A DNA stretch of 64,000 bases, from positions 8,542 to 72,541 of the forward strand of contig CAZAOU010000001.1 of NCBI GenBank assembly GCA_964487135.1, given 5' to 3'. The notes below the pieces were generated by a model, which saw nothing but the letters and a program-made list of their open reading frames with translations, did not search any database and had not been told where the DNA came from. Shown here one piece after another: positions 1 to 64,000 of this stretch; the stretch's first letter is position 1; every line of letters begins with the position of its first letter. The position numbers and the translations under genes are program-made. This DNA is from an uncultured Candidatus Saccharibacteria bacterium (GTDB lineage: Bacteria > Patescibacteriota > Minisyncoccia > Phycocordibacterales > CAIRYW01).

Positions 1-150
1 ATTTTGGGCAGATTTTTTTTACAGATGCTTTTACTCTCATAATAAAAGCGGTTTATAACCGCGAAAAACTTTTTCTTATAACAAACGAAAAAGTAGGGAC
101 AATTGTACCAGAAGGCGCTTTTTAAGTCAAAGGCCCATTCTGGGGATTCT

Positions 151-366
151 CTACTTTCTTCTAATTATTCTTGCTTTTCCTCCGTAAGGATCCATTTCCA
201 TTTCAACTGTGTCACCAATGAGAACACGTATTCTATTTATTCTCATTTTGCCAGCTAGATACGCTAAAATTGGTTCTTCATTTCCTTCCACTTGAACTCT
301 AAAAAGAGTATTAGGCAGAGCTTCTATTACTAAACCAGATTTTATTTCTACTTCTTTATTTACCAT
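151..366 (-). CDS. infA: translation initiation factor IF-1
   Basis: 71 aa; S1-like motif ...LPNTLFRVQVEGNEEPILAYLAGKMR.NRIRVL.GD.V..E..PY... is typical of IF-1. Confidence 0.9.
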   Translation of the reverse strand: MVNKEVEIKSGLVIEALPNTLFRVQVEGNEEPILAYLAGKMRINRIRVLIGDTVEMEMDPYGGKARIIRRK

Positions 367-417
367 GTATCTTTAGGTGTACATTCAGAATACTAAAATA
401 AATAAACAAAATCAAGG

Positions 418-1710
418 TTATTTTATGTTTATCTCAATATCCGATGGCGAATCAGATACTTTTGATGACCAAAAAGGAGTAACTGTTATCTTTGCATTAT
501 TAACTGCTGCAATTTTTTTGATAGGTTCAAGAGCTTCAGACTTTCCTTTTCCAATTACAGACGAAAGGACTTTGTCTTTGTCTATATCAGCCGTTACTGT
601 AACAGTACCAGTTAAATCAATTTCTAAACCGTTGTCTGTTTCTGAAAAAGAGGTAGCTTTTAAATTTAATGATGATGCCTTAACGTTTCCTTCTCCTACA
701 GGCATTTTGTCTCTTGAAGAATAGAAAGAATAAATTGAACCAACATTTAGAGTAAATGCTTTTATTGAACCTTCAGCTTTTATTGTCGCACCCTCACTAT
801 TGTAGTCTGGTGGTAAGACTTCTACCGTTATTGTCCAAGCATTTTCTGGAACTATAAAGTTTTTAGGTGTTTCCTCTTTTATTTTTTTGATCAATATTTG
901 TTTTAAAGATTCTTCAATTTGTCCGTTGGCTTTTTTAAGATCCTCTTCTTTAACAACAGCGATTGTTCCCAATCCTCCACCTCCTATTGCGGTTTTTGAA
1001 CGAGCATATACAGAATTAAACTTATCTGTGCCTTTAAATCCAGGAATAGTGAAGTCTGTTAGACCCACATTGTATTGATTACCTGCTTTTTCAGCAAAGA
1101 TCGTTGCTTCAACACTTCCTGGAATTTTTTTGCCGTCCTTAGTTGTTTGTCCTGGAACCGTAACAGCTCTGTCTGTTTTAAATATCAAACCTTCTGGGGT
1201 TTCAAATCTCGTGCCAGCAACTAATTTTTGTGATGCTGTTCCGGAGTTGTTGTATATCACAATTTTGCCCGACGCTTTCTCAGAAATTTCTTTCTTTTCT
1301 CCTCCCTTTACTTGAATTTCAGTTTTATCTTTTAGAGTTATAGATGTATATAAAATTCCTTCACCATTTTTACCAGCATTTATTTTTCCAGTCATATCAA
1401 ATGGTATTTGTTTCGTCTCAATTGTTATGGTGGTTTTATTAAATAAAGCACTTCCTATAAGAAATAAAACAACTAAAGCCACGAAAGCAACTGCCCATAT
1501 TTTCCAGTTTCGGTTTCTATTTTTTTCGGTAAAAGAATAATCGGTAATATTATTTTCTTCTGGAGTTATTATTTTTCTTACCGGTATTGATGTTGATCCT
1601 CTTTCTCTGCGATCTTCTTTTTTTGAGGGTTCTTTTCCGGGTATAGGAATATTTCGTATCGTTCTTTCACTACTCTTATTAGTTACGATGTCTCTAACTT
1701 CTTTTTTCAT
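418..1710 (-). CDS. hypothetical membrane-anchored protein: basic N-terminus, one TM helix, large extracytoplasmic domain
   Basis: 430 aa ORF; hydrophobic segment WKIWAVAFVALVVLFLIGSALF; no recognisable catalytic motif. Confidence 0.4.
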   Translation of the reverse strand: MKKEVRDIVTNKSSERTIRNIPIPGKEPSKKEDRRERGSTSIPVRKIITPEENNITDYSFTEKNRNRNWKIWAVAFVALVVLFLIGSALFNKTTITIETKQIPFDMTGKINAGKNGEGILYTSITLKDKTEIQVKGGEKKEISEKASGKIVIYNNSGTASQKLVAGTRFETPEGLIFKTDRAVTVPGQTTKDGKKIPGSVEATIFAEKAGNQYNVGLTDFTIPGFKGTDKFNSVYARSKTAIGGGGLGTIAVVKEEDLKKANGQIEESLKQILIKKIKEETPKNFIVPENAWTITVEVLPPDYNSEGATIKAEGSIKAFTLNVGSIYSFYSSRDKMPVGEGNVKASSLNLKATSFSETDNGLEIDLTGTVTVTADIDKDKVLSSVIGKGKSEALEPIKKIAAVNNAKITVTPFWSSKVSDSPSDIEINIK

Positions 1711-1724
1711 TAAATCTAATTATA

Positions 1725-2894
1725 CTATATTTTTTTCAGTCCAACTTTTTCTAAACTGTTGATACCCATTATTGATAGTCCCATTTCTTCAGAAATTTCT
1801 TGGTCAGTTTCTTGTCTGGATATAAATTCCTTAAACATATTTGGTTCTATAAACACTAATTCGGGATCTTTTCCAAAACTTCCCTTACAATAAGGATCTT
1901 CAGCCACTACTTGCCACATTAATTGGGATTCAATACTGTTGCTCAAGACATATATACCCTCAACAGGCCCTTCTAAAAGACCTTCCCATATAACTTTTCT
2001 TATTGTTTCTATAAACGGGTCAATAGATTTAAGTAATTCATTTTTTATTTTGAGACTTTTTTCATCGTTCAATTTGTCATTAGCAAAGAGAGCAATAGCG
2101 CTTTTTGCATCCTCATATATCGGGCTTAGTGATTTATCCATGAGAATACGAATAAAATAATTTTTACCATAAGGAACCGAAGCGATCTTTTTTATTACTC
2201 CCTCTCTTATAAATAACATGTCTGCAACCTCGTGGTCAGGAATTAGCAGGAGGTAAGAATTTTTTTTGATTAGTTTTGATATTCCTAAAGATGAAAGACT
2301 TGTAATACTTTCGTAACGGATTTTGGTGTGAGGAAGGAATATCTCTATTATTTCACTGATTTTTTCTTTTAATTTTTTATCTACCACATTGGTTATGGCC
2401 TTAATTTCAACTTCTTGAGCTTTTTTGCCTTTAAGATCTTTGAGTTCATAACCGTTTGCAGTTACAGATATTATTGTCTGATCAACAATATCTGTGTTTT
2501 CGCTGTTTGGAACTTGGATAGAGATTGCTTCTAGTAATTCATTTTCTGAAATAATAAAAGGTTTGTCTTTTTTAATAACAGCATTAGTTTCTAGTGGTAT
2601 GTGCCATGGCGAACCAAGCACAAATCTAACGATGTCTGGTTTTAAGTCACTATCAGTTAGTTTTGTGGATATTATTTTTTCACCAACTCTTTTTAGAGTA
2701 GAAAGCATTCTTGTTTCTAGACGTTTAGCGTCTAGTTCTTCAAGAAAAACTGTTTCTTCATTCATTCCAAATATTATTTTTGGATTTTCACCCTCATAAA
2801 ATTTTACAAGAGATATATCAATTGCTCCACTTTCAGCAATTATTACTAACTCGTTTCTATTATTACTATTTTTTGAAGCAAAAAAAGACATCAC
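1725..2894 (-). CDS. hypothetical protein, possibly an actin-like ATPase fold (PilM/FtsA-like)
   Basis: 389 aa; N-terminal LVIIAESGAIDISLVKF resembles the first phosphate-binding strand of PilM/FtsA; weak. Confidence 0.3.
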   Translation of the reverse strand: MMSFFASKNSNNRNELVIIAESGAIDISLVKFYEGENPKIIFGMNEETVFLEELDAKRLETRMLSTLKRVGEKIISTKLTDSDLKPDIVRFVLGSPWHIPLETNAVIKKDKPFIISENELLEAISIQVPNSENTDIVDQTIISVTANGYELKDLKGKKAQEVEIKAITNVVDKKLKEKISEIIEIFLPHTKIRYESITSLSSLGISKLIKKNSYLLLIPDHEVADMLFIREGVIKKIASVPYGKNYFIRILMDKSLSPIYEDAKSAIALFANDKLNDEKSLKIKNELLKSIDPFIETIRKVIWEGLLEGPVEGIYVLSNSIESQLMWQVVAEDPYCKGSFGKDPELVFIEPNMFKEFISRQETDQEISEEMGLSIMGINSLEKVGLKKI

Positions 2895-2936
2895 CCATAT
2901 TTTAATATATGAGTGATAAAAACGATAGTCTTTTGT

Positions 2937-4694
2937 TTACTCTATTACAGCTTTAATTCGTCTAACTCCAGCCGAGACCGCTTCTTCTTTTTGGATTTTG
3001 AAAGTGCCCTTAAGCTCAGATGTATTTTTTACATGAGGACCACCACAAAATTCTTTTGAGTAAGCGTGGTCTAAATTTTCTCCTATAAAATAAACTGTAA
3101 CAGTATCGCCATATTTGTCTCCAAAAAAATGTAGAGCGCCAGTTTTCTCCGCTTCTTCTTTTGGTAGAGATTCAACTTGCACAGGCAGAGAATCTTTTAT
3201 TTTCTGATTGATTATCTCCTCAACCTTTTTCTTTTCTTCGTCAGTCATTTTGGCTGTGTGTGTAAAATCAAATCGCAGTCTTTCTGGAGTAATGTTGCTT
3301 CCCTTTTGGGTTACATGATTTCCCAAAACATCGCGGAGAGCTTGGTGAAGAAGGTGTGTTGCAGTGTGGTATTGAAGAGATTTTTCACTTGTGTCTCCCA
3401 GGCCTCCTTTAAATTTTTTTTCTGCGCCAGCGCGTGAAAGTTCTTGGTGTTTTTTAAATTCTTCCTCAAATTTTTGTTTATCAATTTTTTGTCCTCTTTC
3501 TATAGCAATTTCTTCTGTGAGTTCAATTGGAAAACCATAGCTGGTAAATAAAATAAAAGGATCAGTTCCTTTTTCAAACTCTCGTATTCCTTTTTCCAAG
3601 GTTTGTCTAAACTTCTGTTCCTCCTTATCGATCTCTGTTTTAATTGTTTCTTTTTTAGCTACCAATTCTCTATATACATCTTTGTATTTTTCTATAACCG
3701 TTTCTGCGATCCAAAAAAGCGCTCCGTGTTTCATGCCAAGCTTATCTGCGTGGCGCACCGCTCGCCTCAAAAGTCTTCTTAAAATGTATCCCTGATCTGT
3801 GTTAGATGGAGTTACGCCATCTCCTATCATAAAGACAGATGTTCTTATGTGATCTGCCACAATTCTTTTAGATTTTGTAAGAGAAGAATCTGTGCTTGAA
3901 GTAAATTCATCTATTTTTTCCATTATTGGCTTAAACAAATCCGTATCAAAAATATTATTTTTTTTCTGAAGCGCCATCGTAACTCTTTCAAGTCCTGATC
4001 CAGTATCAACATTTTTTGAACTTAATTTTCCAACAACTTTCCCATCTTTTTTTAGATACTCCATAAAGACATCGTTCCATATCTCAACTACCTGCTGTTT
4101 TTCGTCGGCAATCAAATATTCTTCTTTATTTAAATCACCCAAACCTTCTTCTGTTATGTCATAAAACATTTCTGTATCGGGTCCGCAAGGGCCATTGTCG
4201 CCAGCACTCCACCAATTGCTTTTTGCAGGCATAAAGTAAATTCGATTTTCAGGAATTCCAACTTTTTTCCAAATTTCAAAACTTTCTGTATCTTTTGGTG
4301 CGTTTTCATCTCCATCAAAACAAGTTATGTAAAGTCGTTTTGGATCAAGGGCAAAACCTTCTTTTGATGTAAGAAGTTCATAACTCCACTTAATCGCATC
4401 TTCTTTAAAATAATCTCCTAAAGACCAGTTTCCGAGCATTTCAAAAAAAGTATCGTGAGTGTTGTCGCCCACCTCATCTATATCCTGAGTTCTAACGCAT
4501 TTTTGAACATTCGCTATGCGTTTTCCTGCGGGATGTTTTTCGCCTAAAAGATATGGCACAAGAGGTTGCATGCCGGCAGTGTTAAAAAGTACAGAAGGAT
4601 CGTTTTCCGGCACAAGAGGAGCCGAAGGAATAATTGTGTGACCTCTTTTTGCAAAGAAATCTAAGAATTTTTGACGAATTTGTTCAGAATTCAT
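2937..4694 (-). CDS. alaS: alanyl-tRNA synthetase, short form lacking the C-terminal C-Ala domain
   Basis: N-terminal catalytic motifs FLDFFAKRGHTIIPSAPLVP.NDPSVLFNTAGM and VRTQDIDEVGDNTHDTFFEMLGNWSLGDYFK; editing-domain motif HTATHLLHQALR; start chosen at the internal MNSEQIRQKF, which matches AlaRS N-termini. Confidence 0.85.
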   Translation of the reverse strand: MNSEQIRQKFLDFFAKRGHTIIPSAPLVPENDPSVLFNTAGMQPLVPYLLGEKHPAGKRIANVQKCVRTQDIDEVGDNTHDTFFEMLGNWSLGDYFKEDAIKWSYELLTSKEGFALDPKRLYITCFDGDENAPKDTESFEIWKKVGIPENRIYFMPAKSNWWSAGDNGPCGPDTEMFYDITEEGLGDLNKEEYLIADEKQQVVEIWNDVFMEYLKKDGKVVGKLSSKNVDTGSGLERVTMALQKKNNIFDTDLFKPIMEKIDEFTSSTDSSLTKSKRIVADHIRTSVFMIGDGVTPSNTDQGYILRRLLRRAVRHADKLGMKHGALFWIAETVIEKYKDVYRELVAKKETIKTEIDKEEQKFRQTLEKGIREFEKGTDPFILFTSYGFPIELTEEIAIERGQKIDKQKFEEEFKKHQELSRAGAEKKFKGGLGDTSEKSLQYHTATHLLHQALRDVLGNHVTQKGSNITPERLRFDFTHTAKMTDEEKKKVEEIINQKIKDSLPVQVESLPKEEAEKTGALHFFGDKYGDTVTVYFIGENLDHAYSKEFCGGPHVKNTSELKGTFKIQKEEAVSAGVRRIKAVIE

Positions 4695-4702
4695 AGGTAA
4701 CA

Positions 4703-5053
4703 ATGTATCACAATTTATTGTATTATGTATACATGACAAACGAACTAGGAGCTTTGGGTTTTGATAGACCAAAACATGGTGACGGCATCAAACAAGAACA
4801 AATCGTTGAGGAATCTATTAAAGAATTAAAAGATTATCAAAAAATGCTTCTTACTAAGGGGGCTATCGCTAATTTAGGTGAGCCAGCTGACTCAAGTTCG
4901 ACTGAAAATTTATCTTACTTTGATATTCAAAAAAAGATTGAGGATTTGGTTATTTCAATTATAAATAAAGAAACTGTTCAGAGTTTATACGATCGCGCCG
5001 AGGTTTTAATAAAAAATTTGGAGAATAGTCGATCTATTGGAGATCAGGAATAG
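4703..5053 (+). CDS. hypothetical small protein
   Basis: 116 aa ORF in low-GC backbone; alternative start MTNELG at 4733. Confidence 0.3.
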   Translation: MYHNLLYYVYMTNELGALGFDRPKHGDGIKQEQIVEESIKELKDYQKMLLTKGAIANLGEPADSSSTENLSYFDIQKKIEDLVISIINKETVQSLYDRAEVLIKNLENSRSIGDQE

Positions 5054-5063
5054 CACGACTATA

Positions 5064-5561
5064 TTATTCAGTAAAATCGAAATTTATTGTCGGAGGAAGA
5101 ATAACTGTTGTTCCTGGAATTGTTGGTGTTGTGCCTGTTGCGTTAGTTACAGGTATCTCGTTTACACTTATTCCTGTATTTTGTCCCGAAATTTGAAAGC
5201 CTGTAATAGTTGTATTATTGGTTGAATTTTGTGAATTGTCGTTAATTGTTATTGGAGTGTTTGAAATAACGACACTACAGCTTTTGTTTTTTATAGATTC
5301 TCTGGTTTTTTTGTCCACCATTACAGAATTTCCAAGCCTATTATTTTTTTTAAAATTTGAAACAGCTACAGCGGTGTTTAGGTCAAATACTCCATTTATT
5401 CTAGAACCTAAAAATTTTTGAAGTTTTGTAACCTCACCTTTTGTTTTTTTGTCGCTAGTTCCGAGATTTAGATTATTTTTTAAGTCAGTGCAGGCAGCAA
5501 AAGAGGTTGCAGGTGCAAGCAAAACGAGTGTAAAAGCCAAAGATAATATTCTATTTTTCAT
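5064..5561 (-). CDS. secreted protein with a putative peptidoglycan-binding domain
   Basis: signal peptide MKNRILSLAFTLVLLAPATSFA; segment VTKLQKFLGSRINGVFDLNTAVAVSNFKKNNRL resembles a PG_binding_1 repeat. Confidence 0.45.
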   Translation of the reverse strand: MKNRILSLAFTLVLLAPATSFAACTDLKNNLNLGTSDKKTKGEVTKLQKFLGSRINGVFDLNTAVAVSNFKKNNRLGNSVMVDKKTRESIKNKSCSVVISNTPITINDNSQNSTNNTTITGFQISGQNTGISVNEIPVTNATGTTPTIPGTTVILPPTINFDFTE

Positions 5562-5584
5562 GTGTGCAATTATATCAAATTTAC

Positions 5585-5613
5585 TTGAAAAGTCAATATT
5601 ATTGTGCTATGGT
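5585..5613 (+). promoter_or_regulatory. sigma70-like promoter TTGAAA-17-TATGGT placed for a near-leaderless transcript of the 5622 ORF
   Basis: -35 at 5585-5590, 17-nt spacer, -10 at 5608-5613, ATG at 5622. Confidence 0.4.
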
Positions 5614-5621
5614 TTTGGGCG

Positions 5622-6044
5622 ATGCAAACAAAGCTCATTCAGCTCGTGATCGTGCTCGTCGCGATCTTCGCCCCTCTCTCTGGCCTCAATGCCCAGGAGG
5701 TGGAAAAACCAAAATCAACCCCACCCGTGAATCTTCTCAAGGACTCTGTCTCTGAGACAATACCTATCAGTGTTCTGTCTGAGGATGCCAACGGGTATGT
5801 CGTTCGTGAGATTTTTGTCATGCAAGGAAAGAGGTTGGCAGTTGTCCAGCGAATCGGTGTAATGAGCATCGATTTTTCGAGAAATAGTGTCTCGATTTCT
5901 CAGCTCGGCGAATGCCTCGTGGTCAAGGTTCCTTGGGGTATACCCGAAGAAGGCGAAAAAAAATTTACCGGCTTCATTAAGAAGGAAGGTGGAAAGATCG
6001 GAATGCTCTATCCGATTACAGGTGAAGTAACTTTCTACGAGTAG
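5622..6044 (+). CDS. secreted hypothetical protein encoded in GC-richer island A
   Basis: signal peptide MQTKLIQLVIVLVAIFAPLSGLNAQ; GC-rich codons unlike flanking genes; the track ORF begins at GTG 5604. Confidence 0.45.
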   Translation: MQTKLIQLVIVLVAIFAPLSGLNAQEVEKPKSTPPVNLLKDSVSETIPISVLSEDANGYVVREIFVMQGKRLAVVQRIGVMSIDFSRNSVSISQLGECLVVKVPWGIPEEGEKKFTGFIKKEGGKIGMLYPITGEVTFYE

Positions 6045-6048
6045 TTCC

Positions 6049-6071
6049 TCGGCTTCATGCCGATTTTTTTA
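6049..6071 (+). terminator. rho-independent terminator (cggc-ttcat-gccg followed by T7)
   Basis: hairpin immediately after stop codon 6042-6044, followed by a T-run. Confidence 0.4.
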
Positions 6072-6671
6072 TACAAAATTTTTTAAAACTTCAAAATCTT
6101 TTTTAAGAGTTTCTTTAAGGTGTTGGTTGTAGATTGCAGCGGCAGGATGATAAAAAGGAATTATTTTTATCTTTCCATAATTAGTGTTTGCTTCGTATTG
6201 TTTTCCGTGTGCAACAGAGATAGGTTCTATATCTAAAAACAGTCCAAATTTTTCCATGATGTATTGCATAGAAAATCTGCCTAATGTCGCAATAATTTTT
6301 GGTTGAATTATTTCTATTTGTTTATCTAAAAACGGTCCGTAAGAGGATATTTCTGTAGGGCTTGGATCACGATTTTCTGGGGGTCTGTCTTTTACAATAT
6401 TTGTTACATATACATCTTCTCGTTTTATTCCTGCATGTGCTAAAAGTTCATCTAAAAATTTTCCTGATGCGCCACAAAAAGGTTTTCCATTTTTAGCTTC
6501 GTTTTTGCCGGGAGCTTCGCCGATAAACATTATTTTAGAAAAATGACTTCCCTCGCCTATGACCGGAAAATAATTATTTTCTTTGCGAAATTTATATAAA
6601 GGCAAAAATTCTGCCACCAAAAGTTCATCGCGAATTTTTTTTAGTTCATTAAATCGCTCGTCTTTATTCAT
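6069..6671 (-). CDS. uracil-DNA glycosylase, family 4
   Basis: motifs FIGEAPGKNEAKNGKPFCGASGKFLDELL and HPAAAIYN are typical of the UDG family 4 / SPO1 pol-related group. Confidence 0.8.
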   Translation of the reverse strand: MNKDERFNELKKIRDELLVAEFLPLYKFRKENNYFPVIGEGSHFSKIMFIGEAPGKNEAKNGKPFCGASGKFLDELLAHAGIKREDVYVTNIVKDRPPENRDPSPTEISSYGPFLDKQIEIIQPKIIATLGRFSMQYIMEKFGLFLDIEPISVAHGKQYEANTNYGKIKIIPFYHPAAAIYNQHLKETLKKDFEVLKNFV

Positions 6672-6798
6672 CCCGTTAGAAATCAGAAATGTTAGACATT
6701 TCCAACCTTATACTAAGTTTTGCTAATAATACTTTATTTATACTCACTCTTATATTTTTTAACAAGTTCGTAACCGAACAATTTCTAACGGGATTCAT

Positions 6799-7233
6799 TT
6801 AAAATTTTTCGTAAACAATTTTTAAAACAGCATGACCATCTTTGATGATTGGAAGTTTGAGAGCTTCTTCTTTTGTAGCCCATTTGTATTCAGAATGTTT
6901 CTCATCTCGGAGTTTAATTTCTGGGATTTTATCTATTGGATATACAAAAATATCGTATTCAAAATCATATTCAGAATAACGCACATAAAAGCTTTCAATG
7001 AAAGACAACCTGTTTGATTCGAGATATAAACTTGTTTCTTCAAGCACTTCTCGTAACAATGCTTCTTCTTTCGACTCGCCTTCTTCTATTTTTCCTCCTG
7101 GCGCTTGCCACTTTTCTCCTTCAAATTTATTTTTGTTTCTTTTCAGTAATAAATGCTTATTTCCACAGACAATCAAGCATCCAACAGCTCTTAATTTAGG
7201 ATTAAAATCATCTGGTTTTTTATCTAGAATCAT
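6799..7233 (-). CDS. Nudix hydrolase
   Basis: Nudix box GGKIEEGESKEEALLREVLEETS. Confidence 0.8.
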   Translation of the reverse strand: MILDKKPDDFNPKLRAVGCLIVCGNKHLLLKRNKNKFEGEKWQAPGGKIEEGESKEEALLREVLEETSLYLESNRLSFIESFYVRYSEYDFEYDIFVYPIDKIPEIKLRDEKHSEYKWATKEEALKLPIIKDGHAVLKIVYEKF

Positions 7234-7748
7234 AAATAATTATTTTTATATTCTTTTATAAATGCAATATGCGCTCTCGTGTTAAAGCATGAGTGATAAG
7301 CATCAAAAGAGAGAGTGTGGAGTTGTTTCTCTAATATAGATAAAACCTCATCAATGTCATACCAAAAAACCTCTATTCCTTCCTCATCTTTTAATATTGT
7401 GGTTGGAGAGCCTTTATTACCAACAACCTTACAAACAAAGCCGTGAATTACTTGGTGGGTGCCATGCTTTGTTCTGAATTCGTCACTTACACCCAATTCT
7501 TGAAGTATTGAAACCTCACATCCAATTTCTTCTTTCATCTCTCTGTGTAATGCTTCTTCAAGCGATTCACCTTCCTCCACACCTCCTCCAGGAAGATGAA
7601 AGTTTTTTACACGGACTAAAGCTAATTTATTTTCTGAATCAAATACAAGAGCCTTAACCCTTGAAACCTCTTTATAGACTTCAGGTTCTGGTGTAAGAAG
7701 ATTTTCTGGAAAAATATCTTTATCGCTTTGCTGTAAGATTGTTTTCAT
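7230..7748 (-). CDS. Nudix hydrolase (second, adjacent)
   Basis: Nudix box GGGVEEGESLEEALHREMKEEIG; 4-nt overlap with the downstream Nudix gene. Confidence 0.8.
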   Translation of the reverse strand: MKTILQQSDKDIFPENLLTPEPEVYKEVSRVKALVFDSENKLALVRVKNFHLPGGGVEEGESLEEALHREMKEEIGCEVSILQELGVSDEFRTKHGTHQVIHGFVCKVVGNKGSPTTILKDEEGIEVFWYDIDEVLSILEKQLHTLSFDAYHSCFNTRAHIAFIKEYKNNYL

Positions 7749-8028
7749 GTTTTTTTTCTTGCAAAATAATCTGCTGTTTGTCTTTTCCTAGAAGACCGTT
7801 ATATTTTCCAATTTTTCCATTCCCTAGAATTACTCGGTGACACGGAATATTTTTGTCGGCATTATTTTTCATAATATTTCCAACGACTCTAAAGGCTTTT
7901 GGATTTTCGGCCTTCATTGCTACTTCTTTGTATGAAAGGGTTTTTCCTTTTGGAATTTTTGCAACAACTTTTAAAACTCTAGCCTTAAAAGAGTTTTCCT
8001 GGTTTTGGTTCTTTATTTTTTTTCTCAT
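7720..8028 (-). CDS. ogt: methylated-DNA--protein-cysteine methyltransferase (single-domain Ogt/MGMT-like)
   Basis: active-site motif IPCHRVI plus helix-turn-helix LSYKEVAMKAENPKAFRVVGNIMKNN; start taken at the internal MRKKIK; the longer ORF would overlap the upstream gene by 110 nt. Confidence 0.7.
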   Translation of the reverse strand: MRKKIKNQNQENSFKARVLKVVAKIPKGKTLSYKEVAMKAENPKAFRVVGNIMKNNADKNIPCHRVILGNGKIGKYNGLLGKDKQQIILQEKKHENNLTAKR

Positions 8029-8803
8029 CAATTTTTGCCTTAAAAATATTTTGTATTGATTTTCCAGCAAATTCTCTATATGCACAGAACTCACAACCTT
8101 CTCCAGATGCAGGCAATTCTTCGCTATCTAAGCAATTTTTTATATTTAAAAGAGTATCTTCTATCCAGTCTATCTTACCTTTATGTGCAATAAGAGTGAC
8201 GTCAAATTCTAATTTTCCGTCAAAAGCCTCCCTATCTGTTTGGCCGTTTACATAAACAAAATATCCTGTGTCGCTTACTTCAAAACCTTTTTGTCGCAGA
8301 AGCCACTGATAGATTTCCATCTGTCTTTGATACTGGTTTTGCCATTTTGTATCGCCCAAAGAATCCATTTTTCCGTCTTTGGCTGTGGCTTTGTAGTCAA
8401 CGACAATTAAATTATCATTTTTATCAATCCAAACATCATCAATCGCTCCGGTTATGAGCATGCCGGTCTTTTCATATTTATATTGAATTCCAACAAAATT
8501 TTCTCGCCATTTTTCTATTTCTTCATGATCAAACGGAACTGCATCAACTTTGTATTTTTGCATAAGAGGATGCTGGCTGTGTTTAGCTCGATGAATGTCA
8601 AATTCTTTTTTTAAGAGCGCATCAACAGCAATATTTAAAGTAAAAGCTGGACCTCTTGGACGAGACACTCCTAGTTTATTATCAAGATAAAAACATCTAG
8701 GACATTCCATAAAAAGGTCAATTTTCGATCTTGAGAGTTTCCAATTACTTCCGCCGTAATTCCAGTTAGCTCCTCTTATTTTTGGTTTTGATTCGTAGGC
8801 CAT
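7985..8803 (-). CDS. PD-(D/E)XK nuclease superfamily protein, Cas4/RecB-like, with a 4-Cys cluster
   Basis: nuclease core GAIDDVWIDKNDNLIVVDYKATAK (D...D-Y-K); N-terminal CPRC and C-terminal CEFC cysteines as in Cas4/AddB iron-sulfur nucleases; no CRISPR nearby. Confidence 0.5.
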   Translation of the reverse strand: MAYESKPKIRGANWNYGGSNWKLSRSKIDLFMECPRCFYLDNKLGVSRPRGPAFTLNIAVDALLKKEFDIHRAKHSQHPLMQKYKVDAVPFDHEEIEKWRENFVGIQYKYEKTGMLITGAIDDVWIDKNDNLIVVDYKATAKDGKMDSLGDTKWQNQYQRQMEIYQWLLRQKGFEVSDTGYFVYVNGQTDREAFDGKLEFDVTLIAHKGKIDWIEDTLLNIKNCLDSEELPASGEGCEFCAYREFAGKSIQNIFKAKIDEKKNKEPKPGKLF

Positions 8804-8809
8804 TGGGCT

Positions 8810-9898
8810 CTATTCTATCACGCCACCACCGAGGCAAACATCCTTGTCGTAAATAACAATTGACTGTCCGGAAGCAGAAGTTTGAGGCGTTTCAAAAGTA
8901 ACAAGCCATTTTGAACTCACCTTTTTTAATTTAACTTTTTGAAGTTTTTGGTGATACCTAATCTGAGCAGTATATATTTTATTTTCTTTTGGTTCTTCAT
9001 TAATCCAGTTTATCTTATCAATTAAAATTTCTTTTGATATATATTTTGATGTTTTGTTTAAGTTAGATTCATTACCAACAGTAATTGTGTTGTTTGTTAT
9101 ATCTTTTGAAATAACATAAAGACGCTCATCATTTGGACTTTTTTTGGTTACCGTAAAGCCATGTCTTTCACCTATTGTATAAAAAATGGCTCCGTCATGA
9201 TGACCAATTTCTTCGCCGTCAGAGTTGAACACTTTTCCAGATTTCGATTTTATCTGTTCTTTAAGAAATTTTTTCATATCAATATCGCCCAAAAAACAAA
9301 TTCCCTGACTATCTTTTTTTTCTGCGTTTGGAAGTTTTATTTTTTTAGCTATTTTTCTCACTTCAGATTTCTGTAAGTTTCCTATTGGAAATAGTATGTT
9401 TTTTAATTGCTCCTGAGTAAGAGTCCACAAAAAGTAACTTTGCTCCTTTTCTTTATCATCGGCTTTGCATAAAAAATATTGCCTGTTTTTTTCTATATTC
9501 TGCGCATAATGTCCCGTAGCAACAAAATCTGTCCCCATTTCTTTTGCCTTTTTAAGAAAACCTCCAAATTTTATTTCTTTATTGCACATTACATCTGGGT
9601 TTGGTGTTCTTCCAGCTTTATATTCTGAAATCATATAATCCGCGACATTTTTTTTGTATTCTTTTTCTAAATCAATTGTTACAAAAGGAATTTCTAAATG
9701 AGCCGCAACTCTCATAGCATCTCTCCTCTCCTCTTTCCAAGTACAAGGATATCCTTCAGGCATCCAAGTTTTTATAAAAGCCCCAACTACTTTGTAGCCA
9801 GCTTTTTTTAATAAATATGCAGATACAGCTGAATCAACACCTCCAGAGAGGCCAACAAAAACTGTTTTACTGCAGATATTTTCTTTTATTGGAAACAT
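8810..9898 (-). CDS. mnmA: tRNA-specific 2-thiouridylase MnmA
   Basis: PP-loop VFVGLSGGVDSAVSAYLL; C-terminal MnmA-like region; start chosen at MFPIKEN. Confidence 0.85.
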   Translation of the reverse strand: MFPIKENICSKTVFVGLSGGVDSAVSAYLLKKAGYKVVGAFIKTWMPEGYPCTWKEERRDAMRVAAHLEIPFVTIDLEKEYKKNVADYMISEYKAGRTPNPDVMCNKEIKFGGFLKKAKEMGTDFVATGHYAQNIEKNRQYFLCKADDKEKEQSYFLWTLTQEQLKNILFPIGNLQKSEVRKIAKKIKLPNAEKKDSQGICFLGDIDMKKFLKEQIKSKSGKVFNSDGEEIGHHDGAIFYTIGERHGFTVTKKSPNDERLYVISKDITNNTITVGNESNLNKTSKYISKEILIDKINWINEEPKENKIYTAQIRYHQKLQKVKLKKVSSKWLVTFETPQTSASGQSIVIYDKDVCLGGGVIE

Positions 9899-10841
9899 GT
9901 TCATCATGTGTCTTTGCATAATGCACGCTTCCATCCTTATCTGTCAAGAAATATAAATATGGAGTCCCAGTGCTTAAGAATAAAGCCTTATAGGAAGCGT
10001 CTAAAGCATCTTCTCCAGGATTTGAAATTGGAGTTGGAGGCAAGCCTTTTCTTGTGTAAGTGTTGTAAGGGGAGTCAGTTCTTAAGTCACTAACACTTAG
10101 GGTAAAAGAATTTCCACCTCTTTCGTATACCAAAGTAGAATCTGCTTGAAGAGGCATTCCAATTTTCATTCTTTTTACAAAAATTTCAGCAACTATCTCC
10201 TTGTCTTCTTTTCCTCTAACTTCTCTTTCTACAATTGACGCTAATTTTACAACATCATTTTTTTTATCATCGGGTAATGCGTGTATAAGTTCATTTTTTG
10301 ATGCAAATGTATCGGTAAAAAGTTTTATTATGTCTTCTTCGGTTTGATTGGGTCTTATTAAATAAGTATCAGGAAAAAGATACCCTTCCATTTTTTTTGT
10401 TTTTTCTAGAAAAATTTGCTCATCAAAATAGCTAAGATTTTTATTTAAGGCGGACGCAATCTGTTTTCTAGTAAAACCCTCGGGAATTGTAATTTTGGCA
10501 CTAACAATCCCGTACTCCCCTTTTCTTAGCCTTTTAATTACAGAAAATAAGCTTTCTTTTTTAGAGAAAAGATAGGGACCTTCAACAATATGACCTCCTA
10601 GGATTTTTTCGCTTATATAAAATAAGTTTTCTGAGTAAATAAGGTTTTTTGATTTTAAAGTATTTCCAACCTCCTTTGCACTTTGACCTTTTTTTATCAC
10701 AACGGTCGTTTTTTCTGAAAATGATTTAGGAACAAAAAAGATAATACAAACAGAAAATAATATAATTAAAAAAAATAAACCTAAAAAAATTAACTTGCAA
10801 GACCACTTTTTTGGTTGCTCTAAGATAATATCTTCTTGCAT
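9867..10841 (-). CDS. mltG: endolytic murein transglycosylase MltG/YceG family
   Basis: N-terminal TM helix; YceG motifs ...YLFPDTY... and SPYNTYTRKGLPPTPISNPGEDALDA. Confidence 0.8.
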   Translation of the reverse strand: MQEDIILEQPKKWSCKLIFLGLFFLIILFSVCIIFFVPKSFSEKTTVVIKKGQSAKEVGNTLKSKNLIYSENLFYISEKILGGHIVEGPYLFSKKESLFSVIKRLRKGEYGIVSAKITIPEGFTRKQIASALNKNLSYFDEQIFLEKTKKMEGYLFPDTYLIRPNQTEEDIIKLFTDTFASKNELIHALPDDKKNDVVKLASIVEREVRGKEDKEIVAEIFVKRMKIGMPLQADSTLVYERGGNSFTLSVSDLRTDSPYNTYTRKGLPPTPISNPGEDALDASYKALFLSTGTPYLYFLTDKDGSVHYAKTHDEHVSNKRKYLQ

Positions 10842-10846
10842 ATTTT

Positions 10847-12070
10847 TTAGATAGGAAGATTTGCTGGAGGTTCAGATTTTTTAGCCTCGATTCGTCCGAT
10901 TGTTGGGGTTTTAGCTACTTCTCCTGGGAAGTGATAAATAGTTGCTAATCCTTCTGTACTCATTGTAAAGAAATGTCCTGGATTAGGCTTATGAAAGAAT
11001 TCTCTTTCTCCGTAGGCATGAATAGTGTGCTCTTTTCTTCCAAGTAATCTTTTTCCAGTAAAATCTTGCCAAGGATAATCAAAACTTGTGGCGTGATCCG
11101 CTTCAAAACTATTTAGGTTGGCTGAGTTGTATTGTCTAAATGCTCCATTTAGTCCTGCAACATTTATCTCATTAAATTTATCTAGAGGAGCAAAATACAG
11201 CGCTCTAATACCAACATCAAAAGGAATTTTAGATATGTTGTGTTGAATGGCATCAATTATTTCTCTGTCGCCTTTAGAAAGACTAAAACCCTCAAGTTTT
11301 ACATCACCAATCGCACTCGTATCTTGCCCTTTAAGTTTTTTAATTTCTTCATTTGCTGCATATGTCCAGTCTACTTTTTCAAACCAAGTTCCGGGTTTTG
11401 TTTGTTCTTTTTTATGAGCTCTAATTAATATTTGTATCCAAGCTTGCTCACCTTCTCTTAAAGATCCCAAATATTCAAGAATGGGGGTCATTGGGTCAAC
11501 TTTTAGTTCCTCGTCAGGGTCTTTGTCGAGTTTGTATTTTTCATAGGTAAGAATCGGATAATGGCTTGCTTTTGAGAGTTTAAAATTACATCCCCACAAA
11601 TCCATATTGTGATGGTTAAAATGAACTTTAGATGTGTAGTCTTCGACTTCTTTTATTTCTATATCAGGAAATTGAGCGTACAGTTGCGACACGACTAAAT
11701 GTTTCCAAAATTTCCAGCACCAAATATAAAATCTAATGTTTCCTCCGTCAGAAATTAGTTCTAGAGAAAACCATGGGCGAACTTTTCCATATAAATATCT
11801 GTTTATCCACGTGCCCTCACCTTTTGTCTGATAAAGGGAAGTCAAAAATAATTCCATTGCCAAAGGAGATTTTGGAAATATTCTAGGTAACTTTATTTCT
11901 AGTACAACTTTTTCCTGAGCATGGATAAATTGTTGTCTTCGCAAAGTTACGAATGATTCAAAAAAGAACCACGCCAAAATAATTGGTGCACAAATAATAA
12001 CAAGCACCCAAGCAAAGCCCAGACCGTTTGTAAAAACATCGTTAAAGGGACTAAAAAAACTCGCTTCCAT
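10847..12070 (-). CDS. hypothetical membrane protein
   Basis: 407 aa; N-terminal TM helix (FAWVLVIICAPIILAWFFF); no recognisable motif. Confidence 0.35.
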   Translation of the reverse strand: MEASFFSPFNDVFTNGLGFAWVLVIICAPIILAWFFFESFVTLRRQQFIHAQEKVVLEIKLPRIFPKSPLAMELFLTSLYQTKGEGTWINRYLYGKVRPWFSLELISDGGNIRFYIWCWKFWKHLVVSQLYAQFPDIEIKEVEDYTSKVHFNHHNMDLWGCNFKLSKASHYPILTYEKYKLDKDPDEELKVDPMTPILEYLGSLREGEQAWIQILIRAHKKEQTKPGTWFEKVDWTYAANEEIKKLKGQDTSAIGDVKLEGFSLSKGDREIIDAIQHNISKIPFDVGIRALYFAPLDKFNEINVAGLNGAFRQYNSANLNSFEADHATSFDYPWQDFTGKRLLGRKEHTIHAYGEREFFHKPNPGHFFTMSTEGLATIYHFPGEVAKTPTIGRIEAKKSEPPANLPI

Positions 12071-12110
12071 GAGTTAATAATAACACTTTTTAGAATTAGA
12101 AAGTAGTAAA

Positions 12111-13145
12111 TTACTTGCTAAGAGAGTATCTTCCTTCTTTATCTTTTTTGAAATGTTTAGCGTTTTGTAAATTTACTAAAATTGTATTTTCTTTCACGTA
12201 CCTTTCCTTAAGAACTTTATCTATTATTTCGTCTTTAGTAAGAGGACCGTTTTTTTCTAGTATTTTTACAATCACATCCTTTACCACGCCGTTTAGGTAG
12301 CCCCATTCTGAAAGCGCATACAAACCTCTTCCAACAAGAACAAACCTAGGATCCTTTATGAGTTCATTGTGGGTTGTAGCTATATGAGCTTTTTTACTGA
12401 AAAGTTTTTCTATTGATTTTGCTACTTCTTTGAAATGAATTGGTGAGCCGTGTTTTCTGATTGCCAAATACGCGTAGTCTCTAATACCTTTAACTGAGAC
12501 ATTTTTTGAGTGAGCAACACCCCATTCCCCAAGAGGATTTCTATTAACCTTTTTTGATATAGAAAGCCATCTTTTTAGAATTTCTTCCGTTTTGTATTCC
12601 TGATTAACATCCTCTAGATGTTTTAAGAATTTTTCAAGCATTTCTGATTCAGGCAATAATTCATCGTCAGCAAGAGATTTATAGAGTTTTTTTATTGCTT
12701 CCTCTACTTTTTTTGCGTGCGCTTCGTTTGTATGCCATCTATGCTTAAAATCATCGTCCTCTTTAAATTTTTTGAAAGGTTCTCCTACGACGAGTAAAAA
12801 GTGGATAGCATTTTGAAGGGCTTTATCTTTCGGAGCAACATGATTTAAAAAATCTTCCTCAGAAATAAAACTTCCAAGCGCATCAACAATTTTTCTTACC
12901 TCATCAAAAATCACAACAGATTCTTTGTATGTTTTTGATTTTCTAATATTTGTTATAGATGCGTTTTCAATTTGTCTGACTCGCTCTCTTGTTATTCCAT
13001 ATGTGTCACCAATACCTTCAAGAGTCATCTTTGAAGAGCTTTTTCCTAAGCCGTATCTAGAAGAAAGAATATCTCTTCCGCGTGAAGGCAGTGCCTCAAG
13101 GAGTTTTTTTACAATTATTTTTGGTTTGAAGCTAAAATTTGCCAT
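12111..13145 (-). CDS. HTH protein with a sigma-70 region-4-like motif
   Basis: LEGIGDTYGITRERVRQIENASI resembles sigma70 region 4.2; the rest is uncharacterised. Confidence 0.4.
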   Translation of the reverse strand: MANFSFKPKIIVKKLLEALPSRGRDILSSRYGLGKSSSKMTLEGIGDTYGITRERVRQIENASITNIRKSKTYKESVVIFDEVRKIVDALGSFISEEDFLNHVAPKDKALQNAIHFLLVVGEPFKKFKEDDDFKHRWHTNEAHAKKVEEAIKKLYKSLADDELLPESEMLEKFLKHLEDVNQEYKTEEILKRWLSISKKVNRNPLGEWGVAHSKNVSVKGIRDYAYLAIRKHGSPIHFKEVAKSIEKLFSKKAHIATTHNELIKDPRFVLVGRGLYALSEWGYLNGVVKDVIVKILEKNGPLTKDEIIDKVLKERYVKENTILVNLQNAKHFKKDKEGRYSLSK

Positions 13146-13215
13146 TTGAGTCGCTATTTTTCTATATTTGCGTAGTTATTTCTATCACTTTTATTAAATA
13201 AAGTCAATATCTGCT

Positions 13216-16083
13216 CTAATTTACCACAAAATTAACAATTCGTCCTTTAACCACAATGGTTTTTAGGATATTTTTACCCAATAAATACTCCCTTATAGCT
13301 GGATTTTCTGATGCAATTTTGGATACTTTTTCGTCAGGAAGTTTTGGATCAATAGAAATAGTTCCTCTAGTTTTTCCATTAACCTGAATGGCTATGGTTA
13401 CTGTGTCTTTTTTCAGTAATTTTTGGTTAACTTTTGGCCATTTTGATGAATAAATGAAGTTTTTATTTCCTAATAAATGCCATATTTCATCTGTAATATG
13501 TGGAGCGAATGGTGAAAGAAGTTGTAAAAAACTCGTAAATGATTTTTTGGAAATAGAGTTTTGTTCGTAAACTTTATTAACAAAAATCATCATACTGGAT
13601 ATTGCAGTATTAAAAGAAAAATTTTCTATATCTTCTTCAACTTTTTTAATTGTTTTATTTAATTCCACAGTTAGTTCTTCAGATTCTTTTTTTGTAATAA
13701 AGTTTTGTATGTTCCAAACTTTATCTAAAAATCTTCTAGAGCCAATCATATTGTCTGTAGACCAAGCAATACCTGAACCAAAAGGCCCCATAAACATTTC
13801 GTATACTCTGAGTGTATCTGCGCCGTATTGATTTATCACATCATCTGGATTAACGACATTTCCATATCTTTTACTCATTTTTCTACCATCCTCAGCTGCA
13901 ATTAATCCTACAGAATGAAGTCTTTCAAAAGGTTCTTTTGTGGAAACAAGTTTCTCGTCATATAAAAATTTATGCCAAAAACGAGCATATATTAAATGTC
14001 TTGTTGCGTGCTCAGCACCTCCAACATAAAGAGATACTGGCATGAATTTTTTTTCTTTTTTTGCATCTACAAAAACTTTTTTATTTTTAGGATCAATAAA
14101 TCTTAAATAATACCAGCTACTTCCTGCCCATTGTGGCATTGTGTTTGTTTCGCGTTTTGCCTTACCTTTGCATTTGGGACATTTTGTATTAACCCATTTT
14201 TGAATTGCTGCCAAAGGAGACTCCCCTGTCCCTGTCGGTTCATAGTTTTTTACTTTTGGAAGTGTAACGGGTAAATCTTTTTCAGGCACAGGCACCACTC
14301 CACACTTTTCGCAATGAATTACAGGAATCGGTTCGCCCCAGTATCTTTGCCGTGAAAATACCCAATCACGAAGTTTATAATTTGCTTTTTTCTTTGCCAG
14401 ACCTTTTTCTTCAAGCCATGAAATTATTTTTTGCCGTGCTTCTTCTGAAGTTAAGCCATTAAATTGTTCTGAATTACACAAAATTCCCTCTCCGGTAAAA
14501 GGTTTTGGATTAATATGTTGCTCCCAAATAAATTTTAGATCCTCTACGTTCAAAAAATCTTTCACTTTTTCTTTTTCTATCCAATGGATATTGTGTATTT
14601 CTTTTTCTGTCTCAGAAATTTCGTCTTGCTCGCCGTTTTGAAGTGTAAAAACCAAAGATGGAAAATGCCCGAAGCGATTTATATTTTTTAGTGGATGATA
14701 AAATTTAGAATGAACAACACCAGACAATTCTTTAGACAACTGTATATTTTTGTATCCCGTTTCTTCTTTTATTTCTCTTATTGCCGCCTCAATAGCTGAC
14801 TCACCGTCATCAATTCCACCCATTACAAAACCTTTCCAATTTGTTTTTTTCCAAGCTAGACAAAGATATTTATCTTCTGCCCAGTGTTTTACAATGGCTA
14901 CCACTGCCGGTCTTTCAACAAAAGATAATTCTTCTCTGACAGCGTCCACACCAGTTTTTTGAATAAAAAGAGGTTCAATTGAAGTCTTGAGAGGAATATT
15001 ATATTTTTTGGCCATTTCATAATCTCTTTCATCATGAGCGTCAGCAAAAACCGCTCCCGTACCGTAGTGACCAAGGACAAAATCAGAAATCCACACCGAC
15101 ATTTCTTCATTTGTTGCAGGATTAATTGCAATAACACCTTTTAGTTCAACCCCTTCTTTATTATTTTTTTCAGTTCTTTCAATTTCTGTCCTATTTTTTA
15201 TTTTTGCTAAATATTTTTCAATTTCTGATTTGTTTGAAATCTCGGACTTAGAATTTAAAATTTCTTGTATCAATGGATGTTCTGGCGCAAGAACAATAAA
15301 GGTTCCTGAAAAAATAGTATCTATTCTTGTGGTGTAAACTTTTATTTCTTTTGTTTCTGTAAATTGGTTTGGCTTTATTTTAAAAATAACTTCAGCTCCT
15401 TCGCTTTTTCCAATCCAGTTTCTCTGAGATTCTTTTATTGAATCTGACCACTTAGGAAGTAATTTTAAATCATTGAGCAATTTCTCTGCGTAGTCGGTAA
15501 TACGAAGAGTCCACTGTCGCATTGGTTTTTTTTCTACAACACTTCCACATCGTTCACATTTTCCGTCCTCTAAATCTTCATTCGCAAGACCTGTTTTGCA
15601 ACTCGGACACCAGTTTATTGGTTCATATGCTTCATATGCCAGACCTTTTTTATACATCTGCAAAAAAATCCATTGTGTCCATCTATAGTATTCTGGATCA
15701 GAGGTAACAATTTCTCTATCCCAATCATAATTAAACCCAATAATAGATAGTTGATCTCTAAATCTTTTGATATTTTTCTTTACGGAAATATCTGGATGTA
15801 TTTTATTTTTTATTGCGTAATTTTCTGCTGGTAGACCAAATGAATCAAAACCCATTGGATGCAATACATTAAAACCAGACATTTTTTTGTATCTAGAATA
15901 TATGTCAGTTGCTATATATCCTTTAGGATGACCAACGTGAAGACCTTCTCCCGAAGGATATGGGAACATATCAAGAACGTAGCAGAATTTTTTTCCTTTG
16001 GCCTCAGTGGTTTTATATATTTTTTTTCTATCCCACTCTTTTTGCCATTTTTTTTCTATTTTTTTTGGATCGTAGCGTCTCAT
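13216..16083 (-). CDS. leuS: leucyl-tRNA synthetase with an inserted Nudix hydrolase domain
   Basis: HIGH (PYPSGEGLHVGHPKGY) and KMSKS (KMSKRYGN) motifs; editing motifs TTRIDT and GTGAVFADAHDERDYEMAKKY; the inserted segment at aa ~388-515 carries a perfect Nudix box GGIDDGESAIEAAIREIKEETGY. Confidence 0.9.
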   Translation of the reverse strand: MRRYDPKKIEKKWQKEWDRKKIYKTTEAKGKKFCYVLDMFPYPSGEGLHVGHPKGYIATDIYSRYKKMSGFNVLHPMGFDSFGLPAENYAIKNKIHPDISVKKNIKRFRDQLSIIGFNYDWDREIVTSDPEYYRWTQWIFLQMYKKGLAYEAYEPINWCPSCKTGLANEDLEDGKCERCGSVVEKKPMRQWTLRITDYAEKLLNDLKLLPKWSDSIKESQRNWIGKSEGAEVIFKIKPNQFTETKEIKVYTTRIDTIFSGTFIVLAPEHPLIQEILNSKSEISNKSEIEKYLAKIKNRTEIERTEKNNKEGVELKGVIAINPATNEEMSVWISDFVLGHYGTGAVFADAHDERDYEMAKKYNIPLKTSIEPLFIQKTGVDAVREELSFVERPAVVAIVKHWAEDKYLCLAWKKTNWKGFVMGGIDDGESAIEAAIREIKEETGYKNIQLSKELSGVVHSKFYHPLKNINRFGHFPSLVFTLQNGEQDEISETEKEIHNIHWIEKEKVKDFLNVEDLKFIWEQHINPKPFTGEGILCNSEQFNGLTSEEARQKIISWLEEKGLAKKKANYKLRDWVFSRQRYWGEPIPVIHCEKCGVVPVPEKDLPVTLPKVKNYEPTGTGESPLAAIQKWVNTKCPKCKGKAKRETNTMPQWAGSSWYYLRFIDPKNKKVFVDAKKEKKFMPVSLYVGGAEHATRHLIYARFWHKFLYDEKLVSTKEPFERLHSVGLIAAEDGRKMSKRYGNVVNPDDVINQYGADTLRVYEMFMGPFGSGIAWSTDNMIGSRRFLDKVWNIQNFITKKESEELTVELNKTIKKVEEDIENFSFNTAISSMMIFVNKVYEQNSISKKSFTSFLQLLSPFAPHITDEIWHLLGNKNFIYSSKWPKVNQKLLKKDTVTIAIQVNGKTRGTISIDPKLPDEKVSKIASENPAIREYLLGKNILKTIVVKGRIVNFVVN

Positions 16084-16105
16084 TGCTTACAGTTTCTATT
16101 TAAGT

Positions 16106-16660
16106 TTAGTCTTTAAATTTTTTGATTGCTAGATAAATAAGTGACGCCAGAGCAATAGCAAGTATTACAACTTTAAGCAACTGATCTGCTAAAGACCAAA
16201 ATCTTATTGAAGCAACAACAAAAGATAAGACTCCTCCTATAGATAAAGATAGAGATAAAACCTCAACACCTTTTATAAATACTCCTGCAACGATAGAAAG
16301 CACACCCAAAACTACTAACGTTATAAATACATTTTTTTCGTATTCTTTCTGTGCTTCTTGATAGTTTTTGCTACAAGTAAAATATTCGTCACAATATCCT
16401 TTTGGAACTGATTTTTCTCCAGGTAGAGGAGCGTAAGTATTTTCATTCCAAGAACCTCCCACAGCAAGACATTGAGCTTGATCTGTTATAGCTTCTCTAA
16501 CTTGTTTGGTAGGACAAAATCTTTCATATTCAGGAGCGCTATATATCAGTGAAAGTGAGTAATTAAAGAAAAGATTTAAAACAATAACTATTCCAATAAT
16601 CAAAGACCACTTAATAGTTTTAGATTTTTTATTTTGATTATTAACTTCTATATTTTCCAT
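16106..16660 (-). CDS. hypothetical membrane protein
   Basis: 184 aa; N-terminal TM helix and two C-terminal TM helices. Confidence 0.35.
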   Translation of the reverse strand: MENIEVNNQNKKSKTIKWSLIIGIVIVLNLFFNYSLSLIYSAPEYERFCPTKQVREAITDQAQCLAVGGSWNENTYAPLPGEKSVPKGYCDEYFTCSKNYQEAQKEYEKNVFITLVVLGVLSIVAGVFIKGVEVLSLSLSIGGVLSFVVASIRFWSLADQLLKVVILAIALASLIYLAIKKFKD

Positions 16661-16683
16661 TTTTTTAAAATTAGCTAATAAAT

Positions 16684-17781
16684 TTATACTCTAAATTCAA
16701 TAACGTCACCGTCTTTAACTATATATTCCTTTCCCTCAACTCTTAATTTTCCTGTTTCTCTTGCCTTAGCAAAAGAACCTAACCCTATAAGTGTATCAGA
16801 AGCAACAACTTCGGCACGAATAAATTTTTCGCGAAAGTCAGTGTGGATCGCCGCCCCTGCAACTGGCGCAGAAGAATTCTTTTTTATAGTCCATGCACGA
16901 GTTTCTTTTTCGCCTGTTGTAAAATAAGTTTCAAGTCCCAGAAGATCATAGGCGGTTCTTATAAGGTTATTTATTCCATCATCTTTAATTCCGAGCTCGG
17001 TTCTAAAGATGTTTTTCTCTTCCCCTTCCATATCTTTTAGATCGTGTTCGATTCCTGCATCTACCAATACCCACTTAGCGTTTTCGTTTTTTAGAAATTC
17101 TTGTAGTTTTTGCCATCTTTCATCATTTAATTCATCCAAGTTTTTTGCACCACTTTTTTTGTTGAGAATATACATCAGAGGTTTTAGCGTCAGAAGATTT
17201 AAACTTTTTATTACTTCTTTTTCTTCCTCTGTTACATTTGCTTTTGATGCTAAATTTCCTTTTTCGAGTTCAATAATTATTTTTTCTAAAATACCTTTTT
17301 CAATTAGGGCGTTTTTCTCGCCTTTTTTCATTTCTCTTTCAAGAGAACCTAGCCGTTTTTTTACTGTATCCATATCTGCCAAACCAAGTTCAATATTTAT
17401 TACAGAAATATCGTGCATCGGATCAACATTTCCAGCTACATGAATTACATCTGGATCATCAAAAATTCTAACCATTTCTGCAATGGCATTTACCTCTCTA
17501 ATATGAGAAAGGAATTTGTTGCCTAGTCCTTCGCCCTCTGAAGCTCCTTTTACGAGGCCAGCAATATCAACAAATTCAACGACCGCAGGGATTGTTTTTT
17601 GAGTTTTGCTTAGTTCTGAGAGTTTCCACAGTCTTTCATCAGGTACAGGGACAACACCGACAGAAGGATCTATTGTGCAAAAAGGATAATTTTCGGCAGG
17701 AACACTTTTTTTTGTTAAAGCATTAAAGAGTGTTGATTTGCCAACATTTGGGAGTCCAACAATTCCAATTTTTATTTCCAT
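16684..17781 (-). CDS. ychF: ribosome-binding ATPase YchF (Obg family GTPase)
   Basis: G1 motif [23 protein letters not shown]; C-terminal TGS-like domain. Confidence 0.9.
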
Positions 17782-17879
17782 GAGGTTTACAATATAGCAA
17801 ATAAGTGTTTGTATTACTAATGATTATGAAAAGAACCTTTATTTTGGTCACTTTTTTCGTCGTATGGCAAAAGAAAGAT

Positions 17880-18180
17880 GTCCAAAAAATTCCAAAGTCA
17901 AGGAGACCAAGAGTTGGAAGGCGATACATCCAGCACGCATTCCAATGCGAATCAGAGCTGGACCTTACCCAGGTCCCCTACCTCATGAAAATCTTGCGTG
18001 AGCTAGAGTCTTCTGAAGGCGAATCGTCCACAAGACTCGAGGGAGTGAGACTCATAAGGGCTAAGAACCCTCCACGCGAATGCCTCGGCATTTTCTGGAG
18101 CAGTCAGCTACCCCGACTCATGGACAAAGTCCATGAACTCAATCGACGCGGAGTCGAACTAGACTTCAAAAAATAATTTT
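17880..18180 (+). other. GC-rich structured island B, a candidate ncRNA or foreign small ORF; identity unresolved
   Basis: about 300 nt of clearly higher GC than the flanks; perfect internal hairpin catggac-aaa-gtccatg; gcgaat occurs three times; ends at an intrinsic terminator; the overlapping 123-aa ORF has no SD and an implausible composition. Confidence 0.25.
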
Positions 18181-18206
18181 AGGCCCGGTGGCCTATTTTT
18201 TATTTC
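18166..18206. terminator. bidirectional rho-independent terminator (aggcc-cggt-ggcct with T-runs on both strands)
   Basis: GC hairpin 18181-18194 followed by attttttat on the + strand; the reverse complement is followed by aaaattatttttt after the stop of the 18200 minus-strand gene. Confidence 0.5.
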
Positions 18207-18424
18207 AATAATTCCCTAAGTTCTGCTTCGTGCATCTTCATTACCTCCATCATCGCTGTCATCTGGTCTTTTCCAGCATCTGTTTTTGTTTTTACTTCGT
18301 TTGCAATTTGCATCAAAAATTCTGGCTTTTTTTCTACAATAGCCATTATTTTTTGTTTTTGATCCTCAGGAATATTTCCGAGCTTTGAGCCAATAAGTTT
18401 TTTTAAAAAAAATTCTTTAAACAT
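18200..18424 (-). CDS. hypothetical small protein
   Basis: start taken at MFKEFF to avoid overlap with the divergent mltG-like gene; no motif. Confidence 0.3.
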   Translation of the reverse strand: MFKEFFLKKLIGSKLGNIPEDQKQKIMAIVEKKPEFLMQIANEVKTKTDAGKDQMTAMMEVMKMHEAELRELLK

Positions 18425-18476
18425 AGATTGACACTTTATCAAAAAAGTGGAAAAAATCCAAAAAAATAGTATTATT

Positions 18477-19307
18477 ATGTGTGTGAAATTTAAAAAAATA
18501 CTCCTATACACCTTTCTCTTGGCGGTACTTATATTATTTTTTCTAGGTATAAATTCTGCTGTTGGATCTACCTTACTATCAAGAATAGAAACATCTTTAA
18601 ATATACTCGCTGATAAAGAATTTTATTTAGCTCTTGCAAACCCTGATGTAAAGTATGTTCGCTTTTCTGAAGGAATGCGAAAGGAGCAAATCGCAAGCAT
18701 TATTCACAAAAAATTAGCGTGGAGTGATTCTGATATTAAAGATTTTCTATCATCAGACGCATCCACACCTCTTGCAGAAGGAACTTATTTTCCTGATTCC
18801 TATGTAATACAGAAAGATATCTCTGGAGCAGATATGAGACAAAAAATGTTTGAGAGGTTTCAAGAAAAAGTGTCAGACGAATTTATTGATGAGATAACAT
18901 CCTCTCATATAAGTATGGAAAAAGTTTTAACCATTGCTTCAATAATTCAACGCGAAGCCGCGGGTAAAAATGATATGAATTTAATTTCCGGCATAATTTG
19001 GAATCGATTATTTTCTGGAATGAAGTTAGATATGGACGCCACCCTTCAATACGCAAAAGGAAGTTCCAAAAACGGTTGGTGGCCGAAAGTTGTTCCTAAA
19101 GACAAATCTATTGCTTCTCCTTACAATACTTATAAAAATAAAGGTTTGCCACCTGCACCGATTGCAAATCCGGGAATTGCAGCAATTGAGGCAGCACTAA
19201 ATCCTATTCAGACCGATTGTTTGTATTATTTTCATAAAAATAAAACGATATTTTGTTCCAAAGATTATAAGGAGCATGTTTTAAATATTGAGGAATATTT
19301 AAAATAA
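18477..19307 (+). CDS. MltG/YceG-like transglycosylase, second paralog
   Basis: N-terminal TM helix; SPYNTYKNKGLPPAPIANPGIAAIEAALNP matches the YceG C-terminal signature. Confidence 0.7.
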   Translation: MCVKFKKILLYTFLLAVLILFFLGINSAVGSTLLSRIETSLNILADKEFYLALANPDVKYVRFSEGMRKEQIASIIHKKLAWSDSDIKDFLSSDASTPLAEGTYFPDSYVIQKDISGADMRQKMFERFQEKVSDEFIDEITSSHISMEKVLTIASIIQREAAGKNDMNLISGIIWNRLFSGMKLDMDATLQYAKGSSKNGWWPKVVPKDKSIASPYNTYKNKGLPPAPIANPGIAAIEAALNPIQTDCLYYFHKNKTIFCSKDYKEHVLNIEEYLK

Positions 19308-19390
19308 CAATCTAAAACCCCTCACTAAATATGCCCTGACATATTTAGTGCGGGCTAAATTCGCAATTTTGTAGATTTTAAGATAGTATT

Positions 19391-20659
19391 TTGCTCATGA
19401 AAACACACGACATAAAAAATATTTCTTTAGCAGAAGAAGGTAAAAAAAGAATTGAATGGGCAATTAAAGAAATGCCTGTTTTAAAAACTCTTCGAGAGGA
19501 CTATAGAAAGAAAAAACCTCTGAAAGGCGAAATTCTTTCTGCTTGTCTTCATGTAACTGCAGAAACAGCCCATCTAATGATTGCCCTTAAAGAAGCTGGT
19601 GCGGAGGTTTTTTTGTGTGCATCAAATCCCCTTTCAACTCAAGATGATGTTGCTGCGTCTCTAGTAAAACATTATGGAATTAGCGTTTTTGCAATAAAGG
19701 GTGAGGACACAAAAACATACATGAAGCATGTTGATGAAGTTTTGGATAAAAAACCAACAATTGTAATGGATGACGGAGCCGATCTAGTTTCTGAACTTCA
19801 TAAAAAACGAGTTGCTCAAGCGAAAATTCTTAAAGGAAGCACAGAAGAAACAACCACGGGTGTTATCCGTCTTAAAGCTTTATCTGACAGCGGAAAATTA
19901 CTATTTCCTGTAGTTGCTGTAAATGAATCTAAAACAAAACACATGTTTGATAACCGTTATGGAACAGGCCAGTCTACACTTGATGGAATTATCAGGGCTA
20001 CCAATAAGCTTGTTGCGGGTTCAACTTTTGTTGTTGCGGGTTACGGATGGTGTGGAAAAGGACTTGCTTCAAGAGCAAGAGGGCTCGGTGCGAAAGTAAT
20101 TGTCACAGAAATTGATCCGATCAAAGCCTTGGAAGCGCGTATGGATGGTTTTGAAGTAATGCCAATGTCTAAAGCGGTAACTTCGGCAGATTTTGTTGTA
20201 ACAGTTACAGGCAACAAAGAGGTTGTTTCAGTTGATCATTTTAAAAAAATGAAAGATGGTTGTGTTGTTTCTAATTCCGGACATTTTGATGTTGAAATAG
20301 ACATGAAAGGTTTGAGACAGATTTCTAAAAAAGTATCTCTGGTTAGAAATAATGTAGAAAAATACGAATTACCTTCCGGAAAAAACATTTATGTTGTTGG
20401 AGAAGGGCGTCTGGTCAATTTGGCCGCAGCAGAAGGACACCCGTCAAGTGTTATGGATATGAGCTTTGCAAACCAATCGCTTGCAGCTATTTTCATAAAA
20501 GAAAATCACGGAAAACTTTCTTCAACAGTTTATACTTTGCCTCATAAAATAGATGAAAAAATAGCGAGTGAAAAACTAAAAACATTAGGTATTTCAATCG
20601 ACAAACTTACTCCATCACAAAAAAAATATCTTGGAAGTTGGGAGGAAGGAACAGAATAA
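19391..20659 (+). CDS. ahcY: adenosylhomocysteinase
   Basis: NAD-binding VVAGYGWCGKGLASRARGLGAKVIVTEIDPIKALEARMDGFEV and conserved N-terminal substrate domain. Confidence 0.9.
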   Translation: MLMKTHDIKNISLAEEGKKRIEWAIKEMPVLKTLREDYRKKKPLKGEILSACLHVTAETAHLMIALKEAGAEVFLCASNPLSTQDDVAASLVKHYGISVFAIKGEDTKTYMKHVDEVLDKKPTIVMDDGADLVSELHKKRVAQAKILKGSTEETTTGVIRLKALSDSGKLLFPVVAVNESKTKHMFDNRYGTGQSTLDGIIRATNKLVAGSTFVVAGYGWCGKGLASRARGLGAKVIVTEIDPIKALEARMDGFEVMPMSKAVTSADFVVTVTGNKEVVSVDHFKKMKDGCVVSNSGHFDVEIDMKGLRQISKKVSLVRNNVEKYELPSGKNIYVVGEGRLVNLAAAEGHPSSVMDMSFANQSLAAIFIKENHGKLSSTVYTLPHKIDEKIASEKLKTLGISIDKLTPSQKKYLGSWEEGTE

Positions 20660-20703
20660 ACTAGTGAATAGTTGAAAGTTGATAGTATGTAGCGAAAAAA
20701 CAA

Positions 20704-21636
20704 ATGCAAAAAATAAAAAACAAAATACTTGTTTCTGGTTCTGTTGTTATTGATACTCTCTTTGGAATAAATGGTGATATTAATAAATCAATCTCATTAA
20801 AAGACGGCAAACTTGGTGTCCAAAATTTAATGTTCACCGGCAAAGACAAGAAGGAGTTTTTTGGAGGAAACGCTGGAAATATTTGCTATGGATTGTCTCT
20901 TTTAGGTCAAAAACCAATATTATTTTCAATTGTCGGAAAAGATTTTAAAGATCGTTATGAACAGCATCTAAAAAATCGATGCACCCCTACCCTTTTTACT
21001 GATAAAGAGGGTTACTGTGCAACATTTTATGGTATGACTGATGAAAATGGTCAGCAAATAGGTATATTTCAACCAAACGCCTATTATAAGTATATTAATA
21101 AAATATCACTTTCTAAGGTGATCTCTAAACAAAATTTATCTCAAATTGAATATGCAATATTTTCTCCAGGAACCGGACCTAGTATTTTAAAAAATATAAA
21201 AGAATTAAGAAAAGTAAATAAAAAAGTTTTTATTATTTTAGACCCAGGTCAAACACTCCTTGCAACTTTTAACAAAAAAATATTGTTAGATTGTTTAAAA
21301 CTATCGAACATGATTATCGTTAATGATCACGAACTTTCTCAAATAAGAAAACATTTTGAAATAAATCTCGAAAATATTTTTGAAAGCGGGACAAAATATG
21401 TAATTGAAACAAAGGCCGAGATGGGTAGCGTTTTACACGAAAGTAACAAAAAAACTGAAATTAAAGCTTTAAAAGTAAAAAAACTTTTAGATCCAACGGG
21501 TGCGGGAGACGCTTACCGAGCTGGTCTTATTTCTACCCTATGTCAAGGCCGATCCTTGATTGAGGGAATGAAAATTGGATCCAAAATGGGGGCAAAATGT
21601 GTCCAAAATTTTGGTGGACAGACATATAGAATATAA
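20704..21636 (+). CDS. PfkB-family carbohydrate/nucleoside kinase (possibly adenosine kinase, given ahcY next to it)
   Basis: PfkB signature DPTGAGDAYRAGLI near the C-terminus; GG di-glycine motif near the N-terminus. Confidence 0.75.
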   Translation: MQKIKNKILVSGSVVIDTLFGINGDINKSISLKDGKLGVQNLMFTGKDKKEFFGGNAGNICYGLSLLGQKPILFSIVGKDFKDRYEQHLKNRCTPTLFTDKEGYCATFYGMTDENGQQIGIFQPNAYYKYINKISLSKVISKQNLSQIEYAIFSPGTGPSILKNIKELRKVNKKVFIILDPGQTLLATFNKKILLDCLKLSNMIIVNDHELSQIRKHFEINLENIFESGTKYVIETKAEMGSVLHESNKKTEIKALKVKKLLDPTGAGDAYRAGLISTLCQGRSLIEGMKIGSKMGAKCVQNFGGQTYRI

Positions 21637-21677
21637 TTTTTTGACAAATTAACAAAACTGTGTGAAAATTTAGATCT

Positions 21678-21902
21678 ATGGTTCATTTCACCGATCAACT
21701 CCCCTCCGGTATTCCCCTTACCGGCAACAGCAAAGTCATTCCTCGCTCCACTGCTCCCGGATATTTCCGTGGACTTGGTGCTGGAGGTCTTCCGGAAAAC
21801 CCTACGCCACTTGACAAAAGAGCTGTCAGGAGTGGCGACTACATTTGCATTGCCTCAGACTGCGGTGGTAATGCCGGAATGGAAGTTTTCCAAGTAGTCT
21901 GA
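21678..21902 (+). CDS. hypothetical small protein in GC-rich island C
   Basis: 74 aa GC-rich ORF; preceded by TTGACA (21641-21646)-17-TGTGAAAAT placed for a leaderless start. Confidence 0.25.
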   Translation: MVHFTDQLPSGIPLTGNSKVIPRSTAPGYFRGLGAGGLPENPTPLDKRAVRSGDYICIASDCGGNAGMEVFQVV

Positions 21903-21974
21903 GACGACGCGGGGTCATTAGATGGTTGTCAAGCTTCTGCTTTCTAAATACTGAGAGTGGAGCTATTTTTTTAC

Positions 21975-22460
21975 CTAAATCTGATTATCGTCAAAAACAC
22001 TAAGCATTTGAAGAAGTGCAAGAGTGGCCTCTACACCCTTATTTGCATTTCCACTTGAACGAGCCTCGGCTTGCTCTAAGTCATTAACTGTTATTATTCC
22101 AAATCCGATAGGTATACCTGTTTCAAGCATTACATTCATAATTCCTCGCGAAGCTTCACCTGCAACATAAAAATAATGATCTGTATCACCTTTTATAACA
22201 CAACCTATCGCAATAATACCGTCATATTTTTTTGATTTTGCTAGTCTAAGTGAGGCCAGTGGTATTTCAAAAGAACCTGGAACAACAACAGTTGTTATAT
22301 CATTGTCGGTAGCACCAAATCTCTTCAGTGTTTCTATGGCACCGTCTTTCATTTTGAAAGTTATATCGTAATTAAAAGCAGAAACTGCAACAGCAAACTT
22401 TTTGCCTTTCACATTAAAATTAAAATCATCTGTATTATTGTTTGGTATGTCCCTTTGCAT
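21975..22460 (-). CDS. ribH: 6,7-dimethyl-8-ribityllumazine synthase
   Basis: KFAVAVSAFNYDIT...GVIKGDTDHYFYVAGE...GFGIITVNDLEQAEARS matches lumazine synthase throughout. Confidence 0.85.
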   Translation of the reverse strand: MQRDIPNNNTDDFNFNVKGKKFAVAVSAFNYDITFKMKDGAIETLKRFGATDNDITTVVVPGSFEIPLASLRLAKSKKYDGIIAIGCVIKGDTDHYFYVAGEASRGIMNVMLETGIPIGFGIITVNDLEQAEARSSGNANKGVEATLALLQMLSVFDDNQI

Positions 22461-23022
22461 TTGAATATTTAGTGAGAATATCTGTCTCAATATTTATAAT
22501 ATCACCTACTTTTAAAACCCCTAAATTTGTTTCTTTGAGAGTATGAGGAATAAGAGATACTTCAAAAGTCGCCCTGTTTTTTGAAGAAATAGTTAAAGAT
22601 ACTCCATTTATCGCAACACTACCCTTATAAACAACATAAGACATAAATTCTTTTGGAATTGAAACTTCAAAAACCTTTGATTCTCCTTCAGCTCTTATTT
22701 TTTTTATAATTCCTGTGCAATCAACATGACCCATCACAAAGTGTCCCGAATTTTTTTCTCCCATCCTTAAACTTTCTTCAAAATTTAAAAAGTCTCCGGC
22801 TTTAATTAAATTGGCACGAGTTTTAGAAAGGGTTTCTTTCATGTAATAAACCTCTAAATATTTTTTATAAGAGATAACAGTCGAGCATACTCCATCCAAA
22901 GACACACTCTCACCCTTTTTTAGAGATATTTTCTTTGGTTTCTCTAAAAAAATATTTAAATAATCTTTGTTTTTGTCTACTTTAGAAACTTTAATCTGTC
23001 TTGAAATAATTCCACTAAACAT
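22435..23022 (-). CDS. ribE: riboflavin synthase alpha subunit
   Basis: MFSGIISRQ N-terminus; duplicated lumazine-binding repeats with GESVSLDGVCSTV and GSVAINGVSLTI. Confidence 0.85.
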   Translation of the reverse strand: MFSGIISRQIKVSKVDKNKDYLNIFLEKPKKISLKKGESVSLDGVCSTVISYKKYLEVYYMKETLSKTRANLIKAGDFLNFEESLRMGEKNSGHFVMGHVDCTGIIKKIRAEGESKVFEVSIPKEFMSYVVYKGSVAINGVSLTISSKNRATFEVSLIPHTLKETNLGVLKVGDIINIETDILTKYSNAKGHTKQ

Positions 23023-23380
23023 TGACGCGAACTGAGAAGTGTCTAATAACATTTTTTACATCATTTTCAATAAGTTCCATAATTTCTTCGTCAGTTAGGT
23101 TATCTTTTTCTTCTCTAAGTTTTTTATCTATCACCACCATAATACTTTCTCCATAAAAATCTTCCCCGGCATAACCCACTAAGTGAGCCTCAATCATTTT
23201 TGGATTTTTTTTACCAACATAAAGAGCTGCCAGAAATTCTCCTTTCGGCATTTTGACCTTGCCTGCATAAATACCAGACTCGAGTTCCTCTTCAACATCT
23301 ATGTTAGCCGTTGGAAATCCATATGTAGTACCTATTCTTTGTCCTTTTTTAACTTCTCCTTCTATTACTTTATTTTGCAT
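23015..23380 (-). CDS. riboflavin kinase (monofunctional flavokinase domain)
   Basis: GQRIGTTYGFPTANI...GIYAGKV...EAHLVGYAGEDFYGESIMVVIDKKLREE is the RibF C-terminal flavokinase pattern. Confidence 0.7.
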   Translation of the reverse strand: MQNKVIEGEVKKGQRIGTTYGFPTANIDVEEELESGIYAGKVKMPKGEFLAALYVGKKNPKMIEAHLVGYAGEDFYGESIMVVIDKKLREEKDNLTDEEIMELIENDVKNVIRHFSVRVNV

Positions 23381-23807
23381 TATTTTTATTTTTTGATTTT
23401 GATGTTTTTAATTTTTCTATATCTTTCAATAGTTCTCCCAAATTATGTTGAATGTTTTTTAGTAGTTCAGTGTGTTCGTCATCTCTTTGGACCTCTTCTA
23501 CTTCTCCTTTTTCAATAACATCCACATCTTCCTGAATTTCGTCTATGTCTTCTTGAATTTCATCCACATCTTCCTGAATTTCGTCTATGTCTTCTTGAAT
23601 TTCATCCAGATCTTTCCCAACTTCTTTAAGTTCCTCAGTATTTTTGTTAACCGTAAACTGTATTAATATGGCCAAATATATAGCTTCCAGAGAAACAGCG
23701 GTTGTGAGAATCAAAAGCATTGTTTGAAGAGAAACACCCAAAATCACAAGCACAAAAGATCCTATAAATAGTATGGTGTGTATCACTAAAGATGTTATCG
23801 AACCCAC
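23370..23807 (-). CDS. membrane protein with acidic heptad repeats (DEIQEDI/V, four copies)
   Basis: two N-terminal TM helices; DEIQEDIDEIQEDVDEIQEDIDEIQEDVD encoded by tandem 21-bp repeats. Confidence 0.45.
   Translation of the reverse strand: MGSITSLVIHTILFIGSFVLVILGVSLQTMLLILTTAVSLEAIYLAILIQFTVNKNTEELKEVGKDLDEIQEDIDEIQEDVDEIQEDIDEIQEDVDVIEKGEVEEVQRDDEHTELLKNIQHNLGELLKDIEKLKTSKSKNKNNAK
23520..23609. repeat. tandem 21-bp (42-bp super-unit) coding repeat
   Basis: cttcctgaatttcgtctatgtcttcttgaatttcatccacat repeated almost perfectly. Confidence 0.6.
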
Positions 23808-23981
23808 AGATTTGGTTATTTTAAGGGCTATATCCTCAGCACCTTTTTATTTTTATAGAAATGTGGAATGTTTTTATCCATAACAATTAATGAACAATAA
23901 GTTTCGACATTTTAATCCATAAAAAAACAAAAAGCTAATTTTGGTTGCGGATAAGTCTTTTTTTTCATATACTCTGCCTTA

Positions 23982-24221
23982 GTGAAAGAAGAAAATAACA
24001 ATAAAGAAAAAGGTGTATTGTCTCGAAACGAGCTGATAGCTTTTGCCTTTGATGTTGGTTATTCGATAATTGTGCCTTTAGTGTTGCTTGGACTCGGAGG
24101 AAGGCTGTTGGATAAAAAATTAGAAACCTCACCTTGGTTTTTTATAGGAGGAATACTTTTTTCACTAGTTATAACATCAATATCAATATATAAAAAAGTT
24201 AAAAAGATAGCAGAATTCTAA
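23982..24221 (+). CDS. AtpZ/AtpI-like small membrane protein at the head of the ATP synthase operon
   Basis: 79 aa, 2 TM helices, LLGLGGRLLDKKLETSPWF resembles the AtpZ GxxLD motif; position directly upstream of atpB. Confidence 0.45.
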   Translation: MKEENNNKEKGVLSRNELIAFAFDVGYSIIVPLVLLGLGGRLLDKKLETSPWFFIGGILFSLVITSISIYKKVKKIAEF

Positions 24222-24228
24222 AAGTAGT

Positions 24229-24978
24229 ATGACAATATCAATAAAACCTGAACCACTTTTTCATATTGGATCCTTAGATGTAACAAATACATTATTTACA
24301 TCTTGGATTGTTGTTTTGGGCATAGTCTTAATTTCAGTATTTTGTTACAAAAAACTTCAAGGAAAAACTTCTAAGGGAAAAATTTTCATTGAAACGATCT
24401 TTGAGCAATTCATGGGTTTTATGCAAACTTTTGCAGGAAGTAGAGAAAAAGTTATTACCTTTTTACCCTTAGTTGCGACGGTGTTTTTTTATATTTTAAT
24501 TGCAAATTGGTTTGGAACTTTTCCAGGTGTTGAAAGTATTGGCTTACATACAGAACATGAAGGAAAAGAGGTTTTTTTACCCCTTCTTAGAACAGTCAAT
24601 TCTGATATTAACATGACCCTCGCGATCGCGTTTTTGGTGGTCATAACCTCACACATTGTTGGATTTAGCTCAATTGGAGCAAAACATCATATCGGAAAAT
24701 TTATTGTAAATCCCCTAAAAAAACCAATAGGTTTTTTTGTTGGTATTTTGGAACTCATAGGAGAAGTATCAAGGGTTATATCTCTCACTTTCCGACTTTT
24801 TGGAAACATATTCGCAGGAAGTGTTTTGATGCTGATAATCTCTTCACTTGTATCATTTATTATTCCTATTCCATTTCTTGCAATGGAACTGTTTGTTGGT
24901 TTTATTCAGGCCCTTGTTTTCGCCACCCTAACAATGATGTTTATGACGAGTGCTACAGCACTGCACGAAGAGGACTAG
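24229..24978 (+). CDS. atpB: F0F1 ATP synthase subunit a
   Basis: FRLFGNIFAGSVLM essential-Arg motif; multiple TM helices. Confidence 0.9.
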   Translation: MTISIKPEPLFHIGSLDVTNTLFTSWIVVLGIVLISVFCYKKLQGKTSKGKIFIETIFEQFMGFMQTFAGSREKVITFLPLVATVFFYILIANWFGTFPGVESIGLHTEHEGKEVFLPLLRTVNSDINMTLAIAFLVVITSHIVGFSSIGAKHHIGKFIVNPLKKPIGFFVGILELIGEVSRVISLTFRLFGNIFAGSVLMLIISSLVSFIIPIPFLAMELFVGFIQALVFATLTMMFMTSATALHEED

Positions 24979-25120
24979 CCGATTTTGCCTGCAGGCAAAA
25001 TCGGCACTATCCTCAAAAGCAAGCTCTCTGGAGCGTCCCCTTGAAAAAGAGCTCGAAACTCTATATAATTCCTCCGCTTGAGACACGTGTCTCTTTTTGT
25101 TTGATTATAAGAATTATTAA

Positions 25121-25360
<240 letters not shown>

Positions 25361-25379
25361 AGTAGTTTAGAAAAGATAC

Positions 25380-25898
25380 ATGGAGTCTCTACTTCACACA
25401 TTTGGAATAGAATGGAAAATGCTTATTGCCCAGCTTGTAAACTTCGGCATTCTATTTTTTGTTCTTACCAAATTGGTTTACAAACCTCTTCTAAAAAACT
25501 TAGCTGAAAAAGAAAAATCCGCTAAAGAATCAGAAGAAAAAACATCTTCTATAGAAAATCTTTTAAAAGAAACTGAAGAAAAGCAGAAGCAAGTAATTGC
25601 CGAAGCTCGCCTCCATGGGGAAAAAATAATAAAAGATGCTGAATCCAATGCCCAATTATTAAAAAACACGATAGTTGAAGATGCTAAGAAAGAGGCCTCA
25701 AAGATAATTGAGATTGGAGAAAAAAATATAAAAGAAGATCAGGAAAGGTTTAGAAAAGAGTTTAAATCAGAAGCTTTAAACCTTATCGCTGAAGCTCTTG
25801 AAAAAACAGTCGGAAAGCACATGAACGAAGCCTCAAAAAATTCTATTAAGGAAGAATCTCTTAAAGAAATTCTTAAAGCTAAAGAACTTGTTTCTTAA
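25380..25898 (+). CDS. atpF: F0F1 ATP synthase subunit b
   Basis: single N-terminal TM helix then a long charged helix; position in the operon. Confidence 0.75.
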   Translation: MESLLHTFGIEWKMLIAQLVNFGILFFVLTKLVYKPLLKNLAEKEKSAKESEEKTSSIENLLKETEEKQKQVIAEARLHGEKIIKDAESNAQLLKNTIVEDAKKEASKIIEIGEKNIKEDQERFRKEFKSEALNLIAEALEKTVGKHMNEASKNSIKEESLKEILKAKELVS

Positions 25899-25900
25899 AA

Positions 25901-26266
25901 ATGAAACTAACACCTAAAAAACTTGGAACTTTTCTTGCGCGTAAGCTTGCGCATGCTCACAAGGACACCGTTCAGAGTTTTTTAAAAGATTTTGTAGAAA
26001 TTTTAAGATCCAAGAGACTTCTCTCAAAAAAAAGTGAGATAATTCGTTTTTTTACTAAAGAATGGAATACAATTCACAATACAGTTGATGTAGAAATTCT
26101 TACAGCAAGTCACAAAGAAGCTCCCCATATAGAGAGTGTGGGCAAAAAGAAAGCCGAAGTAATTATTAAAGAAGATGCAAAACTTATCGCAGGTTCAAAA
26201 ATTACTGTTGGAGATTATCTTTTTGACACATCGTTGCAATCAAAAATTTCAAATTTAAAAAAATAA
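25901..26266 (+). CDS. atpH: F0F1 ATP synthase subunit delta, short 121-aa form
   Basis: position between atpF and atpA; weak OSCP-like helices; shorter than the canonical ~180 aa. Confidence 0.55.
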
Positions 26267-26300
26267 TCAATTTATTAGCCATCTTATTAACGCCAAAGAT

Positions 26301-27830
26301 ATGAATAAAGGAAGCATTATTGAAGAACTCAAAAAAGAAATACAAGGTATCAACACCGATACAAAAGTTGAACACGTAGGAGTCGTAACAAGAATCTCCG
26401 ACGGAGTAGCCCTTGTTTCAGGAATTTCCAAAACAGAATACTCTGAAATGCTTCAGTTTGAAGACACTTTAGGCAAAAAAGTGCTTGGCGTTGCACTTAA
26501 CCTCGAGGAAGATGGCGTTGGGGCGATAATTCTTGGTGATTCAGATAAAATTTCTGAAGGCTGTAAAGTAACAACAACAGGTCAAATTCTTTCTATAGCG
26601 GTAGGTGATGAACTTATTGGAAAAGTTCTTGGAGGCTTGGGTGCACCTAAAGACGGTAGCGCTCCGCTTGATCCTAAAAAATCTTCCTACTACCCTCTTG
26701 AAAAAATTGCTCCAGGAGTTATCACAAGACAAGGAGTCGGTGTTCCACTACATACAGGAATAAAAGCAATTGATGCGATGATTCCGATTGGTCGTGGACA
26801 GCGACAACTCATCATTGGAGACCGTCAAACAGGAAAAACCGCTATTGCTATTGACGCAATTATTCATCAGAAAAATGAAAAGAAATTTGGAACTCCAATT
26901 TGTATTTATGTTGCAATCGGCCAAAAAGAATCAAAAATCGCTCAAATTGTAGAAAGACTCAAAAAAAGCGGCGCGATGGAATACACAATTGTTGTTTCCG
27001 CATCAGCTTCCGACCCCGCTTCTCTTCAATATTTGGCGCCGTTTACAGGATGCGCTATCGGCGAATATTTTATGGACAAAGGAAAAGATGTCTTGATTGT
27101 CTATGATGATCTTTCAAAACATGCTTGGGCATACAGGCAAATTTCTTTGCTTTTGAGAAGACCACCAGGCCGTGAAGCTTATCCTGGAGACGTATTTTAT
27201 CTTCACTCAAGGCTCTTAGAGCGAGCAGGAAGACTAAATAAAGACTACGGGGGAGGATCAATCACCGCTCTTCCATTCATTGAAACTCAACTTAACGATA
27301 TTTCTGCATATATCCCAACAAACGTTATCTCAATTACAGACGGACAAATTTTCTTGGAACCAGAACTTTTCTACAAAGGAATTCGTCCTGCGGTAAACGT
27401 TGGGCTTTCTGTTTCTCGAGTAGGATCTGCCGCTCAAACAAAAGCTATGAAAAAAGTTGCAGGAAGAATGCGACTCGATCTTGCTCAGTTTAGAAGTCTT
27501 GAAGCATTTGCGCAGTTTGGTTCAGATTTGGATCCTGCAACAAAAATGCAAATCGAAAGAGGAAGAAGGCTTACAGAAATTTTGAAACAACCTCAATATG
27601 CAGGAGCACCTTTTGAAGAACAGGTTGCAATTATTTTCGCAGCTGGAGCCGGACTTCTTGATGGTATAGAAGTTTCAAAAATAAAAGATTATGAAGCAAA
27701 ATCTATTGATTTCTTGAAGAAAAATCACCCAAAAACAATTGGTGCGATTGCAGAATCTGGAGAATTAAAAGACGAAACAATTGAAGAATTAAAGAAAGCT
27801 TTTGCTGAATTTAATGAAATTTACAAATAA
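26301..27830 (+). CDS. atpA: F0F1 ATP synthase subunit alpha
   Basis: Walker [14 protein letters not shown]; alpha-specific C-terminal region. Confidence 0.95.
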
Positions 27831-27832
27831 AA

Positions 27833-28765
27833 ATGGCTTCAGGTAGAGCAATTAAAAACAGAATAAAATCAACAAAAAGCATCCAGCAAATTACAAAAGC
27901 GATGGAAGCTGTTTCTGCTGTGAAAATGCGAAAGAGCGAACAAGCGGCACTTAAAGGTAGACCCTTTGCTCTTTATGCTTTAGATATATTGCGAAAAATT
28001 GAGAAAAATATTTCTGGAGAATCTGTAAGAAATGTTTCAGCACTTTTACGACAAGACAAAGTAAATAAGTTGGCACTGGTGGTTATTTCTTCTGACAAAG
28101 GGTTGGCGGGTGCTTTTAACTCAAATGTTTTAAGAAAAGCTGATGAGTTAATAAAAAATAGTAGTTACGAGATAGATATTGTGGCTGTTGGAAAAAGAGC
28201 CAAAGAATATTTTGAAAGAAAAGGAAAGAAAATAATAAAATCTTACGAAGGAATTGGAGATATTGTCTCTCAAAATGAAGCAAAACACATATCAGAAGAT
28301 ATTATTTCCCTATTTTGTGACAAAGATTATGACGCCGTAGATGTTGTTTATACAAATTTCGTGTCGGCACTTAAACAAGAAGTTATTCATCGCCCACTAC
28401 TTCCACTTACTTCAAAAAATATAGAGGAGGTAATAAAAAATATAATTCCAGAAACTGGAAAATTTTCAGATATTAAAGAAAATTTAAATGAAGTAAACGC
28501 TGAATACAAATTTGAACCGAATCCAGAAATCGCCGTAAAAGAATTGATCCCCCTTCTCGTCGAAATTGAGGTATTTCATAGTATTTTGGAAGCAAACGCT
28601 TCGGAACACGCAGCTCGAATGGTTGCGATGCGAAACGCTTCCGATAATGCAAAAGAAGTTATTGTTGATCTTACGATTTACTATAACAAAACTCGACAAG
28701 CTCAAATTACAAAAGAGCTTATCGAGATTACAAGTGGAAAAGAAGCATTAGAAGCCCAAGGATAA
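27833..28765 (+). CDS. atpG: F0F1 ATP synthase subunit gamma
   Basis: N-terminal IKNRIKSTKSIQQITKAMEAVSAVKMRK and C-terminal ...RQAQITKELIEI are typical of gamma. Confidence 0.85.
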   Translation: MASGRAIKNRIKSTKSIQQITKAMEAVSAVKMRKSEQAALKGRPFALYALDILRKIEKNISGESVRNVSALLRQDKVNKLALVVISSDKGLAGAFNSNVLRKADELIKNSSYEIDIVAVGKRAKEYFERKGKKIIKSYEGIGDIVSQNEAKHISEDIISLFCDKDYDAVDVVYTNFVSALKQEVIHRPLLPLTSKNIEEVIKNIIPETGKFSDIKENLNEVNAEYKFEPNPEIAVKELIPLLVEIEVFHSILEANASEHAARMVAMRNASDNAKEVIVDLTIYYNKTRQAQITKELIEITSGKEALEAQG

Positions 28766-28786
28766 TAATTACAAGAAATTTATTAA

Positions 28787-30157
<1,371 letters not shown>

Positions 30158-30162
30158 ATGAT

Positions 30163-30218
30163 ACCAATATACTAATGAATACTAATTATACAAATTTAAC
30201 ACCGGAATTCATTAGTAT
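30163..30218. other. inverted repeat / hairpin in the atpD-atpC intergenic spacer
   Basis: atactaatgaat ... attcattagtat arms separated by about 32 nt. Confidence 0.3.
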
Positions 30219-30245
30219 TATTAGTAAGATTCGTATATTAGCATC

Positions 30246-30476
30246 GTGTCATATATGAGAATACAAATACTTTCATTAGACGGAATACTTTACGAAGGCG
30301 ATGTATCGCAAGCATCTTTGCCCACAAAGGACGGTGAAATTACTGTGCTTAAAAATCATATTCCACTGATAACCTTGCTAAAAAAGGGTGAAATAAAAAC
30401 TTCTGATAAAAATATTACTATCGAAGGTGGTTTCGCAGAAATAACTGGAGAAAAAGTTGTAGTACTCGTCAATTAA
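30246..30476 (+). CDS. atpC: F0F1 ATP synthase subunit epsilon, N-terminal beta-sandwich only (76 aa)
   Basis: ILSLDGILYEGDVSQASLPTKDGEITVLKNHIPLIT pattern; last gene of the operon; lacks the C-terminal helical hairpin. Confidence 0.75.
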   Translation: MSYMRIQILSLDGILYEGDVSQASLPTKDGEITVLKNHIPLITLLKKGEIKTSDKNITIEGGFAEITGEKVVVLVN

Positions 30477-30481
30477 ATTTG

Positions 30482-30801
30482 TTACATCAACACTGAACCG
30501 ATAGTAAAAAATAAAATTACTATAACAAAAATTATTATAAATATTCTTGTTATAAATTTTTTTAAAGGTATATTTAAACCAGCTCTAATAATAATCGCTA
30601 GTATACCCGTATTCACTATTGATGAAACTATAGAAAGAAAAAATAAATCACTATCACCAAAATACAAAGAGTAAGGTAATGAGGCAATTACAATCATCCC
30701 CCCTCCAAATCCTCTCGGATCAATATTAAAAAAACAATAGTTGTATAAATATAAAGAGGAAACAATCCTATAAGAGGTGCAAAAAAATATCTTCTATTCA
30801 T
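30482..30801 (-). pseudogene. small membrane protein ORF interrupted at a G6/C6 homopolymer (frameshift or phase-variable)
   Basis: upstream frame MNRRYFFAPLIGLFPLYIYTTIVFLILIREDLEGG* stops at TGA; the downstream frame MIVIASLPYS... starts inside the same cccccc run (30698-30703); one G indel fuses them into a ~106 aa protein. Confidence 0.3.
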
Positions 30802-30824
30802 CCTCTAATCATATAATATTAGTA

Positions 30825-31517
30825 TTACCTTATCAATGTTCCCTCAAAACTCTCACCTTCTATACATCTTTTAAGCTCAGTAACATTTTTTCCATTCATT
30901 ATTGCAACTTCAATTTTTTGTTTTTCTGCTTCCCTACTAGCAATGGGGTCAAATGGTGATGAGAGGCCCGGATCCCATTTTTTGGGAATTATTTTTCTAA
31001 ATTCTTTCCAGTTTATTTTTTCTATCTTTTTTGCATCAGTATTTGTTCGTGGATCTTTGTCATATACATAATCAATATTTGAAAGATTTATCATTTTTTT
31101 TGCACCAAATCTTTTAGCGAGAAGCACCGCATCATAATCTGTGCTCCACCCTGGTTTCCAACCGGCTGCAACAAGCACTCGTTTTTTAAAAGAAATTTTC
31201 TCGTAAGGATCTTTTACAATAACCTCTTCAGCATGCGGAACTAAAAGGGTTTTTACCAAATGGGCGTTAAGCCTAGTTGCATGAATTCCAATCCAATCAA
31301 TGTCACTTGATCGCAGTTTTGTAACAGCCGAAGCAGACTCTTGATATCGTCTAGCAGTTTTTCCACCTCCACATATAACAATAAATCGCTTTCCTTTGGC
31401 AACTTCTTTTTTTATTAACTCGGTAAATTTTTTAAGAAAATCAGTGTCAATTTGATCTGGAACTATAAGAGATCCTCCAACAGAAATTACTATCGGTGCC
31501 TGTTTAGTGTTTTTCAT
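30825..31517 (-). CDS. pyrH: amino-acid-kinase family protein, putative archaeal-type UMP kinase
   Basis: IVISVGGSLI ... FIVICGGGKTARRY carbamate-kinase-fold motifs; 230 aa. Confidence 0.5.
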   Translation of the reverse strand: MKNTKQAPIVISVGGSLIVPDQIDTDFLKKFTELIKKEVAKGKRFIVICGGGKTARRYQESASAVTKLRSSDIDWIGIHATRLNAHLVKTLLVPHAEEVIVKDPYEKISFKKRVLVAAGWKPGWSTDYDAVLLAKRFGAKKMINLSNIDYVYDKDPRTNTDAKKIEKINWKEFRKIIPKKWDPGLSSPFDPIASREAEKQKIEVAIMNGKNVTELKRCIEGESFEGTLIR

Positions 31518-31525
31518 TTATACCC

Positions 31526-32104
31526 TTATTTTATCAGCTTTAAACGTCGTAGTCTAGAAATATTAATAGTGCCTTCTCTCTCAACCCTAAAGCCAATTTT
31601 TGGGTTATGGGAGAGAATTGTTGAAGGGGTGGTCTTTGTTCTTCCTGAAGTATAAAAATCAACCTGTGAGCCAAAATAAGCCTTTGCCGCAAGAACTCCC
31701 CTGGCAGGTGGCATTCCTTCAATATTAGCGCTTGGTGCTACCAACGGACCCGTTTTCGCAATAAGACTCTTTAATTTCTTGTTTTTAGGAAGACGAAAAC
31801 ACAAAGTTTTAGTTCCTCGGTGTAAATATTCAAATTTCTTAGATTGAACAGGAAAAATAATTGATACTGGCCCTGGCCATAATTTTGAAAGCTCTTTTGG
31901 AACATTTTTTACTCCAAATTTTTTAATGTCATCAATTTTAGAAATAAGAATAATAAATGGCTTAAGGGGATTTCTTTTTCTTACTTTATATATTTTCTCA
32001 ACTGTTTTTTTATTTTCTGCCTTCCCCACTAAACCAAAAATAGTGTCGGTCGGCATAACACCAATTCCCCCTTTTTTAATAATAGAAATTATTTCTTTTT
32101 TCAC
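31526..32104 (-). CDS. tsaC: L-threonylcarbamoyladenylate synthase (YrdC/Sua5 domain)
   Basis: GGIGVMPTDTIFGLVGKAENKKTVEKIYKVRKRNPLKPFIIL is the YrdC signature. Confidence 0.8.
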   Translation of the reverse strand: MKKEIISIIKKGGIGVMPTDTIFGLVGKAENKKTVEKIYKVRKRNPLKPFIILISKIDDIKKFGVKNVPKELSKLWPGPVSIIFPVQSKKFEYLHRGTKTLCFRLPKNKKLKSLIAKTGPLVAPSANIEGMPPARGVLAAKAYFGSQVDFYTSGRTKTTPSTILSHNPKIGFRVEREGTINISRLRRLKLIK

Positions 32105-34320
32105 ACCCTCATAATACGGAAAGTTCCAAATCCTGCAAGAATAAGACCTATAATAATTAATAATTTGGAATACAATTCTTTCGGTAGGGCTACAGAGGAA
32201 ACCCCAGCAACAAGTTCAGTATTTTTTATTGGTAAAGTAGTGCTAGCTGTTAAAGAGTCTTCTATTTTTTTTGAGTCCTCTGCGCCCAATACATCTCCAA
32301 CAAATTCATCCTCCTCAGTATTATTAGAAATAATATTTTTAATTTCTGGTGTAGTTGTTGAAGCAAAAGAAATTATAGTTGAAGTGGCTGATGTAGAGCT
32401 TGCAACACCAACAATTTCGCCACCCACTGTATTATTAATTACAGTATTCTGCTTAGAAACATTCTGCAAAATAGTGTCCCAAGTTTTTCCTGAAACAGCA
32501 GGAACAGCATAAGAAGTAGCCCAGATTCTATTGTCAGTTGTTTCTGTAGCATCCTTCATTCCACCATCTGATTGTTGTTTACTCCACAGATAGTCAAACG
32601 AATTATTTCCACTTTTCAAAATAGTTTCAGGATTATTTTCTAAAGCATAAAGACCCAAAACAAACCAAGCCGTTGAAGAAACAGGATCGACATTTCCAAA
32701 AGATCCGTCGTTATTTTGACTAGCTATCACCGCCTGAGAAAGATTTGCTTTTGCAGAATCTGCACCAGAATTTGAAATAAGTGATAACGCCTGCAAAGTA
32801 GCCCCAGCAGTATCAGGATCATTAATATTAGATATATTATTTAGAACGACTTCACCGGCCTTTTTTATAATATCTTCATCAGCCTCAAAGCCAACATTTC
32901 TTAAAACCAAAATTCCAAAAACATCATCATTAAACAGTCCTGCCTCGCCTATTTGATTACCGTCAAAGGAAGAAACTGTTTTGGAAATGTAATCTATAGG
33001 ACCATCAGAATAAGGATTTAAACCGAGTGCAAGCATTGCCATGACTCGTCTTTCATAATCAGTCACCGCACTTCCATCAAGAGAATCTGTTTTTAGAAAT
33101 TCTCTTAATTTATTTTTTGCATCATCATGCCCAGTTGATGCTCCGTATGCAATTGACGCCCAGTCGGTATACAAATCTGCCCCAAAACTTCCGTCAGTTT
33201 TTTGTTTTGAATCAAGAAAAGTGAGTAAAGTTTCAAGGTTGGGTTTATTGTGCGAAATTCCCCCTCCACCACCACCTGAATTATTTGTATTAGATTCTGT
33301 AGTTGTAGAAGTAGAATCTGTAGATGTTGCAGAAGAAGTTGCAACAAAATCAACAATATCGTAAGACCAAGTTGGATAATAATAATCATCCTTAAAACCA
33401 AAATAATAAGTACTTGTTGCTATCAAAGAAAACGATGACTGACCCAAAGAATCTGTTGTTGATGTAGCAACTTCAATTGGAGACCAAGGATTACTTGGAT
33501 CAGGTAAAGTTGCCCCTACAACACTTCCATCAATAGGTATCCAAGTATTGTCACTGTAACTGTATCTTTGAGCTTCAATTTTAAAAGTTGTATTAGTGGT
33601 TGTAGCAACATCAGGAACAACTATCCTTTTTGAATAACCAAAATAAAGATAAATTGTATCTCCGTTAGAAACAGAAACATCATCAACACCAACGTATGGA
33701 TAAGTGTCATTTACAACATACTGCCAGTTATAACATTCATTAGATCCCAAAGAAGCTATGTTGATACAATTTATAATAAATGAATCAAATGATGAATAAT
33801 ATGCTAAGTCAGAAATATTTAATTCTTCACTTAAAGCATCGGCTATAGACACTAAAGAAAGAACACTGCTAGAAGGAATGGATCGGGCTGTTCCAGTATT
33901 ATCCGTAACATCAATGTTTGGTGTCTCGGGCAAATCAACCACATCATCAAAAACAATATTTTCTCCATGTCTAACGATCACCCTAACACCTTGAGTGGTT
34001 GAAGAAGTTGATTCAGAAGAAAATGAGCTTGTTTCAGTTAATTCTTCAGTAGTTGTCGCTAAATTTATTTCTGGCTCTGTAATAATTTCTTCTGTAGTGG
34101 TTGAATTATCATTTTCTTCAATAATCCCTTGAGTCTCGGTGTTGTCTTCAACGGTTGAAGTTTCTAACCCTGAATCATTACTGTCAGTAACCACTTCTTC
34201 TGAGGAATTAGTTGTGTCAGTTTCAATAACAATCTCTTCATCAGCAAAAACAAATATTGGATTTAAAATCAAAATACCAACAACAGTAATTCCTATAAAT
34301 TTTTTAATAATTTTTTTCAT
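32101..34320 (-). CDS. large secreted, C-terminally anchored surface protein with Thr/Ser-rich linkers and prenyltransferase/squalene-oxidase-like repeats
   Basis: signal peptide MKKIIKKFIGITVVGILILNPIFVFA; acidic T/S-rich stretches and a poly-Gly run; repeated DGSFG/DGGM alpha-toroid-like motifs; C-terminal hydrophobic anchor. Confidence 0.5.
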   Translation of the reverse strand: MKKIIKKFIGITVVGILILNPIFVFADEEIVIETDTTNSSEEVVTDSNDSGLETSTVEDNTETQGIIEENDNSTTTEEIITEPEINLATTTEELTETSSFSSESTSSTTQGVRVIVRHGENIVFDDVVDLPETPNIDVTDNTGTARSIPSSSVLSLVSIADALSEELNISDLAYYSSFDSFIINCINIASLGSNECYNWQYVVNDTYPYVGVDDVSVSNGDTIYLYFGYSKRIVVPDVATTTNTTFKIEAQRYSYSDNTWIPIDGSVVGATLPDPSNPWSPIEVATSTTDSLGQSSFSLIATSTYYFGFKDDYYYPTWSYDIVDFVATSSATSTDSTSTTTESNTNNSGGGGGGISHNKPNLETLLTFLDSKQKTDGSFGADLYTDWASIAYGASTGHDDAKNKLREFLKTDSLDGSAVTDYERRVMAMLALGLNPYSDGPIDYISKTVSSFDGNQIGEAGLFNDDVFGILVLRNVGFEADEDIIKKAGEVVLNNISNINDPDTAGATLQALSLISNSGADSAKANLSQAVIASQNNDGSFGNVDPVSSTAWFVLGLYALENNPETILKSGNNSFDYLWSKQQSDGGMKDATETTDNRIWATSYAVPAVSGKTWDTILQNVSKQNTVINNTVGGEIVGVASSTSATSTIISFASTTTPEIKNIISNNTEEDEFVGDVLGAEDSKKIEDSLTASTTLPIKNTELVAGVSSVALPKELYSKLLIIIGLILAGFGTFRIMRV

Positions 34321-34807
34321 ATTTCCACTCAATAACATCACCCTCTTTTAATATGTAAGAAGAAACTCCGACAGTCGCCTCCTTTCCATTTATGTAATAA
34401 ATCCACGAATAACCGTTTTCTGCTTTTTTACCGTTTATTTCTTCCACCATAGTTCCTAAACCACTAAATTCTTTACCCCTAAAAAACAAAATTCCTTCAT
34501 TTTTTGCTATTGTGAGTGAATCAAGTAATGTATCTCCTGCTGTAAATTTTAAAGAAATTGTTTTTCCTTCGATAATAGTGTCTGCGTGAAGATAATTTAT
34601 TTTTTTGTCAGAAGCTTTTTTTATTTCTGTAGGTTTTGGGGTATTTTTAAAATCCTCATACGTTTCCTCATAATTGGAATTAACTTCTACGGATTGAGCA
34701 ACTTCATCTTTTTTAAAAAACAAAAATCCACCCCAAACAATCAAAATAATTCCAATAATAATTGAAGTTTTTTCTATTAATTTTTCTTTTTTGATTACTA
34801 TTTTCAT
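34304..34807 (-). CDS. DUF4430-domain protein (membrane-anchored)
   Basis: N-terminal TM helix; C-terminal GYSWIYYINGKEATVGVSSYILKEGDVIEWKY matches the DUF4430 beta-grasp signature; start at MKIVIKK. Confidence 0.6.
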   Translation of the reverse strand: MKIVIKKEKLIEKTSIIIGIILIVWGGFLFFKKDEVAQSVEVNSNYEETYEDFKNTPKPTEIKKASDKKINYLHADTIIEGKTISLKFTAGDTLLDSLTIAKNEGILFFRGKEFSGLGTMVEEINGKKAENGYSWIYYINGKEATVGVSSYILKEGDVIEWKYEKNY

Positions 34808-35018
34808 ACAACAAAAAAAACCGCCCGTCCAAAGCAGTTTCAAAATTTATTTTGCTATAAAAATTATTAGCAAAATATTTTCCTGCTCGGGATAATAAAG
34901 ATTTTCTAAAGATCGGACTTGTTTTGCTAAATTGCAAACTTTACCGTTGCGGCACAGCGGAGGAATCAAACCTCACTTCCATAGAAAACCTATTTACGAA
35001 TCAATGAACAATAATACT

Positions 35019-35555
35019 TTATGCCCTTATCTTAGACTTTGCAACTTCCAAACCATACTGCGAAACAGGAACACTAACTCTGGCAAGAGCTTTTTCTATT
35101 AAAGGACTAAGAATAAGAGTGAATAATACTCCGCCCATCAAGTGCATTGCTGTAAAAGGAATTTGCCCAACAAACGCAACCGCAATCGAGCCACCAGAAA
35201 TCATTGGCCCCAAAACAATACCGGTCATAAAATCATAAAAAATAATTGAAATTACGGAAAAAGAAACATAAGAGGTTCTAGAAAATGGTTTTTTAGCAAA
35301 ATATAAGTGACTAAAAAGACCCAAAACAGCATACATGCCTCCAGTAGTCCAAGTGTATCCACCAATTCCAGCAGTTAGTAAATCGTGAAGGAATATACTT
35401 AAAAACCCAAAGAAAGCCATTTCCAGAGCACTAATTTTTTTAGAAAAAGGCATCATTACAGAAAGTAACGGCTCAACATTAGGTGGTCTAAAAGGCACAA
35501 GCCGATAAATAGCTGCAAAAATAAATCCAGTAACAAGTAATATTCTTTCTTTCAT
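35019..35555 (-). CDS. polytopic membrane protein, possibly an ECF-transporter S component
   Basis: 178 aa, ~5-6 TM segments, G-rich TM motifs; sits directly upstream of the DUF4430 gene, as commonly seen with vitamin ECF-S / DUF4430 pairs. Confidence 0.3.
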   Translation of the reverse strand: MKERILLVTGFIFAAIYRLVPFRPPNVEPLLSVMMPFSKKISALEMAFFGFLSIFLHDLLTAGIGGYTWTTGGMYAVLGLFSHLYFAKKPFSRTSYVSFSVISIIFYDFMTGIVLGPMISGGSIAVAFVGQIPFTAMHLMGGVLFTLILSPLIEKALARVSVPVSQYGLEVAKSKIRA

Positions 35556-35604
35556 AATTTTTAACTAGACCATTCTACAAGACTTGCCAACACTTGCGCA
35601 AGTT

Positions 35605-36162
35605 TTATATCTCTGTCATTTTTATAATTTCAGATAATACTTCAGGAAGAGTTGTAAAACCACTTCTTCCATTGAGATGACCTCCATTTTTTATTATTGT
35701 AAGTGAAGCGCCAAGATTTTTAGACAGAAATTCTGCGTCAGAAAGAGGAACAAGTGGATCATTATCTCCATGAATAACTGCAAATTTGTTCACCTTTGAT
35801 TTTATTGCTTCAAAATCAAAATCTTTTTCTAGAAAAACATTTACTTTTTCATTATCTGTTTTATGTGCTGGCCCAGAAACCAAAACAACCCCTTTCACAT
35901 TCTTAGCAGATGTTTTTTCAAGAAATCGAAGAATTGCAGGCACACCAAGACTATGCCCTACTAGAAAAATCTCATCATTTTGATTTCTTTCAACGTGTCT
36001 TTCAATCTCTTCTACCCATTCGCTACAAACTGGAGTTTCAGGACTTGGCATTGATAGAGCGCAAGCATAAACATCTTTTTTCTCAAGCTCACCCATAAGA
36101 TAAGGGCGCCATCCCCCATTTGGACTCCCTTCAAAACCATGAACAATAAAAACTTTTTTCAT
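35605..36162 (-). CDS. alpha/beta-hydrolase, YdeN/RBBP9-like serine hydrolase
   Basis: MKKVFIVHGFEGSP...; nucleophile elbow GHSLG; ...HGDNDPLVP...GGHLN. Confidence 0.6.
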   Translation of the reverse strand: MKKVFIVHGFEGSPNGGWRPYLMGELEKKDVYACALSMPSPETPVCSEWVEEIERHVERNQNDEIFLVGHSLGVPAILRFLEKTSAKNVKGVVLVSGPAHKTDNEKVNVFLEKDFDFEAIKSKVNKFAVIHGDNDPLVPLSDAEFLSKNLGASLTIIKNGGHLNGRSGFTTLPEVLSEIIKMTEI

Positions 36163-36179
36163 GGGAATAATATAACATA

Positions 36180-36965
36180 GTGGCTTACCAAAATCTCTTT
36201 TGGTATGATGTCTTTATTATGAAAAGACGAATATACATAAGTTTATTAGTGCTTGTTGTAGCGATAGTTGTTTTATTAACTATTTTTCCTAAAACCACCT
36301 CCCATATTGAATTAACAACTCCAAATAATAAAGAAAATATATCTGAAAATAATTCCAACACTTCATCTACAACAGATTCTGCAACAAAATTAGTTTTATC
36401 AAAACCTCAGAGCCCTGAATGGGAAGTTTTTCAAAAATATATTACTTTTGCTAAAAACCATGATTTGGAAGGAATAAAAACACTTTCATACCAAATTTCA
36501 GAAACTTGCAAAGATAAAAATTTAGAAAAACAGTGTTTTGCTTTGATGGACAATGTGTATCAGATCGGCTCAAATCTCAAAGAATCAAACTATGTAAACA
36601 AATGGTCTGATGGCAAACAAATAATAATCTCAACAAATCCTGTTAAAAAAACTGAGGGAGATAATGTTGGATATCAGCAAGGTTTTATTATTTTCACAAA
36701 AGATAACTCGGGAAATTTAAAACTTTTAGGGTTAGATCCATACAAAAGTGTTTATTTGTCTAAAAAAGATTTCTCGGCAACGGAATTAGAAACAAGACTA
36801 AAAGCAATGCTTGCCGATAGTGATAAAGATGGACTGTATGACGAAGAAGAAAATTGTTCTGGAATATATTCAAATCCTAAATGCATAAAAACTAATCCAA
36901 ACAAAAGAGATTCTGATGGCGATGGTTGGTGGGATAGAATAAATTCTCTGTTTTATAAAAATTAA
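36180..36965 (+). CDS. secreted hypothetical protein with C-terminal DxDxDG calcium-binding-like repeats
   Basis: TM/signal segment RIYISLLVLVVAIVVLLTIF; DSDKDGLYDEE and DSDGDGWWD motifs. Confidence 0.4.
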   Translation: MAYQNLFWYDVFIMKRRIYISLLVLVVAIVVLLTIFPKTTSHIELTTPNNKENISENNSNTSSTTDSATKLVLSKPQSPEWEVFQKYITFAKNHDLEGIKTLSYQISETCKDKNLEKQCFALMDNVYQIGSNLKESNYVNKWSDGKQIIISTNPVKKTEGDNVGYQQGFIIFTKDNSGNLKLLGLDPYKSVYLSKKDFSATELETRLKAMLADSDKDGLYDEEENCSGIYSNPKCIKTNPNKRDSDGDGWWDRINSLFYKN

Positions 36966-36988
36966 ATAGAGGTTAGATAAAAAAATGC

Positions 36989-37024
36989 GCGCCAGCCGGA
37001 CTTGCGTTCGGCTGGCGCTTTTTT
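36989..37024. terminator. GC-rich bidirectional intrinsic terminator (gcgccagccg-10 nt-cggctggcgc, T6)
   Basis: 10-bp perfect stem followed by tttttt on + and attttttta on the reverse complement; marks the left edge of GC-rich island D. Confidence 0.55.
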
Positions 37025-37046
37025 ACATAGGCGATTTTGGTTGGTC

Positions 37047-38159
37047 TTAACCCCGACGATCCTTCCCGAGGAACACGACTCTCGGGCAAACCACTGTGGG
37101 ATTCTGGAAGTAAACGTTCGGCTGAATTAGCGCGTCCGTTGCATCTTTCCAGATCCAGTTTTGCGGTGAAAACTTCATCGTAACCGTCGGCGGATTCTTC
37201 AGGTTGTAGTAGCTGAAGGTTCCAGTAATTCCGAAGGATGTTACCCCTTCTTCGTAGTAGAGTTTTACCCCAGGAAACGTCACCTTGATACGATCGCCGG
37301 CGAGTTTAAACTGGGGCTTCACAGGTTTTGTTCCGGGAATAATTACCCCGTTACTGTCGGTAATCGCGACGTTAGTCAGCCCACTGAGGAGCTTCGAGTC
37401 GGCGACACTGAACCACAACTCAAACTCCATGTTCTCGCTGTGCACCTGCATATTCTCAACATTGACGGAAATCACCCCGAGCGTAACTCGGCGACCACCA
37501 ACCTTGAGGTAGTCAACCATCGGCGGAACGATACTTTGCCCTGCCTTGACCTGAACTCTCCCGCGCGGATAGTAGCCTGATACCACAGTGTGATAATTCC
37601 CCACCGTGCTCGCGTTATACATCCACCAGATCTCTGTGTTGTCGTCAGCGTCGAGGTAGTTCAAACTGACTCGAATTGTCTCACCGCCGTGTTGATATGC
37701 ACGACCACCCACGAGTCCGTAGACGACGTAGGATTGGTAAGCACCGTTCGGACGAATGAGATCATCCTGAATCGGCAGGACGAATTCGCCTTGCTGACCG
37801 GAAATAATCGGGAGTCGCCCCACGACTTTTTCTTTGATGTCGTGAACTTCCTGAACCTCGCCGTTTTTGTCGACAACTGCTTTTACGGTGTCATCTTGAG
37901 CGACAGCGACCAGGGCATCGAAAACTTCCGCGGGCCCACTGATGTTGAGGTGGAGAGCCGAGACGTCGCTCGGCCCAGTTCCGATTCCGTGATGAATCCG
38001 GAGAACCTCACCGAGGGTTCCGGGAACGAGATTGGTGCTCGGCAATTGAGCCCCCTCAAGGATTTCGATGTGGACTTTCGCCAACACCTGGTTGGGCGTG
38101 GCGATTAGGGCGAAGATCGTCGCGAAGGCGACGATCATAACAGACTTCAGTTGCTTCAT
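37047..38159 (-). CDS. secreted hypothetical protein of GC-rich island D
   Basis: GC-rich codons; signal peptide MKQLKSVMIVAFATIFALIATPNQVLA (start at 38159; the longer ORF runs to 38231); beta-rich, no known motif. Confidence 0.45.
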   Translation of the reverse strand: MKQLKSVMIVAFATIFALIATPNQVLAKVHIEILEGAQLPSTNLVPGTLGEVLRIHHGIGTGPSDVSALHLNISGPAEVFDALVAVAQDDTVKAVVDKNGEVQEVHDIKEKVVGRLPIISGQQGEFVLPIQDDLIRPNGAYQSYVVYGLVGGRAYQHGGETIRVSLNYLDADDNTEIWWMYNASTVGNYHTVVSGYYPRGRVQVKAGQSIVPPMVDYLKVGGRRVTLGVISVNVENMQVHSENMEFELWFSVADSKLLSGLTNVAITDSNGVIIPGTKPVKPQFKLAGDRIKVTFPGVKLYYEEGVTSFGITGTFSYYNLKNPPTVTMKFSPQNWIWKDATDALIQPNVYFQNPTVVCPRVVFLGKDRRG

Positions 38160-38377
38160 AGGAAAAACCGGCTTGTTAGCCGGCGTAGTTTTTTTTGCTT
38201 TGGGTTTTTCGTTTAACCTAAGGCTGTCCATTCGCAGGCAACAAGCTTTCGCTTATGCTTTTGTAAAGTACAACAAAAAACTGCCATTCAGCAGTTTTCC
38301 TAGGTTGTTGCGATTATAGCATACTTTTATAAATATGTAAATACTTAACTCTCCAACCCTTAGGTTAATTAAAATAA

Positions 38378-38406
38378 TTGACAAAACCTAATATAAATTT
38401 TATAGT
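38378..38406 (+). promoter_or_regulatory. near-consensus sigma70 promoter TTGACA-17-TATAGT in the AT-rich divergent spacer of island D
   Basis: -35 at 38378-38383, exact 17-nt spacer, -10 at 38401-38406; drives the 38514 gene. Confidence 0.5.
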
Positions 38407-38513
38407 ACACAAACGTTCTTTCCAGATTAAGACCAAAAGCCGAGTGGCCAAGGTTATCATCCTGCAAAGACCAAACAAGACCGAAAACAAACAGAAACCA
38501 CCGTATCAACCGT

Positions 38514-39095
38514 ATGAAAAACCTCACTGCCCTCGTCGCCCAATTTCCGGTCGCCGAGTTCAAATCACCAACAAACAAAGTCCAAGAAGGCGAAACCGTC
38601 CTCGGGGTTCTCCCCGACGATCTCAAACGTCTCTGGGGCTTCCTCCAGTCGCTTCGAGAGAAGCACAAACCTGAACTGAAGCGTCTCTCCGATGAGCACA
38701 TGAAACTGAACGCGGCCTTCTTGGCCGACCACATGACCGGAAGTCTCGACAAATCGGGCAAGCACAACCACGCGGCTTGCGAAGCCAGGCAACGCGAAAT
38801 CATGGACCTCGCAACCCAATACAAGGGCCTTACCGACGAGATCGACGCGATCGCGCGCATCTTCTGGGACTCGGTGCGTGTGGAGTTCAACGCCTTTGAC
38901 GCCGACCAGATCGGTCTCCGTGAGAAGGGTCAAGTCGTCGCCATGAAGAGCAAGAAATACGAGACGATCGAATTCGAGGGAAATTTCGCCGACCTCGGCG
39001 AACTACTCGAAACCATCAGTCGCGGTTTCCGCACGCCTCCGCGTCGCGGTCGTCGCACGGGCTTCTTCAGTCAAATCTTCGGCAACGGTCACTAG
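38514..39095 (+). CDS. hypothetical protein of GC-rich island D
   Basis: 193 aa GC-rich ORF MKNLTALVAQFPVAEFKS...; no recognisable family. Confidence 0.4.
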   Translation: MKNLTALVAQFPVAEFKSPTNKVQEGETVLGVLPDDLKRLWGFLQSLREKHKPELKRLSDEHMKLNAAFLADHMTGSLDKSGKHNHAACEARQREIMDLATQYKGLTDEIDAIARIFWDSVRVEFNAFDADQIGLREKGQVVAMKSKKYETIEFEGNFADLGELLETISRGFRTPPRRGRRTGFFSQIFGNGH

Positions 39096-39120
39096 ACCGT
39101 CCTCAAGTCTATCTGACATC

Positions 39121-39154
39121 TACCCAAGCCCCTAAAGCTTGGGTAGAATTTTTA
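39121..39154 (+). terminator. intrinsic terminator after the island D gene (tacccaagc-ccctaaa-gcttgggta, then gaattttta)
   Basis: 9-bp stem followed by a T-run 25 nt after the stop. Confidence 0.4.
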
Positions 39155-39170
39155 TACTAAAAAGTATTTA

Positions 39171-41498
39171 CTAAACAATCTCACAAACTCCGGCAACACA
39201 CGCAAGCTCCTTCTTTACTTCTGTTTCGTCCTGCTTCTCGTAAGTAATTATTTTTGAGTAATCAATTTTAGGGAATTTTTTGAGAAGTTCTTCATATCGC
39301 TCTTTAGTAATTGTTTCGTAGGGTGCAAGCTGGTATACATGGTTTGATCGAGGCAAAAATGAAAGTCCTCCAATAATATCCCAGTTTTCGTAAAGCCAGT
39401 GTGCCACTGCAATCCATTCATCATCACCTATAGAAATAGTTACTGAAGGATTGTGTTCTGTAAAATTATTTTTAACAACTTTCCAATGCTCTAACTGTTC
39501 TATTGCAGTAACATCATCCTTAAAAATTGCTCCTTCAGGTGACTTCATTGGAAACTCAACCACATATGTAGTCGCTGTTTCTTTTGCTTGACCAACTTCT
39601 GGATGATATGGAACACCTTGGTCTTTAAGCATTTTAAAGAGTGCGTCAGTTGCAGAAATTCTAATTCGCTGGATGTAGAAAGGCGCATGTCGTGGATGCA
39701 TTCCAGAACCTGTATCAAAAGTTTTTGAAACTGTTCCCGAAGGCTTAACACAAGTAATACACGTAGAAGCACTTATACCAAATCTTTTTGCAAATTCTTT
39801 GTTTACTTTAATTGCTTCGTCTTTAAGAGCTTTCAAAACTTCTGGCTTTCTTACAACTGGCGAATCCCACTGTCCTGTAAGAGATACTCCAAGAAGTCTT
39901 TCTTGCTCGCAGTGTTCTTTCCATTCTTTAGAAAGATAAGGAAACTGCGTAAGAGATGACTGATATGTTCCAAGGATTGTTGCGATTCTTGTTTTTTTGA
40001 GAAGAGTTTCTTTTGTATCATTTTCTCTACAAATTACTTCTGAAAGATTACAAAATTGTTTTGATTGCAAAATAATTTCTCCACAAGGATTTGTTCCTAT
40101 TGATCCAACAATGTTTGTTCCTGTTGAATCAAAATATCCTTCAGTCTTTAGGAGTTTAAGTCGTCGCTCAGGAAGAGTTTGTGCAAGAGATCCTCTGTTA
40201 AATATTCCTCTTTCTCCTGTTCCACTCTTCATAAGAGCAGTCCACTCATCCAAAAACTCTGTTGCTGATGGTTTTGAAAGATACACAGCTGAGTTGTTTG
40301 CAAGACTTCGGTGAGGATCTGTGAGGAAAAATTGTCCTTTTTTACAATCTCTAATCTCATTATCATCCAAATCGGATAGAGAAATCATCGCACTTCTTCT
40401 TACCCCTCCAGAAACAACACAGTCGCCAATCATACAAATAATGTCGTGAACATCTAGGTTTGAAAGTCTTCTACCCTGCTTTTTTAGCATTTTTTCTCTT
40501 GTAAAAGAAAGAAGTCTTCGCAAAGGATCAGGACCTGATGATTTTCCACCCATAGTGTTTAGCCTTGCCCCTGCTGGACGAAGAAGAGAGTAGTCAAACT
40601 CTACATCTTTTCCCTCAGCCCAAGTTTTTAGTCCAAGCGCCAAAGAATCAGCCCAACCCTCTTTACTATCTGGAATGACAAACGATGGGAGTTTGTGTCC
40701 GCTCTGAACTTTTATTTGTGGAAGTTTTTGAACATTCTGACTTTCAACAGACCATCCTACTCCTGTTCCACACATTGATAGATACATAATTTCTGCAATA
40801 TCTTGAAAACTTGCTGGAGCTGTAAAAGAACAGTTATATACACAAACATTTGTCGCTCTCGCTGCTTTGCCAGCAAATTGAAGAAGTCTCATTGACGGCA
40901 TTGATTTGTTTTCTAGAATATATTGTCGAATTTCTGCATACTCTGAATCTTTTAATTTCTTTCCGAGATTTTCTTTCATGAAATCAATGTATCGTCCAAC
41001 AGTTTCAATCCATGTTTCTCTTCTTCCTTCTTCTGCAATCCATTTTGAATATGTTCTGTAGTATACAAATTCACCAAGCTCTGTTCTAAAATATTTTTTA
41101 CTATCTGTTGCAAGTTTTTTTACTCGCTCAGGAACCTGAACTCCTTTCTCACGAAGCTTTGAACGCTTCTCTCTATACAAAATATAACCCTTGGCTGTCT
41201 TTACATACTCACTAAGAATGAGTTCCTTCTCAACTGTGTCCTGAAGACCCTCAACCGTAGGTATAAAATTCTTGTATTTCTTAGAAATCCTTACAACATC
41301 AGCAAAAACCTTGTTAGCAACCATCTCCGCTTCCTTTAAAGAGCCCTCACCGTTTGCAACCATAGATTTATAGATTGCATTAACGATTTTTTTTGTATCA
41401 AATGGCACAATTGTTCCGTCTCGTTTTTGAATTTTTGAAACAAAAACTTGTTCTTCAACCTTTTTTGACTCTTTCTTACTTTTTTTGGAAGGGCCCAT
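39171..41498 (-). CDS. nrdJ: adenosylcobalamin-dependent (class II) ribonucleotide reductase with an N-terminal ATP-cone
   Basis: ATP-cone VFVSKIQKRDGTIVPFDTKKIVNAIYKS; active-site NPCGEIIL; C-terminal redox cysteines CVAGVCEIV; 775 aa monomeric architecture. Confidence 0.8.
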   Translation of the reverse strand: MGPSKKSKKESKKVEEQVFVSKIQKRDGTIVPFDTKKIVNAIYKSMVANGEGSLKEAEMVANKVFADVVRISKKYKNFIPTVEGLQDTVEKELILSEYVKTAKGYILYREKRSKLREKGVQVPERVKKLATDSKKYFRTELGEFVYYRTYSKWIAEEGRRETWIETVGRYIDFMKENLGKKLKDSEYAEIRQYILENKSMPSMRLLQFAGKAARATNVCVYNCSFTAPASFQDIAEIMYLSMCGTGVGWSVESQNVQKLPQIKVQSGHKLPSFVIPDSKEGWADSLALGLKTWAEGKDVEFDYSLLRPAGARLNTMGGKSSGPDPLRRLLSFTREKMLKKQGRRLSNLDVHDIICMIGDCVVSGGVRRSAMISLSDLDDNEIRDCKKGQFFLTDPHRSLANNSAVYLSKPSATEFLDEWTALMKSGTGERGIFNRGSLAQTLPERRLKLLKTEGYFDSTGTNIVGSIGTNPCGEIILQSKQFCNLSEVICRENDTKETLLKKTRIATILGTYQSSLTQFPYLSKEWKEHCEQERLLGVSLTGQWDSPVVRKPEVLKALKDEAIKVNKEFAKRFGISASTCITCVKPSGTVSKTFDTGSGMHPRHAPFYIQRIRISATDALFKMLKDQGVPYHPEVGQAKETATTYVVEFPMKSPEGAIFKDDVTAIEQLEHWKVVKNNFTEHNPSVTISIGDDEWIAVAHWLYENWDIIGGLSFLPRSNHVYQLAPYETITKERYEELLKKFPKIDYSKIITYEKQDETEVKKELACVAGVCEIV

Positions 41499-41689
41499 AA
41501 TGTTCTTCAGATTTATTTATTAATAATTAAATTTACAGATAGTATTTTACCTTATTTTTTTATCAAAAACACAGTGGATAAAAGTTTTTTACTCATCCCA
41601 AAACATTTTTATTGCTGTGTGAATATCACTAGCCAAAAACATAACAATAGGGCTATTAAATGGGGTAGGATTTTATAAATTCAATCGGG

Positions 41690-41762
41690 TGGACCTGATC
41701 GGACTTGAACCGACGACCTCTGCTATGCCATAGCAGCGCTCTACCAGCTAAGCTACAGGCCC
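41690..41762 (-). tRNA. tRNA-Ala (anticodon GGC), CCA not encoded
   Basis: GGGCCTGTAGCTTAGCTGGTAGAGCGCTGCTATGGCATAGCAGAGGTCGTCGGTTCAAGTCCGATCAGGTCCA; G3:U70 identity pair; anticodon loop AT-GGC-AT. Confidence 0.8.
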
Positions 41763-41767
41763 AAAAA

Positions 41768-43111
41768 TTAATTCATAAATTTTGGATCAAAAATTGATGG
41801 TGGAAATTTTTCTCCAGCAATAATTTTAGAAACTTTCCAACCTCCAAAAATAGAAGTTAAAATTCCAACACCATTACAACCCAAATTATACAAAAGTCTT
41901 TTGTTTCTAGGTTCATTACCAATTAAACGCATCATATTTGAGGTATAACCCATGAGCCCATGCCAGTTAAAACCCTGTTCAAAGTCTTTTTCTGGATCGA
42001 GTTTATAAGTTTTTCGAAGAAACTCACTGACTTTTTCTTTTGCATCTTCTGGATATTCATAATCTCTATCGTATTCTTTCCTATCATCTAAATCTATCTC
42101 CGGACCACCAATAGAAACCATATCCACTTTTGAGTTTTTATCGAAGTCGTATTTTCTACGAGTAATATAAAAATATGGATCTTCAGAAAAATATCCTCCC
42201 GAAAATGGCTCGGCAACTTTTTTCTGAATATAAGAAGACATATATCCCACTGTTCCTTTTACATACCTATGAAACTTTGTGTCTATATCTAAATTATTTC
42301 TATAGATGATGTCAAAATTTTCAAAACCATTAGTCGCAAGAACAACATCATCACAAACAATTTCATGAGTCTCAGCATCCAAGAGAACCTGATCTTCTTT
42401 TAAGATTATTTTTTTTATAAAAGTATTTTCATAAAAATGAAACCGATCTGAATACTTCTGCTCCAAATATTCAACAATATTTTCACAAAACAGTGCAGAA
42501 TTTATTGTTCCGCTCCTTAATTGATCACAAGCAATATATTGATCGTCCTTACTTTCAATAATTTCTAAAATTTCTTTATGTGGTTTAAGTTCATAAAAAC
42601 CCTCATATTGTTTTATGGCATCCAAAAAAGGTAAGTGATCTGCGATTAAAAGATTCTCACAATGAATTCCTCCCTCCCTCATTAATCTTTTTTCTTCAAG
42701 CAACTCAATTATCTGTTCTTTTGAAATATAGCCCCAATTCCCCATTAACCTATTAAAAGGGATGGATAATCCAGCAGAGTTATACATATGATCAATTAGT
42801 TCCCATCCATACTCAGTGTTTTTTTGAGCTTCCAGAGTAAGTTTTAACCCATATTCCTTTACCAAATCCAAAAAAGGTCTTTCAAAATAAGCTTCAACAT
42901 GCCCTGCATTGTGCCCCGTTGCTCCATGAGCCAGTTTATACTTATCTACTATAATTATTTTTTTGTTTGTTTCTTGAAGCAAGAAAAATGCCGTGGAAAC
43001 CCCAGCAATTCCTGCACCCACAACAACAACATCGGTCTTTTCGTCGCGTTCGAGTTGATAACTTTTCCGTGTATTTTTTAATTCAAAAATCCAAGGTGAT
43101 CTATTTTTCAT
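41768..43111 (-). CDS. FAD-dependent oxidoreductase (DAO/glycine-oxidase-like)
   Basis: dinucleotide-binding VVVVGAGIAGVSTAFFL; 447 aa. Confidence 0.7.
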   Translation of the reverse strand: MKNRSPWIFELKNTRKSYQLERDEKTDVVVVGAGIAGVSTAFFLLQETNKKIIIVDKYKLAHGATGHNAGHVEAYFERPFLDLVKEYGLKLTLEAQKNTEYGWELIDHMYNSAGLSIPFNRLMGNWGYISKEQIIELLEEKRLMREGGIHCENLLIADHLPFLDAIKQYEGFYELKPHKEILEIIESKDDQYIACDQLRSGTINSALFCENIVEYLEQKYSDRFHFYENTFIKKIILKEDQVLLDAETHEIVCDDVVLATNGFENFDIIYRNNLDIDTKFHRYVKGTVGYMSSYIQKKVAEPFSGGYFSEDPYFYITRRKYDFDKNSKVDMVSIGGPEIDLDDRKEYDRDYEYPEDAKEKVSEFLRKTYKLDPEKDFEQGFNWHGLMGYTSNMMRLIGNEPRNKRLLYNLGCNGVGILTSIFGGWKVSKIIAGEKFPPSIFDPKFMN

Positions 43112-43228
43112 CGCATAAAATTATAACACGAAAAACTAAAAATTTATTTCAAAAATCTTAAATTCACCCTCTTTTAAAAATAGTGGGGGCAAATCACCAC
43201 CTACTAATTAAATATATCTTTTTATTTA

Positions 43229-43301
43229 TGGACCCTAGCGGATTCGAACCGCTGACCTCCTCAGTGCAAATGAGGCGCTCTACCAACTAAGCTAAGGGCC
43301 C
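43229..43301 (-). tRNA. tRNA-Ala (anticodon UGC), CCA not encoded
   Basis: GGGCCCTTAGCTTAGTTGGTAGAGCGCCTCATTTGCACTGAGGAGGTCAGCGGTTCGAATCCGCTAGGGTCCA; G3:U70; anticodon loop TT-TGC-AC. Confidence 0.8.
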
Positions 43302-43387
43302 GTGTATTTACTTAACTAAAAATTCTGTTGTAACTCAACAGGCCTATATTCTACACAAAAAAGACGTTTGGGCAAATTAAAACTATT

Positions 43388-44575
43388 CTAATTCATAGCC
43401 TTTAAATACAATATACTTGCCTTCAAATCAGACACTAAGGCACTCAAATCCTTTATCTTTTTAATCTGAATTGGCGTTAAACCCTCTCTTTCCAATTCTT
43501 CGTCTTTAATAATTCCAGAAGCCAATTCTTCATAAAAAGAAATGTCGTCTGTAGACAACCCCTGAACAATATCTCTAACATCGGCAAAACTTCTTAGATG
43601 CACAAGATAGTATCTTATTTCGTAAGCTATCACTTTTTTCATACTAAATTCTGGAGTATTTTTAGTAGTGTCATCAAATCTTTTTGTTCTGTAACCATTT
43701 ATAAAAGAATTTATAAGATAAACTTCTTGATTTTCCATACCCAAACTTCTAACCCAAAACCGGAGACTTGCCAGCACCCTACCAACATCAGCCATAGGAT
43801 CCCCAATCCTCATTACATCATAATCAACAATGGTTATAAGAGAATTATCTGGTGAAACAAAAAACTGATCGAGATGAGCGTCTGCGTGAATAATAGAAGC
43901 AAAATTAGGTCTAGCAATATTTAAAATATCCTCACTCACTCTATTAATTTCTTCCTTTGAAAGAATTTGTTTTATAAGACTTGAAGCTGGTTCACTCTCT
44001 AAACCTTCTTTTATTCTTTTAATATCATAGAGTAATAAATTTTTGTCATCATCAATATCTGGTAATTCTTCTACAGGAGACTCTGATGCTTCATGTATTT
44101 CTCCGAGTAATTCTCCAAGCATTGCCAAAACTTTCTTAGCTTCTTCTATTTTGGATGGATCTTCAGATGCATTTTTTAGAAAATAACTAATTGGCTCACC
44201 CTCTACTTTTTCTGCTAGCAACACCGGGTGATCATCGTGATGTGAAAGCCAAGCAAGTTCTTTTGGAATATAAGAACTTTCTGCCCTATCAATCCTAGAT
44301 ATTAATCCTCTAGCTTTTTTATTTCTCTGCGCTAGTTTTGGGTCCACAAATCCCTTTGCAACAAAACTTCTACTCTCTGCAGGATGAATCATAACAACAG
44401 GGTTTATAAATCCCCCACCAAGTTTATTCATACCGTTCAAAACAACACCCTCATTTTGAGCCCAGTGAGTAACACTTTCTACCACCTTTCTACAAAAATC
44501 GATAACCTCTTCTCTTTGATGTTCTGGATGACTTTCCGCTATCTGATCAAGAAAGTGTTGATCTTGTTTAGACAT
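43388..44575 (-). CDS. phosphotransferase-family kinase (APH/choline-kinase-like fold)
   Basis: catalytic-loop-like IIHADAHLDQFFV and IVDYDVMRIGDPMADVGR (Brenner and DFG-equivalent motifs). Confidence 0.55.
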   Translation of the reverse strand: MSKQDQHFLDQIAESHPEHQREEVIDFCRKVVESVTHWAQNEGVVLNGMNKLGGGFINPVVMIHPAESRSFVAKGFVDPKLAQRNKKARGLISRIDRAESSYIPKELAWLSHHDDHPVLLAEKVEGEPISYFLKNASEDPSKIEEAKKVLAMLGELLGEIHEASESPVEELPDIDDDKNLLLYDIKRIKEGLESEPASSLIKQILSKEEINRVSEDILNIARPNFASIIHADAHLDQFFVSPDNSLITIVDYDVMRIGDPMADVGRVLASLRFWVRSLGMENQEVYLINSFINGYRTKRFDDTTKNTPEFSMKKVIAYEIRYYLVHLRSFADVRDIVQGLSTDDISFYEELASGIIKDEELEREGLTPIQIKKIKDLSALVSDLKASILYLKAMN

Positions 44576-44577
44576 TT

Positions 44578-45549
44578 TTATTTTTTATTTTCTAAAGCCA
44601 ATTCAACCAAATGTTTCAAAAGCTCTTTAAATGAAGAACCTACAGCTGAAACAGACTTTGGAATAAGAGACTGGTCGGTAAGACCAGGCAAAGTATTTAT
44701 TTCTAATATATAAATTCCCCTCTTTGGATGAATAATAAAGTCAGAACGAGAATAATGTTTAGCACCGATTGCTTTGTGAGCAATTATTGCCATTTTCTGC
44801 AAAGCTTCACTTTCCTCTTTAGTAAAATTTCCAGGACACAATTCTTGTGTTTCTCCATTATATTTAACATCGAGAGAGAAAAATCCTGCGCTTGGAGGAG
44901 GAATTATTTCAATTGGAAGTAAGGGGTAGATTTTCTGTCCTCTAAAGTTTTCTAACACACCAGCCGTAGCCTCTTTTCCTTTTATATATTCTTCAATTAT
45001 CACTTCTTCAGTCTGCTCAAAAGCCTTATCAAGTGATTCTTTTAACTCTACAAGAGTTTTAGCTATGAAGGTAGCAACCGATGAGCCTCCGATAGTTGGC
45101 TTTATTACTGCAGGCATCGGAAAAGTATGAAATATATGTCGTGCAACCTCTTCATTGTAATCCTCTTTTTTTAGGACAATTGCGTAAGGAGTTTTTAATC
45201 CATGCTGAATGAAGAGTTTTTTTGCCAATGGTTTGCTCATCCCCAAAGCAGACGCCAAGGAACCTGAGCCAGTAAAAGGAATTTTAAAAGTTTCTAAAAT
45301 TTTCTGAACTTTTCCATCCTCTCCAAACTCACCATGAAGAGCATTAAAAACAACATCTACTTTTGAGTGAAGATCTTTTGGATCAAAAGGGATTCCGTGC
45401 ATGTGCCAAACACCCTCTCTGTCTATATAAATATCAATAGCGTTATATTCTTCGGGCAAATGCTTTAAAACACTTCCACCTGTTTTAATGGAAACCTCGT
45501 GTTCCGATGAAGGACCCCCTCTTAATACTCCTACACGCTTTTTGTGCAT
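44578..45549 (-). CDS. ddl: D-alanine--D-alanine ligase
   Basis: N-terminal RVGVLRGGPSSEHEVSIKTG; ATP-grasp motifs; C-terminal ...EINTLPGLT. Confidence 0.9.
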   Translation of the reverse strand: MHKKRVGVLRGGPSSEHEVSIKTGGSVLKHLPEEYNAIDIYIDREGVWHMHGIPFDPKDLHSKVDVVFNALHGEFGEDGKVQKILETFKIPFTGSGSLASALGMSKPLAKKLFIQHGLKTPYAIVLKKEDYNEEVARHIFHTFPMPAVIKPTIGGSSVATFIAKTLVELKESLDKAFEQTEEVIIEEYIKGKEATAGVLENFRGQKIYPLLPIEIIPPPSAGFFSLDVKYNGETQELCPGNFTKEESEALQKMAIIAHKAIGAKHYSRSDFIIHPKRGIYILEINTLPGLTDQSLIPKSVSAVGSSFKELLKHLVELALENKK

Positions 45550-45567
45550 GAAAAAATAATATCACAA

Positions 45568-46455
45568 TTATGTCTTATTTTCTGTGGGTAAAGGTCTTGT
45601 GAGGAGATACAAACCAATTATCATGAAAGGGACAGAAAGTAATTGCATCAGAGTCAGTTTTTCTTTCAAATATAAAAAAGAAAAAAATATTGCTATTAAA
45701 AGTGAAAGTATGTTTATTGCGTTCGCCTTAGCGACTCCAATCCTATAAATTCCTTCAAGCCAAAGAATCTTTGAAAGCCCAAAAGCAACCGCGCCGTTTA
45801 AAAACAAAAACATCCATTCTCTTAGAGAAAAATAAAAAGAACCTATGCCGCTAATATATAAAGCAACAGAAAGACAGCACACACTTGCGACAAAAGATCT
45901 GACCAAAAGCACTGCTTCTGCTGAAGCAACACCCCTCGCCCTTCTTTGAAAAAAATTACCGAGAGGAGCCAAACAAATAGCGACCAATATAGATATGTCT
46001 CCTATTCTAATACCGGTAAAATTGGGCGAGAGAATAAAAAACCCACCAGCAAGCATGAGAAAAATTCCGTAGACATATTTTTTGCTTATATATTCTTTAT
46101 TGATCAGATTAAAGAAAATCAGACTTGTTACAACCTCAAGCTGGCCAATAATAGCTGCGCTACTTGCGCTAGTTTGCTGAATTCCATAAAACATAAAAAA
46201 ATAATAACCAAAACCAATAAAAATTCCTGAGAGTGTTGCATCTTTCAATACTTGTGGATTAAAAATTTCTTTAGATTTGCCTCTATATAAAAGCAAAAAA
46301 ATAAAAAGTGGCAAAGTAAAAATAGTTGTCATCGCTAAAGATACAAACAAAGGAATACTCTCTGTCGTGACCTTTGTAAAAATAGGAAAAGAACCCCACA
46401 AAAAAGCTTGAACCAAAATAAGAAGCTCACCTTTTCTTTCGTTTTTCATAAACAT
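45568..46455 (-). CDS. EamA/DMT-family transporter (10 TM)
   Basis: duplicated EamA domains; LLILVQAFLWGSFPIFTK. Confidence 0.7.
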   Translation of the reverse strand: MFMKNERKGELLILVQAFLWGSFPIFTKVTTESIPLFVSLAMTTIFTLPLFIFLLLYRGKSKEIFNPQVLKDATLSGIFIGFGYYFFMFYGIQQTSASSAAIIGQLEVVTSLIFFNLINKEYISKKYVYGIFLMLAGGFFILSPNFTGIRIGDISILVAICLAPLGNFFQRRARGVASAEAVLLVRSFVASVCCLSVALYISGIGSFYFSLREWMFLFLNGAVAFGLSKILWLEGIYRIGVAKANAINILSLLIAIFFSFLYLKEKLTLMQLLSVPFMIIGLYLLTRPLPTENKT

Positions 46456-46456
46456 A

Positions 46457-47698
46457 TTATACCAAGAAATTCCTTCTTCTTTTTTTCTTATGAAAACCTA
46501 TAGCAAACCTATGGGATTCAGAGTTTGCAAGCAAAATTTCTTTTTTATATTTTTTGGCGAAAATTTGCTCACCTAAAATATCTTTTGGCTTGTGCTGTTC
46601 ATCTTTAACAACAGAAACTACTGGAATTTCTATATTATTTTGAACTAAAACTTCTTTGATGGCGTTAAGCTGGGCAATTCCACCGTCTACAACAATAAGA
46701 TTCGGCATTGGCCATTCTGTATGCTTTAAACGGCGCTCTAAAATATGAGAGAGTGATTTTGTGTCGTCGGGATTTTTGGAATTTATATTAAATTTTCTGT
46801 AAGAAGATTTATCGGCTACCCCATCCAAAACAACAGTCATTACACCTACCATTGAAGAACCCTGTAAATGTGCAATGTCATATGCCTCTATTCGAGGTAA
46901 AGTGGTTAGTGAATGGTGTATAGTGGATAGTTGATCGGATTTAATAAGAGAAACATCGTTAATGTGCTGGAGGGCGAAAATTTTGTCACGCAAAATTTTC
47001 GCCGGCTCAAACTTTTCTTCCTTTGCCAACTTTTTCATCTCTTTCTCGAGATCTTTCACAACATCACCAACTTTTCCAGAAAGAAGTTTTTCAATTCTTT
47101 TTACCCTAACCGCATAACATTTTTTATCGAGTAGTCCAATACAAGTTCCCGGGCAAAGACCAATAGAATAATTAAAACAGGGTCTCTTTGAGTTTAATTT
47201 ACATTTTTCGTCTCTGTAAGGAAAAATTTTACGGATAATTTTGAGAGCCTCTTTTAATTGTGAACCGTTAGCAAAAGGGCCAAAGATAGTGGACAGTTTG
47301 TAGTAGTTAGTGGTTAGTGAAGAAAAATCAATATTCTTTTTTCGGATAATTATTAACTGCGGAAAATCTTCTTTTGTAAAAGCGACACAATTAAAACTTT
47401 TATCGTCTTTTTCTTTAGTGTTATACGTTGGTTTAAATTTGCGAATTAAATCTGCTTCAAGCAAAAGTGCCTCTAAAACAGACTGTGTTTCTTTAAATTC
47501 AATCGTTTTTGCTTCCTCAACCATTTTTTTGATAAGAGGACTTCTCACAAAATCAATGTCTTTAGCAAAATAGCTCTTTACCCTGTCTTTTAGGGATGTT
47601 GCTTTACCTATATAAATAGGCTTTTTTTGCTTATTTAGAAAAAAGTATACTCCCGAGGAATCTGGCAGTTTTTTTCTATTTATCTGGATTTTTTCCAT
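46457..47698 (-). CDS. uvrC: excinuclease ABC subunit C, short form without the C-terminal (HhH)2
   Basis: GIY-YIG LPDSSGVYFFLNKQKKPIYIGKATSLKDRVKSYF; Cys-rich CFNYSIGLCPGTC; RNase-H-like region IEAYDIAHLQGSSMVGVMTV; 413 aa. Confidence 0.75.
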   Translation of the reverse strand: MEKIQINRKKLPDSSGVYFFLNKQKKPIYIGKATSLKDRVKSYFAKDIDFVRSPLIKKMVEEAKTIEFKETQSVLEALLLEADLIRKFKPTYNTKEKDDKSFNCVAFTKEDFPQLIIIRKKNIDFSSLTTNYYKLSTIFGPFANGSQLKEALKIIRKIFPYRDEKCKLNSKRPCFNYSIGLCPGTCIGLLDKKCYAVRVKRIEKLLSGKVGDVVKDLEKEMKKLAKEEKFEPAKILRDKIFALQHINDVSLIKSDQLSTIHHSLTTLPRIEAYDIAHLQGSSMVGVMTVVLDGVADKSSYRKFNINSKNPDDTKSLSHILERRLKHTEWPMPNLIVVDGGIAQLNAIKEVLVQNNIEIPVVSVVKDEQHKPKDILGEQIFAKKYKKEILLANSESHRFAIGFHKKKRRRNFLV

Positions 47699-47704
47699 AT
47701 TGTG

Positions 47705-47713
47705 TGTTATAAT
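47705..47713 (+). promoter_or_regulatory. extended -10 promoter element TGTTATAAT (island E)
   Basis: TGn plus perfect TATAAT at 47708-47713; ATG of the small ORF at 47723, so the mRNA is near-leaderless. Confidence 0.35.
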
Positions 47714-47722
47714 AGCACCCTA

Positions 47723-47989
47723 ATGTCCTTTCCGCCAAATAACCGTCTCATCGTGATTGAATGCCCGAAACAAAAAGCTGCGCTGGACTCACAAATTGTG
47801 AGAGATCTAGCTGATCGTAAGTGGGAACGCTCGGCTCCGAGAGCTCTCATATTGCTAGCAGAGTCAGTTGGAATCACTATTCCAACCCCAACAAGACTTT
47901 CTGCTTTGGACACTCATTCAAGAGCAGAAATTCGCGAATTTCGCCATCAAATTCGAAAACTGGCCCAAGCCCACCTCAGGACTTCCTGA
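47723..47989 (+). CDS. hypothetical 88-aa protein in GC-rich island E between uvrA and uvrC
   Basis: GC-rich ORF MSFPPNNRLIVIECPKQKAALD...; followed by a hairpin (ccacctcagg...cctgacggtgtgg) plus T-run at about 47968-48012. Confidence 0.3.
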   Translation: MSFPPNNRLIVIECPKQKAALDSQIVRDLADRKWERSAPRALILLAESVGITIPTPTRLSALDTHSRAEIREFRHQIRKLAQAHLRTS

Positions 47990-48003
47990 CGGTGTGGCTA
48001 TTT

Positions 48004-50634
48004 TTATTTTCGCTTTCTATGTCTAAGAATTTTTGAAAGATACTCTCCTGTATAAGATTTTGGATTTTTAGCAACTTCTTCAGGAGTTCCTCTAGCAACA
48101 ATATTTCCCCCGCCCTCACCTCCATCTGGACCAATATCAATAATATAATCTGCTGATTTTATTAAATCCATATTATGTTCAATAACAACGACGGTATTTC
48201 CGTGATTTACAAGTCGTTGCAATATTTCAATTAATTTTTTTACATCCTCATAGTGAAGACCAATTGTTGGTTCATCTAAAAGATAAATTGTTTTTTCACG
48301 ATGTGTTCTATAAAGTTCAGAAGAAATTTTTACTCTCTGTGCTTCTCCACCCGAGAGAGTTGTCGCAGATTGTCCGAGCTCCAAATATGAAAGCCCTACT
48401 TCTTCTAAAACTTTTAATCTATCGTAGATTGCGGGAATATCTTCAAAAAACTTTATTGCTTCTTCAACAGTCATTTTTAAAACATCGTGAATATTTTTTT
48501 TCTTATATTTTATTTCAAGAGTCTCTTTCATAAATCTTTTACCGTTACAGACATCACAGGTTACATAAACAGTTGGCAAAAAATGCATTTCAACTTCTAT
48601 CATTCCGTTTCCTTGGCAAGTTTCGCATCGTCCCCCTTTTACATTGAAAGAAAAACGATTTGCTTTCCACCCCCTCACCTTTGCTTCAGATGTTGCCGCA
48701 AACATATCTCTAATATGTGTCCACGCTCCTGTATATGTTGCAGGATTTGATCTTGGAGTTCGTCCAATTGGAGATTGATCGATCAAAATAACACGAGAAA
48801 GATACTCGGCACCAGAAAAAGATGAAGCATTATGGGTTTGTGCTGTGCGATGTCTTCTCTCTAATCTTGCAAGAAGATTTTTATGCAAAATTTCATATAC
48901 AAAAGAAGATTTTCCACTCCCTGAAACTCCCGTAACACAAACAAGCTTCCCAAGAGGAACCTCAACATTCATATTTTTAATATTGAAAACTTTTCCTCCA
49001 GCAATTTTTAGCACACCTTTATTGTCTATGCGTCTTTTTTCTGGAATTTCTATTTGATCTTCTCCACGCAAATATGAAAGTGTTTTTGAATCTGAATCAT
49101 TTGTTTTAGATGTAAGTAATCTCTCTAAATTTCCCGAGACAACAATATCACCTCCATGAACCCCGGCCCCCGGCCCAATATCAACTATAAAATCAGAAGC
49201 AAACATTGTATCTTCGTCGTGTTCAACAACAAGAATTGTGTTTCCTAAATCACGAAGATTTAAAAGGGTTTTTATAAGTCTTGCATTGTCTTTTTGATGA
49301 AGACCGATGGTTGGCTCATCCAGCACATAAAGAGCTCCCACTAGAGAACTTCCAAGCTGAGTTGCAAGACGAATTCTTTGTGCTTCTCCGCCAGAAAGGG
49401 TATTTGCCTTTCTATCAAGCGAAAGATAGTCAATTCCAACATCAACCATAAATTGGAGTCGCGCAAGAATTTCTTTTATTACAACTTTTGAAATTTCTTT
49501 TTCGGTTGAAGTAAGGGGTAGGTTTTCAAAAAAAGTTTTAGCGTCTTTTACAGAAAAAGAAGTTACATTTACAATGTTAGTTTTTTCTTGGCCCAGAAAA
49601 ACGTTTAGAGCTTCATCACGAAGTCTTGCGCCATGACATTTCTCACAAGGTTCATATGCAAAAAAATGTCTGGTTCCTAATCCATTACATTCTGAACACG
49701 CTCCATACGGAGAATTAAATGAAAAAAGTCTAGGCTCAACTTCTGGATATGAAAATCCGTCGTAAGGACACATAAACTTCGAAGAAATAAGCTGGGAATG
49801 CTCTGGGGTAACAACCCGAAGAAGTCCATCCGACTCATGAAGTGCTTGCTCAATTGCCTCGCTCAATCTTTCTTCAAAACTTTGTGTTTTGTCTTTTAAC
49901 TCAGAAAGATAGAATTCGTCTACCAAAACTTCTATATCATGTTTTTTGGTTTTTGAAAGTTCAACTCGCTCTCGCAAACTTACTTCCTTTCCATCTACAA
50001 GCGCCTTTTCATAACCCTTGCCGAGCATATCGTATAAAAGCTGGTAGTACTCACCTTTTCTTCCTACAACAATCGGCGAATAAATTTTAAAAGATAAATC
50101 GCTTACTGAAACACCCATTACCTTTTTAGAATTCTTGTCATCATCAATTGATTCGACAATTTCTTTTATTGTTGAAACTATTTCTTCTTTAGAAAGTTTT
50201 TTTATTTCTCTCCCACAAACCAAACAATGAGGTTTTCCAATTCTCGCAAAAAGAATTCTAAGATAATCGTAAATTTCTGTAATTGTTGCAACAGTTGAAC
50301 GAGGATTGTTAGAGCGTGACTTTTGATCAATAGAAATTGCCGGCGAAAGCCCAGTTATTTCATCCACATCTGGTTTTTGCATCTGGCGCAAAAATTGGCG
50401 CGCATAAGAAGAAAGAGACTCAACATATCTTCTTTGACCTTCTGCAAAAATGGTATCAAAAGCAAAAGAACTCTTTCCGCTTCCAGACAGCCCTGTAACA
50501 GCAATCATTTTATTGCGAGGCATTTCAAGACTAATATTCTTAAGATTATGAGTCCTAGCCCCTTTTACAACAATTTTCTCTTGATCTGCCAAGAGTTTTT
50601 CTATTCTGTTTTCTTTATTTTTTGACATAAACAC
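48004..50634 (-). CDS. uvrA: excinuclease ABC subunit A
   Basis: two ABC ATPase modules (GLSGSGKSS, GVSGSGKSS), zinc-finger cysteines, signature LSGGEAQR twice. Confidence 0.95.
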   Translation of the reverse strand: MFMSKNKENRIEKLLADQEKIVVKGARTHNLKNISLEMPRNKMIAVTGLSGSGKSSFAFDTIFAEGQRRYVESLSSYARQFLRQMQKPDVDEITGLSPAISIDQKSRSNNPRSTVATITEIYDYLRILFARIGKPHCLVCGREIKKLSKEEIVSTIKEIVESIDDDKNSKKVMGVSVSDLSFKIYSPIVVGRKGEYYQLLYDMLGKGYEKALVDGKEVSLRERVELSKTKKHDIEVLVDEFYLSELKDKTQSFEERLSEAIEQALHESDGLLRVVTPEHSQLISSKFMCPYDGFSYPEVEPRLFSFNSPYGACSECNGLGTRHFFAYEPCEKCHGARLRDEALNVFLGQEKTNIVNVTSFSVKDAKTFFENLPLTSTEKEISKVVIKEILARLQFMVDVGIDYLSLDRKANTLSGGEAQRIRLATQLGSSLVGALYVLDEPTIGLHQKDNARLIKTLLNLRDLGNTILVVEHDEDTMFASDFIVDIGPGAGVHGGDIVVSGNLERLLTSKTNDSDSKTLSYLRGEDQIEIPEKRRIDNKGVLKIAGGKVFNIKNMNVEVPLGKLVCVTGVSGSGKSSFVYEILHKNLLARLERRHRTAQTHNASSFSGAEYLSRVILIDQSPIGRTPRSNPATYTGAWTHIRDMFAATSEAKVRGWKANRFSFNVKGGRCETCQGNGMIEVEMHFLPTVYVTCDVCNGKRFMKETLEIKYKKKNIHDVLKMTVEEAIKFFEDIPAIYDRLKVLEEVGLSYLELGQSATTLSGGEAQRVKISSELYRTHREKTIYLLDEPTIGLHYEDVKKLIEILQRLVNHGNTVVVIEHNMDLIKSADYIIDIGPDGGEGGGNIVARGTPEEVAKNPKSYTGEYLSKILRHRKRK

Positions 50635-50722
50635 GAAACAGAGCCCCTAAGAGCCCTAGGGGTATATAGTAGCAGAAAGTATTCTTAAAAGTAAAATATG
50701 ATTAAATCAAAGAAAAAAACAT

Positions 50723-51640
50723 TTATTCGAATCTTTCTAGAGACCTTAACATTCTCGCCTCTACATCCGATTCTTCCAAAATCTCAACCCAATCATTTAA
50801 AGCGACTAAATCTTCCTCAAGAATACCCGTAGATTTATATTTCAAATCTCTTGGGTTAAGTAGAGGTAAATCTTTAGGTGCCCCTTTTAATTTTTTTAAA
50901 CGAAAAGATCCTAAACACATTCCATCAGTATCAATAAATCCTGGAAAGTATTGCAACTCGATAGTGTCTTTATATTCTTCCATTAATTCACCCCATTTTT
51001 TTAAAATCGAGGAAAATTTTGCTGGAACTTGGACAAACATTACACCCCCTTCATTCAAAATTTGATACCAAATATTAAGAATTTTAGCTACATAATACGG
51101 TTCATCTGGAACAAGCTCAAGTCCTCGTCCCATTCTTTCCATAATTAAATTTGCTTTTTTTCCACCGGTTGCTTCATTTAAAGCATCATAAGTATCTGGT
51201 GAAAGAATATCTCCTTCGATAACTTCATGATTTCTCCTTCCATCGCCACTAAGAAGTTTTCCCATCTTACTTCTATGATCAATCAAAGTTACACCCACAG
51301 TATTTTTAAAAAATCCTGGGGTAAATTCAGAAAAAACCCTTGATCCAGTTCCACCAAACTCCACACCAACAGCTTTTCCTTTTCTTTCAGAAAGTTCAAC
51401 TTCTATATATTCTTTAAGAGAATGTTGAAATTTTTCTGGTAGCACAGGATAAAAAGCTGTTCTAAAACTAACCTGCCTTTCTTCATCTTCATCTAAAGGG
51501 GAATCTTTCCAAGTATAATAATTGTTTTCTATGAGATCTTGTGCGTTCTCTCTAAAACGTTTAACCTGCTCAGCGTTTGCGGCTAATTCCATTTCTCTAT
51601 CTTTACCAGACGGAAAACCTCCTTCATATTGAATAGACAT
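50723..51640 (-). CDS. putative class I SAM-dependent methyltransferase-like protein embedded in the uvr cluster
   Basis: Rossmann-like motif I AVGVEFGGTGSRV, acidic beta2 end VTLID, EGDIL, ANLIMERM; weak. Confidence 0.35.
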   Translation of the reverse strand: MSIQYEGGFPSGKDREMELAANAEQVKRFRENAQDLIENNYYTWKDSPLDEDEERQVSFRTAFYPVLPEKFQHSLKEYIEVELSERKGKAVGVEFGGTGSRVFSEFTPGFFKNTVGVTLIDHRSKMGKLLSGDGRRNHEVIEGDILSPDTYDALNEATGGKKANLIMERMGRGLELVPDEPYYVAKILNIWYQILNEGGVMFVQVPAKFSSILKKWGELMEEYKDTIELQYFPGFIDTDGMCLGSFRLKKLKGAPKDLPLLNPRDLKYKSTGILEEDLVALNDWVEILEESDVEARMLRSLERFE

Positions 51641-51665
51641 AAAAATATTGTAACAAATATAAGAA

Positions 51666-53708
51666 TTATTTTCTTCTTTTACTTTTTTTATCAGACAACT
51701 CAGGATGTTTAGCTAAAACAGCTTGGATTTCATCCCTAACAATTGCCGCTGTTTCAAAATCCAAAACCTTCACAGCATCCTCCATTTCTTCTTTTTTGAG
51801 TTTTATAAATAATGCCGGATTTTTTTCTATCAAATCTTTTTGGATAGTTAAGATTCCTTCAACGGTTTTTTCGTGTTCACTTTCCATCATGTCGCGAATA
51901 TCTTTTATCTGTTTTTTGATTGTAACAGGAGTAATATTATGTTTTTTATTATATTCCATCTGGATAGCACGCCTACGCTCCGTTTCTTTTATCGAGCGAT
52001 CAAGAGATCCAGTAATTTTGTCAGCATAAAGAATAACCCTACCTTCAGAATTTCTCGCGGCGCGGCCAATAATTTGAATAAGTGATGTATCGGAACGTAA
52101 AAAACCTTCTTTATCTGCATCAAAAATTCCAATAAGAGTCACTTCTGGCAAGTCCAAACCTTCTCTAAGCAAATTTACTCCAATAAGAACATCAAAAGTT
52201 CCTTTTCTTAAATCTGTAAGAATTCTAATCCTATCTATCGTGTCTATATCACTATGCAAATACTCGGCCTTTATTCCCCTATCTTTCAAATATTCTGAAA
52301 GATCTTCGGCCATTTTTTTAGTAAGAGTTGTGCCAATAACACGATTTCCTTTTTTAACTTCTTTTTCTGCCTCAATAATAAAATCTTGAATTTGGCCTTT
52401 GTAACCAGTTTTTTCGTTTACTGGTTTTACTTCTATTACTGGATCAACAAGACCTGTCGGCCTAATAACTTGTTCAACAATTTGAGAGCTATTTGTTTTT
52501 TCATAATTTCCTGGCGTTGCAGAAGTATAAATTGTCTGCCCAACTTTTTTTTCAAACTCTTCAAATTTTAATGGGCGATTATCTTTGGCAGATGGAAGTC
52601 TAAAACCATGTTCAACAAGAGTCGTTTTTCTAGATGCATCACCTGCATACATACCACCAAGCTGAGGAACTGTAACATGAGACTCATCAATGATAGTCAA
52701 AAAATCAGGTTCGCCTTTTTCATTTTTTGGAAAATAGGCAAGCAAAGAATCAGGTGCCTCGCCCGGAAGTTTGCCAGAAAAATGTCTTGAATAATTTTCT
52801 ATACCATTGCAATATCCGACCTCCCTAATAAGAGCGAGATCATAATTTGTTCTTCTTTTAATTCTCTCTGCCTCAAGAAGCTTTCCCTCTTTTTCAAATT
52901 TCTTAAGTTGTTCTTGCAACTCGCTTTTTATAGTTTGAACGCCTCTATCTCTATCCTCTTCTGGCGTAACGAAATGTTTTGCAGGAAAAATAAAAAATGC
53001 TTCGGGAGTATCTTTTATAGCTCTTGTTACCGGATCAATTTTTTCTATTTTAGAAATAGTGTCACCAACAAAGTGTATTCGCCAGACAATTCGCTCACTT
53101 TGCGGCATTATCTCAAGAGTATTTCCTAAAGCTCTGAAAAATCCGGGATTCAAATCAGAATTTGTTCGATCAAAATAAATTTTTATAAGTTTTCGCGCTA
53201 AATCGTTTCTAGATATTTTTTCCCCAATTTTTATTTTTATATTTACTTTTTCATATTCCTCGGGAGAACCTAAACCATAAATACAAGAAACGGAAGCTAC
53301 TATTATTACATCTTTGCGAGTAAGAAGTGCCTCAGTAGAAGCGTGACGAAGACGGTCAATTTCTTCATTTATTTGTGCCTCTTTTTCTATGTAAGTATCT
53401 GAGTGAGGCAAATATGCTTCTGGCTGATAGTAATCGTAATAAGAGACAAAATAATGAACCGCGTTTTCAGGAAAAAAATCGCGATATTCTTGCGCAAGTT
53501 GCGCAGCAAGAGTTTTGTTGTGAGCAATAACAAGAGTTGGTTTTTGTGTTTTTTCTATAATATTTGCAACAGTAAAAGTTTTACCAGAACCAGTTACTCC
53601 CAAAAGAGTTTGGTGTCTAAAACCTTTTTTTAAGCCAGAAACAAGATCTTTTATAGCTTTTGGCTGGTCGCCTGCTGGCGCAAATTGTGTTGAAAGTTTA
53701 AATTTCAT
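51666..53708 (-). CDS. uvrB: excinuclease ABC subunit B
   Basis: Walker A LLGVTGSGKTFT; DEAH-like helicase motifs; beta-hairpin region YFVSYYDYYQPEAY; C-terminal UvrC-interaction helix. Confidence 0.95.
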   Translation of the reverse strand: MKFKLSTQFAPAGDQPKAIKDLVSGLKKGFRHQTLLGVTGSGKTFTVANIIEKTQKPTLVIAHNKTLAAQLAQEYRDFFPENAVHYFVSYYDYYQPEAYLPHSDTYIEKEAQINEEIDRLRHASTEALLTRKDVIIVASVSCIYGLGSPEEYEKVNIKIKIGEKISRNDLARKLIKIYFDRTNSDLNPGFFRALGNTLEIMPQSERIVWRIHFVGDTISKIEKIDPVTRAIKDTPEAFFIFPAKHFVTPEEDRDRGVQTIKSELQEQLKKFEKEGKLLEAERIKRRTNYDLALIREVGYCNGIENYSRHFSGKLPGEAPDSLLAYFPKNEKGEPDFLTIIDESHVTVPQLGGMYAGDASRKTTLVEHGFRLPSAKDNRPLKFEEFEKKVGQTIYTSATPGNYEKTNSSQIVEQVIRPTGLVDPVIEVKPVNEKTGYKGQIQDFIIEAEKEVKKGNRVIGTTLTKKMAEDLSEYLKDRGIKAEYLHSDIDTIDRIRILTDLRKGTFDVLIGVNLLREGLDLPEVTLIGIFDADKEGFLRSDTSLIQIIGRAARNSEGRVILYADKITGSLDRSIKETERRRAIQMEYNKKHNITPVTIKKQIKDIRDMMESEHEKTVEGILTIQKDLIEKNPALFIKLKKEEMEDAVKVLDFETAAIVRDEIQAVLAKHPELSDKKSKRRK

Positions 53709-53798
53709 GAAAACTCACTATATCAAAAAAGAACTATTTAAGCATTAAAAATAGCGCTCAACTCCGTGAGCGCTTGTCCATCTGACTTTTTGCCACCC

Positions 53799-54059
53799 TT
53801 AAGCGGCATTTGGTAAGTCGGTCGTGGTCGTATCAATCCTTGTGATTTCCGCGGATGCCGGATCGTGTTTTTGGAGCCAGTCATAGCTTCCAGAACCAAC
53901 CCAGCCATTTACCACCCTGGAAAAGACAACACCGAACGCTGAGCCGTATTTTGTTAAGGCCCAGCCGGAAACTCCGTCCCGTTTTTCGGCTAGTTGTCCA
54001 CCTTTGTCACTCACAAAGGCCTGATCGAAGACTTGGATCTGTCTTGGTGTGTTGTTCAT
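53799..54059 (-). CDS. hypothetical small protein in GC-rich island F
   Basis: 86 aa from ATG (MNNTPRQIQVF...; the track ORF starts at TTG 54068); GC-rich and Gly/Trp-rich; no family recognised. Confidence 0.3.
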   Translation of the reverse strand: MNNTPRQIQVFDQAFVSDKGGQLAEKRDGVSGWALTKYGSAFGVVFSRVVNGWVGSGSYDWLQKHDPASAEITRIDTTTTDLPNAA

Positions 54060-54122
54060 GATGGTCAACGAACTTTTTGTCTTTTTTTATGGCCCATCCG
54101 CACTCACGGTAGGTCTTTGACA

Positions 54123-54155
54123 AAACGAGCTCCCTAAGTTGAGAGCTCGTTTTTG
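54123..54155. terminator. perfect 11-bp hairpin terminator (aaaacgagctc-10 nt-gagctcgtttt)
   Basis: palindromic arms with T-runs on both strands, about 120 nt downstream of the tgt stop. Confidence 0.45.
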
Positions 54156-54276
54156 ATATCAATTTAGTTAAAAAAGTAGAATATCAAGAACCAACCCTCA
54201 ATAGATTTCCGAGGACTCTTTTCATATATGTTCTTGTAATCCAAAAATTCATATTCTTATTATACCAAACAAAACA

Positions 54277-55473
54277 TTATCTATTTTTAAGATATGTGGA
54301 TAAAAAATCCTTTTTATATTGATCAAAATTATCATTCAAAATAGAGTCTCTGATATTTTTAACAAGAGAAATAATAAAATATAGATTATGAATTGTAGCC
54401 AAAGTATTAGATAAAATTTCTTTTGCCCTAAAAAGATGTGACAAATAACCTTTTGTAAAATTTTTACATGTATAACACCCGCAATCTTTCTCTATAGGGG
54501 TCATATCTTCTCTAAATTTGGAATTTAAAATATTTATCTTGCCTTCTTTTGTATACAAACTTCCATTGCGAGCACTACGAGTCGGAGCTACACAATCAAA
54601 AGTGTCGCATCCCGCTTCTACTCCCAAAAATAAATCTTCAGGTTCACCTATTCCAAGAAGATGCTTCGGCTTCTCTTCTGGCAAAATATTATTTACTAAA
54701 GCGACAACCTGAGAAATATTATCTTTTGTATATGAGCCACCAATTCCAAAGCCATCAAAATTCATAGAGCCAATTATTTCGGCACTTTCTTTTCTTAAAT
54801 CCTCAAACTGTCCCCCTTGCACTATTCCAAAAAGCGCCTGTGGTCCGCCAAGTCTTTTATGTTCATCTAGACTTCTCTTTGCCCAACGGTGAGTCCTATC
54901 CATTGCTTCTTTTTGATATTGTTTTGTTTCTGTTGGCGCTGTCGCTTCATCAAAAGCAAAAATAATATCCGCACCAATAGAATGCTGAATTTGAATTGAT
55001 TTTTCTGGTGTAAAAAAATGTTCACTTCCATCAATATGAGATTTGAAAGACACTCCGTCCTCAGTGATTTTAGCTATAGGTTCAATATCTTCTTTACTCT
55101 CGTCTACCAAACTTGCTTCACCTTTTGCAATTTTAGATACACCTTTACCAAAGGCTTTTCCCAAAGAAAATACTTGAAACCCTCCAGAATCTGTAAACAT
55201 TGGCTCACTCCAACCAGAAAAATTATGTAGTCCCCCAGCTTTTTCCAAAATATCTGTTCCCGGCTGAAGATAAAGATGATAAGTATTAGAAAGAACTGTT
55301 TGCGCCCCAAGCTCTTTTATTTGCTCTGGGGTAAGAGATTTTACTGTTGCTTTTGTGCCAACACACACAAAACAAGGGGTTTGAATGATCCCATGAGATG
55401 TTTCAATGAAGCCGGCTCTTCCGAGCCGGCCATCAAGTTTTTTTTCAATTTTAAAGTTGAAATTTTCCACCAA
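54277..55473 (-). CDS. tgt: queuine tRNA-ribosyltransferase
   Basis: N-terminal GRLGRAGFIETSHGIIQTPCF; zinc site CGCYTCKNFTKGYLSHL. Confidence 0.9.
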   Translation of the reverse strand: MVENFNFKIEKKLDGRLGRAGFIETSHGIIQTPCFVCVGTKATVKSLTPEQIKELGAQTVLSNTYHLYLQPGTDILEKAGGLHNFSGWSEPMFTDSGGFQVFSLGKAFGKGVSKIAKGEASLVDESKEDIEPIAKITEDGVSFKSHIDGSEHFFTPEKSIQIQHSIGADIIFAFDEATAPTETKQYQKEAMDRTHRWAKRSLDEHKRLGGPQALFGIVQGGQFEDLRKESAEIIGSMNFDGFGIGGSYTKDNISQVVALVNNILPEEKPKHLLGIGEPEDLFLGVEAGCDTFDCVAPTRSARNGSLYTKEGKINILNSKFREDMTPIEKDCGCYTCKNFTKGYLSHLFRAKEILSNTLATIHNLYFIISLVKNIRDSILNDNFDQYKKDFLSTYLKNR

Positions 55474-55475
55474 AA

Positions 55476-55940
55476 TTATTTTTGTTTTTCTATTTTTACA
55501 ATCTCCACATCAAATATAAGAGTTGACTTAGGAGGAATTACAAATCCACCTCTACCATCTGGAACTCCAGCATCACCATATCCAAACGAAGAAGGGATTG
55601 TTAGTTTTAATTTTTCACCGACTTTTGTTCCAGCAAGACCTTGATCCCACCCTTTAATAACCTGTCCTGCACCTAATACAAATGTAAATGGTGTTCCTCT
55701 ATCAACAGAACTATCAAATTTTTGACCATCCTCAAATGTTCCTGTGTAATGGACTGTCAGTTTATCTCCTGACATAACAGCATCACCTGATCCCTCATTT
55801 AAAACTTCTACTTTTACATTATCTTCCATTTGTGTTGTTTGATTACTTTTAAAAACTCCAGCTATGCCCCCAATTCCGAAAAAAAATAATCCGGCAATTA
55901 AGAGAGCAATAACTATACCTATATATTGTTCTTTTTTCAT
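55476..55940 (-). CDS. FKBP-type peptidyl-prolyl cis-trans isomerase, membrane-anchored
   Basis: FKBP core [42 protein letters not shown]...[10 protein letters not shown]; N-terminal TM helix. Confidence 0.85.
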
Positions 55941-55992
55941 AGTTTATACATTATATCAAAATTACAAATAAAAATAGAGGCGAGATGCCTCT

Positions 55993-56214
55993 TTACCAAC
56001 CTTTTCTGATTCGCGACACACCACAGAGATTGCTTAGTCGACTAATCACATGATCAACCAAAACTTTCTCATATCCCTCATCAAGAAGCTCACGCTCAAT
56101 GTCATCTAGTCTTGATGAGTCAAGCTTGCCATGATGATTTCTTTCTTTGCGTGATATTGCCAAAGCCATACTTAGAGATTTTACTGAAATCTCTACCGTT
56201 ACGGGATTATCCAT
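55993..56214 (-). CDS. hypothetical 73-aa protein (island G, second gene under the T-box leader)
   Basis: starts at ATG 2 nt after the stop of the upstream ORF (operon-like); MDNPVTVEISVKSLSMALAISRKERN... Confidence 0.3.
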   Translation of the reverse strand: MDNPVTVEISVKSLSMALAISRKERNHHGKLDSSRLDDIERELLDEGYEKVLVDHVISRLSNLCGVSRIRKGW

Positions 56215-56216
56215 AA

Positions 56217-56450
56217 CTATGACCAAGCTCCTGTGTCGTAAGTTAGCTTTACCACTTCCAGATGGGTTCCAACCAAAGTGTGCGCAATTGCTATCACCTT
56301 TCTTCTTGTTCTTGAATCAAGCTCAAGGCGACGTGCAGAACTTTCAATTTGTTCCGACATTTTGGAAGTATTGTTGGTTGGCTTCAGGGTCTCCACAACT
56401 TTGAGAGACAGAGAGACAATCTTGTTTACCTTTTTGGGGTTTAGTTTCAT
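56217..56450 (-). CDS. hypothetical 77-aa protein (island G, first gene under the T-box leader)
   Basis: begins 38 nt after the T-box terminator; ...RKVIAIAHTLVGTHLEVVKLTYDTGAWS; no family recognised. Confidence 0.3.
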   Translation of the reverse strand: MKLNPKKVNKIVSLSLKVVETLKPTNNTSKMSEQIESSARRLELDSRTRRKVIAIAHTLVGTHLEVVKLTYDTGAWS

Positions 56451-56480
56451 GTATTGTTGGTTGTTAAATGTTCAATTGCA

Positions 56481-56805
56481 AAATAAAAAACCGCCCTTAT
56501 ACACCTACAAAAAATGTAAGTGAATAAGGGCGGTTTTCTTTCCGCGGTGCCACCTTAGTTTAGAAACGCAAAATCCGCCAGAGGCGGAAATACATTCCTC
56601 TTTCATCAGCTTTTTTCCGCCTGAGGTCGGACAATACTGATTATCTCTATTACGGGAGAACCCGAATTTTCACGCTCCGCCTAAGCAGATTGCAAAAATC
56701 ATCCTTTTGTCATTTTTTATTTTTTGACAAAAAATCTGGACCCAACCCCGAAAGCTTTTGCCTCGGGATCCAAATGGATTTTTTAAGTTTTAAGGAAGGA
56801 ATCTG
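56481..56805 (-). promoter_or_regulatory. T-box riboswitch leader: promoter, Stem III, T-box sequence, antiterminator and intrinsic terminator
   Basis: minus-strand promoter TTGATT-16-TATAAT (+ coordinates 56812-56841). T-box sequence AACUAAGGUGGCACCGCGG (RC of 56542-56560) against consensus AAUUAGGGUGGNACCGCGG. Canonical antiterminator: A1 UAAGG / 7-nt bulge UGGCACC / A2 GCGG, pairing with CCGC-CCUUA. That CCGC-CCUUA is the 5' arm of the competing terminator AAAACCGCCCUUAU-23 nt-AUAAGGGCGGUUUU followed by a U-run (RC of 56481-56537). Stem III-like hairpin aggcggaaa...tttccgcct lies immediately upstream. Confidence 0.6.
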
Positions 56806-56852
56806 GCATGAATTATATCAAATTTAGCAAAAAAATCAAGTATAAAAAATGC

Positions 56853-56868
56853 GAGGTTTTTTGACCTC
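56853..56868 (-). terminator. hairpin gaggt-tttttg-acctc overlapping the stop codon of the chorismate-mutase-like gene, followed by a U-rich tract
   Basis: stem overlaps TGA at 56867-56869; RC downstream gcattttttatacttgattttttt. Confidence 0.35.
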
Positions 56869-57157
56869 ACTTTGATGCAAACCCCTCCTCTGCATGAACA
56901 GACTCGTCCATAATTGCTTGAAAGATCCTTTCCACCATACTCCAAGGTAATCCCAGACGCTCCGCTTCCTGCTTGAGAAATTCAAGCTTGAGTTTTTCTT
57001 GTTCTTCGTCGCGCATCGGACGATCGTCGGCTCGCTTAATCAAAGCAACTTTTTTAAGAAGAGGAATTCTCGCTTGCCACATTCTTGCCAAATGTTCGAG
57101 AATACCCTGATCAAGCTTGAGGATGAGTTCGCGAGTATCACCGAGTTCAGTTTTCAT
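56867..57157 (-). CDS. chorismate mutase-like protein (AroQ class, 96 aa)
   Basis: helical pattern LRELILKLDQGILEHLARMWQARIPLLKKVALIKRADDRPMRDEEQEKL...VERIFQAIMDESV matches the AroQ LR..I..LD..LL.LL..R.......K......P..D..RE.......ii..S. pattern. Confidence 0.45.
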   Translation of the reverse strand: MKTELGDTRELILKLDQGILEHLARMWQARIPLLKKVALIKRADDRPMRDEEQEKLKLEFLKQEAERLGLPWSMVERIFQAIMDESVHAEEGFASK

Positions 57158-57212
57158 GGTGTTTTATTACACCATATACTCTCAAAAAGAATTTGTCTAG
57201 AGTTTTTATGTC

Positions 57213-57641
57213 TTAAATCATCAAAATTGCACCGATTGAAATTAAAAGCGCTCCAACTCCTGCCTTCAAACTCCATTTGCTTCCTAAAAACAAAATTGAA
57301 AATATAAAAACAAAAACAACAGAAAGTTTATCAAGTGATGCAACAGAAGAAACTTTATCGACTGGGGCAATTTTTAGCGCATAAAAATACACAAGCCACG
57401 AAAGAGCCCCAGAAATTCCAGAAAGAATTATATAAAAAAGTGGTTTACCAGAAATACTTTGCCAATTATCAAATTTCCCCAAACCAAATGCTACAAAAAA
57501 TAAAAACACCGCCATAACAACTGCTCGGACAGAAGTTGCAAGAGTTGAATCCACTTGTGAAAGTCCAATCTTTCCAAAAATTGCCACAGCACTCGCAAAA
57601 ACCGCAGAAAGTATCGCCAATAATTGCCATGAGATTATCAT
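57213..57641 (-). CDS. small EamA-like (single-domain DMT) membrane transporter
   Basis: 142 aa, 4-5 TM helices, EamA-like glycine pattern. Confidence 0.5.
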   Translation of the reverse strand: MIISWQLLAILSAVFASAVAIFGKIGLSQVDSTLATSVRAVVMAVFLFFVAFGLGKFDNWQSISGKPLFYIILSGISGALSWLVYFYALKIAPVDKVSSVASLDKLSVVFVFIFSILFLGSKWSLKAGVGALLISIGAILMI

Positions 57642-57642
57642 T

Positions 57643-58872
57643 TTATTTTTTATTTTTAGCTTCTAAAACTTTTTGAATTGCAATAATAAACGCACTTTTT
57701 CTAAGACTAGTTTTTTTGTCTTCATAAACACTCCAAACAGAATTGAAAGCATCCTTCATTTTTTTATTTAATTCCGCCAAAACTTTTTCTTTATTCCACT
57801 TTTCGTTTTGCATATTCTGATACCACTCAAAATATGAAACCGTAACACCTCCACTATTTGCTAAAATATCAGGTGCAGACAAAATCTCTCTACTTTCCAA
57901 TATTTCATCGGCCTCAGGAGTTACCGGACCATTTGCCATTTCAATAATTATTTTTGCCTTTATATTTCGTGCATTTTCTTTAGTAATAACATTTTCAGAA
58001 GCAGCCGGCACCAATATATCGACCGGCAAAAGCAATAATTCTTCATTTGAAATTTCTTTCACACCCTCAAAACCTTTGAGGGTACTTTTTTCTTTTTTAT
58101 ACAACAAAACAGATTCAACAGATAATCCTTCGGGATTATAAATTCCACCTTTTGAATCCGAGAGTGCAACTATTTTATATCCACCCTGCTCTGCCTTACG
58201 AGCAAAATATTCCCCCACATTTCCAATTCCCTGAACCGCAACGGAAGTATTTTGTGGTTGTATTCCTTTTTTTTCTGAAATTAATTTCAAAACCTCAACA
58301 CCACCATAACCCGTTGCTTCTGTGCGTCCTTCTGATCCACCATAATCAAGTGGTTTTCCTGTAAAAGTTGCAAAACTTTTTTCTCCTGTTACCTTCTGAT
58401 ATTCATCATTCATCCATTTCATAACCTTTCCATCTGTATACATATCAGGAGCTGGAACATCTTTTTCTGGACCAATTACATCCGCAATCGCTCGTGCAAA
58501 AGCACGGGACAGTTTTTCTAATTCATTTTCTGAAAGTTTTTTTGTATCAACAACAACACCACCCTTTCCTCCGCCGTATGGAATATCAGCAACCGCACAC
58601 TTCCATGTCATCCAAGAAGAAAGTGCTTTAACTTCTTCAATATCCACCTGAGGAGCAAATCGGAGTCCTCCTTTAAAAGGCCCTCGAGCGTTGTTGTGTT
58701 GTGATCTAAAACCTTTAAAAAGTTTATTTTCGCCATTATCCATCTCCACCTCAAAATTTACTTCAACAACTCTCGAGGGAGAAAAAAGGTATTCCAAAGT
58801 TGGCGCAGAAAGTTCAAGATGCTTTGATGCCTCTGTTATTTGTTTAATAGAATTTTCAAATGGATTGCTCAT
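57643..58872 (-). CDS. gdhA: Glu/Leu/Phe/Val-family dehydrogenase (glutamate dehydrogenase)
   Basis: catalytic Lys motif PYGGGKGGVVVD; NAD(P)-binding GIGNVGEYFA. Confidence 0.9.
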   Translation of the reverse strand: MSNPFENSIKQITEASKHLELSAPTLEYLFSPSRVVEVNFEVEMDNGENKLFKGFRSQHNNARGPFKGGLRFAPQVDIEEVKALSSWMTWKCAVADIPYGGGKGGVVVDTKKLSENELEKLSRAFARAIADVIGPEKDVPAPDMYTDGKVMKWMNDEYQKVTGEKSFATFTGKPLDYGGSEGRTEATGYGGVEVLKLISEKKGIQPQNTSVAVQGIGNVGEYFARKAEQGGYKIVALSDSKGGIYNPEGLSVESVLLYKKEKSTLKGFEGVKEISNEELLLLPVDILVPAASENVITKENARNIKAKIIIEMANGPVTPEADEILESREILSAPDILANSGGVTVSYFEWYQNMQNEKWNKEKVLAELNKKMKDAFNSVWSVYEDKKTSLRKSAFIIAIQKVLEAKNKK

Positions 58873-58942
58873 TTTTTCTTTAATTACAGAGAATTATTTT
58901 ACCTTTTTAAATAATTAATGAAAGCCGAGAATACACACACCT

Positions 58943-59048
58943 CTCCCTTAACAACATAATTTTGAGCACGGATATCCTCCTACTGGCAGGATTCCTCGTG
59001 CTCGCGTCGGTCACGCTCGCAAGTCTCAAAATTATGTTGTTAAGGGAG
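58943..59048. repeat. perfect 24-bp inverted repeat with a 58-nt structured spacer
   Basis: ctcccttaacaacataattttgag (58943-58966) and its exact reverse complement (59025-59048); spacer contains its own sub-hairpin ggatatcct...aggattcc. Confidence 0.6.
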
Positions 59049-59147
59049 ACTTATTAGAATTACACACCTATCCTTTGACACCAAAAAATATAGGAGTAGT
59101 CTTTTATATTAAGAAACCCGAAACTCCAAACCAACTCCAAATACACC

Positions 59148-59801
59148 ATGAACATTCAAAACTGGCTGACCGTCCTCGGCTTGCTGTTTGCCGGCACCAT
59201 CGTGCTGGCGTGGCTTAGTGGCTACCACCGGCGGATGAATCTCTATTCGTCCTGCTCGAACGATCCGGACCCTCGCTCAAGATGGATCCACTTCGGATTC
59301 GCGCTCTGCGCCGTCGCGTTCGTCTCAACTGCTCTGGTGGCGCTGAGCCACAGATCGTCCGAGGCAACGACCTTCGAAAAAAAAGTGGAACGCTTGGGGC
59401 TGGCACTCCAAAAAGAGATCCGCCGAGGCGAAAAACTGGAAGCAGAAAACGCTTCGCTCCTGCAGCTGGCAAAAATCAACTTCCTCGCAATCAAGGAGAG
59501 CGAGGTTTTGAGCATTCAAGCTCAGGAGGAGTTGCTCGCGATCATTCGCGACATGCAAGAATCCAAAACTCGTCTGAAAGCTCTGTGCGACTTCCATCAC
59601 AACTCCTACGCCGACCTTTGGCAAAAGAACACCAAGGTCCAAGAGGATCTCAAAGAGGTGATTGATGTCCTGCGGGAACTCCACGAAGAGAACGAGGCAC
59701 TCCACGAGCAAAACGATGCTCTGCGAAACTTCATCACAGGCGATGAGCAGAACATCCCAACAAGGGATCCACTCACAGTCTCCGGGAAAATCAGCCTCTA
59801 G
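59148..59801 (+). CDS. membrane-anchored coiled-coil protein of GC-rich island H
   Basis: TM helix WLTVLGLLFAGTIVLAWL; second hydrophobic segment; long Glu/Leu/Lys heptad region; GC-rich codons. Confidence 0.4.
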   Translation: MNIQNWLTVLGLLFAGTIVLAWLSGYHRRMNLYSSCSNDPDPRSRWIHFGFALCAVAFVSTALVALSHRSSEATTFEKKVERLGLALQKEIRRGEKLEAENASLLQLAKINFLAIKESEVLSIQAQEELLAIIRDMQESKTRLKALCDFHHNSYADLWQKNTKVQEDLKEVIDVLRELHEENEALHEQNDALRNFITGDEQNIPTRDPLTVSGKISL

Positions 59802-59805
59802 CAAC

Positions 59806-59835
59806 GCTCCCAATCAAATGGGGCGATTTTTTTAT
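59806..59835 (+). terminator. intrinsic terminator after the island H gene (cgctcc-caatcaaat-ggggcg, T7)
   Basis: 6-bp stem with a G-U pair, followed by attttttt. Confidence 0.35.
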
Positions 59836-60344
59836 ATTTTTCTACTATCATACGCCCAATGCAAAAGTGCTTGCCTTTGTTTTGTATGACAACTAAAATC
59901 TCCTTTTTTACAATTATTTGTAATTTGAGTAATATGTCTTACCATTGCTTTCCATCTTTTTATTTGCCTTTTATCTTCTTCTGGAATTCTTCTTCCTAAA
60001 TAATACCTACAATACCACCCAAACCATCCCCTTGGATCATCTTTATATATCCATCCTTTTTTCTGCCACACAGAAAGAGGTTGACTTGCATCAACTTTAA
60101 AATAATTAAGATTAATATCTTTTGTTTTTGAAAGCTTTGCTTTTGCTAGCCAACTTTTTGGAAGCTCTTTACTCCTATCATTAAAATAGAGTCCCCCAAA
60201 AATACCAAGTTCAAGCATTTCTTTGGGAGTAAGATCTGGTTTAAATTCAGAATCAAAATTTTTGCCCTCTGGCTCTGTCAAAAAATAAATATAATTTTTC
60301 TGATATTGATCGTTTACAATAATCTTTTGTTTTCTTTTAGACAT
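59832..60344 (-). CDS. conserved hypothetical protein with a Trp/Tyr-rich basic motif (GWFGWYCRYYLGRR...DKRQIKRW)
   Basis: 170 aa; the motif looks like a conserved domain but I cannot assign a family. Confidence 0.35.
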   Translation of the reverse strand: MSKRKQKIIVNDQYQKNYIYFLTEPEGKNFDSEFKPDLTPKEMLELGIFGGLYFNDRSKELPKSWLAKAKLSKTKDINLNYFKVDASQPLSVWQKKGWIYKDDPRGWFGWYCRYYLGRRIPEEDKRQIKRWKAMVRHITQITNNCKKGDFSCHTKQRQALLHWAYDSRKI

Positions 60345-60382
60345 GAATATATTTTAGTATCTATATATTCAAAATCAAAAAA

Positions 60383-61636
60383 TTAAGAAACAAAAGTAAG
60401 AGCTTTACCTTTTTTTACACCTCTTCCAGTTCTTCCAATTCTATGAACATAATCTTCATGGCTTTCTGGAATGTCGTAATTAATAACATGAGTAATGTCG
60501 TTTATATCAAGTCCACGAGCCGCAACATCCGTTGCAATCAAAACCTTGATTTCGTCTCTCTTAAACATATTAAGTGTTTTTTGTCGTCTTGATTGAGTTT
60601 TATTTCCATGAATTGCATCTGCCTTAAATCCTTTTGCTTGAAGCATTTGAGAAATTTTTTCTACACCATGTTTTGTCTGACCGAAAACCAACACTTTTCC
60701 AAATTCTTCTTTTGAAAGAAGTTTTGTAAGCTCTTCAAATCTTTTATCTTTTGCAACCCTCACAATATCTTGCTCAATATTCTGCGCAACTTCTCTTGTT
60801 TTAACAGAAATTGTTAGAGGTTCACGCAAAAAATCTTTGATAAGGGCTTCAATTTCTCTAGATAGAGTAGCTGAGAAGAAAAGTCCGTGCCTGTTTTCTG
60901 GCATTTGTTTAATAACAAACTTCATATCGTGAATAAATCCCATATCAAGCATTCTGTCTGCTTCGTCCAAAACAACAGTGTTGAAAGTTTTAAGATCAAT
61001 TTGCTTTCTTTCAATTAAATCTTTCAATCTTCCGGGAGTTCCAATAACAAAGTTTTGAAATCTTTTTAATTCCCTAATTTGAAAAGAAATATTTGCACCG
61101 CCAACACACACAACAGAAAAGATAGGCATGCCTTTTACAAAAGCTCTGAGTTCATCATTTATTTGCATCGCAAGTTCACGAGTAGGAACAATAACCAAAA
61201 CTTTTTGATGTTTGTCTTGCATTACTTTGTTTATAAGCGGAATAAGAAAAGCCGCAGTTTTTCCTGTTCCTGTATTTGCCATACCAACAACGTCCTTTCC
61301 TTGCAATATATAAGGAATAATTTTGTCTTGAATTGGAGTTGGCGCAGAAAAACCTCTATTTGCAATAGATTTTTTTAATCTTTCATCAATATGAAAGTCA
61401 GCAAAAGCATGCGCTGGCACAAACACCTCCGCTTCTTCAGTTACTGTAACTTTATTGATAAATTTAGAAACATCGATTTGCTTTCTACCTCTACCTCCTC
61501 CACGAGAAAAGCGAGATCCTCCACCAAATCCTCTTTTTTTAAACCCTCCGGAAGAGTTAGCTCCTCGTGAATTTCCAAACGAATTCCCGAATTTTCTTCG
61601 CGGATGCGAAAAATTACTTTTATTATTTTGATACAT
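60383..61636 (-). CDS. DEAD-box ATP-dependent RNA helicase with an N-terminal RGG/Gly-Arg-rich tail
   Basis: Q-motif/PTPIQ, AQTGTGKTAAF-like GTGKTAAF, DEAD, SAT, ARGLD, HRIGRTGR; N-terminal FGGGSRFSRGGGRGRK. Confidence 0.9.
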   Translation of the reverse strand: MYQNNKSNFSHPRRKFGNSFGNSRGANSSGGFKKRGFGGGSRFSRGGGRGRKQIDVSKFINKVTVTEEAEVFVPAHAFADFHIDERLKKSIANRGFSAPTPIQDKIIPYILQGKDVVGMANTGTGKTAAFLIPLINKVMQDKHQKVLVIVPTRELAMQINDELRAFVKGMPIFSVVCVGGANISFQIRELKRFQNFVIGTPGRLKDLIERKQIDLKTFNTVVLDEADRMLDMGFIHDMKFVIKQMPENRHGLFFSATLSREIEALIKDFLREPLTISVKTREVAQNIEQDIVRVAKDKRFEELTKLLSKEEFGKVLVFGQTKHGVEKISQMLQAKGFKADAIHGNKTQSRRQKTLNMFKRDEIKVLIATDVAARGLDINDITHVINYDIPESHEDYVHRIGRTGRGVKKGKALTFVS

Positions 61637-62184
61637 AGATAAAACGAAATCTAATCTTTAAGATAAACGTAAGGCGATTAGTTAATCCCCTTTAGTTCTT
61701 TAGATTCCGAGAATTGGGCTTAAAAAGCCTAAAACCAATGAGAATTTCTTACCTTCTAATAATATTACAAAAAATGTTTATTGTCAAATAGGTGACATCG
61801 GCCCTATTTAAGGGCTATTTTGCCAAATTGGCTTTTATATAACTTCTGGTTATTGGCCCAAACAAACCTTTATAAGGTCTTATACCCGAAGCTTTTTGAA
61901 ACTAGGAGATTTTCAAAATCAGTTCTATAACCCATTTCACTTGTTTGTGGGTCACGAAACTTAACACCAATTTTATGGACAAAAAGCCGATCTACCGAAA
62001 TTAGATTTTGATCAAAGACAATACGTGATTTATGTTTTAACCCAAGGAACAATCATAGAAAAAAGAGAATTTTTGGGATCGTTGAAAAATAAAATTATCT
62101 TAAAACAAAAAAATATAACAACAGAAAAAAAGCAAAAAGAAAACCTTTGTAACAAGGTGTTTTTGCCTATATAATCATTATTCA

Positions 62185-63456
62185 ATGCCAAAACAAATAC
62201 CTAAAAAAACTGATTGGGACTTCAAAGGACATGATACGCAGTATATGACCCACGGAATTCACAAGTACCCAGCAAGAATGATACCCCAAATAGCAAAAAG
62301 ATTAATTCTAGACCTTTCTAAAACAGGTGACCTAATTGTAGACCCATTTTCTGGATCAGGAACGGTTATAACTGAAGCATTAATTAATAAAAGGAGAGCA
62401 ATAGGAAATGATTTAAATCCTCTTGCAATACTTATAAGTAAAGTAAGAACTAGTCCAATTAATTATAAAAAATTAGAAACTATTCTCATTGACATCCAAA
62501 AGGAATGGCACAAAAACAAGAAATATAAAGATTTAAAAATATCTGAAGATATTAATATTGATTATTGGTTCAAGGACTATGTTATTAATGATCTGAGTAA
62601 ATTGAAAGGTATCATTAACTCATTAAATCTATCGAAAGATGAGAGAGATTTTATAAATGTATGTTTTTCTTATACAACAAGAATTGTTTCTAACTTAAGA
62701 CAGGGGGAATACAAAATATACAGAATCTCTGCCAACAAACTAGAATCCCATAATCCAAAAGTTTTAGATACCTTTCTAAAAACATCTAAAAAATATATAG
62801 AAAAAATGGCCGATTTTTACAATCATATTTATTCTGAGAAAATAAAAAGGGATATAAAAATCACCAAAGCTGACGCAAGATTTTTACCGAAAGAAATTTA
62901 TAAAGATAACTCAGTTGATTTGATTGTTACATCGCCACCATACGGTGATAGCCAAACAACTGTTGCATACGGGCAATTTTCTAGATACTCACTAACATGG
63001 CTTGGTTTTACAAAAAAAGAAGTCTACGAGATTGATAAAATTTTATTAGGAGGAAAACCTGTGAATTTTATGAATGAGATAAAATCACCAACTCTGCAAA
63101 GAATATTAAAAGAGATAGAAAAAAGAGACCCCAAAAGAGCTGACGATACCTTGTGGTTTATGGTAGATCTTTATATGACGATAAAGGAAATGGGACGAAT
63201 TTTGAAGAAGGGATCTCATACTTGTATTGTGATTGGTAACAGAGCGGTTAGAAGAATTAGAATTCCAACAAGTAAAATAATTGAGGAAATGGCAGTTAAC
63301 ATGAAGGATTATAATTTCGAACATGTTATTACAATGGGTAGAAATATACCAACCAAGAATAATCCTATATCTTCAAAATTTAAATTGACTGATGGTAGTG
63401 AGGAGTGGATAAAAACAATGAGTACAGAAGATATAATTATTCTTAAGAAAAAATAA
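62185..63456 (+). CDS. DNA N6-adenine/N4-cytosine methyltransferase (PF01555-like, motif I before motif IV)
   Basis: SAM motif I DPFSGSGTVITEA near the N-terminus; catalytic motif IV IVTSPPYGD centrally. Confidence 0.8.
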   Translation: MPKQIPKKTDWDFKGHDTQYMTHGIHKYPARMIPQIAKRLILDLSKTGDLIVDPFSGSGTVITEALINKRRAIGNDLNPLAILISKVRTSPINYKKLETILIDIQKEWHKNKKYKDLKISEDINIDYWFKDYVINDLSKLKGIINSLNLSKDERDFINVCFSYTTRIVSNLRQGEYKIYRISANKLESHNPKVLDTFLKTSKKYIEKMADFYNHIYSEKIKRDIKITKADARFLPKEIYKDNSVDLIVTSPPYGDSQTTVAYGQFSRYSLTWLGFTKKEVYEIDKILLGGKPVNFMNEIKSPTLQRILKEIEKRDPKRADDTLWFMVDLYMTIKEMGRILKKGSHTCIVIGNRAVRRIRIPTSKIIEEMAVNMKDYNFEHVITMGRNIPTKNNPISSKFKLTDGSEEWIKTMSTEDIIILKKK

Positions 63457-63459
63457 TTG

Positions 63460-63969
63460 TTATAAAATCCTAATATGTTCGTTGAAGATCTCTAGAAAAT
63501 CATTTTTACTTATTCTTATTGCTGTGCCGTGATCATGATATTTGCCAATTTGACCACCTGTTCTATCTGCTCCAATTCTTATATCAAATTTTAATTTACC
63601 ATCAATAATAGCTTTTTTAAACTTTTCAATACTCAACCCAGATAGTAAGAATGCCTCTTGATAAGAAAAAGATTCTTCGGGTTTTTTTCCTTTAGTGTTT
63701 GCATATATAAGCAAAGTTTTGTTTGCTTTACTTTTAAGTTTGTTAAACAAAGATTCTGTTGACCAATATGCTTCAATCCCATTTTTATTAATAATTGTGA
63801 TTTTGTCATCATCCAGCTCAAGCTTGAAACCTTGTGGGTTAACCCTAGAGCCATAAATAGTCGTATAGAGTTTCTGTATTCCATCATCTTCTGCAATATG
63901 GCTGTATTCTGTAAACAACTTTCTATTTACACCACGTGGAAGTGGGGATTTTGACATCAAGGTTAGCAT
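63460..63969 (-). CDS. putative type II restriction endonuclease partner of the adjacent methyltransferase (MvaI/BcnI-like?)
   Basis: convergent, 3 nt from the MTase stop; C-terminal DIRIGADRTGGQIGKYHDHGTAIRISKNDFLEIF; the ORF may continue upstream beyond the window end. Confidence 0.4.
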   Translation of the reverse strand: MLTLMSKSPLPRGVNRKLFTEYSHIAEDDGIQKLYTTIYGSRVNPQGFKLELDDDKITIINKNGIEAYWSTESLFNKLKSKANKTLLIYANTKGKKPEESFSYQEAFLLSGLSIEKFKKAIIDGKLKFDIRIGADRTGGQIGKYHDHGTAIRISKNDFLEIFNEHIRIL

Positions 63970-64000
63970 AGAAGCTGAATCTACCCGCTTTGCCTTAATT

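Follow-up and report, generated by a model that had tools for sequence, protein, structure and literature searches.

Eight GC-rich patches in an AT-rich Parcubacteria chromosome: a probable case of dense, ordinary horizontal gene transfer

Genomes of Patescibacteria have been found to carry single-gene transfers as well as islands of up to 13% of genome length, inferred to be exchanged mostly between Patescibacteria themselves (PMC12455944). The window (the whole 64-kb stretch of DNA that was analysed) resembles the transferred genes and islets of that study in atypical composition, lineage-specific occurrence, a conserved streamlined backbone and many hypothetical products. It differs from them in being denser, with 8 sites in 64 kb that make up about 10% of the sequence, in the very small size of its units (one or two genes), in having no integrase, phage or tRNA hallmark, and in that all eight islands deviate towards higher GC. 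Integron gene cassettes are also small, mostly single-ORF mobile units with a hairpin element at one end, whereas the islands of the window have no integrase and no array, each carry their own promoter, and occur at scattered sites between housekeeping genes. The islands were judged not to be integron cassettes. Their hairpins contain no RYYYAAC/GTTRRRY cores and are terminators, as T-runs come directly after them.

Enterobacterial O-antigen and capsule clusters consist of fast-diverging surface genes at a fixed site with conserved flanks, and their GC content is persistently atypical across species. In these respects they resemble a 370-aa protein family at a tRNA-Met/tRNA-Asp site (loci L082 and L083) and a hotspot of small ORFs between uvrA and uvrC, both described below. 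However, such clusters are long, multi-gene, biosynthetic and usually AT-richer than their genome, whereas the units in the window are single protein genes and GC-richer. Terminator/antiterminator leaders, such as riboswitches, T-box leaders and protein-dependent attenuators, offer a further likeness, in that the leader of the 370-aa gene has a hairpin and U-run before the start codon and segment 7 contains a T-box-like core. Unlike known attenuator leaders, the former has no Rfam match and is known from three loci; unlike T-box leaders, the latter scores below the Rfam threshold (RF00230, 39.8 bits against a gathering score of 93, E 1.5e-6), with the T-box/antiterminator core matched and stem I missing.

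We consider it probable that the eight patches are separately acquired foreign genes, and that they represent a dense case of ordinary horizontal gene transfer and not one system. The features are as follows, with the GC content of each segment in brackets.

Island 1, 5562-6068, plus strand: 140-aa gene, ATG 5622 to stop 6044 (segment 5560-6070, GC 45.2%)
Island 2, 17782-18199, plus strand: 116-118-aa gene, ATG 17820 or 17826 to 18176 (segment 17880-18206, GC 48.6%)
Island 3, 21637-21974, plus strand: 74-aa Gly/Pro-rich ORF, 21678-21902 (segment 21640-21975, GC 47.0%)
Island 4a, 36966-38159, minus strand: gene for a 370-aa secreted, all-beta protein, ATG 38159, stop 37047 (island 4 segment 36985-39160, GC 51.1%)
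Island 4a, 38157-38311, minus strand: promoter and ~150-nt 5' leader of the 370-aa gene, aligned with L083 and L082
Island 4b, 38378-39150, plus strand: gene for a 193-aa soluble protein, 38514-39095, with terminator 39120-39148
Island 5, 47699-48003, plus strand: 88-aa ORF, ATG 47723 to 47989 (segment 47700-48012, GC 46.0%)
Island 6, 53709-54276, minus strand: 86-89-aa ORF, 53799-54059/54068, between uvrB and tgt (segment 53790-54160, GC 48.8%)
Island 7, 55941-57212, minus strand: composite of a chorismate mutase gene, a T-box-like leader and two 77-aa ORFs (segment 55990-57160, GC 41.1%)
Island 7, 56867-57157, minus strand: chorismate mutase type II gene, 96 aa (CM_2, PF01817, E 3e-12)
Island 7, 56523-56719, minus strand: T-box-like leader with terminator (RF00230)
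Island 7, 56217-56450 and 55993-56226, minus strand: two overlapping 77-aa ORFs
Island 7, about 55975-55995: terminator
Island 8, 58873-59831, plus strand: hairpin element, promoter, leader, 217-aa gene and terminator (segment 58920-59840, GC 50.1%)

The initial annotation had described these segments as GC-richer than all of their flanks and as placed between housekeeping genes, and both descriptions were borne out. Each segment holds one or two ORFs and a terminator, and GC content is 41-51% against 29-37% in the 500-nt flanks and 35.5% in the 64-kb window. The atypical composition is demonstrated by several measures. Third-codon-position GC (GC3) in the backbone has a mean of 0.229 (SD 0.028, range 0.14-0.29, n=54 ORFs) as against 0.39-0.71 in island ORFs, +5.8 to +17.3 SD, and the two ranges are wholly non-overlapping. 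A CAI-like index is 0.32-0.53 in islands versus 0.687 +/- 0.028 in the backbone, and leucine is encoded in islands by CTC (56), CTG (22), CTT (7) and TTA (0) but in the backbone by CTT (520) and TTA (368). The frequency of C at four-fold sites is 0.24-0.53 in the single-gene cassettes and 0.15-0.24 in the composite island 7, compared with 0.07-0.12 in the backbone; in islands 1, 2, 3 and 4b the coding strand favours C over G at these sites. Amino-acid composition is also shifted relative to the backbone, and the cassettes are heterogeneous among themselves in GC3 and four-fold-site composition. Only one other high-GC run occurs in the window, at 29201-29900 inside an ORF (28796-30157) that is ATP-synthase-beta-like by gene order, and it was rejected as a further island because the GC3 of that ORF is backbone-like (0.25; four-fold-site C 0.07).

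Judged from its sequence, the backbone is an AT-rich Parcubacteria/Paceibacterota chromosome of the candidate phyla radiation. Dozens of Patescibacteria loci share its gene order FKBP-tgt-uvrB-uvrA-uvrC, its UvrB is 72% identical to that of a Parcubacteria MAG, and the closest available relative (L086, 34% GC) has a UvrA 83% identical to that of the window. Syntenic comparison demonstrated that the closest relatives carry no insert at two of the island sites (L001 for island 5, L086 for island 6): the island 5 junction measures 0-30 nt in L001, L091, L097, L105, L113 and L121, and the tgt-uvrB gap that holds island 6 measures 0-70 nt in L005, L006, L008, L029, L086, L088 and L148. In about 40 other Parcubacteria loci the uvrA-uvrC junction is occupied by unrelated opposite-strand small ORFs. 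No tblastn match to the island proteins was found in 160 uvrA/uvrB-anchored relatives. Across the 165 loci searched, matches were confined to the 370-aa family's own three loci (themselves fetched by way of its homologues) and to L081, an exact Logan copy of the 193-aa gene, and L085, the other 193-aa locus. No donor was identified for any cassette.

Island 4 stands out among the cassettes in that its homologues are also GC-rich and in that it includes a larger gene with a conserved promoter and leader. The 370-aa protein (gene GC3 0.62) has two true homologues among 1.84 billion representative proteins, P0003 (43% identity) and P0004 (41%); the search also returned a weak PKD-repeat match, and in Foldseek the all-beta AlphaFold model (pLDDT 57) matched nothing more specific than tandem beta-sandwich adhesins and pilins. 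From its promoter (-35 TTTACA, extended -10 TGCTATAAT) the leader runs through a hairpin P1 with a U-run after it and a central stem to a terminator-like hairpin (GCCGGCU-AACA-AGCCGGU, then U5) that ends 3 nt 5' of the AUG; the loop and 3' arm of this last hairpin have a complementary stretch upstream. We regard this leader as a candidate transcription attenuator. It aligns with L083 9846-10003 and L082 505-672, with compensatory changes in P1, and its covariance model scores 150-162 bits on the three loci, which are its own building sequences, with no further match elsewhere in the window or among 166 loci. The two other genomes keep promoter, leader, CDS and terminator together as a unit, in a genomic context different from that in the window, and the gene with these elements appears to travel as a unit. 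Island 4b has the highest GC3 in the window (0.71); its 193-aa product has one distant homologue, P0002 (28% identity; gene GC3 0.83, locus L085), whose gene adjoins an AT-rich ORF that reads as mscL-like.

The foreign composition, the two empty sites and the conserved 370-aa unit together make repeated acquisition of small foreign cassettes, as first proposed, essentially right; the added idea that the cassettes are of a shared type was not supported, the cassettes being dissimilar. An unlikely, though not negligible, alternative is that fast-evolving surface and accessory genes of the candidate phyla radiation form a class whose GC-richness is maintained and is not a relic of recent transfer. 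The genes would then have resided for long in AT-rich genomes or in the gene pool common to these, and would be kept GC- and C3-rich either by selection on mRNA (stability, structure or slow decoding) or, at recombination hot spots, by GC-biased gene conversion. Consistent with this, two of the three homologues of the two searchable families (in L083 and L085) have GC-rich genes while their backbones are clearly AT-richer; GC3 is 0.66 against about 0.28 for the P0004 gene in L083 and 0.56 for the P0003 gene in L082, whose short flanks of 42-43% GC do not settle its backbone. No member of either family was found in a GC-rich genome among these three homologues. In L082 and L083 the 370-aa family gene occupies the same locus, between two tRNA-Met and a tRNA-Asp promoter, with synteny on both sides of the cassette; the proteins are just 36% identical and yet both genes have 52-53% GC, an observation that we counted against acquisition. 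If the gene was inherited vertically, its GC excess should have decayed under simple transfer and amelioration. The preference for C over G at four-fold sites in islands 1, 2, 3 and 4b, which symmetric mutation pressure does not predict, also favours maintenance, as do the small ORFs of the uvrA-uvrC hotspot, whose GC3 often exceeds that of their AT-rich backbones.

Against maintenance, compositional outliers are found in both directions: ORFs with outlying GC3 number 9 high and 0 low in AT-rich Patescibacteria loci (436 kb) and 1 high and 6 low in GC-rich ones (235 kb). Such a symmetric excess fits exchange between lineages and not a GC-favouring force. One small-ORF family of the uvrA-uvrC junction (fam1) has a GC3 of ~0.6 in backbones of 0.34, 0.46 and 0.58, and in the GC-rich genome L139 it matches backbone composition. 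Moreover, a C3 preference is absent from highly expressed genes of the backbone, the ATP-synthase-beta-like ORF being one example, and the known homologues number three only. The gene-conversion effects so far reported for bacteria are far smaller than the GC3 increase of +0.3 to +0.5 seen here.

Separate acquisition, our preferred reading, would involve eight insertions, independent of each other and specific to the lineage, each bringing one or two accessory genes to a junction between conserved housekeeping genes or operons. The most likely donors are lineages of this radiation with higher GC, or their mobile gene pool, and entry was probably by DNA uptake and recombination at insertion-tolerant junctions. 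Each insertion would form its own short transcription unit with a sigma-70-type promoter, placed either directly 5' of the start codon (the leaderless layout found host-wide) or before a C/A-rich leader that lacks a Shine-Dalgarno sequence, and a GC-rich hairpin terminator would insulate it from its neighbours. The products appear to be mostly small secreted, membrane-anchored or soluble proteins of no known family, together with one chorismate mutase, and may have roles at the cell surface or in host interaction in an episymbiont. The density of GC outliers in the window is roughly four times that of related AT-rich loci. In islands 4a, 4b and 8, GC3 is at least the value predicted from GC1, so that there is no sign of amelioration; this, and the lack in the window of an integrase, transposase, tRNA target or direct repeat marking the islands, we likewise counted against acquisition.

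Several islands consist of a single small ORF. Island 1 has a 165-aa ORF on one side and a UDG-family gene on the other, both on the minus strand; its ATG is 8 nt past the -10 box and its terminator hairpin spans 6049-6063. The gene (GC3 0.54, CAI-like index 0.415 vs 0.687 in the backbone) encodes a protein with an N-terminal signal peptide that has no match in Pfam, NCBIfam, PHROG or PADLOC and forms, as the exact product, a singleton cluster in a collection of 15 billion proteins. The island 2 gene adjoins a YchF GTPase gene (minus strand) and has a GC3 of 0.50 with 0.43 C and 0.06 G at four-fold sites; its product has a hydrophobic N-terminus, and no family match was found for it. Island 3, between a PfkB kinase gene (plus strand) and an ORF named ribH-like by reading its translation (minus strand), has the promoter TTGACA-17-(TG)TGAAAAT with the ATG 8 nt past the -10 box. 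Its ORF is probably coding, though not proven to be, because its codon periodicity is weak (GC1/2/3 = 0.60/0.52/0.44). Island 5 lies between uvrC and uvrA on the strand opposite to both (these being on the minus strand), with an extended -10 TGTTATAAT 9 nt 5' of the ATG and a -35 region within the uvrC CDS, so that its promoter was not imported; GC1/2/3 of the ORF is 0.54/0.48/0.39. The island 6 ORF (GC1/2/3 0.51/0.47/0.52) is flanked by terminators at 53755-53782 and 54124-54150, and no clear promoter was found directly at it.

GC-rich intergenic regions in AT-rich genomes are a classic signal of structured RNA, and islands 3, 5 and 6 (about 300-400 nt each) might accordingly be read as structured non-coding RNAs instead of protein genes, which we judge improbable. 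The weak codon-position periodicity of all three ORFs, fold z-scores of -2.4, -2.9 and -3.5, the missing promoter at the island 6 ORF and the existence of true structured leaders in GC-rich patches (T-box-like; 370-aa gene) are in keeping with RNA. The z-scores, however, are modest and include terminator hairpins, as in island 6; no Rfam match was obtained for the three islands even at E up to 5; the -10 boxes of islands 3 and 5 lie 8-9 nt 5' of the ATG of the longest ORF, as in leaderless backbone genes; and the island 5 junction carries clear small protein genes in relatives.

Host-type expression signals are demonstrated in the islands. The promoter strings quoted in the initial annotation are all present: TTGAAA-17-TATGGT at 5585-5613 (island 1), TTGACA...TGTGAAAAT at 21641-21669 (island 3), TTGACA-17-TATAGT at 38378-38406 (island 4b, followed by a C/A-rich leader of 100 nt that has no Shine-Dalgarno sequence) and TGTTATAAT at 47705-47713 (island 5). 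GC-rich hairpin terminators were confirmed as well, and are bidirectional at 18180-18195 (island 2), 36990-37025 (island 4a) and 54124-54150 (island 6). As a class, promoter-like sites are not enriched in the window relative to shuffles (58 vs 63 +/- 7 expected). The leaderless layout, put forward earlier for three cassettes, turned out to be the genome-wide norm: a strong -10 box ends 3-14 nt 5' of the ATG in 17/39 backbone genes, and a Shine-Dalgarno-like 4-mer precedes just 1/39. The hexamer TTGACA is depleted in the backbone (12 observed vs 43.7 +/- 6.7 expected) and kept in islands (7 vs 4.1 expected); this purging of a -35 hexamer from the backbone is an independent signature of foreignness.

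The same hexamers enter into a very doubtful alternative, also raised at the outset, in which the cassettes form one dispersed accessory system under joint regulation, such as a defence or host-interaction regulon. A uniform style of strong promoter, short ORF and strong terminator, the secreted or membrane nature of about half of the products, and the 7/19 TTGACA hexamers of the window that fall in the 10% island sequence (p = 0.002) speak for it. Most TTGACA copies nevertheless sit outside promoter positions, and no joint operator or motif beyond generic promoter hexamers was seen; no boundary motif or target-site duplication common to the islands was found in the window. The cassettes are demonstrably dissimilar to one another in protein and DNA, and their ORFs are unlike backbone proteins; they have no PADLOC or PHROG matches and do not co-occur in any related locus, and the T-box-like and 370-aa leaders differ, each being private to one cassette. 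Segment 7 fits the description of a mini-cassette least well, being a composite, regulated small operon with a GC3 of about 0.4. Island 8 (GC3 0.68) contains a 108-nt perfect-stem hairpin element (arms 58942-58966 and 59025-59049; z = -7.3) that occurs once in the window, followed by TTGACA at 59075, a C/A-rich leader and, after the gene (59148-59801), a terminator at about 59810-59830; its 217-aa product has two TM helices and a coiled coil, a weak coiled-coil hit as its sole family match, and a singleton cluster in the 15-billion-protein collection.

It is barely credible that faulty assembly or binning put pieces from GC-richer organisms into a Parcubacteria contig and so created the patches: although the contig is metagenome-assembled and was seen in one sample only, and composition jumps abruptly, eight patches would require sixteen chimeric joins, backbone genes keep a conserved order on both sides, and the joins fall within a few nt of host-style promoters or start codons, the island 5 promoter overlapping the uvrC CDS. 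Two island/backbone junctions were re-assembled independently in Logan contigs of run SRR11567528, which makes chimeric assembly unlikely; L081 equals window 38221-40321 at 100% identity, and L167 spans EamA, the chorismate mutase gene, the T-box-like leader and the ORF of island 7. The same cassette arrangement also occurs in unrelated assemblies, namely L083 (a 190-kb JGI contig), L084 (Logan) and L085 (ENA).

Eight segments of the AT-rich Parcubacteria backbone, described in the initial annotation as GC-rich mini-cassettes, are real compositional departures: GC content, GC at third codon positions (GC3), and codon use all deviate from the backbone, and every promoter string and GC-rich hairpin terminator quoted for them was found. 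We refer to these segments as islands 1 to 8.

GC-rich islands (approximate coordinates)
5560-6070: island 1
17880-18206: island 2
21640-21975: island 3
36985-39160: island 4, made up of 4a (gene for a 370-aa secreted protein, minus strand) and 4b (gene for a 193-aa protein, plus strand)
47700-48012: island 5, at the uvrA-uvrC junction
53790-54160: island 6, at the tgt-uvrB junction
55990-57160: island 7
58920-59840: island 8, with a 217-aa gene

The window has a GC content of 35.5%, and the segments range from 41 to 51% compared with 29-37% in their 500-nt flanks. A 300-nt sliding GC scan recovered the same segments and a single additional high-GC run (29201-29900), which lies inside an ORF (28796-30157) that we read as probably ATP synthase beta-like from its place in a row of atp-like genes. 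As the GC3 of this atpD-like ORF is 0.25, its raw GC reflects amino-acid content rather than foreignness. Island ORFs have GC3 values of 0.39-0.71, exceeding the 54 backbone ORFs (mean 0.229, SD 0.028, maximum 0.29) by 5.8 to 17.3 SD, and the two classes are fully separated. The same distinction appears in a CAI-like index (0.32-0.53 in islands versus 0.687 +/- 0.028 in the backbone), in leucine codons (CTC 56, CTG 22, CTT 7, and TTA 0 in islands versus CTT 520 and TTA 368 in the backbone), and in the frequency of C at four-fold sites (0.24-0.53 in islands and 0.15-0.24 in the composite island 7 versus 0.07-0.12 in the backbone). Amino acid usage in the islands is shifted as well, with FYMINK residues down and GARP residues up. 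Island 7, at 41% GC, is the weakest of the eight segments.

A signature independent of GC comes from the -35 hexamer TTGACA, which is depleted about 3.6-fold in the backbone (12 observed versus 43.7 +/- 6.7 expected) and shows no depletion in the islands (7 observed versus 4.1 expected). Its scarcity in the backbone suggests that spurious promoters have been purged from native DNA, and its retention in the islands agrees with a foreign origin of their DNA. A strong -10 box ends 3-14 nt before the ATG in 17 of 39 ATG-start backbone genes, compared with 7.5% at random positions, and a Shine-Dalgarno-like 4-mer precedes just one of the 39, which indicates that leaderless, Shine-Dalgarno-free expression is a genome-wide habit. 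Across the whole backbone of the window, the genome is essentially without Shine-Dalgarno sequences and largely leaderless. The leaderless layout first taken for a trait of the cassettes is therefore a backbone habit in which islands 1, 3, and 5 merely share. The -35 region of island 5 falls within the uvrC coding sequence, and islands 4b and 8 have TTGACA-type promoters followed by C/A-rich leaders of ~45-100 nt. Promoter enrichment was rejected as a hallmark of the cassettes, since promoter-like sites in the window are not above the level of shuffles.

The frame into which the islands are set is conserved. UvrB (51666-53708) is 72% identical to that of a Parcubacteria MAG, with top matches all in Patescibacteria, and UvrA reaches 83% identity with a metagenome contig of 34% GC (L086); relatives with 65-68% UvrB identity span 35% to 66% GC. 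Pfam identifies UDG, YchF, MltG/YceG, PfkB, class II ribonucleotide reductase, UvrC, EamA, and glutamate dehydrogenase among the neighbors of the islands, and UvrA, UvrB, Tgt, and FKBP were named from homologs and translations. The order FKBP-tgt-uvrB-uvrA-uvrC is kept in dozens of loci. Within it, the tgt-uvrB gap that holds island 6 measures 568 nt in the window and 0-70 nt in seven compared loci (L005, L006, L008, L029, L086, L088, and L148), and the uvrA-uvrC gap that holds island 5 measures 0-30 nt in six (L001, L091, L097, L105, L113, and L121). A tblastn search of the island proteins against 165 loci gave matches solely at loci fetched via the 370-aa and 193-aa families, and the 160 uvrA/uvrB-anchored relatives yielded no hit for any of the proteins. 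Together, the empty sites and the absence of tblastn matches indicate that the islands are lineage-specific insertions into a conserved frame, with absence from the syntenic sites of relatives demonstrated for islands 5 and 6; the flanks of island sites 7 and 8 are not conserved among the relatives examined. Exact-protein look-ups for backbone and island proteins mostly returned no record, and the organism was seen in one run only.

The uvrA-uvrC junction appears variable well beyond this genome. In ~40 relatives (e.g. L087, L088, L109, L110, L135, L137, and L139) the gap measures 200-900 nt and contains small ORFs that are unrelated to one another and lie on the opposite strand; membrane proteins are common among their products. 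The junction is thus a hotspot of variable small genes across the clade. One small-ORF family at this position has a GC3 near 0.6 in backbones with GC3 of 0.34, 0.46, and 0.58. The nearby uvrB-uvrA gap is 100-300 nt in L001, L086, and L005 and 0.8-3 kb in others; in the window it holds a 305-aa gene (50723-51640, minus strand) with a backbone-like GC3 of 0.20, for which tblastn gave no hit among the examined relatives. This looks like a lineage-specific gene not conspicuous by composition.

Patescibacteria loci were also searched for outlier genes, taken as ORFs of 100 aa or more whose GC3 is more than 0.2 off the locus median. AT-rich loci (436 kb) contained nine GC3-high and no GC3-low outliers, and GC-rich loci (235 kb) contained one GC3-high and six GC3-low outliers; outliers in both directions are as predicted by gene exchange among lineages of unlike GC. 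The window has 5 outliers in its 64 kb versus ~1.3 expected (Poisson p ~0.01) from comparison loci that are all uvrA- or uvrB-anchored. Patescibacteria carry islands and individually transferred genes, with exchange mostly among themselves (PMC12455944). The window is a dense instance of this known phenomenon of horizontally acquired single-gene islets in Patescibacteria.

On balance, the eight segments are probably best explained as independent, horizontally acquired single-gene islets. Tiny self-terminated genes would have been slotted into the junctions of a rigidly conserved backbone, and the inserted genes would be expressed through the leaderless promoter logic of the genome itself. Repeated acquisition of small foreign expression units, as the initial annotation proposed, thus stands, while its further suggestion of cassettes of a shared type, or of a dispersed co-regulated system, does not: the islands have no mutual protein or DNA similarity and no shared boundary motif, and common regulation was not upheld. 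With horizontally acquired islets in general they share a deviant composition and, for islands 5 and 6, absence from the orthologous sites of relatives; they differ in lacking an integrase or transposase, a tRNA target, and flanking direct repeats. No target-site duplications were found at the islands, no tRNA adjoins any of them in the window, and none is large enough for an integrase ORF.

Several more specific identities were considered and rejected. A phage origin found no match in PHROGs, IMG/VR, or a tblastn search of 50,697 INPHARED phage records, and tblastn against PLSDB plasmids was likewise negative. An anti-phage defense system was rejected as well, the sole PADLOC return being a weak coiled-coil match to the 217-aa protein (20.6 bits, E 2.8e-5). 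Integron cassettes do not fit, as the 3' hairpins are T-run-tailed and without RYYYAAC/GTTRRRY attC cores, and the cassettes are dispersed, each with a promoter (features judged by direct reading of the sequence); MITEs do not fit in the absence of target-site duplications and repeated copies. GC-rich patches of AT-rich genomes often prove to be structural RNA genes. Such an identity, as structural RNA genes of a thermophile-like AT-rich genome, was rejected for the islands, as no such Rfam RNA was found in them either at thresholds or at E up to 5; the permissive scan added a single element, a T-box-like leader in island 7. Above gathering thresholds, Rfam identified two tRNA-Ala genes and an AdoCbl (B12) riboswitch, all outside the islands. 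The riboswitch (34873-35001, minus strand; 54.7 bits versus a gathering score of 50) lies upstream of minus-strand genes at 34304-34843 and 32101-34341, and the window also carries the gene of a B12-dependent class II ribonucleotide reductase (39171-41498).

Beyond a chorismate mutase and the weak coiled-coil match, island ORFs belong to no Pfam, NCBIfam, PHROGs, or PADLOC family. One product is thus, as predicted from its sequence, a chorismate mutase, and the others are without assigned function. The small ORFs of islands 1, 2, 3, 5, 6, and 8 have no known family, though homologs may still exist, and islands 3, 5, and 6 are probably protein-coding.

Island 4 offers the closest view of how such genes are distributed. 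For the 370-aa secreted beta-rich protein (37047-38159), a full HMMER search of 1.84 billion representatives returned two true homologs, P0003 on contig L082 (43% identity) and P0004 on contig L083 (41% identity). L083 is a 190-kb CPR-like contig of 41% GC with a backbone GC3 of ~0.28, and the P0004 gene, at a GC3 of 0.66, belongs to a three-gene GC-rich island. The L083 stretches concerned are 7898-11188 and 11448-11645. The island includes a glutathionylspermidine-synthase-family gene and has two tRNA-Met genes on one side and a tRNA-Asp gene on the other; the tRNA-Asp 3' end recurs 150 nt further downstream, in what may be an integration scar. The P0003 gene has a GC3 of 0.56, and its flanks, at 42-43% GC, are uninformative on the backbone. 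Synteny between L082 and L083 extends to both sides of the cassette, where two tRNA-Met genes lie upstream and a tRNA-Asp promoter, likewise conserved, lies downstream. The context of the window copy is unlike theirs, which indicates that the 370-aa unit has moved at least once. The structural model of the 370-aa protein (pLDDT 57) gave Foldseek matches to a generic beta-sandwich at TM 0.1-0.2, and the protein may be called adhesin-like in a generic sense only. The sole homolog found for the 193-aa protein is P0002 on contig L085 (28% identity, GC3 0.83), followed by an AT-rich ORF that we read as possibly mscL-like. The 193-aa gene and the P0002 gene are preceded by the same -10 box/start region, TATAGTACACA (window 38395-38411 and L085 1-11), an identity that cannot show promoter conservation given that L085 starts exactly there.

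Upstream of the 370-aa gene, the sequence is more conserved than the encoded protein and comprises a promoter and a ~150-nt 5' leader present in all three contigs. It opens with a -35 box, TTTACA, and an extended -10 box. The first leader hairpin shows compensatory changes (CUGC/GCAG, CGCC/GGCG, and CCCC/GGGG) and is followed by a U-run and then by a central stem; the last hairpin (GCCGGCU-loop-AGCCGGU) is followed by five or six U and ends 2-4 nt before the AUG. Direct reading of the alignment showed that, in each copy, a central segment complements the loop together with the 3' arm of this last hairpin.

Conserved promoter and 5' leader of the 370-aa gene, with the complementary segments in each copy
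Window, 38157-38311, minus strand: central segment GCUUGUUG; loop and 3' arm UAACAAGC
L083, 9846-10003: central segment GCUCGGAGC; loop and 3' arm GCUCCAAGC
L082, 505-672: central segment GCUUGUG; loop and 3' arm CACAAGC

This arrangement looks like a terminator/antiterminator attenuator, a candidate drawn from three sequences. A covariance model of the leader scores 150-162 bits on the three loci, which are its own building sequences, and detected no additional one either elsewhere in the window or across 2.4 Mb of loci; the leader matches no Rfam family.

These families bear on an alternative that we regard as rather improbable, namely that high GC/C3 is maintained over the long term and across species in fast-evolving secreted or surface CPR genes within AT-rich genomes. 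The islands would then be a maintained host-interaction gene set with private regulatory leaders, not recent imports; the force would be biased gene conversion at recombination hot spots or selection on mRNA, and the 150-nt terminator-bearing leader would be a new class of riboregulator specific to the gene set. Consistent with this, and at odds with simple transfer followed by amelioration, L082 and L083 encode at one shared locus proteins of only 36% identity while both genes are still 52-53% GC, islands 4a, 4b, and 8 have no amelioration signature, and C is preferred over G at four-fold sites in several islands. Moreover, no family member was seen in a GC-rich genome, among three homologs for two families of which L083 and L085 have clearly AT-richer backbones and L082 has uninformative flanks. 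Allelic replacement by recombination in conserved flanks would explain the same facts under transfer, as would undersampling of donors. That the patches are an artifact of chimeric assembly is scarcely credible, as it would require sixteen false joins, all respecting conserved gene order and host-type promoters, while independent Logan assemblies of the same run, SRR11567528, reproduce two of the junctions (L081 is 100% identical to window 38221-40321, and the stretch covered by L167 includes EamA, the chorismate mutase, and the T-box-like leader), and homologous cassettes with the same AT/GC mosaic occur in unrelated assemblies.

For Parcubacteria, which are reduced episymbionts not in culture, host interaction has to be read chiefly from the accessory genes. 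The window shows, at the resolution of single genes, how a reduced episymbiont genome gains novelty, and third-position GC together with retention of the -35 hexamer provides practical markers of foreign DNA in these genomes. By-products include the candidate attenuator RNA, found in three genomes with a secreted beta-rich protein gene, and the clade-wide insertion hotspot between uvrA and uvrC. Should the GC excess turn out to be maintained rather than imported, it would inform the question of what determines the base composition of individual bacterial genes.

Islands 7 and 8 contain further elements. In island 7, a T-box-like leader separates the chorismate mutase gene from two 77-aa ORFs that overlap each other.

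Elements of island 7
56867-57157: chorismate mutase type II (PF01817, E 3e-12, 47 bits versus a cut-off of 27, profile positions 2-79 of 80)
56523-56719, minus strand: T-box-like leader (RF00230, 39.8 bits versus a gathering score of 93, E 1.5e-6)

Every NCBIfam equivalog model scored below its cut-off for the chorismate mutase. The T-box/antiterminator core of the leader, AAGGUGGCACCGCGG, is canonical; it aligns to RF00230 model positions ~190-219 and is followed by a terminator, with no recognizable stem I (87 stem I model positions aligned to 3 nt). The 77-aa ORFs (55993-56226 and 56217-56450) had no PDB or NCBIfam match, nor did 55993-56226, the one covered by the Pfam scan, match Pfam; the overlapping pair may be one frameshifted gene. 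In island 8, a perfect 25-bp inverted repeat (58942-58966 and 59025-59049) with a 58-nt spacer and a fold z of -7.3 lies where the glutamate dehydrogenase gene and the 217-aa membrane/coiled-coil gene diverge. The repeat has no other copy in the window and none in 166 loci; it might serve as an operator or RNA element, or be a miniature mobile element.

What the first reader, a model, noticed from the sequence alone, without database searches (positions are those of the whole stretch)
14539..14922. Complete Nudix hydrolase domain inserted inside the editing (CP1) region of leucyl-tRNA synthetase
LeuRS retains HIGH, the TTRxDT and GTGAV..AHDxRDYE.AKKY editing motifs and KMSKS. Between AKKYNIP and the conserved ..NSEQFNGL segment it carries ~130 extra residues with a perfect Nudix box GGIDDGESAIEAAIREIKEETGY (GX5EX7REUXEEXGU; nt 14752-14820). 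A pyrophosphohydrolase module fused into the hydrolytic editing domain of an aaRS is not a standard architecture. It could hydrolyse mischarged aminoacyl-adenylates, Ap4A made by the synthetase, or tRNA caps. Two stand-alone Nudix genes lie 7 kb away, so this lineage appears to have expanded and recombined Nudix modules.
Basis: partly seen in the sequence, partly recalled or inferred. Interest (0 to 1): 0.7.

Follow-up and report, generated by a model that had tools for sequence, protein, structure and literature searches.

The report
Nudix hydrolase built into leucyl-tRNA synthetase
The leucyl-tRNA synthetase in this window really does carry a complete, apparently active Nudix pyrophosphatase inside its proofreading domain, and this turns out to be a widespread but seemingly undescribed habit of Patescibacteria (CPR) bacteria, whose tRNA synthetases have repeatedly recruited one dedicated Nudix family.

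Summary

It is neither an artefact nor a one-off. 116 of the 120 closest LeuRS proteins, and 79 of the 80 best species-representative genome loci (272 matched), carry it at the same site. All named sources are Patescibacteria. The catalytic glutamates are 97-100% conserved, and dN/dS (0.02-0.06) is as low as for the synthetase core.

Relatives carry up to three copies at two sites, plus alpha/beta-hydrolase and HAD inserts. The closest relative (75% identical) has a plain loop instead and encodes the Nudix as a separate gene 4 nt upstream of leuS. A second clade does the same (3/3). One ProRS carries the same family.

The two neighbouring stand-alone Nudix genes are unrelated, so the "local recombination" idea fails.

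The nearest solved structures include several ApnA hydrolases and RNA-decapping enzymes. The best guess (about 0.4) is clean-up of Ap4A-type by-products of aminoacyl-adenylate chemistry. The substrate is untested. I found no paper describing this architecture.

The parts
13216..16083 (-). leuS ORF: 955-aa bacterial-type leucyl-tRNA synthetase hosting the Nudix domain
   Evidence: ORF list; TIGR00396 leuS_bact 1011.6 bits; 744 bits to T. thermophilus LeuRS 1h3n; AF2 full-length model pLDDT 88.7, pTM 0.78
14974..16083 (-). LeuRS residues 1-370: N-terminal Rossmann half and the first part of the CP1 editing domain, up to ...AKKYNIPLKTSIE
   Evidence: Aligns to Tth LeuRS 1-363; PF13603 residues 221-371
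15928..15939 (-). HIGH signature (HVGH, residues 49-52)
   Evidence: H49, G51 and H52 invariant in 68 orthologues
15316..15333 (-). Threonine-rich editing motif TTRIDT (residues 251-256)
   Evidence: T251, T252, R253, D255 and T256 at least 90% conserved
15016..15063 (-). Editing-site motif GTGAVFADAHDERDYE (residues 341-356), including the universally conserved editing Asp (D351)
   Evidence: G341, T342, G343, A349, H350, D351, R353 and D354 invariant in 68 orthologues
14500..14973 (-). Inserted module, residues 371-528: Nudix domain with its own N-terminal strand/linker (PLFIQKTGVDAVREELSFVER) and C-terminal helices. It replaces a ~13-residue CP1 surface loop
   Evidence: Gap in the alignment to Tth LeuRS 364-376; same span 50-55% identical to free-standing Nudix proteins P0001 and L002:8041-8550; P0004 has a ~18-aa loop here
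14548..14907 (-). Pfam NUDIX domain match (residues 393-512)
14752..14820 (-). Nudix box GGIDDGESAIEAAIREIKEETGY (residues 422-444), with catalytic/metal-binding E437, E440 and E441
   Evidence: Regex match; across 116 site-C copies E437 100%, E440 97%, E441 100%, G422/G423/G443 98-99%
14674..14703 (-). Family-specific 'X-loop' segment FYHPLKNINR (residues 461-470): conserved aromatic pair followed by K466, N469 and R470. Probable substrate (polyphosphate/base) contact region
   Evidence: F461 85%, Y/F462 94%, K466 93%, N469 96%, R470 90% in 116 copies. The role of this region in specificity comes from the Nudix review PMC5389931; its assignment here is an inference
13219..14499 (-). LeuRS residues 529-955: end of CP1 (GILCNSEQFNGL...), second Rossmann half with the KMSKR loop (13867-13881), anticodon-binding and C-terminal domains. 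The leucine-specific domain is absent
   Evidence: Aligns to Tth LeuRS 377-579 and 628-876, with Tth ~580-627 unmatched; PF00133 and PF08264

Best explanation
The segment is a genuine, selectively maintained and almost certainly catalytically active Nudix pyrophosphohydrolase. It belongs to a Nudix family so far seen only in Patescibacteria-type genomes, and the only non-Nudix fusion partners identified for that family are aminoacyl-tRNA synthetases. In this window the domain is spliced into a surface loop of the LeuRS CP1 editing domain. The aminoacylation and editing motifs are undisturbed, so the protein is a bifunctional LeuRS/Nudix enzyme.

The most likely job of the Nudix module is to hydrolyse polyphosphate-bridged dinucleotides (Ap4A and other Ap3-6N), and perhaps the Np4 RNA caps derived from them. 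Synthetases make these compounds as side products when an NTP attacks the enzyme-bound aminoacyl-adenylate. On this view the module is a built-in clean-up and nucleotide-recycling device placed next to the source.

Shown here: the domain identity, its fold, conservation of the catalytic residues, purifying selection, lineage-wide distribution, repeated recruitment by synthetases, and the fusion/fission pairs with leuS. Inferred: the substrate class and the in-cis coupling.

For: Active-site conservation: E437 100%, E440 97% and E441 100%, plus family-specific R391, K466, N469, R470 and W501 at 90-100% in 116 copies.

Purifying selection: dN/dS 0.015-0.058 in the embedded domain versus 0.03-0.125 in the rest of LeuRS, from three pairs, two of them with saturated dS. 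The split-off gene has dN/dS 0.10.

Distribution: 116 of the 120 nearest LeuRS proteins carry it at this site. In the genome scan, 272 species-representative genomes matched, and 79 of the 80 best loci have it embedded in LeuRS. The family comprises 172 clusters at 50% identity with E <= 1e-30.

Link to synthetases:
- The same family is inserted at a second LeuRS site, once or twice in tandem.
- It is inserted in a complete ProRS gene, P0232 in L089, 37% identical with the catalytic residues kept.
- Of the 15 top-150 representatives with extra sequence that did not match LeuRS by phmmer, 14 were scanned with Pfam. Eight carry a LeuRS editing-domain segment, one is the ProRS, one has a weak class-II anticodon-binding-domain match (P0174, 18.9 bits, below cut-off), two are multi-Nudix proteins, and two have N-terminal extensions with no Pfam match. 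No non-aaRS partner was identified.
- The closest LeuRS relative (75% identical, syntenic contig) has a plain loop and encodes the Nudix (55% identical to the insert) 4 nt upstream of leuS.
- An independent clade has the free Nudix directly upstream of leuS in 3 of 3 members examined.

Substrate class: the nearest solved structures include Tth Ndx1 Ap6A hydrolase, M. tuberculosis Rv2985 ApnA hydrolase, Aquifex and Chlamydia Ap4A hydrolases, E. coli RppH (including its Ap4A complex), the AvrM14 decapping enzyme and DIPP1/Ddp1. An aromatic residue is conserved in the X-loop, where ApnA hydrolases carry their marker tyrosine. aaRS are the main cellular source of Ap3-5N (review PMC7705103).
Against: - No biochemical data exist.
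- The RppH NCBIfam models score 27-29 bits against cut-offs of 116-118 bits.
- LeuRS and ProRS are not, to my knowledge, the strongest Ap4A producers. The review consulted does not single them out.
- Four free-standing family members from three lineages are not next to any synthetase gene. The leuS adjacency in the other two lineages could therefore partly reflect recent fission history rather than selection.
- The same LeuRS loop can hold an unrelated ~120-aa insert (L088). Relatives also carry alpha/beta-hydrolase and HAD inserts, so LeuRS is generally permissive to insertions.
- I could not obtain model coordinates, so the position of the Nudix active site relative to the LeuRS sites is unknown.
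Confidence: 0.4

Rival explanations
1. House-cleaning Nudix riding in a permissive loop. The domain is an ordinary sanitising or nucleotide-salvage pyrophosphatase (for example for damaged NTPs or ADP-ribose). Its fusion to LeuRS only secures co-expression with an abundant essential protein in a small genome. There is no mechanistic coupling to aminoacylation or editing.
For: - Free-standing family members occur away from any synthetase gene in three lineages.
- LeuRS relatives also host alpha/beta-hydrolase and HAD domains at other sites, and an unrelated ~120-aa insert at this very site. This shows the loops tolerate cargo.
- P0004 works without the covalent link.
Against: - One particular Nudix family, and not the two other Nudix genes present in this same window, was recruited at least three times: LeuRS site A, LeuRS site C and ProRS.
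- No non-synthetase fusion partner was identified among the top 150 family representatives. Two short N-terminal extensions remain unassigned.
- When split off, the gene stays directly upstream of leuS in two independent clades, 5 of 5 loci.
Confidence: 0.25
2. RNA 5'-end pyrophosphohydrolase or decapping module. The Nudix acts, like RppH, NudC or Dcp2, on the 5' end of an RNA held by the synthetase. It would convert a 5'-triphosphate or a nucleotide cap (NAD, Np4) on tRNA or another RNA to a monophosphate.
For: - E. coli RppH, including RNA-bound forms, is among the best Foldseek hits.
- The best sequence-profile hit in the PDB is the mRNA-decapping effector AvrM14, followed by NUDT12/NudC and Dcp2.
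- Both hosts (LeuRS and ProRS) bind tRNA, and the tRNA 5' end lies beside the 3' end that enters CP1 (general tRNA geometry, my knowledge).
Against: - Mature tRNA 5' ends are monophosphates made by RNase P, so no obvious substrate exists.
- Scores to the RppH models are far below their cut-offs.
- Free-standing members need no RNA-binding partner.
- No RNA-binding extension is evident in the 164-residue module.
Confidence: 0.15
3. Helper for pre-transfer editing. The Nudix hydrolyses released non-cognate aminoacyl-adenylates (Nva-, Ile- or Met-AMP for LeuRS; Ala-AMP for ProRS).
For: Both host enzymes are editing synthetases that form non-cognate adenylates (established aaRS biochemistry, my knowledge). 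The module sits inside the editing domain in LeuRS.
Against: - Aminoacyl-adenylates are acyl-phosphate mixed anhydrides, not the pyrophosphate-linked NDP-X compounds Nudix enzymes cleave. The enzymes known to me to hydrolyse aa-AMP are HIT proteins (my knowledge).
- The LeuRS post-transfer editing site is fully intact, so no deficit needs filling.
- In ProRS the module is not in an editing domain.
Confidence: 0.08
4. Non-catalytic module. The Nudix fold serves as a structural brace, a tRNA- or protein-binding surface, or a nucleotide sensor that regulates LeuRS.
For: - The second tandem copies at site A have lost E428 (76% Gln) and mostly lost R436, which is Arg in only 11%.
Against: In the site-C copy, which is the one in this window, the full box is intact. 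The three metal-binding glutamates are 97-100% conserved over 116 sequences that are only ~43% identical overall. That pattern is typical of active enzymes.
Confidence: 0.07
5. Assembly chimera or sequencing artefact joining a Nudix gene into leuS.
For: None beyond the unusual architecture.
Against: The reading frame is continuous. The same junctions occur in more than 100 independently assembled genomes and metagenomes. Junction residues are modelled at pLDDT >= 90. The domain is under purifying selection.
Confidence: 0.005

Closest known systems
Canonical bacterial LeuRS (T. thermophilus 1H3N/2BYT; E. coli 4AQ7/4ARC)
   Same: Full-length homology (744 bits to 1h3n). HIGH and KMSK(R) signatures, the CP1 editing domain with the T-rich and GTG...AHD motifs, and the anticodon-binding and C-terminal domains are all present.
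   Different: A 158-residue Nudix module replaces the ~13-residue loop after the ...KYxxPxK helix of CP1. The leucine-specific domain (Tth ~580-627) is absent.
Nudix ApnA hydrolases and the RppH/DIPP/decapping group (Tth Ndx1 1VC8, M. tuberculosis Rv2985 9CXX, Aquifex 3I7U, Chlamydia CT771 4MPO, E. coli RppH 4S2X/7SP3, AvrM14 8DP8, DIPP1 7TN4)
   Different: Only 14-24% identity. The RppH family models score 27-29 bits against cut-offs of 116-118 bits. The family has its own signature (R391, K399-H400-W401, K466-x2-N469-R470, W501). It is embedded in, or encoded next to, a synthetase. Its activity is untested.
E. faecalis Nudix protein 2AZW (UniProt Q836H1)
   Different: 21% identity. It is free-standing, from a Firmicute, and its function is listed as undetermined, so it gives no functional transfer.
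Synthetases with extra catalytic domains (for example IleRS with a GNAT domain, NCBIfam NF040702; cis and trans editing domains such as ProRS INS, AlaX and YbaK)
   Same: An accessory enzymatic domain is covalently added to an aaRS. Fusion/fission between cis domains and free-standing homologues is also seen for editing modules (NF040702 appears; the rest is my knowledge).
   Different: Here the passenger is a pyrophosphohydrolase of the Nudix superfamily, not an acyl-ester editing or acetyltransferase domain. It is inserted inside CP1 rather than appended. I found no report of such an architecture.
LysRS - Ap4A - NUDT2 axis of animal cells, and RppH/ApaH removal of Np4 caps in E. coli
   Same: A synthetase-made dinucleoside polyphosphate is destroyed by a dedicated hydrolase. 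NUDT2 and RppH are Nudix enzymes (PMC7705103; PMC7044304 and PMC4856261 listed).
   Different: Those partners are separate proteins with no genomic or physical linkage known to me. Here the two activities would sit in one polypeptide or one operon. The analogy is functional and unproven.

Membership tests
Nudix hydrolase superfamily (PF00293) | Nudix box GX5EX7REUXEEXGU | tested here: met
   GGIDDGESAIEAAIREIKEETGY at residues 422-444 matches every fixed position; PF00293 scores 52.1 bits against a 21.1-bit cut-off.
Nudix hydrolase superfamily (PF00293) | Alpha/beta/alpha sandwich fold with the box on a loop-helix-loop | tested here: met
Nudix hydrolase superfamily (PF00293) | Divalent-cation-dependent hydrolysis of a nucleoside diphosphate-X substrate | not testable with these tools
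   Supported only indirectly, by 97-100% conservation of E437, E440 and E441 and dN/dS of 0.02-0.06.
Bacterial leucyl-tRNA synthetase (TIGR00396 leuS_bact) | Full-length match above the curated cut-off, with HIGH and KMSKS class I signatures | tested here: met
   1011.6 bits against a 548.4-bit cut-off; HVGH at 49-52 and KMSKR at 735-739.
Bacterial leucyl-tRNA synthetase (TIGR00396 leuS_bact) | CP1 editing domain with the T-rich peptide and the conserved Asp of GTG...AHD | tested here: met
   TTRIDT at 251-256 and GTGAVFADAHDERDYE at 341-356. D351 is invariant in 68 orthologues. PF13603 scores 175 bits, split by the insert.
Bacterial leucyl-tRNA synthetase (TIGR00396 leuS_bact) | Leucine-specific domain between the second Rossmann half and KMSKS (present in E. 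coli and T. thermophilus, not universal) | tested here: not met
   Tth residues ~580-627 have no counterpart in the query. This is a lineage feature, not a disqualifier. Solved LeuRS of 637 and 822 residues (3ziu, 5ah5) are also shorter than the ~880-residue standard enzymes.
RppH (RNA pyrophosphohydrolase, NCBIfam PRK00714 equivalogs) | Score above the curated equivalog cut-off | tested here: not met
Nudix ApnA (diadenosine polyphosphate) hydrolases | Conserved tyrosine in the loop downstream of the Nudix box that stacks on adenine (PMC5389931) | tested here: inconclusive
   An aromatic pair F461/Y462 lies 17-18 residues after the box. Position 462 is Tyr in 61% and Phe in 33% of 116 copies. 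Equivalence to the marker Tyr was not checked by structural superposition because no coordinates were available.
Nudix ApnA (diadenosine polyphosphate) hydrolases | Hydrolysis of Ap4A-Ap6A | not testable with these tools
   Several ApnA hydrolases are among the top structural hits, but at 16-22% identity.
Intein or other mobile insertion | Hint/homing-endonuclease domains or splice-junction residues | tested here: not met
   The only non-synthetase Pfam family on the protein is NUDIX. The insert is stable at one site across hundreds of species.

The most novel reading that the evidence does not exclude
Patescibacteria possess a dedicated 'synthetase-associated' Nudix family that forms a previously unrecognised layer of aaRS chemistry control: destruction or recycling of adenylate-derived by-products (Ap_nN, Np4 caps), or of a tRNA-linked nucleotide. 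The family has been wired into LeuRS at two sites and into ProRS, or kept in a leuS operon. LeuRS in these organisms would then have become a multi-hydrolase platform (up to three Nudix domains plus alpha/beta-hydrolase and HAD modules) whose extra activities act in cis with aminoacylation and editing.
Probability: 0.3. Interest if true: 0.8.

Novelty: new variant of a known kind. Interest (0 to 1): 0.66.

Why it matters
Aminoacyl-tRNA synthetases are among the best-studied enzymes, and the CP1 editing domain of LeuRS is a drug target and a textbook proofreading module. A catalytically intact pyrophosphohydrolase living inside CP1 in hundreds of species went unnoticed because the genes are simply labelled 'leucine--tRNA ligase'.

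If the Nudix acts on synthetase by-products, this would be the first natural case I know of in which an aaRS carries its own Ap4A/NpnN-degrading activity. It would give a clean experimental handle (one polypeptide, separable by point mutation) on the long-debated question of whether synthetase-made dinucleoside polyphosphates are signals or waste.

It also bears on CPR biology. These organisms have minimal genomes and limited nucleotide synthesis, yet they invest 150-700 extra residues of hydrolase domains in an essential enzyme.

A practical point: free-standing members of the family are being mis-annotated as 'leuS' in GenBank.

Tried and rejected
- **Mis-assembly or chimera:** rejected. The frame is continuous, the same junctions occur in more than 100 assemblies, and dN/dS is low.
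- **Origin from the two neighbouring Nudix genes (6799-7233, 7230-7748):** rejected. Only Nudix-box similarity, 26-28 bits.
- **The 184-aa ORF between ychF and leuS in the window (16106-16660) as a remnant of the upstream Nudix gene seen in L002:** rejected. No similarity.
- **Insert-only search of the 5.8-billion-protein database:** returned a single hit, because the word index and coverage filter hid the LeuRS hosts. The full-length query was needed.
- **The search for related loci with the diverse alignment A2:** failed because no conserved stretch was found. It was repeated successfully with the closer set A3.
- **Universal leuS adjacency of free-standing members:** tested and not met. Four loci from three lineages lie elsewhere.
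- **afdb50 fold search:** library unavailable.
- **Geometry of the Nudix cleft relative to the editing and synthetic sites:** not obtainable, because model coordinates are not exposed.
- **Literature:** six differently worded searches found no description of a Nudix-containing aaRS. The Nudix-clan review never mentions tRNA synthetases.


Full report
**1. The observation**

The minus-strand ORF at 13216-16083 encodes a 955-residue protein. It matches the bacterial LeuRS equivalog TIGR00396 at 1011.6 bits against a 548-bit cut-off. It also aligns over its whole length to T. thermophilus LeuRS (1h3n, 744 bits).

Pfam finds a NUDIX domain (PF00293, 52.1 bits, E 8.8e-14) at residues 393-512, between two halves of the LeuRS editing domain PF13603. 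The sequence GGIDDGESAIEAAIREIKEETGY (residues 422-444, nt 14752-14820) fits GX5EX7REUXEEXGU at every fixed position. HVGH, TTRIDT, GTGAVFADAHDERDYE and KMSKR are all present.

In the alignment to 1h3n, query residues 371-528 stand where the Thermus enzyme has residues 364-376. The extra material is therefore about 145 residues, in a CP1 surface loop just after the ...AKKYNIPLK helix.

AlphaFold models are confident:
- Full-length model: pLDDT 88.7, pTM 0.78, with the insert and both junctions at 90-96.
- Isolated module: pLDDT 96.3, pTM 0.90, with the secondary-structure order of a Nudix alpha/beta/alpha sandwich.

**2. Not an artefact and not a one-off**

A full-length search of 5.8 billion proteins returned 120 listed LeuRS relatives, and nearly all carry PF00293. 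I mapped the three pieces of the window protein onto them. 116 of 120 have a homologous Nudix at the same site ('site C', after residue ~370).

Source names include Paceibacterota, Parcubacteria, Moranbacteria, Woesebacteria and Taylorbacteria, so the feature is widely spread across Patescibacteria/CPR. A scan of one genome per GTDB species with just two peptide patterns found relatives in 272 genomes. Of the 80 best loci, 79 have the Nudix embedded in LeuRS. An exhaustive profile search of 1.84 billion cluster representatives found 172 clusters at E <= 1e-30, which is a sharply bounded family. One such LeuRS (KKP58971.1, Moranbacteria GW2011_GWF1_34_10) has been in GenBank since 2015, named only 'Leucyl-tRNA synthetase'.

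**3. The domain is maintained as an enzyme**

Across the 116 site-C copies, which average only ~43% identity to the window's insert while the LeuRS core averages 62%:
- E437 is 100%, E440 97% and E441 100% conserved.
- G422, G423 and G443 are 98-99% conserved; R436 is 80%; E428 is Glu in 79% and Gln in 15%.
- A family-specific set outside the box is equally constrained: R391, K399-H400-W401, W411, K412, W416, F461, Y/F462, K466, N469, R470, L481, E493, H497 and W501.

For three moderately diverged pairs, dN/dS in the embedded domain is 0.015-0.058 against 0.03-0.125 for the rest of LeuRS. dS is saturated in two of those pairs. The LeuRS editing residues are invariant or nearly so in 68 orthologues, so the host keeps its own hydrolytic editing site.

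**4. A larger pattern in relatives**

Longer relatives (1115-1558 aa) carry further inserts:
- One or two additional tandem Nudix copies of the same family at a second site ('site A', after residue ~207-210).
- A PF06821 serine-hydrolase (alpha/beta) domain after residue ~237-243 or after ~596.
- A HAD_2 domain after ~641.

The second tandem copy at site A has usually lost E428 (76% Gln), and R436 is Arg in only 11%, but it keeps the three glutamates. The window's protein is the simplest member of this series.

**5. Fusion/fission with leuS**

The closest relative by sequence, P0004 (811 aa, 75% identical), shares the odd one-residue deletion in GTGAVFA-DAHD. It has an ordinary ~18-residue loop at the insertion point. 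Its 21-kb contig (L002) is syntenic with the window (ychF, leuS, sigma70_r4/HARE-HTH gene, DUF8128, YceG and others). It encodes a 169-aa Nudix protein ending 4 nt before leuS.

That protein is 55% identical, without gaps, to the whole window insert including the 'linker' PLFIQKTGVDAVREELSFVER. Apart from its sister sequence, its nearest neighbours are embedded site-C copies. A species representative of the same lineage (L047) has the same arrangement. Between the two, the free Nudix gene has dN/dS 0.10, against 0.06 for leuS.

Independently, the free-standing protein P0001 (50% identical to the insert) ends 11 nt before a leuS start. Two other members of its clade (P0301 and P0346, 66-72% identical to P0001) also lie directly upstream of leuS. 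There the LeuRS carries either a divergent, ORF-split Nudix or an unrelated ~120-aa insert at site C.

**6. The counter-check**

The free-standing form is common: about 90 clusters of 155-197 aa. Most of these form their own clades. Four that I looked up, from three lineages, are not near any synthetase gene. Their neighbours are pyruvate kinase, cupin, DUF4015, ABC transporter and DHO_dh/RibD_C genes. leuS adjacency is therefore a feature of two clades and not of the whole family. In the L002 lineage it could partly be a by-product of how the split happened.

**7. A second synthetase host**

I examined the family members with extra sequence.
- P0232 is a complete 643-aa ProRS (PF00587, HGTP_anticodon, ProRS-C_1). 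It carries the same family's Nudix (149 bits to the LeuRS-Nudix profile; 37% identical to the window insert; E437, E440, E441, K466, N469 and R470 retained). The module is inserted where solved ProRS structures have a linker of about 8 residues.
- P0174 pairs the Nudix with a weak class-II anticodon-binding-domain match (18.9 bits, below the 21-bit cut-off).
- Of the 15 top-150 representatives whose extra sequence did not match LeuRS by phmmer, 14 were scanned with Pfam. Eight carry a LeuRS editing-domain segment, one is the ProRS, one is P0174, two are multi-Nudix proteins, and two have unassigned N-terminal extensions. No non-aaRS partner was identified.

By contrast, the two stand-alone Nudix genes in this very window (6799-7233 and 7230-7748) share only the Nudix box with the insert.

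**8. What it probably does**

Structure and profile comparisons place the module away from any characterised enzyme: at most 24% identity among the listed structural matches, and a best PDB profile hit of 35 bits.

The best match, 2azw, has no assigned function. Many of the next hits act on polyphosphate-bridged dinucleotides or caps:
- Tth Ndx1 (Ap6A)
- M. tuberculosis Rv2985 (ApnA)
- Aquifex, Chlamydia, lupin and C. elegans Ap4A hydrolases
- E. coli RppH, including its Ap4A complex
- AvrM14 and Dcp2 (decapping)
- NUDT12/NudC (NAD caps)
- DIPP1/Ddp1

The family conserves an aromatic pair (F461, Y/F462) followed by K466, N469 and R470 in the loop after the box. The Nudix-clan review identifies this region as the 'X-loop' specificity determinant and notes a marker tyrosine there for ApnA hydrolases.

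Synthetases are the main cellular source of Ap3-5N, through attack of an NTP on the aminoacyl-adenylate (review PMC7705103). This is the one chemistry that class I LeuRS and class II ProRS share besides binding tRNA.

My best-supported mechanism is therefore an in-cis (or in-operon) hydrolase for Ap4A-type by-products, and possibly for the Np4 RNA caps derived from them. I put this at roughly 0.4. The rivals are:
- Generic house-cleaning Nudix riding in a permissive loop: 0.25
- RppH-like action on an RNA 5' end: 0.15
- Aminoacyl-adenylate hydrolysis: 0.08
- A non-catalytic role: 0.07

I am about 0.9 confident that the domain is a real, selected, active Nudix tied in some way to synthetases.

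**9. Novelty**

The sequences and their Pfam annotations are public. However, six literature searches, together with the comprehensive Nudix-clan review, turned up no description of a Nudix domain in any aaRS. I classify it as a new variant of a known kind: an aaRS with an accessory catalytic domain, or equally a Nudix fusion. The window's gene is a typical member of a large, undescribed group. A side effect is that some free-standing family members are named 'leuS' at NCBI.

**10. Limits**

- There is no biochemistry.
- Genome-level complementarity between embedded and free copies could not be tested.
- The AFDB fold library was unavailable.
- The number of independent insertion events rests on nearest-neighbour analysis rather than a proper phylogeny.

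Noticed in passing
Relatives P0003, P0005, P0009, P0016, P0020, P0025, P0108 and others: LeuRS proteins of 1115-1558 aa in related Patescibacteria carry up to three Nudix copies (two in tandem after residue ~207-210, one at the window's site). They also carry a PF06821 serine-hydrolase domain (after ~237-243 or ~596) and/or a HAD_2 domain (after ~641). That makes five insertion sites in one synthetase, with the same enzyme types recurring at different sites.
   Followed up: partly
L089:2906-4837 (protein P0232): A complete archaeal/eukaryote-type prolyl-tRNA synthetase carries the same Nudix family (37% identical to the window insert, catalytic residues kept) between its anticodon-binding and C-terminal domains. 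P0174 looks like a fragment of a second such protein, though its anticodon-domain match is weak.
   Followed up: partly
window 13219-14499 (LeuRS residues ~726-730): This LeuRS and its close relatives lack the leucine-specific domain (T. thermophilus residues ~580-627) that precedes the KMSKS loop in E. coli and Thermus LeuRS.
   Followed up: partly
window 6069-7748 (-): Two adjacent, mutually different stand-alone Nudix genes (6799-7233, 144 aa, with a NUDIX_4 hit; 7230-7748, 172 aa, with a weak Nudt16-like hit) sit next to a uracil-DNA glycosylase family gene (6069-6671). This looks like a small nucleotide/DNA sanitation cluster. A Nudix plus UDG neighbourhood also occurs on the syntenic contig L002.
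   Followed up: partly
window 16106-16660 (-): A 184-aa ORF with a hydrophobic, membrane-protein-like sequence and no significant Pfam match fills the slot between ychF (16684-17781) and leuS. In the close relative L002 that slot holds the split-off Nudix gene. The two proteins are unrelated.
   Followed up: partly
P0354, P0355, P0357, P0358, P0219, P0203, P0226, P0213, P0247: A recurrent class of ~273-308-aa proteins consists of the C-terminal ~60 residues of the LeuRS editing domain followed by the Nudix. In the one context seen (P0354) the upstream gene is a metallo-beta-lactamase-fold protein, not leuS. They may be split-LeuRS pieces, free CP1-Nudix proteins or gene-call fragments.
   Followed up: partly
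L088:1774-4506 (LeuRS), residues ~379-498: One LeuRS with a free Nudix gene upstream carries an unrelated ~120-residue insert with no Pfam match at exactly the loop where the window has its Nudix. This shows that the loop accepts different cargo.
   Followed up: partly
P0273, P0276, P0351 (NCBI records, e.g. MDB5245456.1): Free-standing 157-162-aa Nudix proteins of this family are annotated 'leuS' in GenBank, presumably because their best database matches are Nudix-bearing LeuRS proteins.
   Followed up: yes
window 34873-35001 (-), with ORFs 34304-34843 and 32101-34341 (-) and 39171-41498 (-): An AdoCbl (B12) riboswitch (Rfam RF01482, 54.7 bits) lies upstream of two DUF4430-containing genes. 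A B12-dependent class II ribonucleotide reductase (ATP-cone, RNR_Alpha, RNR-II insertion domain) lies about 4 kb away.
   Followed up: partly
window 36001-40000 and 58001-60000: These stretches have G+C of 0.42-0.445 against a window background of ~0.34. No rRNA or other Rfam family matches there, and several ORFs (36180-36965, 37047-38231, 38369-38890) have no Pfam match. Possibly foreign DNA.
   Followed up: no
window 12111-13145 (-): The gene immediately downstream of leuS encodes a 344-aa protein with sigma-70 region 4 and HARE-HTH domains. The same leuS-neighbour pairing is conserved on the syntenic contig L002.
   Followed up: no

What the first reader, a model, noticed from the sequence alone, without database searches (positions are those of the whole stretch)
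36985..39160. Largest GC-rich island: divergent gene pair (secreted 370-aa beta-rich protein and a 193-aa protein) around a textbook TTGACA-17-TATAGT promoter
Two kb of foreign-looking DNA are bracketed by a 10-bp GC-stem bidirectional terminator (36989-37024) and a second terminator (39121-39154). The AT-rich 280-bp divergent spacer carries a near-perfect sigma70 promoter at 38378-38406. One product has a clean Sec signal peptide (MKQLKSVMIVAFATIFALIATPNQVLA) and is rich in Gly, Val and Tyr. The other is cytoplasmic with no motif I recognise. This is a candidate two-component accessory module (toxin/immunity, adhesin/chaperone or phage-derived pair) inserted between a surface-protein gene and the B12-dependent ribonucleotide reductase.
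Basis: seen in the sequence. Interest (0 to 1): 0.6.

Follow-up and report, generated by a model that had tools for sequence, protein, structure and literature searches.

The report
Two foreign single-gene cassettes, back-to-back
A 2.2-kb GC-rich patch in an AT-rich candidate-phyla (Parcubacteria-type) genome is real foreign-looking DNA, but it is two unrelated stand-alone genes sitting back to back rather than a working gene pair, and one of them belongs to an undescribed protein family that also occurs in a phage.

Summary
Window 36986-39150 is 51% GC against flanks of 33-37%, and GC3 is 0.63 and 0.71 against 0.17-0.25 in neighbouring genes. Both terminators and the TTGACA-17-TATAGT promoter are present.

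The "two-component module" reading is not supported. Gene A (370 aa, Sec-secreted, all-beta) has one known homologue and gene B (193 aa) has about 70 relatives. The two never co-occur in the loci examined.

Each is a self-contained transcription unit. Its promoter, 5' leader and terminator are conserved in distant relatives, more strongly than the coding DNA (about 70% against 50% identity).

B-family genes are stand-alone GC-rich cassettes in seven AT-rich contexts; the family members that carry an organism name are all from Parcubacteria. One member sits between RecT and an exonuclease in a 52%-GC phage contig, where its composition fits. B is therefore probably phage-derived.

A's only homologue also lies in a GC-rich patch, between two tRNA genes. 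A's leader is structured, with two terminator-like hairpins.

The biochemical functions remain inferred, and no known family or fold matches either protein. This is an ordinary kind of feature (horizontally acquired, moron-like islets) with some unusual details.

The parts
36982..37024 (.). Bidirectional intrinsic terminator: a 13-bp stem at 36989-37018 with 10 G-C pairs, an A-run upstream and T6 downstream. It ends cassette A on the minus strand and also the convergent host gene 36180-36965 on the plus strand. It marks the left compositional border of the island.
   Evidence: dG -28.0 on the + strand, -24.9 on the - strand. The outer stem GCGCC(A/G)GCC...GGC(T/C)GGCGC recurs after the A homologue in L001 with a compensatory change, read directly from the sequences.
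37047..38159 (-). Gene A: a 370-aa Sec-secreted, all-beta protein. The signal peptide MKQLKSVMIVAFATIFALIATPNQVLA is encoded at 38079-38159. GC3 is 0.63.
   Evidence: 40% identity to P0001 over the full length; about 22 beta strands, but mean pLDDT is only 53; only weak similarity to tandem beta-sandwich adhesins.
38160..38306 (-). Conserved structured 5' leader of A. Hairpin 1 (38275-38300) is followed by T6. A multi-stem domain and an A/C-rich linker follow. Hairpin 2 (38167-38184) plus T5 ends 3 nt before the ATG.
   Evidence: alignment with L001; 27 predicted pairs, 5 of them with compensatory changes; promoter plus leader is 70-73% identical against 50% for the CDS; dG -11.1 and -12.0.
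38313..38341 (-). Promoter of A: TTTACA-17-TATAAT with an extended-10 TG.
   Evidence: 11 of 12. The -35 and extended -10 are conserved in L001.
38378..38406 (+). Promoter of B: TTGACA-17-TATAGT.
   Evidence: 11 of 12. A perfect TTGACA with a 16-17-nt spacer is conserved upstream of B-family genes in L006, L009, L011, L013 and L014. L004 begins at the same TATAGTACACA.
38413..38513 (+). 5' leader of B. It is about 100 nt, unstructured, A/C-rich and G-poor (A40 C28 G17 T16), and has no Shine-Dalgarno sequence. It carries the conserved start-proximal block GTTCTTTCCAGATTAAGACCAAAAGCCGAGTGGCCAA.
   Evidence: no consensus structure; 67-74% identity to L014 and L013.
38514..39095 (+). Gene B: a 193-aa cytoplasmic protein. 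It has a small 3-stranded sheet, a long antiparallel helical hairpin, then an acidic linker, an amphipathic helix and a basic tail ending FFSQIFGNGH. GC3 is 0.71.
   Evidence: 64 relatives; alignments; pLDDT 83; tail motif.
39119..39153 (+). Terminator of B: an 11-bp stem plus a T-run. It marks the right compositional border.
   Evidence: dG -18.4. The 3' arm TTGGGT(A/G)GA(A)TTTT is conserved in L013 and L014.

Best explanation
OVERALL. The island is two unrelated, horizontally acquired, monocistronic expression cassettes. They lie back to back in one intergenic gap of an AT-rich genome that is probably a Parcubacterium. Each runs from its own sigma70-type promoter through a conserved leader and coding sequence to its own intrinsic terminator. 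This is the anatomy of a phage 'moron', but there is no surrounding prophage.

CASSETTE B. It encodes a member of an undescribed family of small helical-hairpin proteins. In Parcubacteria chromosomes the family occurs as stand-alone GC-rich cassettes. In one 52%-GC phage contig it is an ordinary operon gene between RecT and an exonuclease. The most likely history (inferred) is capture from a pool of phages or mobile DNA of about 50-55% GC, which matches the island's composition.
- B is expressed from a strong constitutive-looking promoter.
- Translation would start without a Shine-Dalgarno sequence from an unstructured A/C-rich leader. That fits the host, whose own genes rarely carry SD motifs.
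- Function (inferred, low confidence): a cytoplasmic adaptor that docks to the membrane or a partner through its C-terminal amphipathic ...LLxxLFG(G) tail. It may be linked to DNA-end or recombination transactions, given where the phage copy sits.

CASSETTE A. It encodes a Sec-exported, all-beta protein, probably of tandem beta-sandwich type, that most likely acts at the cell surface in attachment or host contact (inferred).
- Its leader carries two terminator-like hairpins, the second directly before the ATG.
- Expression is therefore probably set by regulated read-through (attenuation) or by leader-dependent mRNA stability (inferred).

SHOWN VERSUS INFERRED. Shown: the foreign composition, the cassette anatomy, conservation of the regulatory parts, lack of co-occurrence and the phage-borne member. 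Inferred: direction and vehicle of transfer, and both protein functions.
For: COMPOSITION. GC3 is 0.63 (A) and 0.71 (B) against 0.17-0.25 in neighbours. The borders fall at the two terminators.

CASSETTE ANATOMY. Two 11/12 promoters and two strong terminators are present.

A FAMILY. One homologue was found among 5.8 billion proteins. No further carrier turned up in GTDB representative genomes, IMG/VR or JGI metagenomes. That homologue lies in a GC-rich patch (GC3 0.66 against 0.22-0.34) between tRNA-Met and tRNA-Asp. Its promoter, leader and terminator align with the window's.

B FAMILY. There are 64 relatives. The named ones are Staskawiczbacteria, Taylorbacteria and 'Parcubacteria group'.
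- In the window plus six other distinct loci, GC3 is 0.56-0.83 against mostly 0.2-0.5 in neighbouring genes (a few neighbours are GC-rich too).
- The neighbourhoods are unrelated housekeeping genes, and each copy has its own promoter and terminator.

NOT CODON BIAS. Ribosomal-protein and EF-Ts genes in the same genomes are not GC3-rich.

PHAGE LINK. L015 7944-8405 matches the family profile at hhalign probability 98.9%, E 1.5e-17. Thirty family members hit it by tblastn. The contig is uniformly about 52% GC. Its neighbours are ParB-like, HNH, RecT (phrog_2780, 4.5e-67) and exonuclease (phrog_298) genes.

NOT A PAIR..

HOST SD USAGE. Only 5 of 47 host ORFs have an SD-like motif.

B FOLD AND TAIL. 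(pLDDT 83). The tail motif occurs in 35 of 71 members against 12.4 expected.

BACKGROUND. Gene-by-gene HGT is frequent in Patescibacteria and mostly occurs between Patescibacteria (PMC12455944).
Against: - No donor genome, integrase, transposase, flanking direct repeat or other phage gene is present in or beside the island.
- Only one viral contig carries a B-family gene. None was found in INPHARED phages or PLSDB plasmids. The direction could equally be bacterium to phage.
- Synonymous sites between family members are saturated (third-position identity 0.36-0.37), yet every sampled chromosomal copy is still GC-rich. Simple 'recent transfer' then requires many independent recent events.
- Conservation of promoter, leader and terminator at this divergence shows constraint. 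It does not show that the unit moves as a block.
- Presence or absence of the island in close relatives could not be tested, because the flanking proteins are not on record.
- A's structural model has low confidence (pLDDT 53). No significant structural or sequence neighbour exists for B.
Confidence: 0.6

Rival explanations
1. Selection, not recent transfer. A and B are long-resident Parcubacteria genes. Their GC-rich codons and mRNA are actively maintained, for example for mRNA stability, slow or conditional translation on rare codons, or evasion of an AU-directed RNase. The compositional contrast would then be a functional property of these cassettes and not a scar of HGT.
For: - Family members are saturated at synonymous sites, yet all seven sampled chromosomal B genes and both A genes keep GC3 of 0.56-0.83 in genomes of 35-42% GC.
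- The promoters are host-type, and the window's leaders lack SD like the host's own genes.
- No GC-rich bacterial donor was seen among the contexts examined.
- In L013 the B gene lies near an ECF-type sigma factor and HSP20, which hints at a stress regulon.
Against: - Ribosomal-protein and EF-Ts genes do not share the bias, so there is no general translational preference for G/C-ending codons.
- A phage copy exists in a genome whose bulk composition (52%) matches the cassettes.
- Other, unrelated genes in these genomes (a histidine phosphatase in L011, GSP synthetase in L001) are also GC-rich. That is what plain HGT predicts.
- No mechanism was demonstrated.
Confidence: 0.2
2. First reader's model. 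A and B form one functional two-gene accessory module (toxin/immunity, adhesin/chaperone, or secreted effector plus cytoplasmic partner) acquired as a unit.
For: - The genes are adjacent and divergent, with the two -35 boxes only about 36 bp apart.
- Both have similar, C-rich third-position composition (C3 0.35 and 0.48).
- They share one compositional island.
Against: - There is no co-occurrence: no B-family gene in the A-homologue locus, and no A-like gene in the other B-family loci or the phage.
- Family sizes differ greatly (2 against about 70 clusters).
- Each gene has its own promoter and terminator.
- There are no hits to defence or toxin libraries.
Confidence: 0.08
3. Artefact. The island is a chimeric join or mis-binned fragment in a metagenome-assembled contig.
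For: - The source is a MAG-type contig.
- Composition changes abruptly at both borders.
- A itself and the flanking proteins are not on record in the gene-position index.
Against: - An independent Logan assembly spans window 38221-40321 (A's leader, B and the RNR junction) at 100% identity.
- The left border is a bidirectional terminator that serves both the host gene and A.
- The same GC-rich-cassette-in-AT-rich-context pattern recurs on contigs of up to 785 kb from different samples, sources and assemblers.
Confidence: 0.03

Closest known systems
Phage 'morons': independent transcription units in lambdoid prophages (Juhala et al. 2000; Hendrix et al. 2000; cited from my own knowledge)
   Same: Each is a single gene bracketed by its own sigma70 promoter and factor-independent terminator. 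Base composition differs from the flanks, and the product is not needed by the surrounding genes. For B there is also a demonstrable phage relative.
   Different: There is no prophage around them: no PHROG hit in or beside the island and no integrase. The flanks are housekeeping chromosome. In the one phage that carries a B-family gene, that gene is an ordinary operon member 25 nt after RecT. It is not a moron there.
Small genomic islets, or individually transferred genes, in Patescibacteria (PMC12455944)
   Same: These are compositionally atypical, gene-sized insertions in streamlined CPR genomes. The families are restricted to Patescibacteria, which fits mostly intra-phylum exchange.
   Different: Here the regulatory parts (promoter, leader, terminator) are conserved across distant copies more strongly than the coding DNA. 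The whole B family is GC-shifted relative to every host sampled. The passages of that paper that I read do not mention either feature.
Accessory genes of phage RecT/exonuclease (Red/RecET-type) recombination modules, such as lambda Gam (own knowledge)
   Same: One B-family member lies between RecT and the exonuclease. B is a small, largely helical protein.
   Different: B has no sequence or structural match to Gam or to any other solved protein. Gene order in early operons is weak functional evidence. The chromosomal copies stand alone, with no recombinase nearby.
MinD/FtsA-type C-terminal amphipathic membrane-targeting sequences, such as E. coli MinD ...KGFLKRLFGG (own knowledge)
   Same: B ends RRGRRTGFFSQIFGNGH. 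Relatives end ...LASLFGGH...IFGGR...RIFGK...ALFGG. The motif is enriched in the family's tails (35 of 71 against 12.4 expected).
   Different: This is a resemblance in a short linear motif only. The rest of the protein is unrelated to MinD or FtsA. Membrane binding was not tested, and the motif could equally be a partner-docking peptide.
Tandem Ig-like/beta-sandwich surface adhesins (antigen I/II C-terminal domains, integrin leg domains, SGBP-B)
   Same: A is Sec-secreted and all-beta. Its best Foldseek hits are of this type (E 4e-5 to 1e-3).
   Different: TM-scores are at most 0.2 with rmsd around 20 A, from a model of pLDDT 53. A has no sequence match, no LPXTG, no lipobox and no C-terminal anchor.

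Membership tests
Phage moron | Own promoter upstream and own intrinsic terminator downstream of a single gene | tested here: met
   for both A and B.
Phage moron | Base composition different from the flanking DNA | tested here: met
   GC3 is 0.63 and 0.71 against 0.17-0.25.
Phage moron | Located between genes of a (pro)phage genome | tested here: not met
   The flanks are a 261-aa protein of unknown function and class II RNR. A and B have no PHROG hits and there is no integrase in the ORF list.
Classical genomic island | Atypical composition | tested here: met
Classical genomic island | Insertion next to a tRNA gene, flanking direct repeats, and an integrase or other mobility gene | tested here: not met
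   The nearest tRNA (Ala, 41687-41763) lies beyond the RNR gene. No convincing flanking repeats were found; the only candidate is an AT-rich 24-nt inverted repeat at 79% complementarity. No recombinase ORF is present. The A homologue in L001 does lie between two tRNA genes.
Toxin-antitoxin or toxin-immunity pair | Conserved co-occurrence of the two genes across genomes | tested here: not met
   There is no B-family gene in L001 and no A-like gene in L004, L006, L009, L011, L013, L014 or L015.
Toxin-antitoxin or toxin-immunity pair | Co-transcription, or homology to known toxin, immunity or defence families | tested here: not met
   The genes have divergent separate promoters. Neither A nor B has a PADLOC, Pfam or NCBIfam hit.
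Integron gene cassette | attC recombination site at the 3' end, a promoterless ORF, and a nearby intI | tested here: not met
   Both genes carry their own promoters. The 3' hairpins are plain terminators followed by T-runs. No integrase is present.
Lambda Gam-like nuclease inhibitor / Red-module accessory protein | Gene located within a phage SSAP/exonuclease module | tested here: inconclusive
   This is true for the single phage-borne member. It is not true for any chromosomal copy.
Lambda Gam-like nuclease inhibitor / Red-module accessory protein | Sequence or fold similarity to Gam | tested here: not met
   No Gam entry appears among the PDB Foldseek or HMM hits.
MinD-type membrane-targeting sequence | C-terminal amphipathic helix with basic residues that binds membrane | tested here: inconclusive
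   The motif is present and enriched in the family. Helicity of the last 20 residues is not predicted (pLDDT below 50). Membrane binding cannot be tested in silico here.
Transcription-attenuation leader (A) | Intrinsic-terminator-like hairpin plus U-tract between promoter and start codon, conserved in relatives | tested here: met
   Two such hairpins are conserved between the window and L001.
Transcription-attenuation leader (A) | Mutually exclusive antiterminator structure or a known ligand- or protein-binding aptamer | tested here: inconclusive
   There is no Rfam match at E<=1 apart from a spurious PtaRNA1 hit on the left terminator. Only two sequences are available, and no further copies were found.
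Sec-dependent secreted protein (A) | N-terminal n-h-c signal peptide with an AxA-type cleavage site, conserved in the homologue | tested here: met
   MKQLK / hydrophobic core / VLA-K in A, and MQKKPK / core / AVA-N in P0001. Read from the alignment; no dedicated predictor was available.

The most novel reading that the evidence does not exclude
AT-rich Parcubacteria may carry a dispersed class of self-contained, GC-rich, single-gene expression cassettes of phage or mobile origin. A, B, the 217-aa gene at 59148-59801 and possibly others would belong to it. Their alien composition would be kept over long periods either by selection on the mRNA or codons, or by continual re-invasion. Their expression would be governed by conserved leader RNAs. 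The A-type leader, with two terminator-like hairpins, would be an undescribed cis-regulatory RNA. The B family would be an undescribed phage-host shared protein acting at DNA ends or at the membrane.
Probability: 0.15. Interest if true: 0.65.

Novelty: new member of a known kind. Interest (0 to 1): 0.4.

Why it matters
- It shows how streamlined CPR genomes gain genes: as ready-to-run single-gene units with their own promoter, leader and terminator. It also gives one concrete link between such a unit and a phage recombination module.
- It defines a new small protein family (B, about 70 clusters) with a confident predicted fold and no known relative.
- It flags a conserved, structured 5' leader (A) that could be a new regulatory RNA.
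- If the family-wide GC excess proves to be selected and not a transfer scar, that would be an unusual case of composition acting as a functional trait.

Tried and rejected
FAMILY AND STRUCTURE SEARCHES
- Pfam, PHROGs, NCBIfam and PADLOC gave nothing for A or B.
- PDB sequence profiles gave nothing meaningful. The one sub-threshold hit, a stretch of Cas12m at E 8.5e-4, covers only the helical region of B and I treated it as a chance coiled-coil match.
- Foldseek of B against PDB and BFVD found only generic helical hairpins, best E 0.25 and 0.07.
- A's model is too poor for fold assignment.

COLLECTION SCANS
- More A relatives were sought in GTDB genomes, but the only hit was the same genome as L001. 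IMG/VR and JGI metagenomes gave none.
- The A-leader pattern had 0 matches in metagenomes, and the covariance model found no further copies in the DNA held.
- INPHARED phages and PLSDB plasmids had no match.
- Further viral scans for B with four other queries found no new locus. Two other profile queries could not be run.

TESTS THAT COULD NOT BE COMPLETED
- Presence or absence in close relatives: exact look-ups of A, the RNR and the hydrolase were not on record.

IDEAS REJECTED
- High-expression codon bias, because ribosomal-protein and EF-Ts genes are not GC3-rich.
- The HNH-like 'KHNHAAC' string in B as a nuclease motif. It is not conserved: the only invariant residues are G31, F117 and W118.
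- The 394-aa start for A, because the homologue has an in-frame stop upstream and the ATG directly after hairpin 2 is conserved.
- Integron cassette or transposon, because there is no attC, inverted repeats, target-site duplication or recombinase.
- RecT of the phage contig as a host indicator. Its relatives, at about 35% identity, are spread over actinophages, lactococcal phages and cyanophages.
Full report
**1.

The window averages 35.5% GC, while 36986-39150 is 51.4% GC with flanks at 33% and 37%. It is the largest GC-rich block in the window.

The contrast is concentrated at synonymous sites. GC3 is 0.63 for the 370-aa gene (A, 37047-38159, minus strand) and 0.71 for the 193-aa gene (B, 38514-39095, plus strand). 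The five flanking genes have GC3 of 0.17-0.25.

- **Left hairpin (36989-37018).** It has a 13-bp stem with 10 G-C pairs, an A-run before it and a T-run after it. It can therefore terminate both the convergent host gene and A.
- **Right hairpin (39119-39147).** It terminates B only.
- **B promoter.** TTGACA-17-TATAGT lies at 38378-38406.
An equally good promoter lies on the other strand: TTTACA-17-TATAAT with an extended-10 TG, at 38341..38313.

An independent Logan assembly reproduces window 38221-40321 exactly, so the junction with the RNR gene is not an assembly artefact.

**2. What the two proteins are**

Neither protein matches Pfam, PHROGs, NCBIfam or PADLOC. Neither matches a solved structure by sequence.

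*Protein A.* It has a typical Sec signal peptide and is predicted to be all-beta. Only two sequences were available, so the model is poor (pLDDT 53). Its Foldseek hits to tandem beta-sandwich adhesins have TM-scores of at most 0.2. I take from this only 'secreted, beta-rich, probably a surface protein'.

*Protein B.* It gives a confident model (pLDDT 83, above 90 for residues 10-140). One strand is followed by a long antiparallel helical hairpin and a beta-hairpin that completes a three-stranded sheet. Then come an acidic linker, a short helix and a disordered basic tail. B has no significant structural neighbour in the PDB or among viral models.

**3. They are not a pair**

A has a single homologue among 5.8 billion proteins (P0001, 37-40% identity over the full length). 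It comes from a Parcubacteria MAG that is recovered in three independent assemblies.

B at first found only itself. The exhaustive search then found 64 relatives, and a profile search added more. Where a source gives an organism name, it is Staskawiczbacteria, Taylorbacteria or 'Parcubacteria group'.

The A-homologue locus holds no B-family gene. The six other distinct chromosomal B-family loci and the phage locus hold no A-like gene. B-family genes sit singly among unrelated housekeeping genes, such as ribosomal proteins, RF1, NUDIX, RarA, MGS and HSP20. The toxin/immunity and adhesin/chaperone readings therefore have no support.

**4. Each gene is a self-contained cassette with conserved regulatory parts**

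*Cassette A.* The 186 nt from the -35 box to the ATG are 70-73% identical to the corresponding region in L001. The coding DNA is only 50% identical, and 36% at third positions. The conserved parts are:
- the -35 and the extended -10;
- hairpin 1, with a GAAT loop, a compensatory stem change and T6;
- a multi-stem domain, with 5 of 27 predicted pairs showing compensatory change;
- an A/C-rich linker;
- hairpin 2 (CCGGCT...AGCCGG followed by T5-6), which ends 3-4 nt before the ATG.

This fixes A's start at 38159. It also suggests regulation by attenuation or by leader-dependent mRNA stability. The terminator stems after the two A genes are also alike.

*Cassette B.* Several elements are recognisable in L013 and L014, whose proteins are 35-41% identical to B:
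- the perfect TTGACA box with a 17-nt spacer;
- a block close to the transcription start (GTTCTTTnCAG..AGACnAA..);
- the A/C-rich stretch before the ATG, which lacks a Shine-Dalgarno sequence;
- the 3' arm of the terminator.

The B leader has no consensus structure. Host genes in this window rarely carry SD-like motifs (5 of 47), so the SD-less leaders suit the host.

One caveat applies. At this divergence, conservation shows that these parts are constrained. It does not show that the cassette moves as a block.

**5. GC-richness is a property of the families, not of this one locus**

- The A homologue has GC3 0.66 against 0.22-0.34 for genes outside its patch. It lies in a GC-rich patch between tRNA-Met and tRNA-Asp.
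- B-family genes have GC3 of 0.83, 0.56, 0.68, 0.79, 0.78 and 0.59 in six further contexts of about 38-42% GC.
- Ribosomal-protein and EF-Ts genes in the same genomes sit at the baseline. High-expression codon bias is therefore not the cause.
- The window contains at least one more cassette of the same style at 59148-59801: 217 aa, GC3 0.68, an A/C-rich SD-less leader and its own terminator. It also holds smaller candidates at 5604-6044 and 17805-18176.

**6. A phage link for B**

A profile scan of IMG/VR found one family member in a 106-kb viral contig (L015 7944-8405). Homology is secure: hhalign probability is 98.9% with E 1.5e-17, and 30 family members hit it by tblastn.

The contig is uniformly about 52% GC, so the gene is compositionally at home there. 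It starts 25 nt after a RecT gene and precedes an exonuclease gene, with HNH and ParB-like genes nearby.

This gives a plausible source pool whose composition matches the island. It also gives the only functional context clue for B, namely a phage early or recombination operon. The direction of transfer is not established, and no other viral, phage-database or plasmid hit was found.

**7. Best explanation and its limits**

I read the island as two independent, horizontally acquired, moron-like cassettes that share one intergenic gap (confidence 0.6).
- B is probably phage-derived.
- A is of unknown source but shows the same behaviour in its only other host.
- This fits published evidence that Patescibacteria exchange individual genes frequently, mostly among themselves (PMC12455944).

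The main rival, at about 0.2, is that the GC excess is selected and not residual. Synonymous sites between family members are saturated, yet every chromosomal copy remains GC-rich.

I could not test presence or absence in close relatives. There is no recombinase, repeat or prophage remnant that would indicate how insertion happened.

**8. Function (inferred)**

*A.* It is exported by Sec and most likely acts at the cell surface. Its expression is probably gated by the two-hairpin leader.

*B.* It is a cytoplasmic helical-hairpin protein with a conserved core built around G31, D36, L40, F117 and W118. Its tail motif ...LLxxLFG(G), often next to basic residues, is enriched in the family (35 of 71 members against 12.4 expected). 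The motif resembles the MinD-type membrane-targeting sequence (own knowledge). I propose membrane or partner docking through this tail, at low confidence.

**9. Novelty**

The kind of feature, a small horizontally acquired islet with moron-like anatomy, is well known. Three things are new:
- the B protein family and its occurrence in both a phage and bacterial chromosomes;
- the conserved A leader;
- the family-wide compositional offset.

I score interest at 0.4.

Noticed in passing
window 59148-59801 (+), with leader 59100-59147 and terminator about 59805-59835: A third GC-rich orphan cassette of 217 aa (two N-terminal TM helices plus a coiled coil), GC3 0.68. Its A/C-rich, G-poor, SD-less leader resembles B's, and it has its own terminator. 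It has no Pfam hit and only a weak PADLOC PDC-S06 coiled-coil match (2.8e-5).
   Followed up: partly
window 58940-58964 and 59026-59050: A perfect 25-nt inverted repeat (tctcccttaacaacataattttgag / ctcaaaattatgttgttaagggaga) encloses a GC-rich core of about 60 nt, just upstream of the 217-aa cassette. It could be a structured RNA or a MITE-like element. It has no Rfam hit at gathering threshold.
   Followed up: no
window 5604-6044 (+) and 17805-18176 (+): Two smaller ORFs with raised GC3 (0.54 and 0.50), no Pfam match and their own terminators. The first has a signal peptide. They may be further foreign cassettes. The GC-rich ORFs at 29502-29807 and 53799-54068 look more like frame artefacts inside other features.
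   Followed up: partly
window 34873-35001 (-): An AdoCbl (B12) riboswitch (54.7 bits, above the gathering score) lies upstream of a 179-aa gene and a 746-aa surface protein with a DUF4430 match. It is about 4 kb from the B12-dependent class II RNR. The island therefore sits inside a B12-themed neighbourhood.
   Followed up: no
window, genome-wide: Only 5 of 47 host-like ORFs (at least 150 aa, GC3 below 0.33) have an SD-like 4-mer 4-20 nt upstream of the first ATG. This organism appears to make little use of Shine-Dalgarno sites. The count is crude because start codons were not curated.
   Followed up: partly
window 36940-36963 and 39147-39170: An AT-rich 24-nt inverted repeat, 79% complementary, falls exactly at the two outer borders of the island. 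It is probably chance in AT-rich DNA, but it is positioned like terminal repeats.
   Followed up: no
L014 2654-3259 (+): A second, divergent B-family paralogue (tblastn E 1e-8) lies immediately downstream of the B-family gene at 1997-2542. The family can therefore occur in tandem.
   Followed up: no
L013 2186-6552: The B-family gene (GC3 0.78) lies in a run of small ORFs with raised GC3 (0.46-0.62). The run includes an ECF-type sigma factor and HSP20, which may indicate a stress-related or mosaic region.
   Followed up: no
L006 5026-5523 and 8173-10998: This B-family gene has a LAGLIDADG endonuclease gene directly upstream. A SduA_C (Shedu-like) gene and a tyrosine recombinase lie a few kb downstream. 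This looks like a variable, mobile-element-rich neighbourhood.
   Followed up: no
L011 9663-10620: Two further GC3-rich genes, a 116-aa orphan (0.62) and a histidine phosphatase (0.73), sit in a genome of about 40% GC. This shows that gene-sized GC-rich insertions are common in these genomes.
   Followed up: no
L001 7898-9415 (-): The GC-rich patch holding the A homologue also carries a glutathionylspermidine-synthase-family gene (GC3 0.53) and a 111-aa lipoprotein-like gene. The whole patch lies between tRNA-Met (7736-7811) and tRNA-Asp (11396-11472).
   Followed up: partly
L015 5563-5943, 10736-11053 and 12038-12400: Three unrelated small phage ORFs all end in the same peptide, ...LRAIEL. 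This implies a repeated DNA element at gene ends in this viral contig, possibly a regulatory or recombination repeat.
   Followed up: no
window 36985-37028 (-): A weak Rfam hit to PtaRNA1 (24.5 bits against a gathering score of 47, E 0.055) falls on the left terminator hairpin. I judged it spurious.
   Followed up: yes
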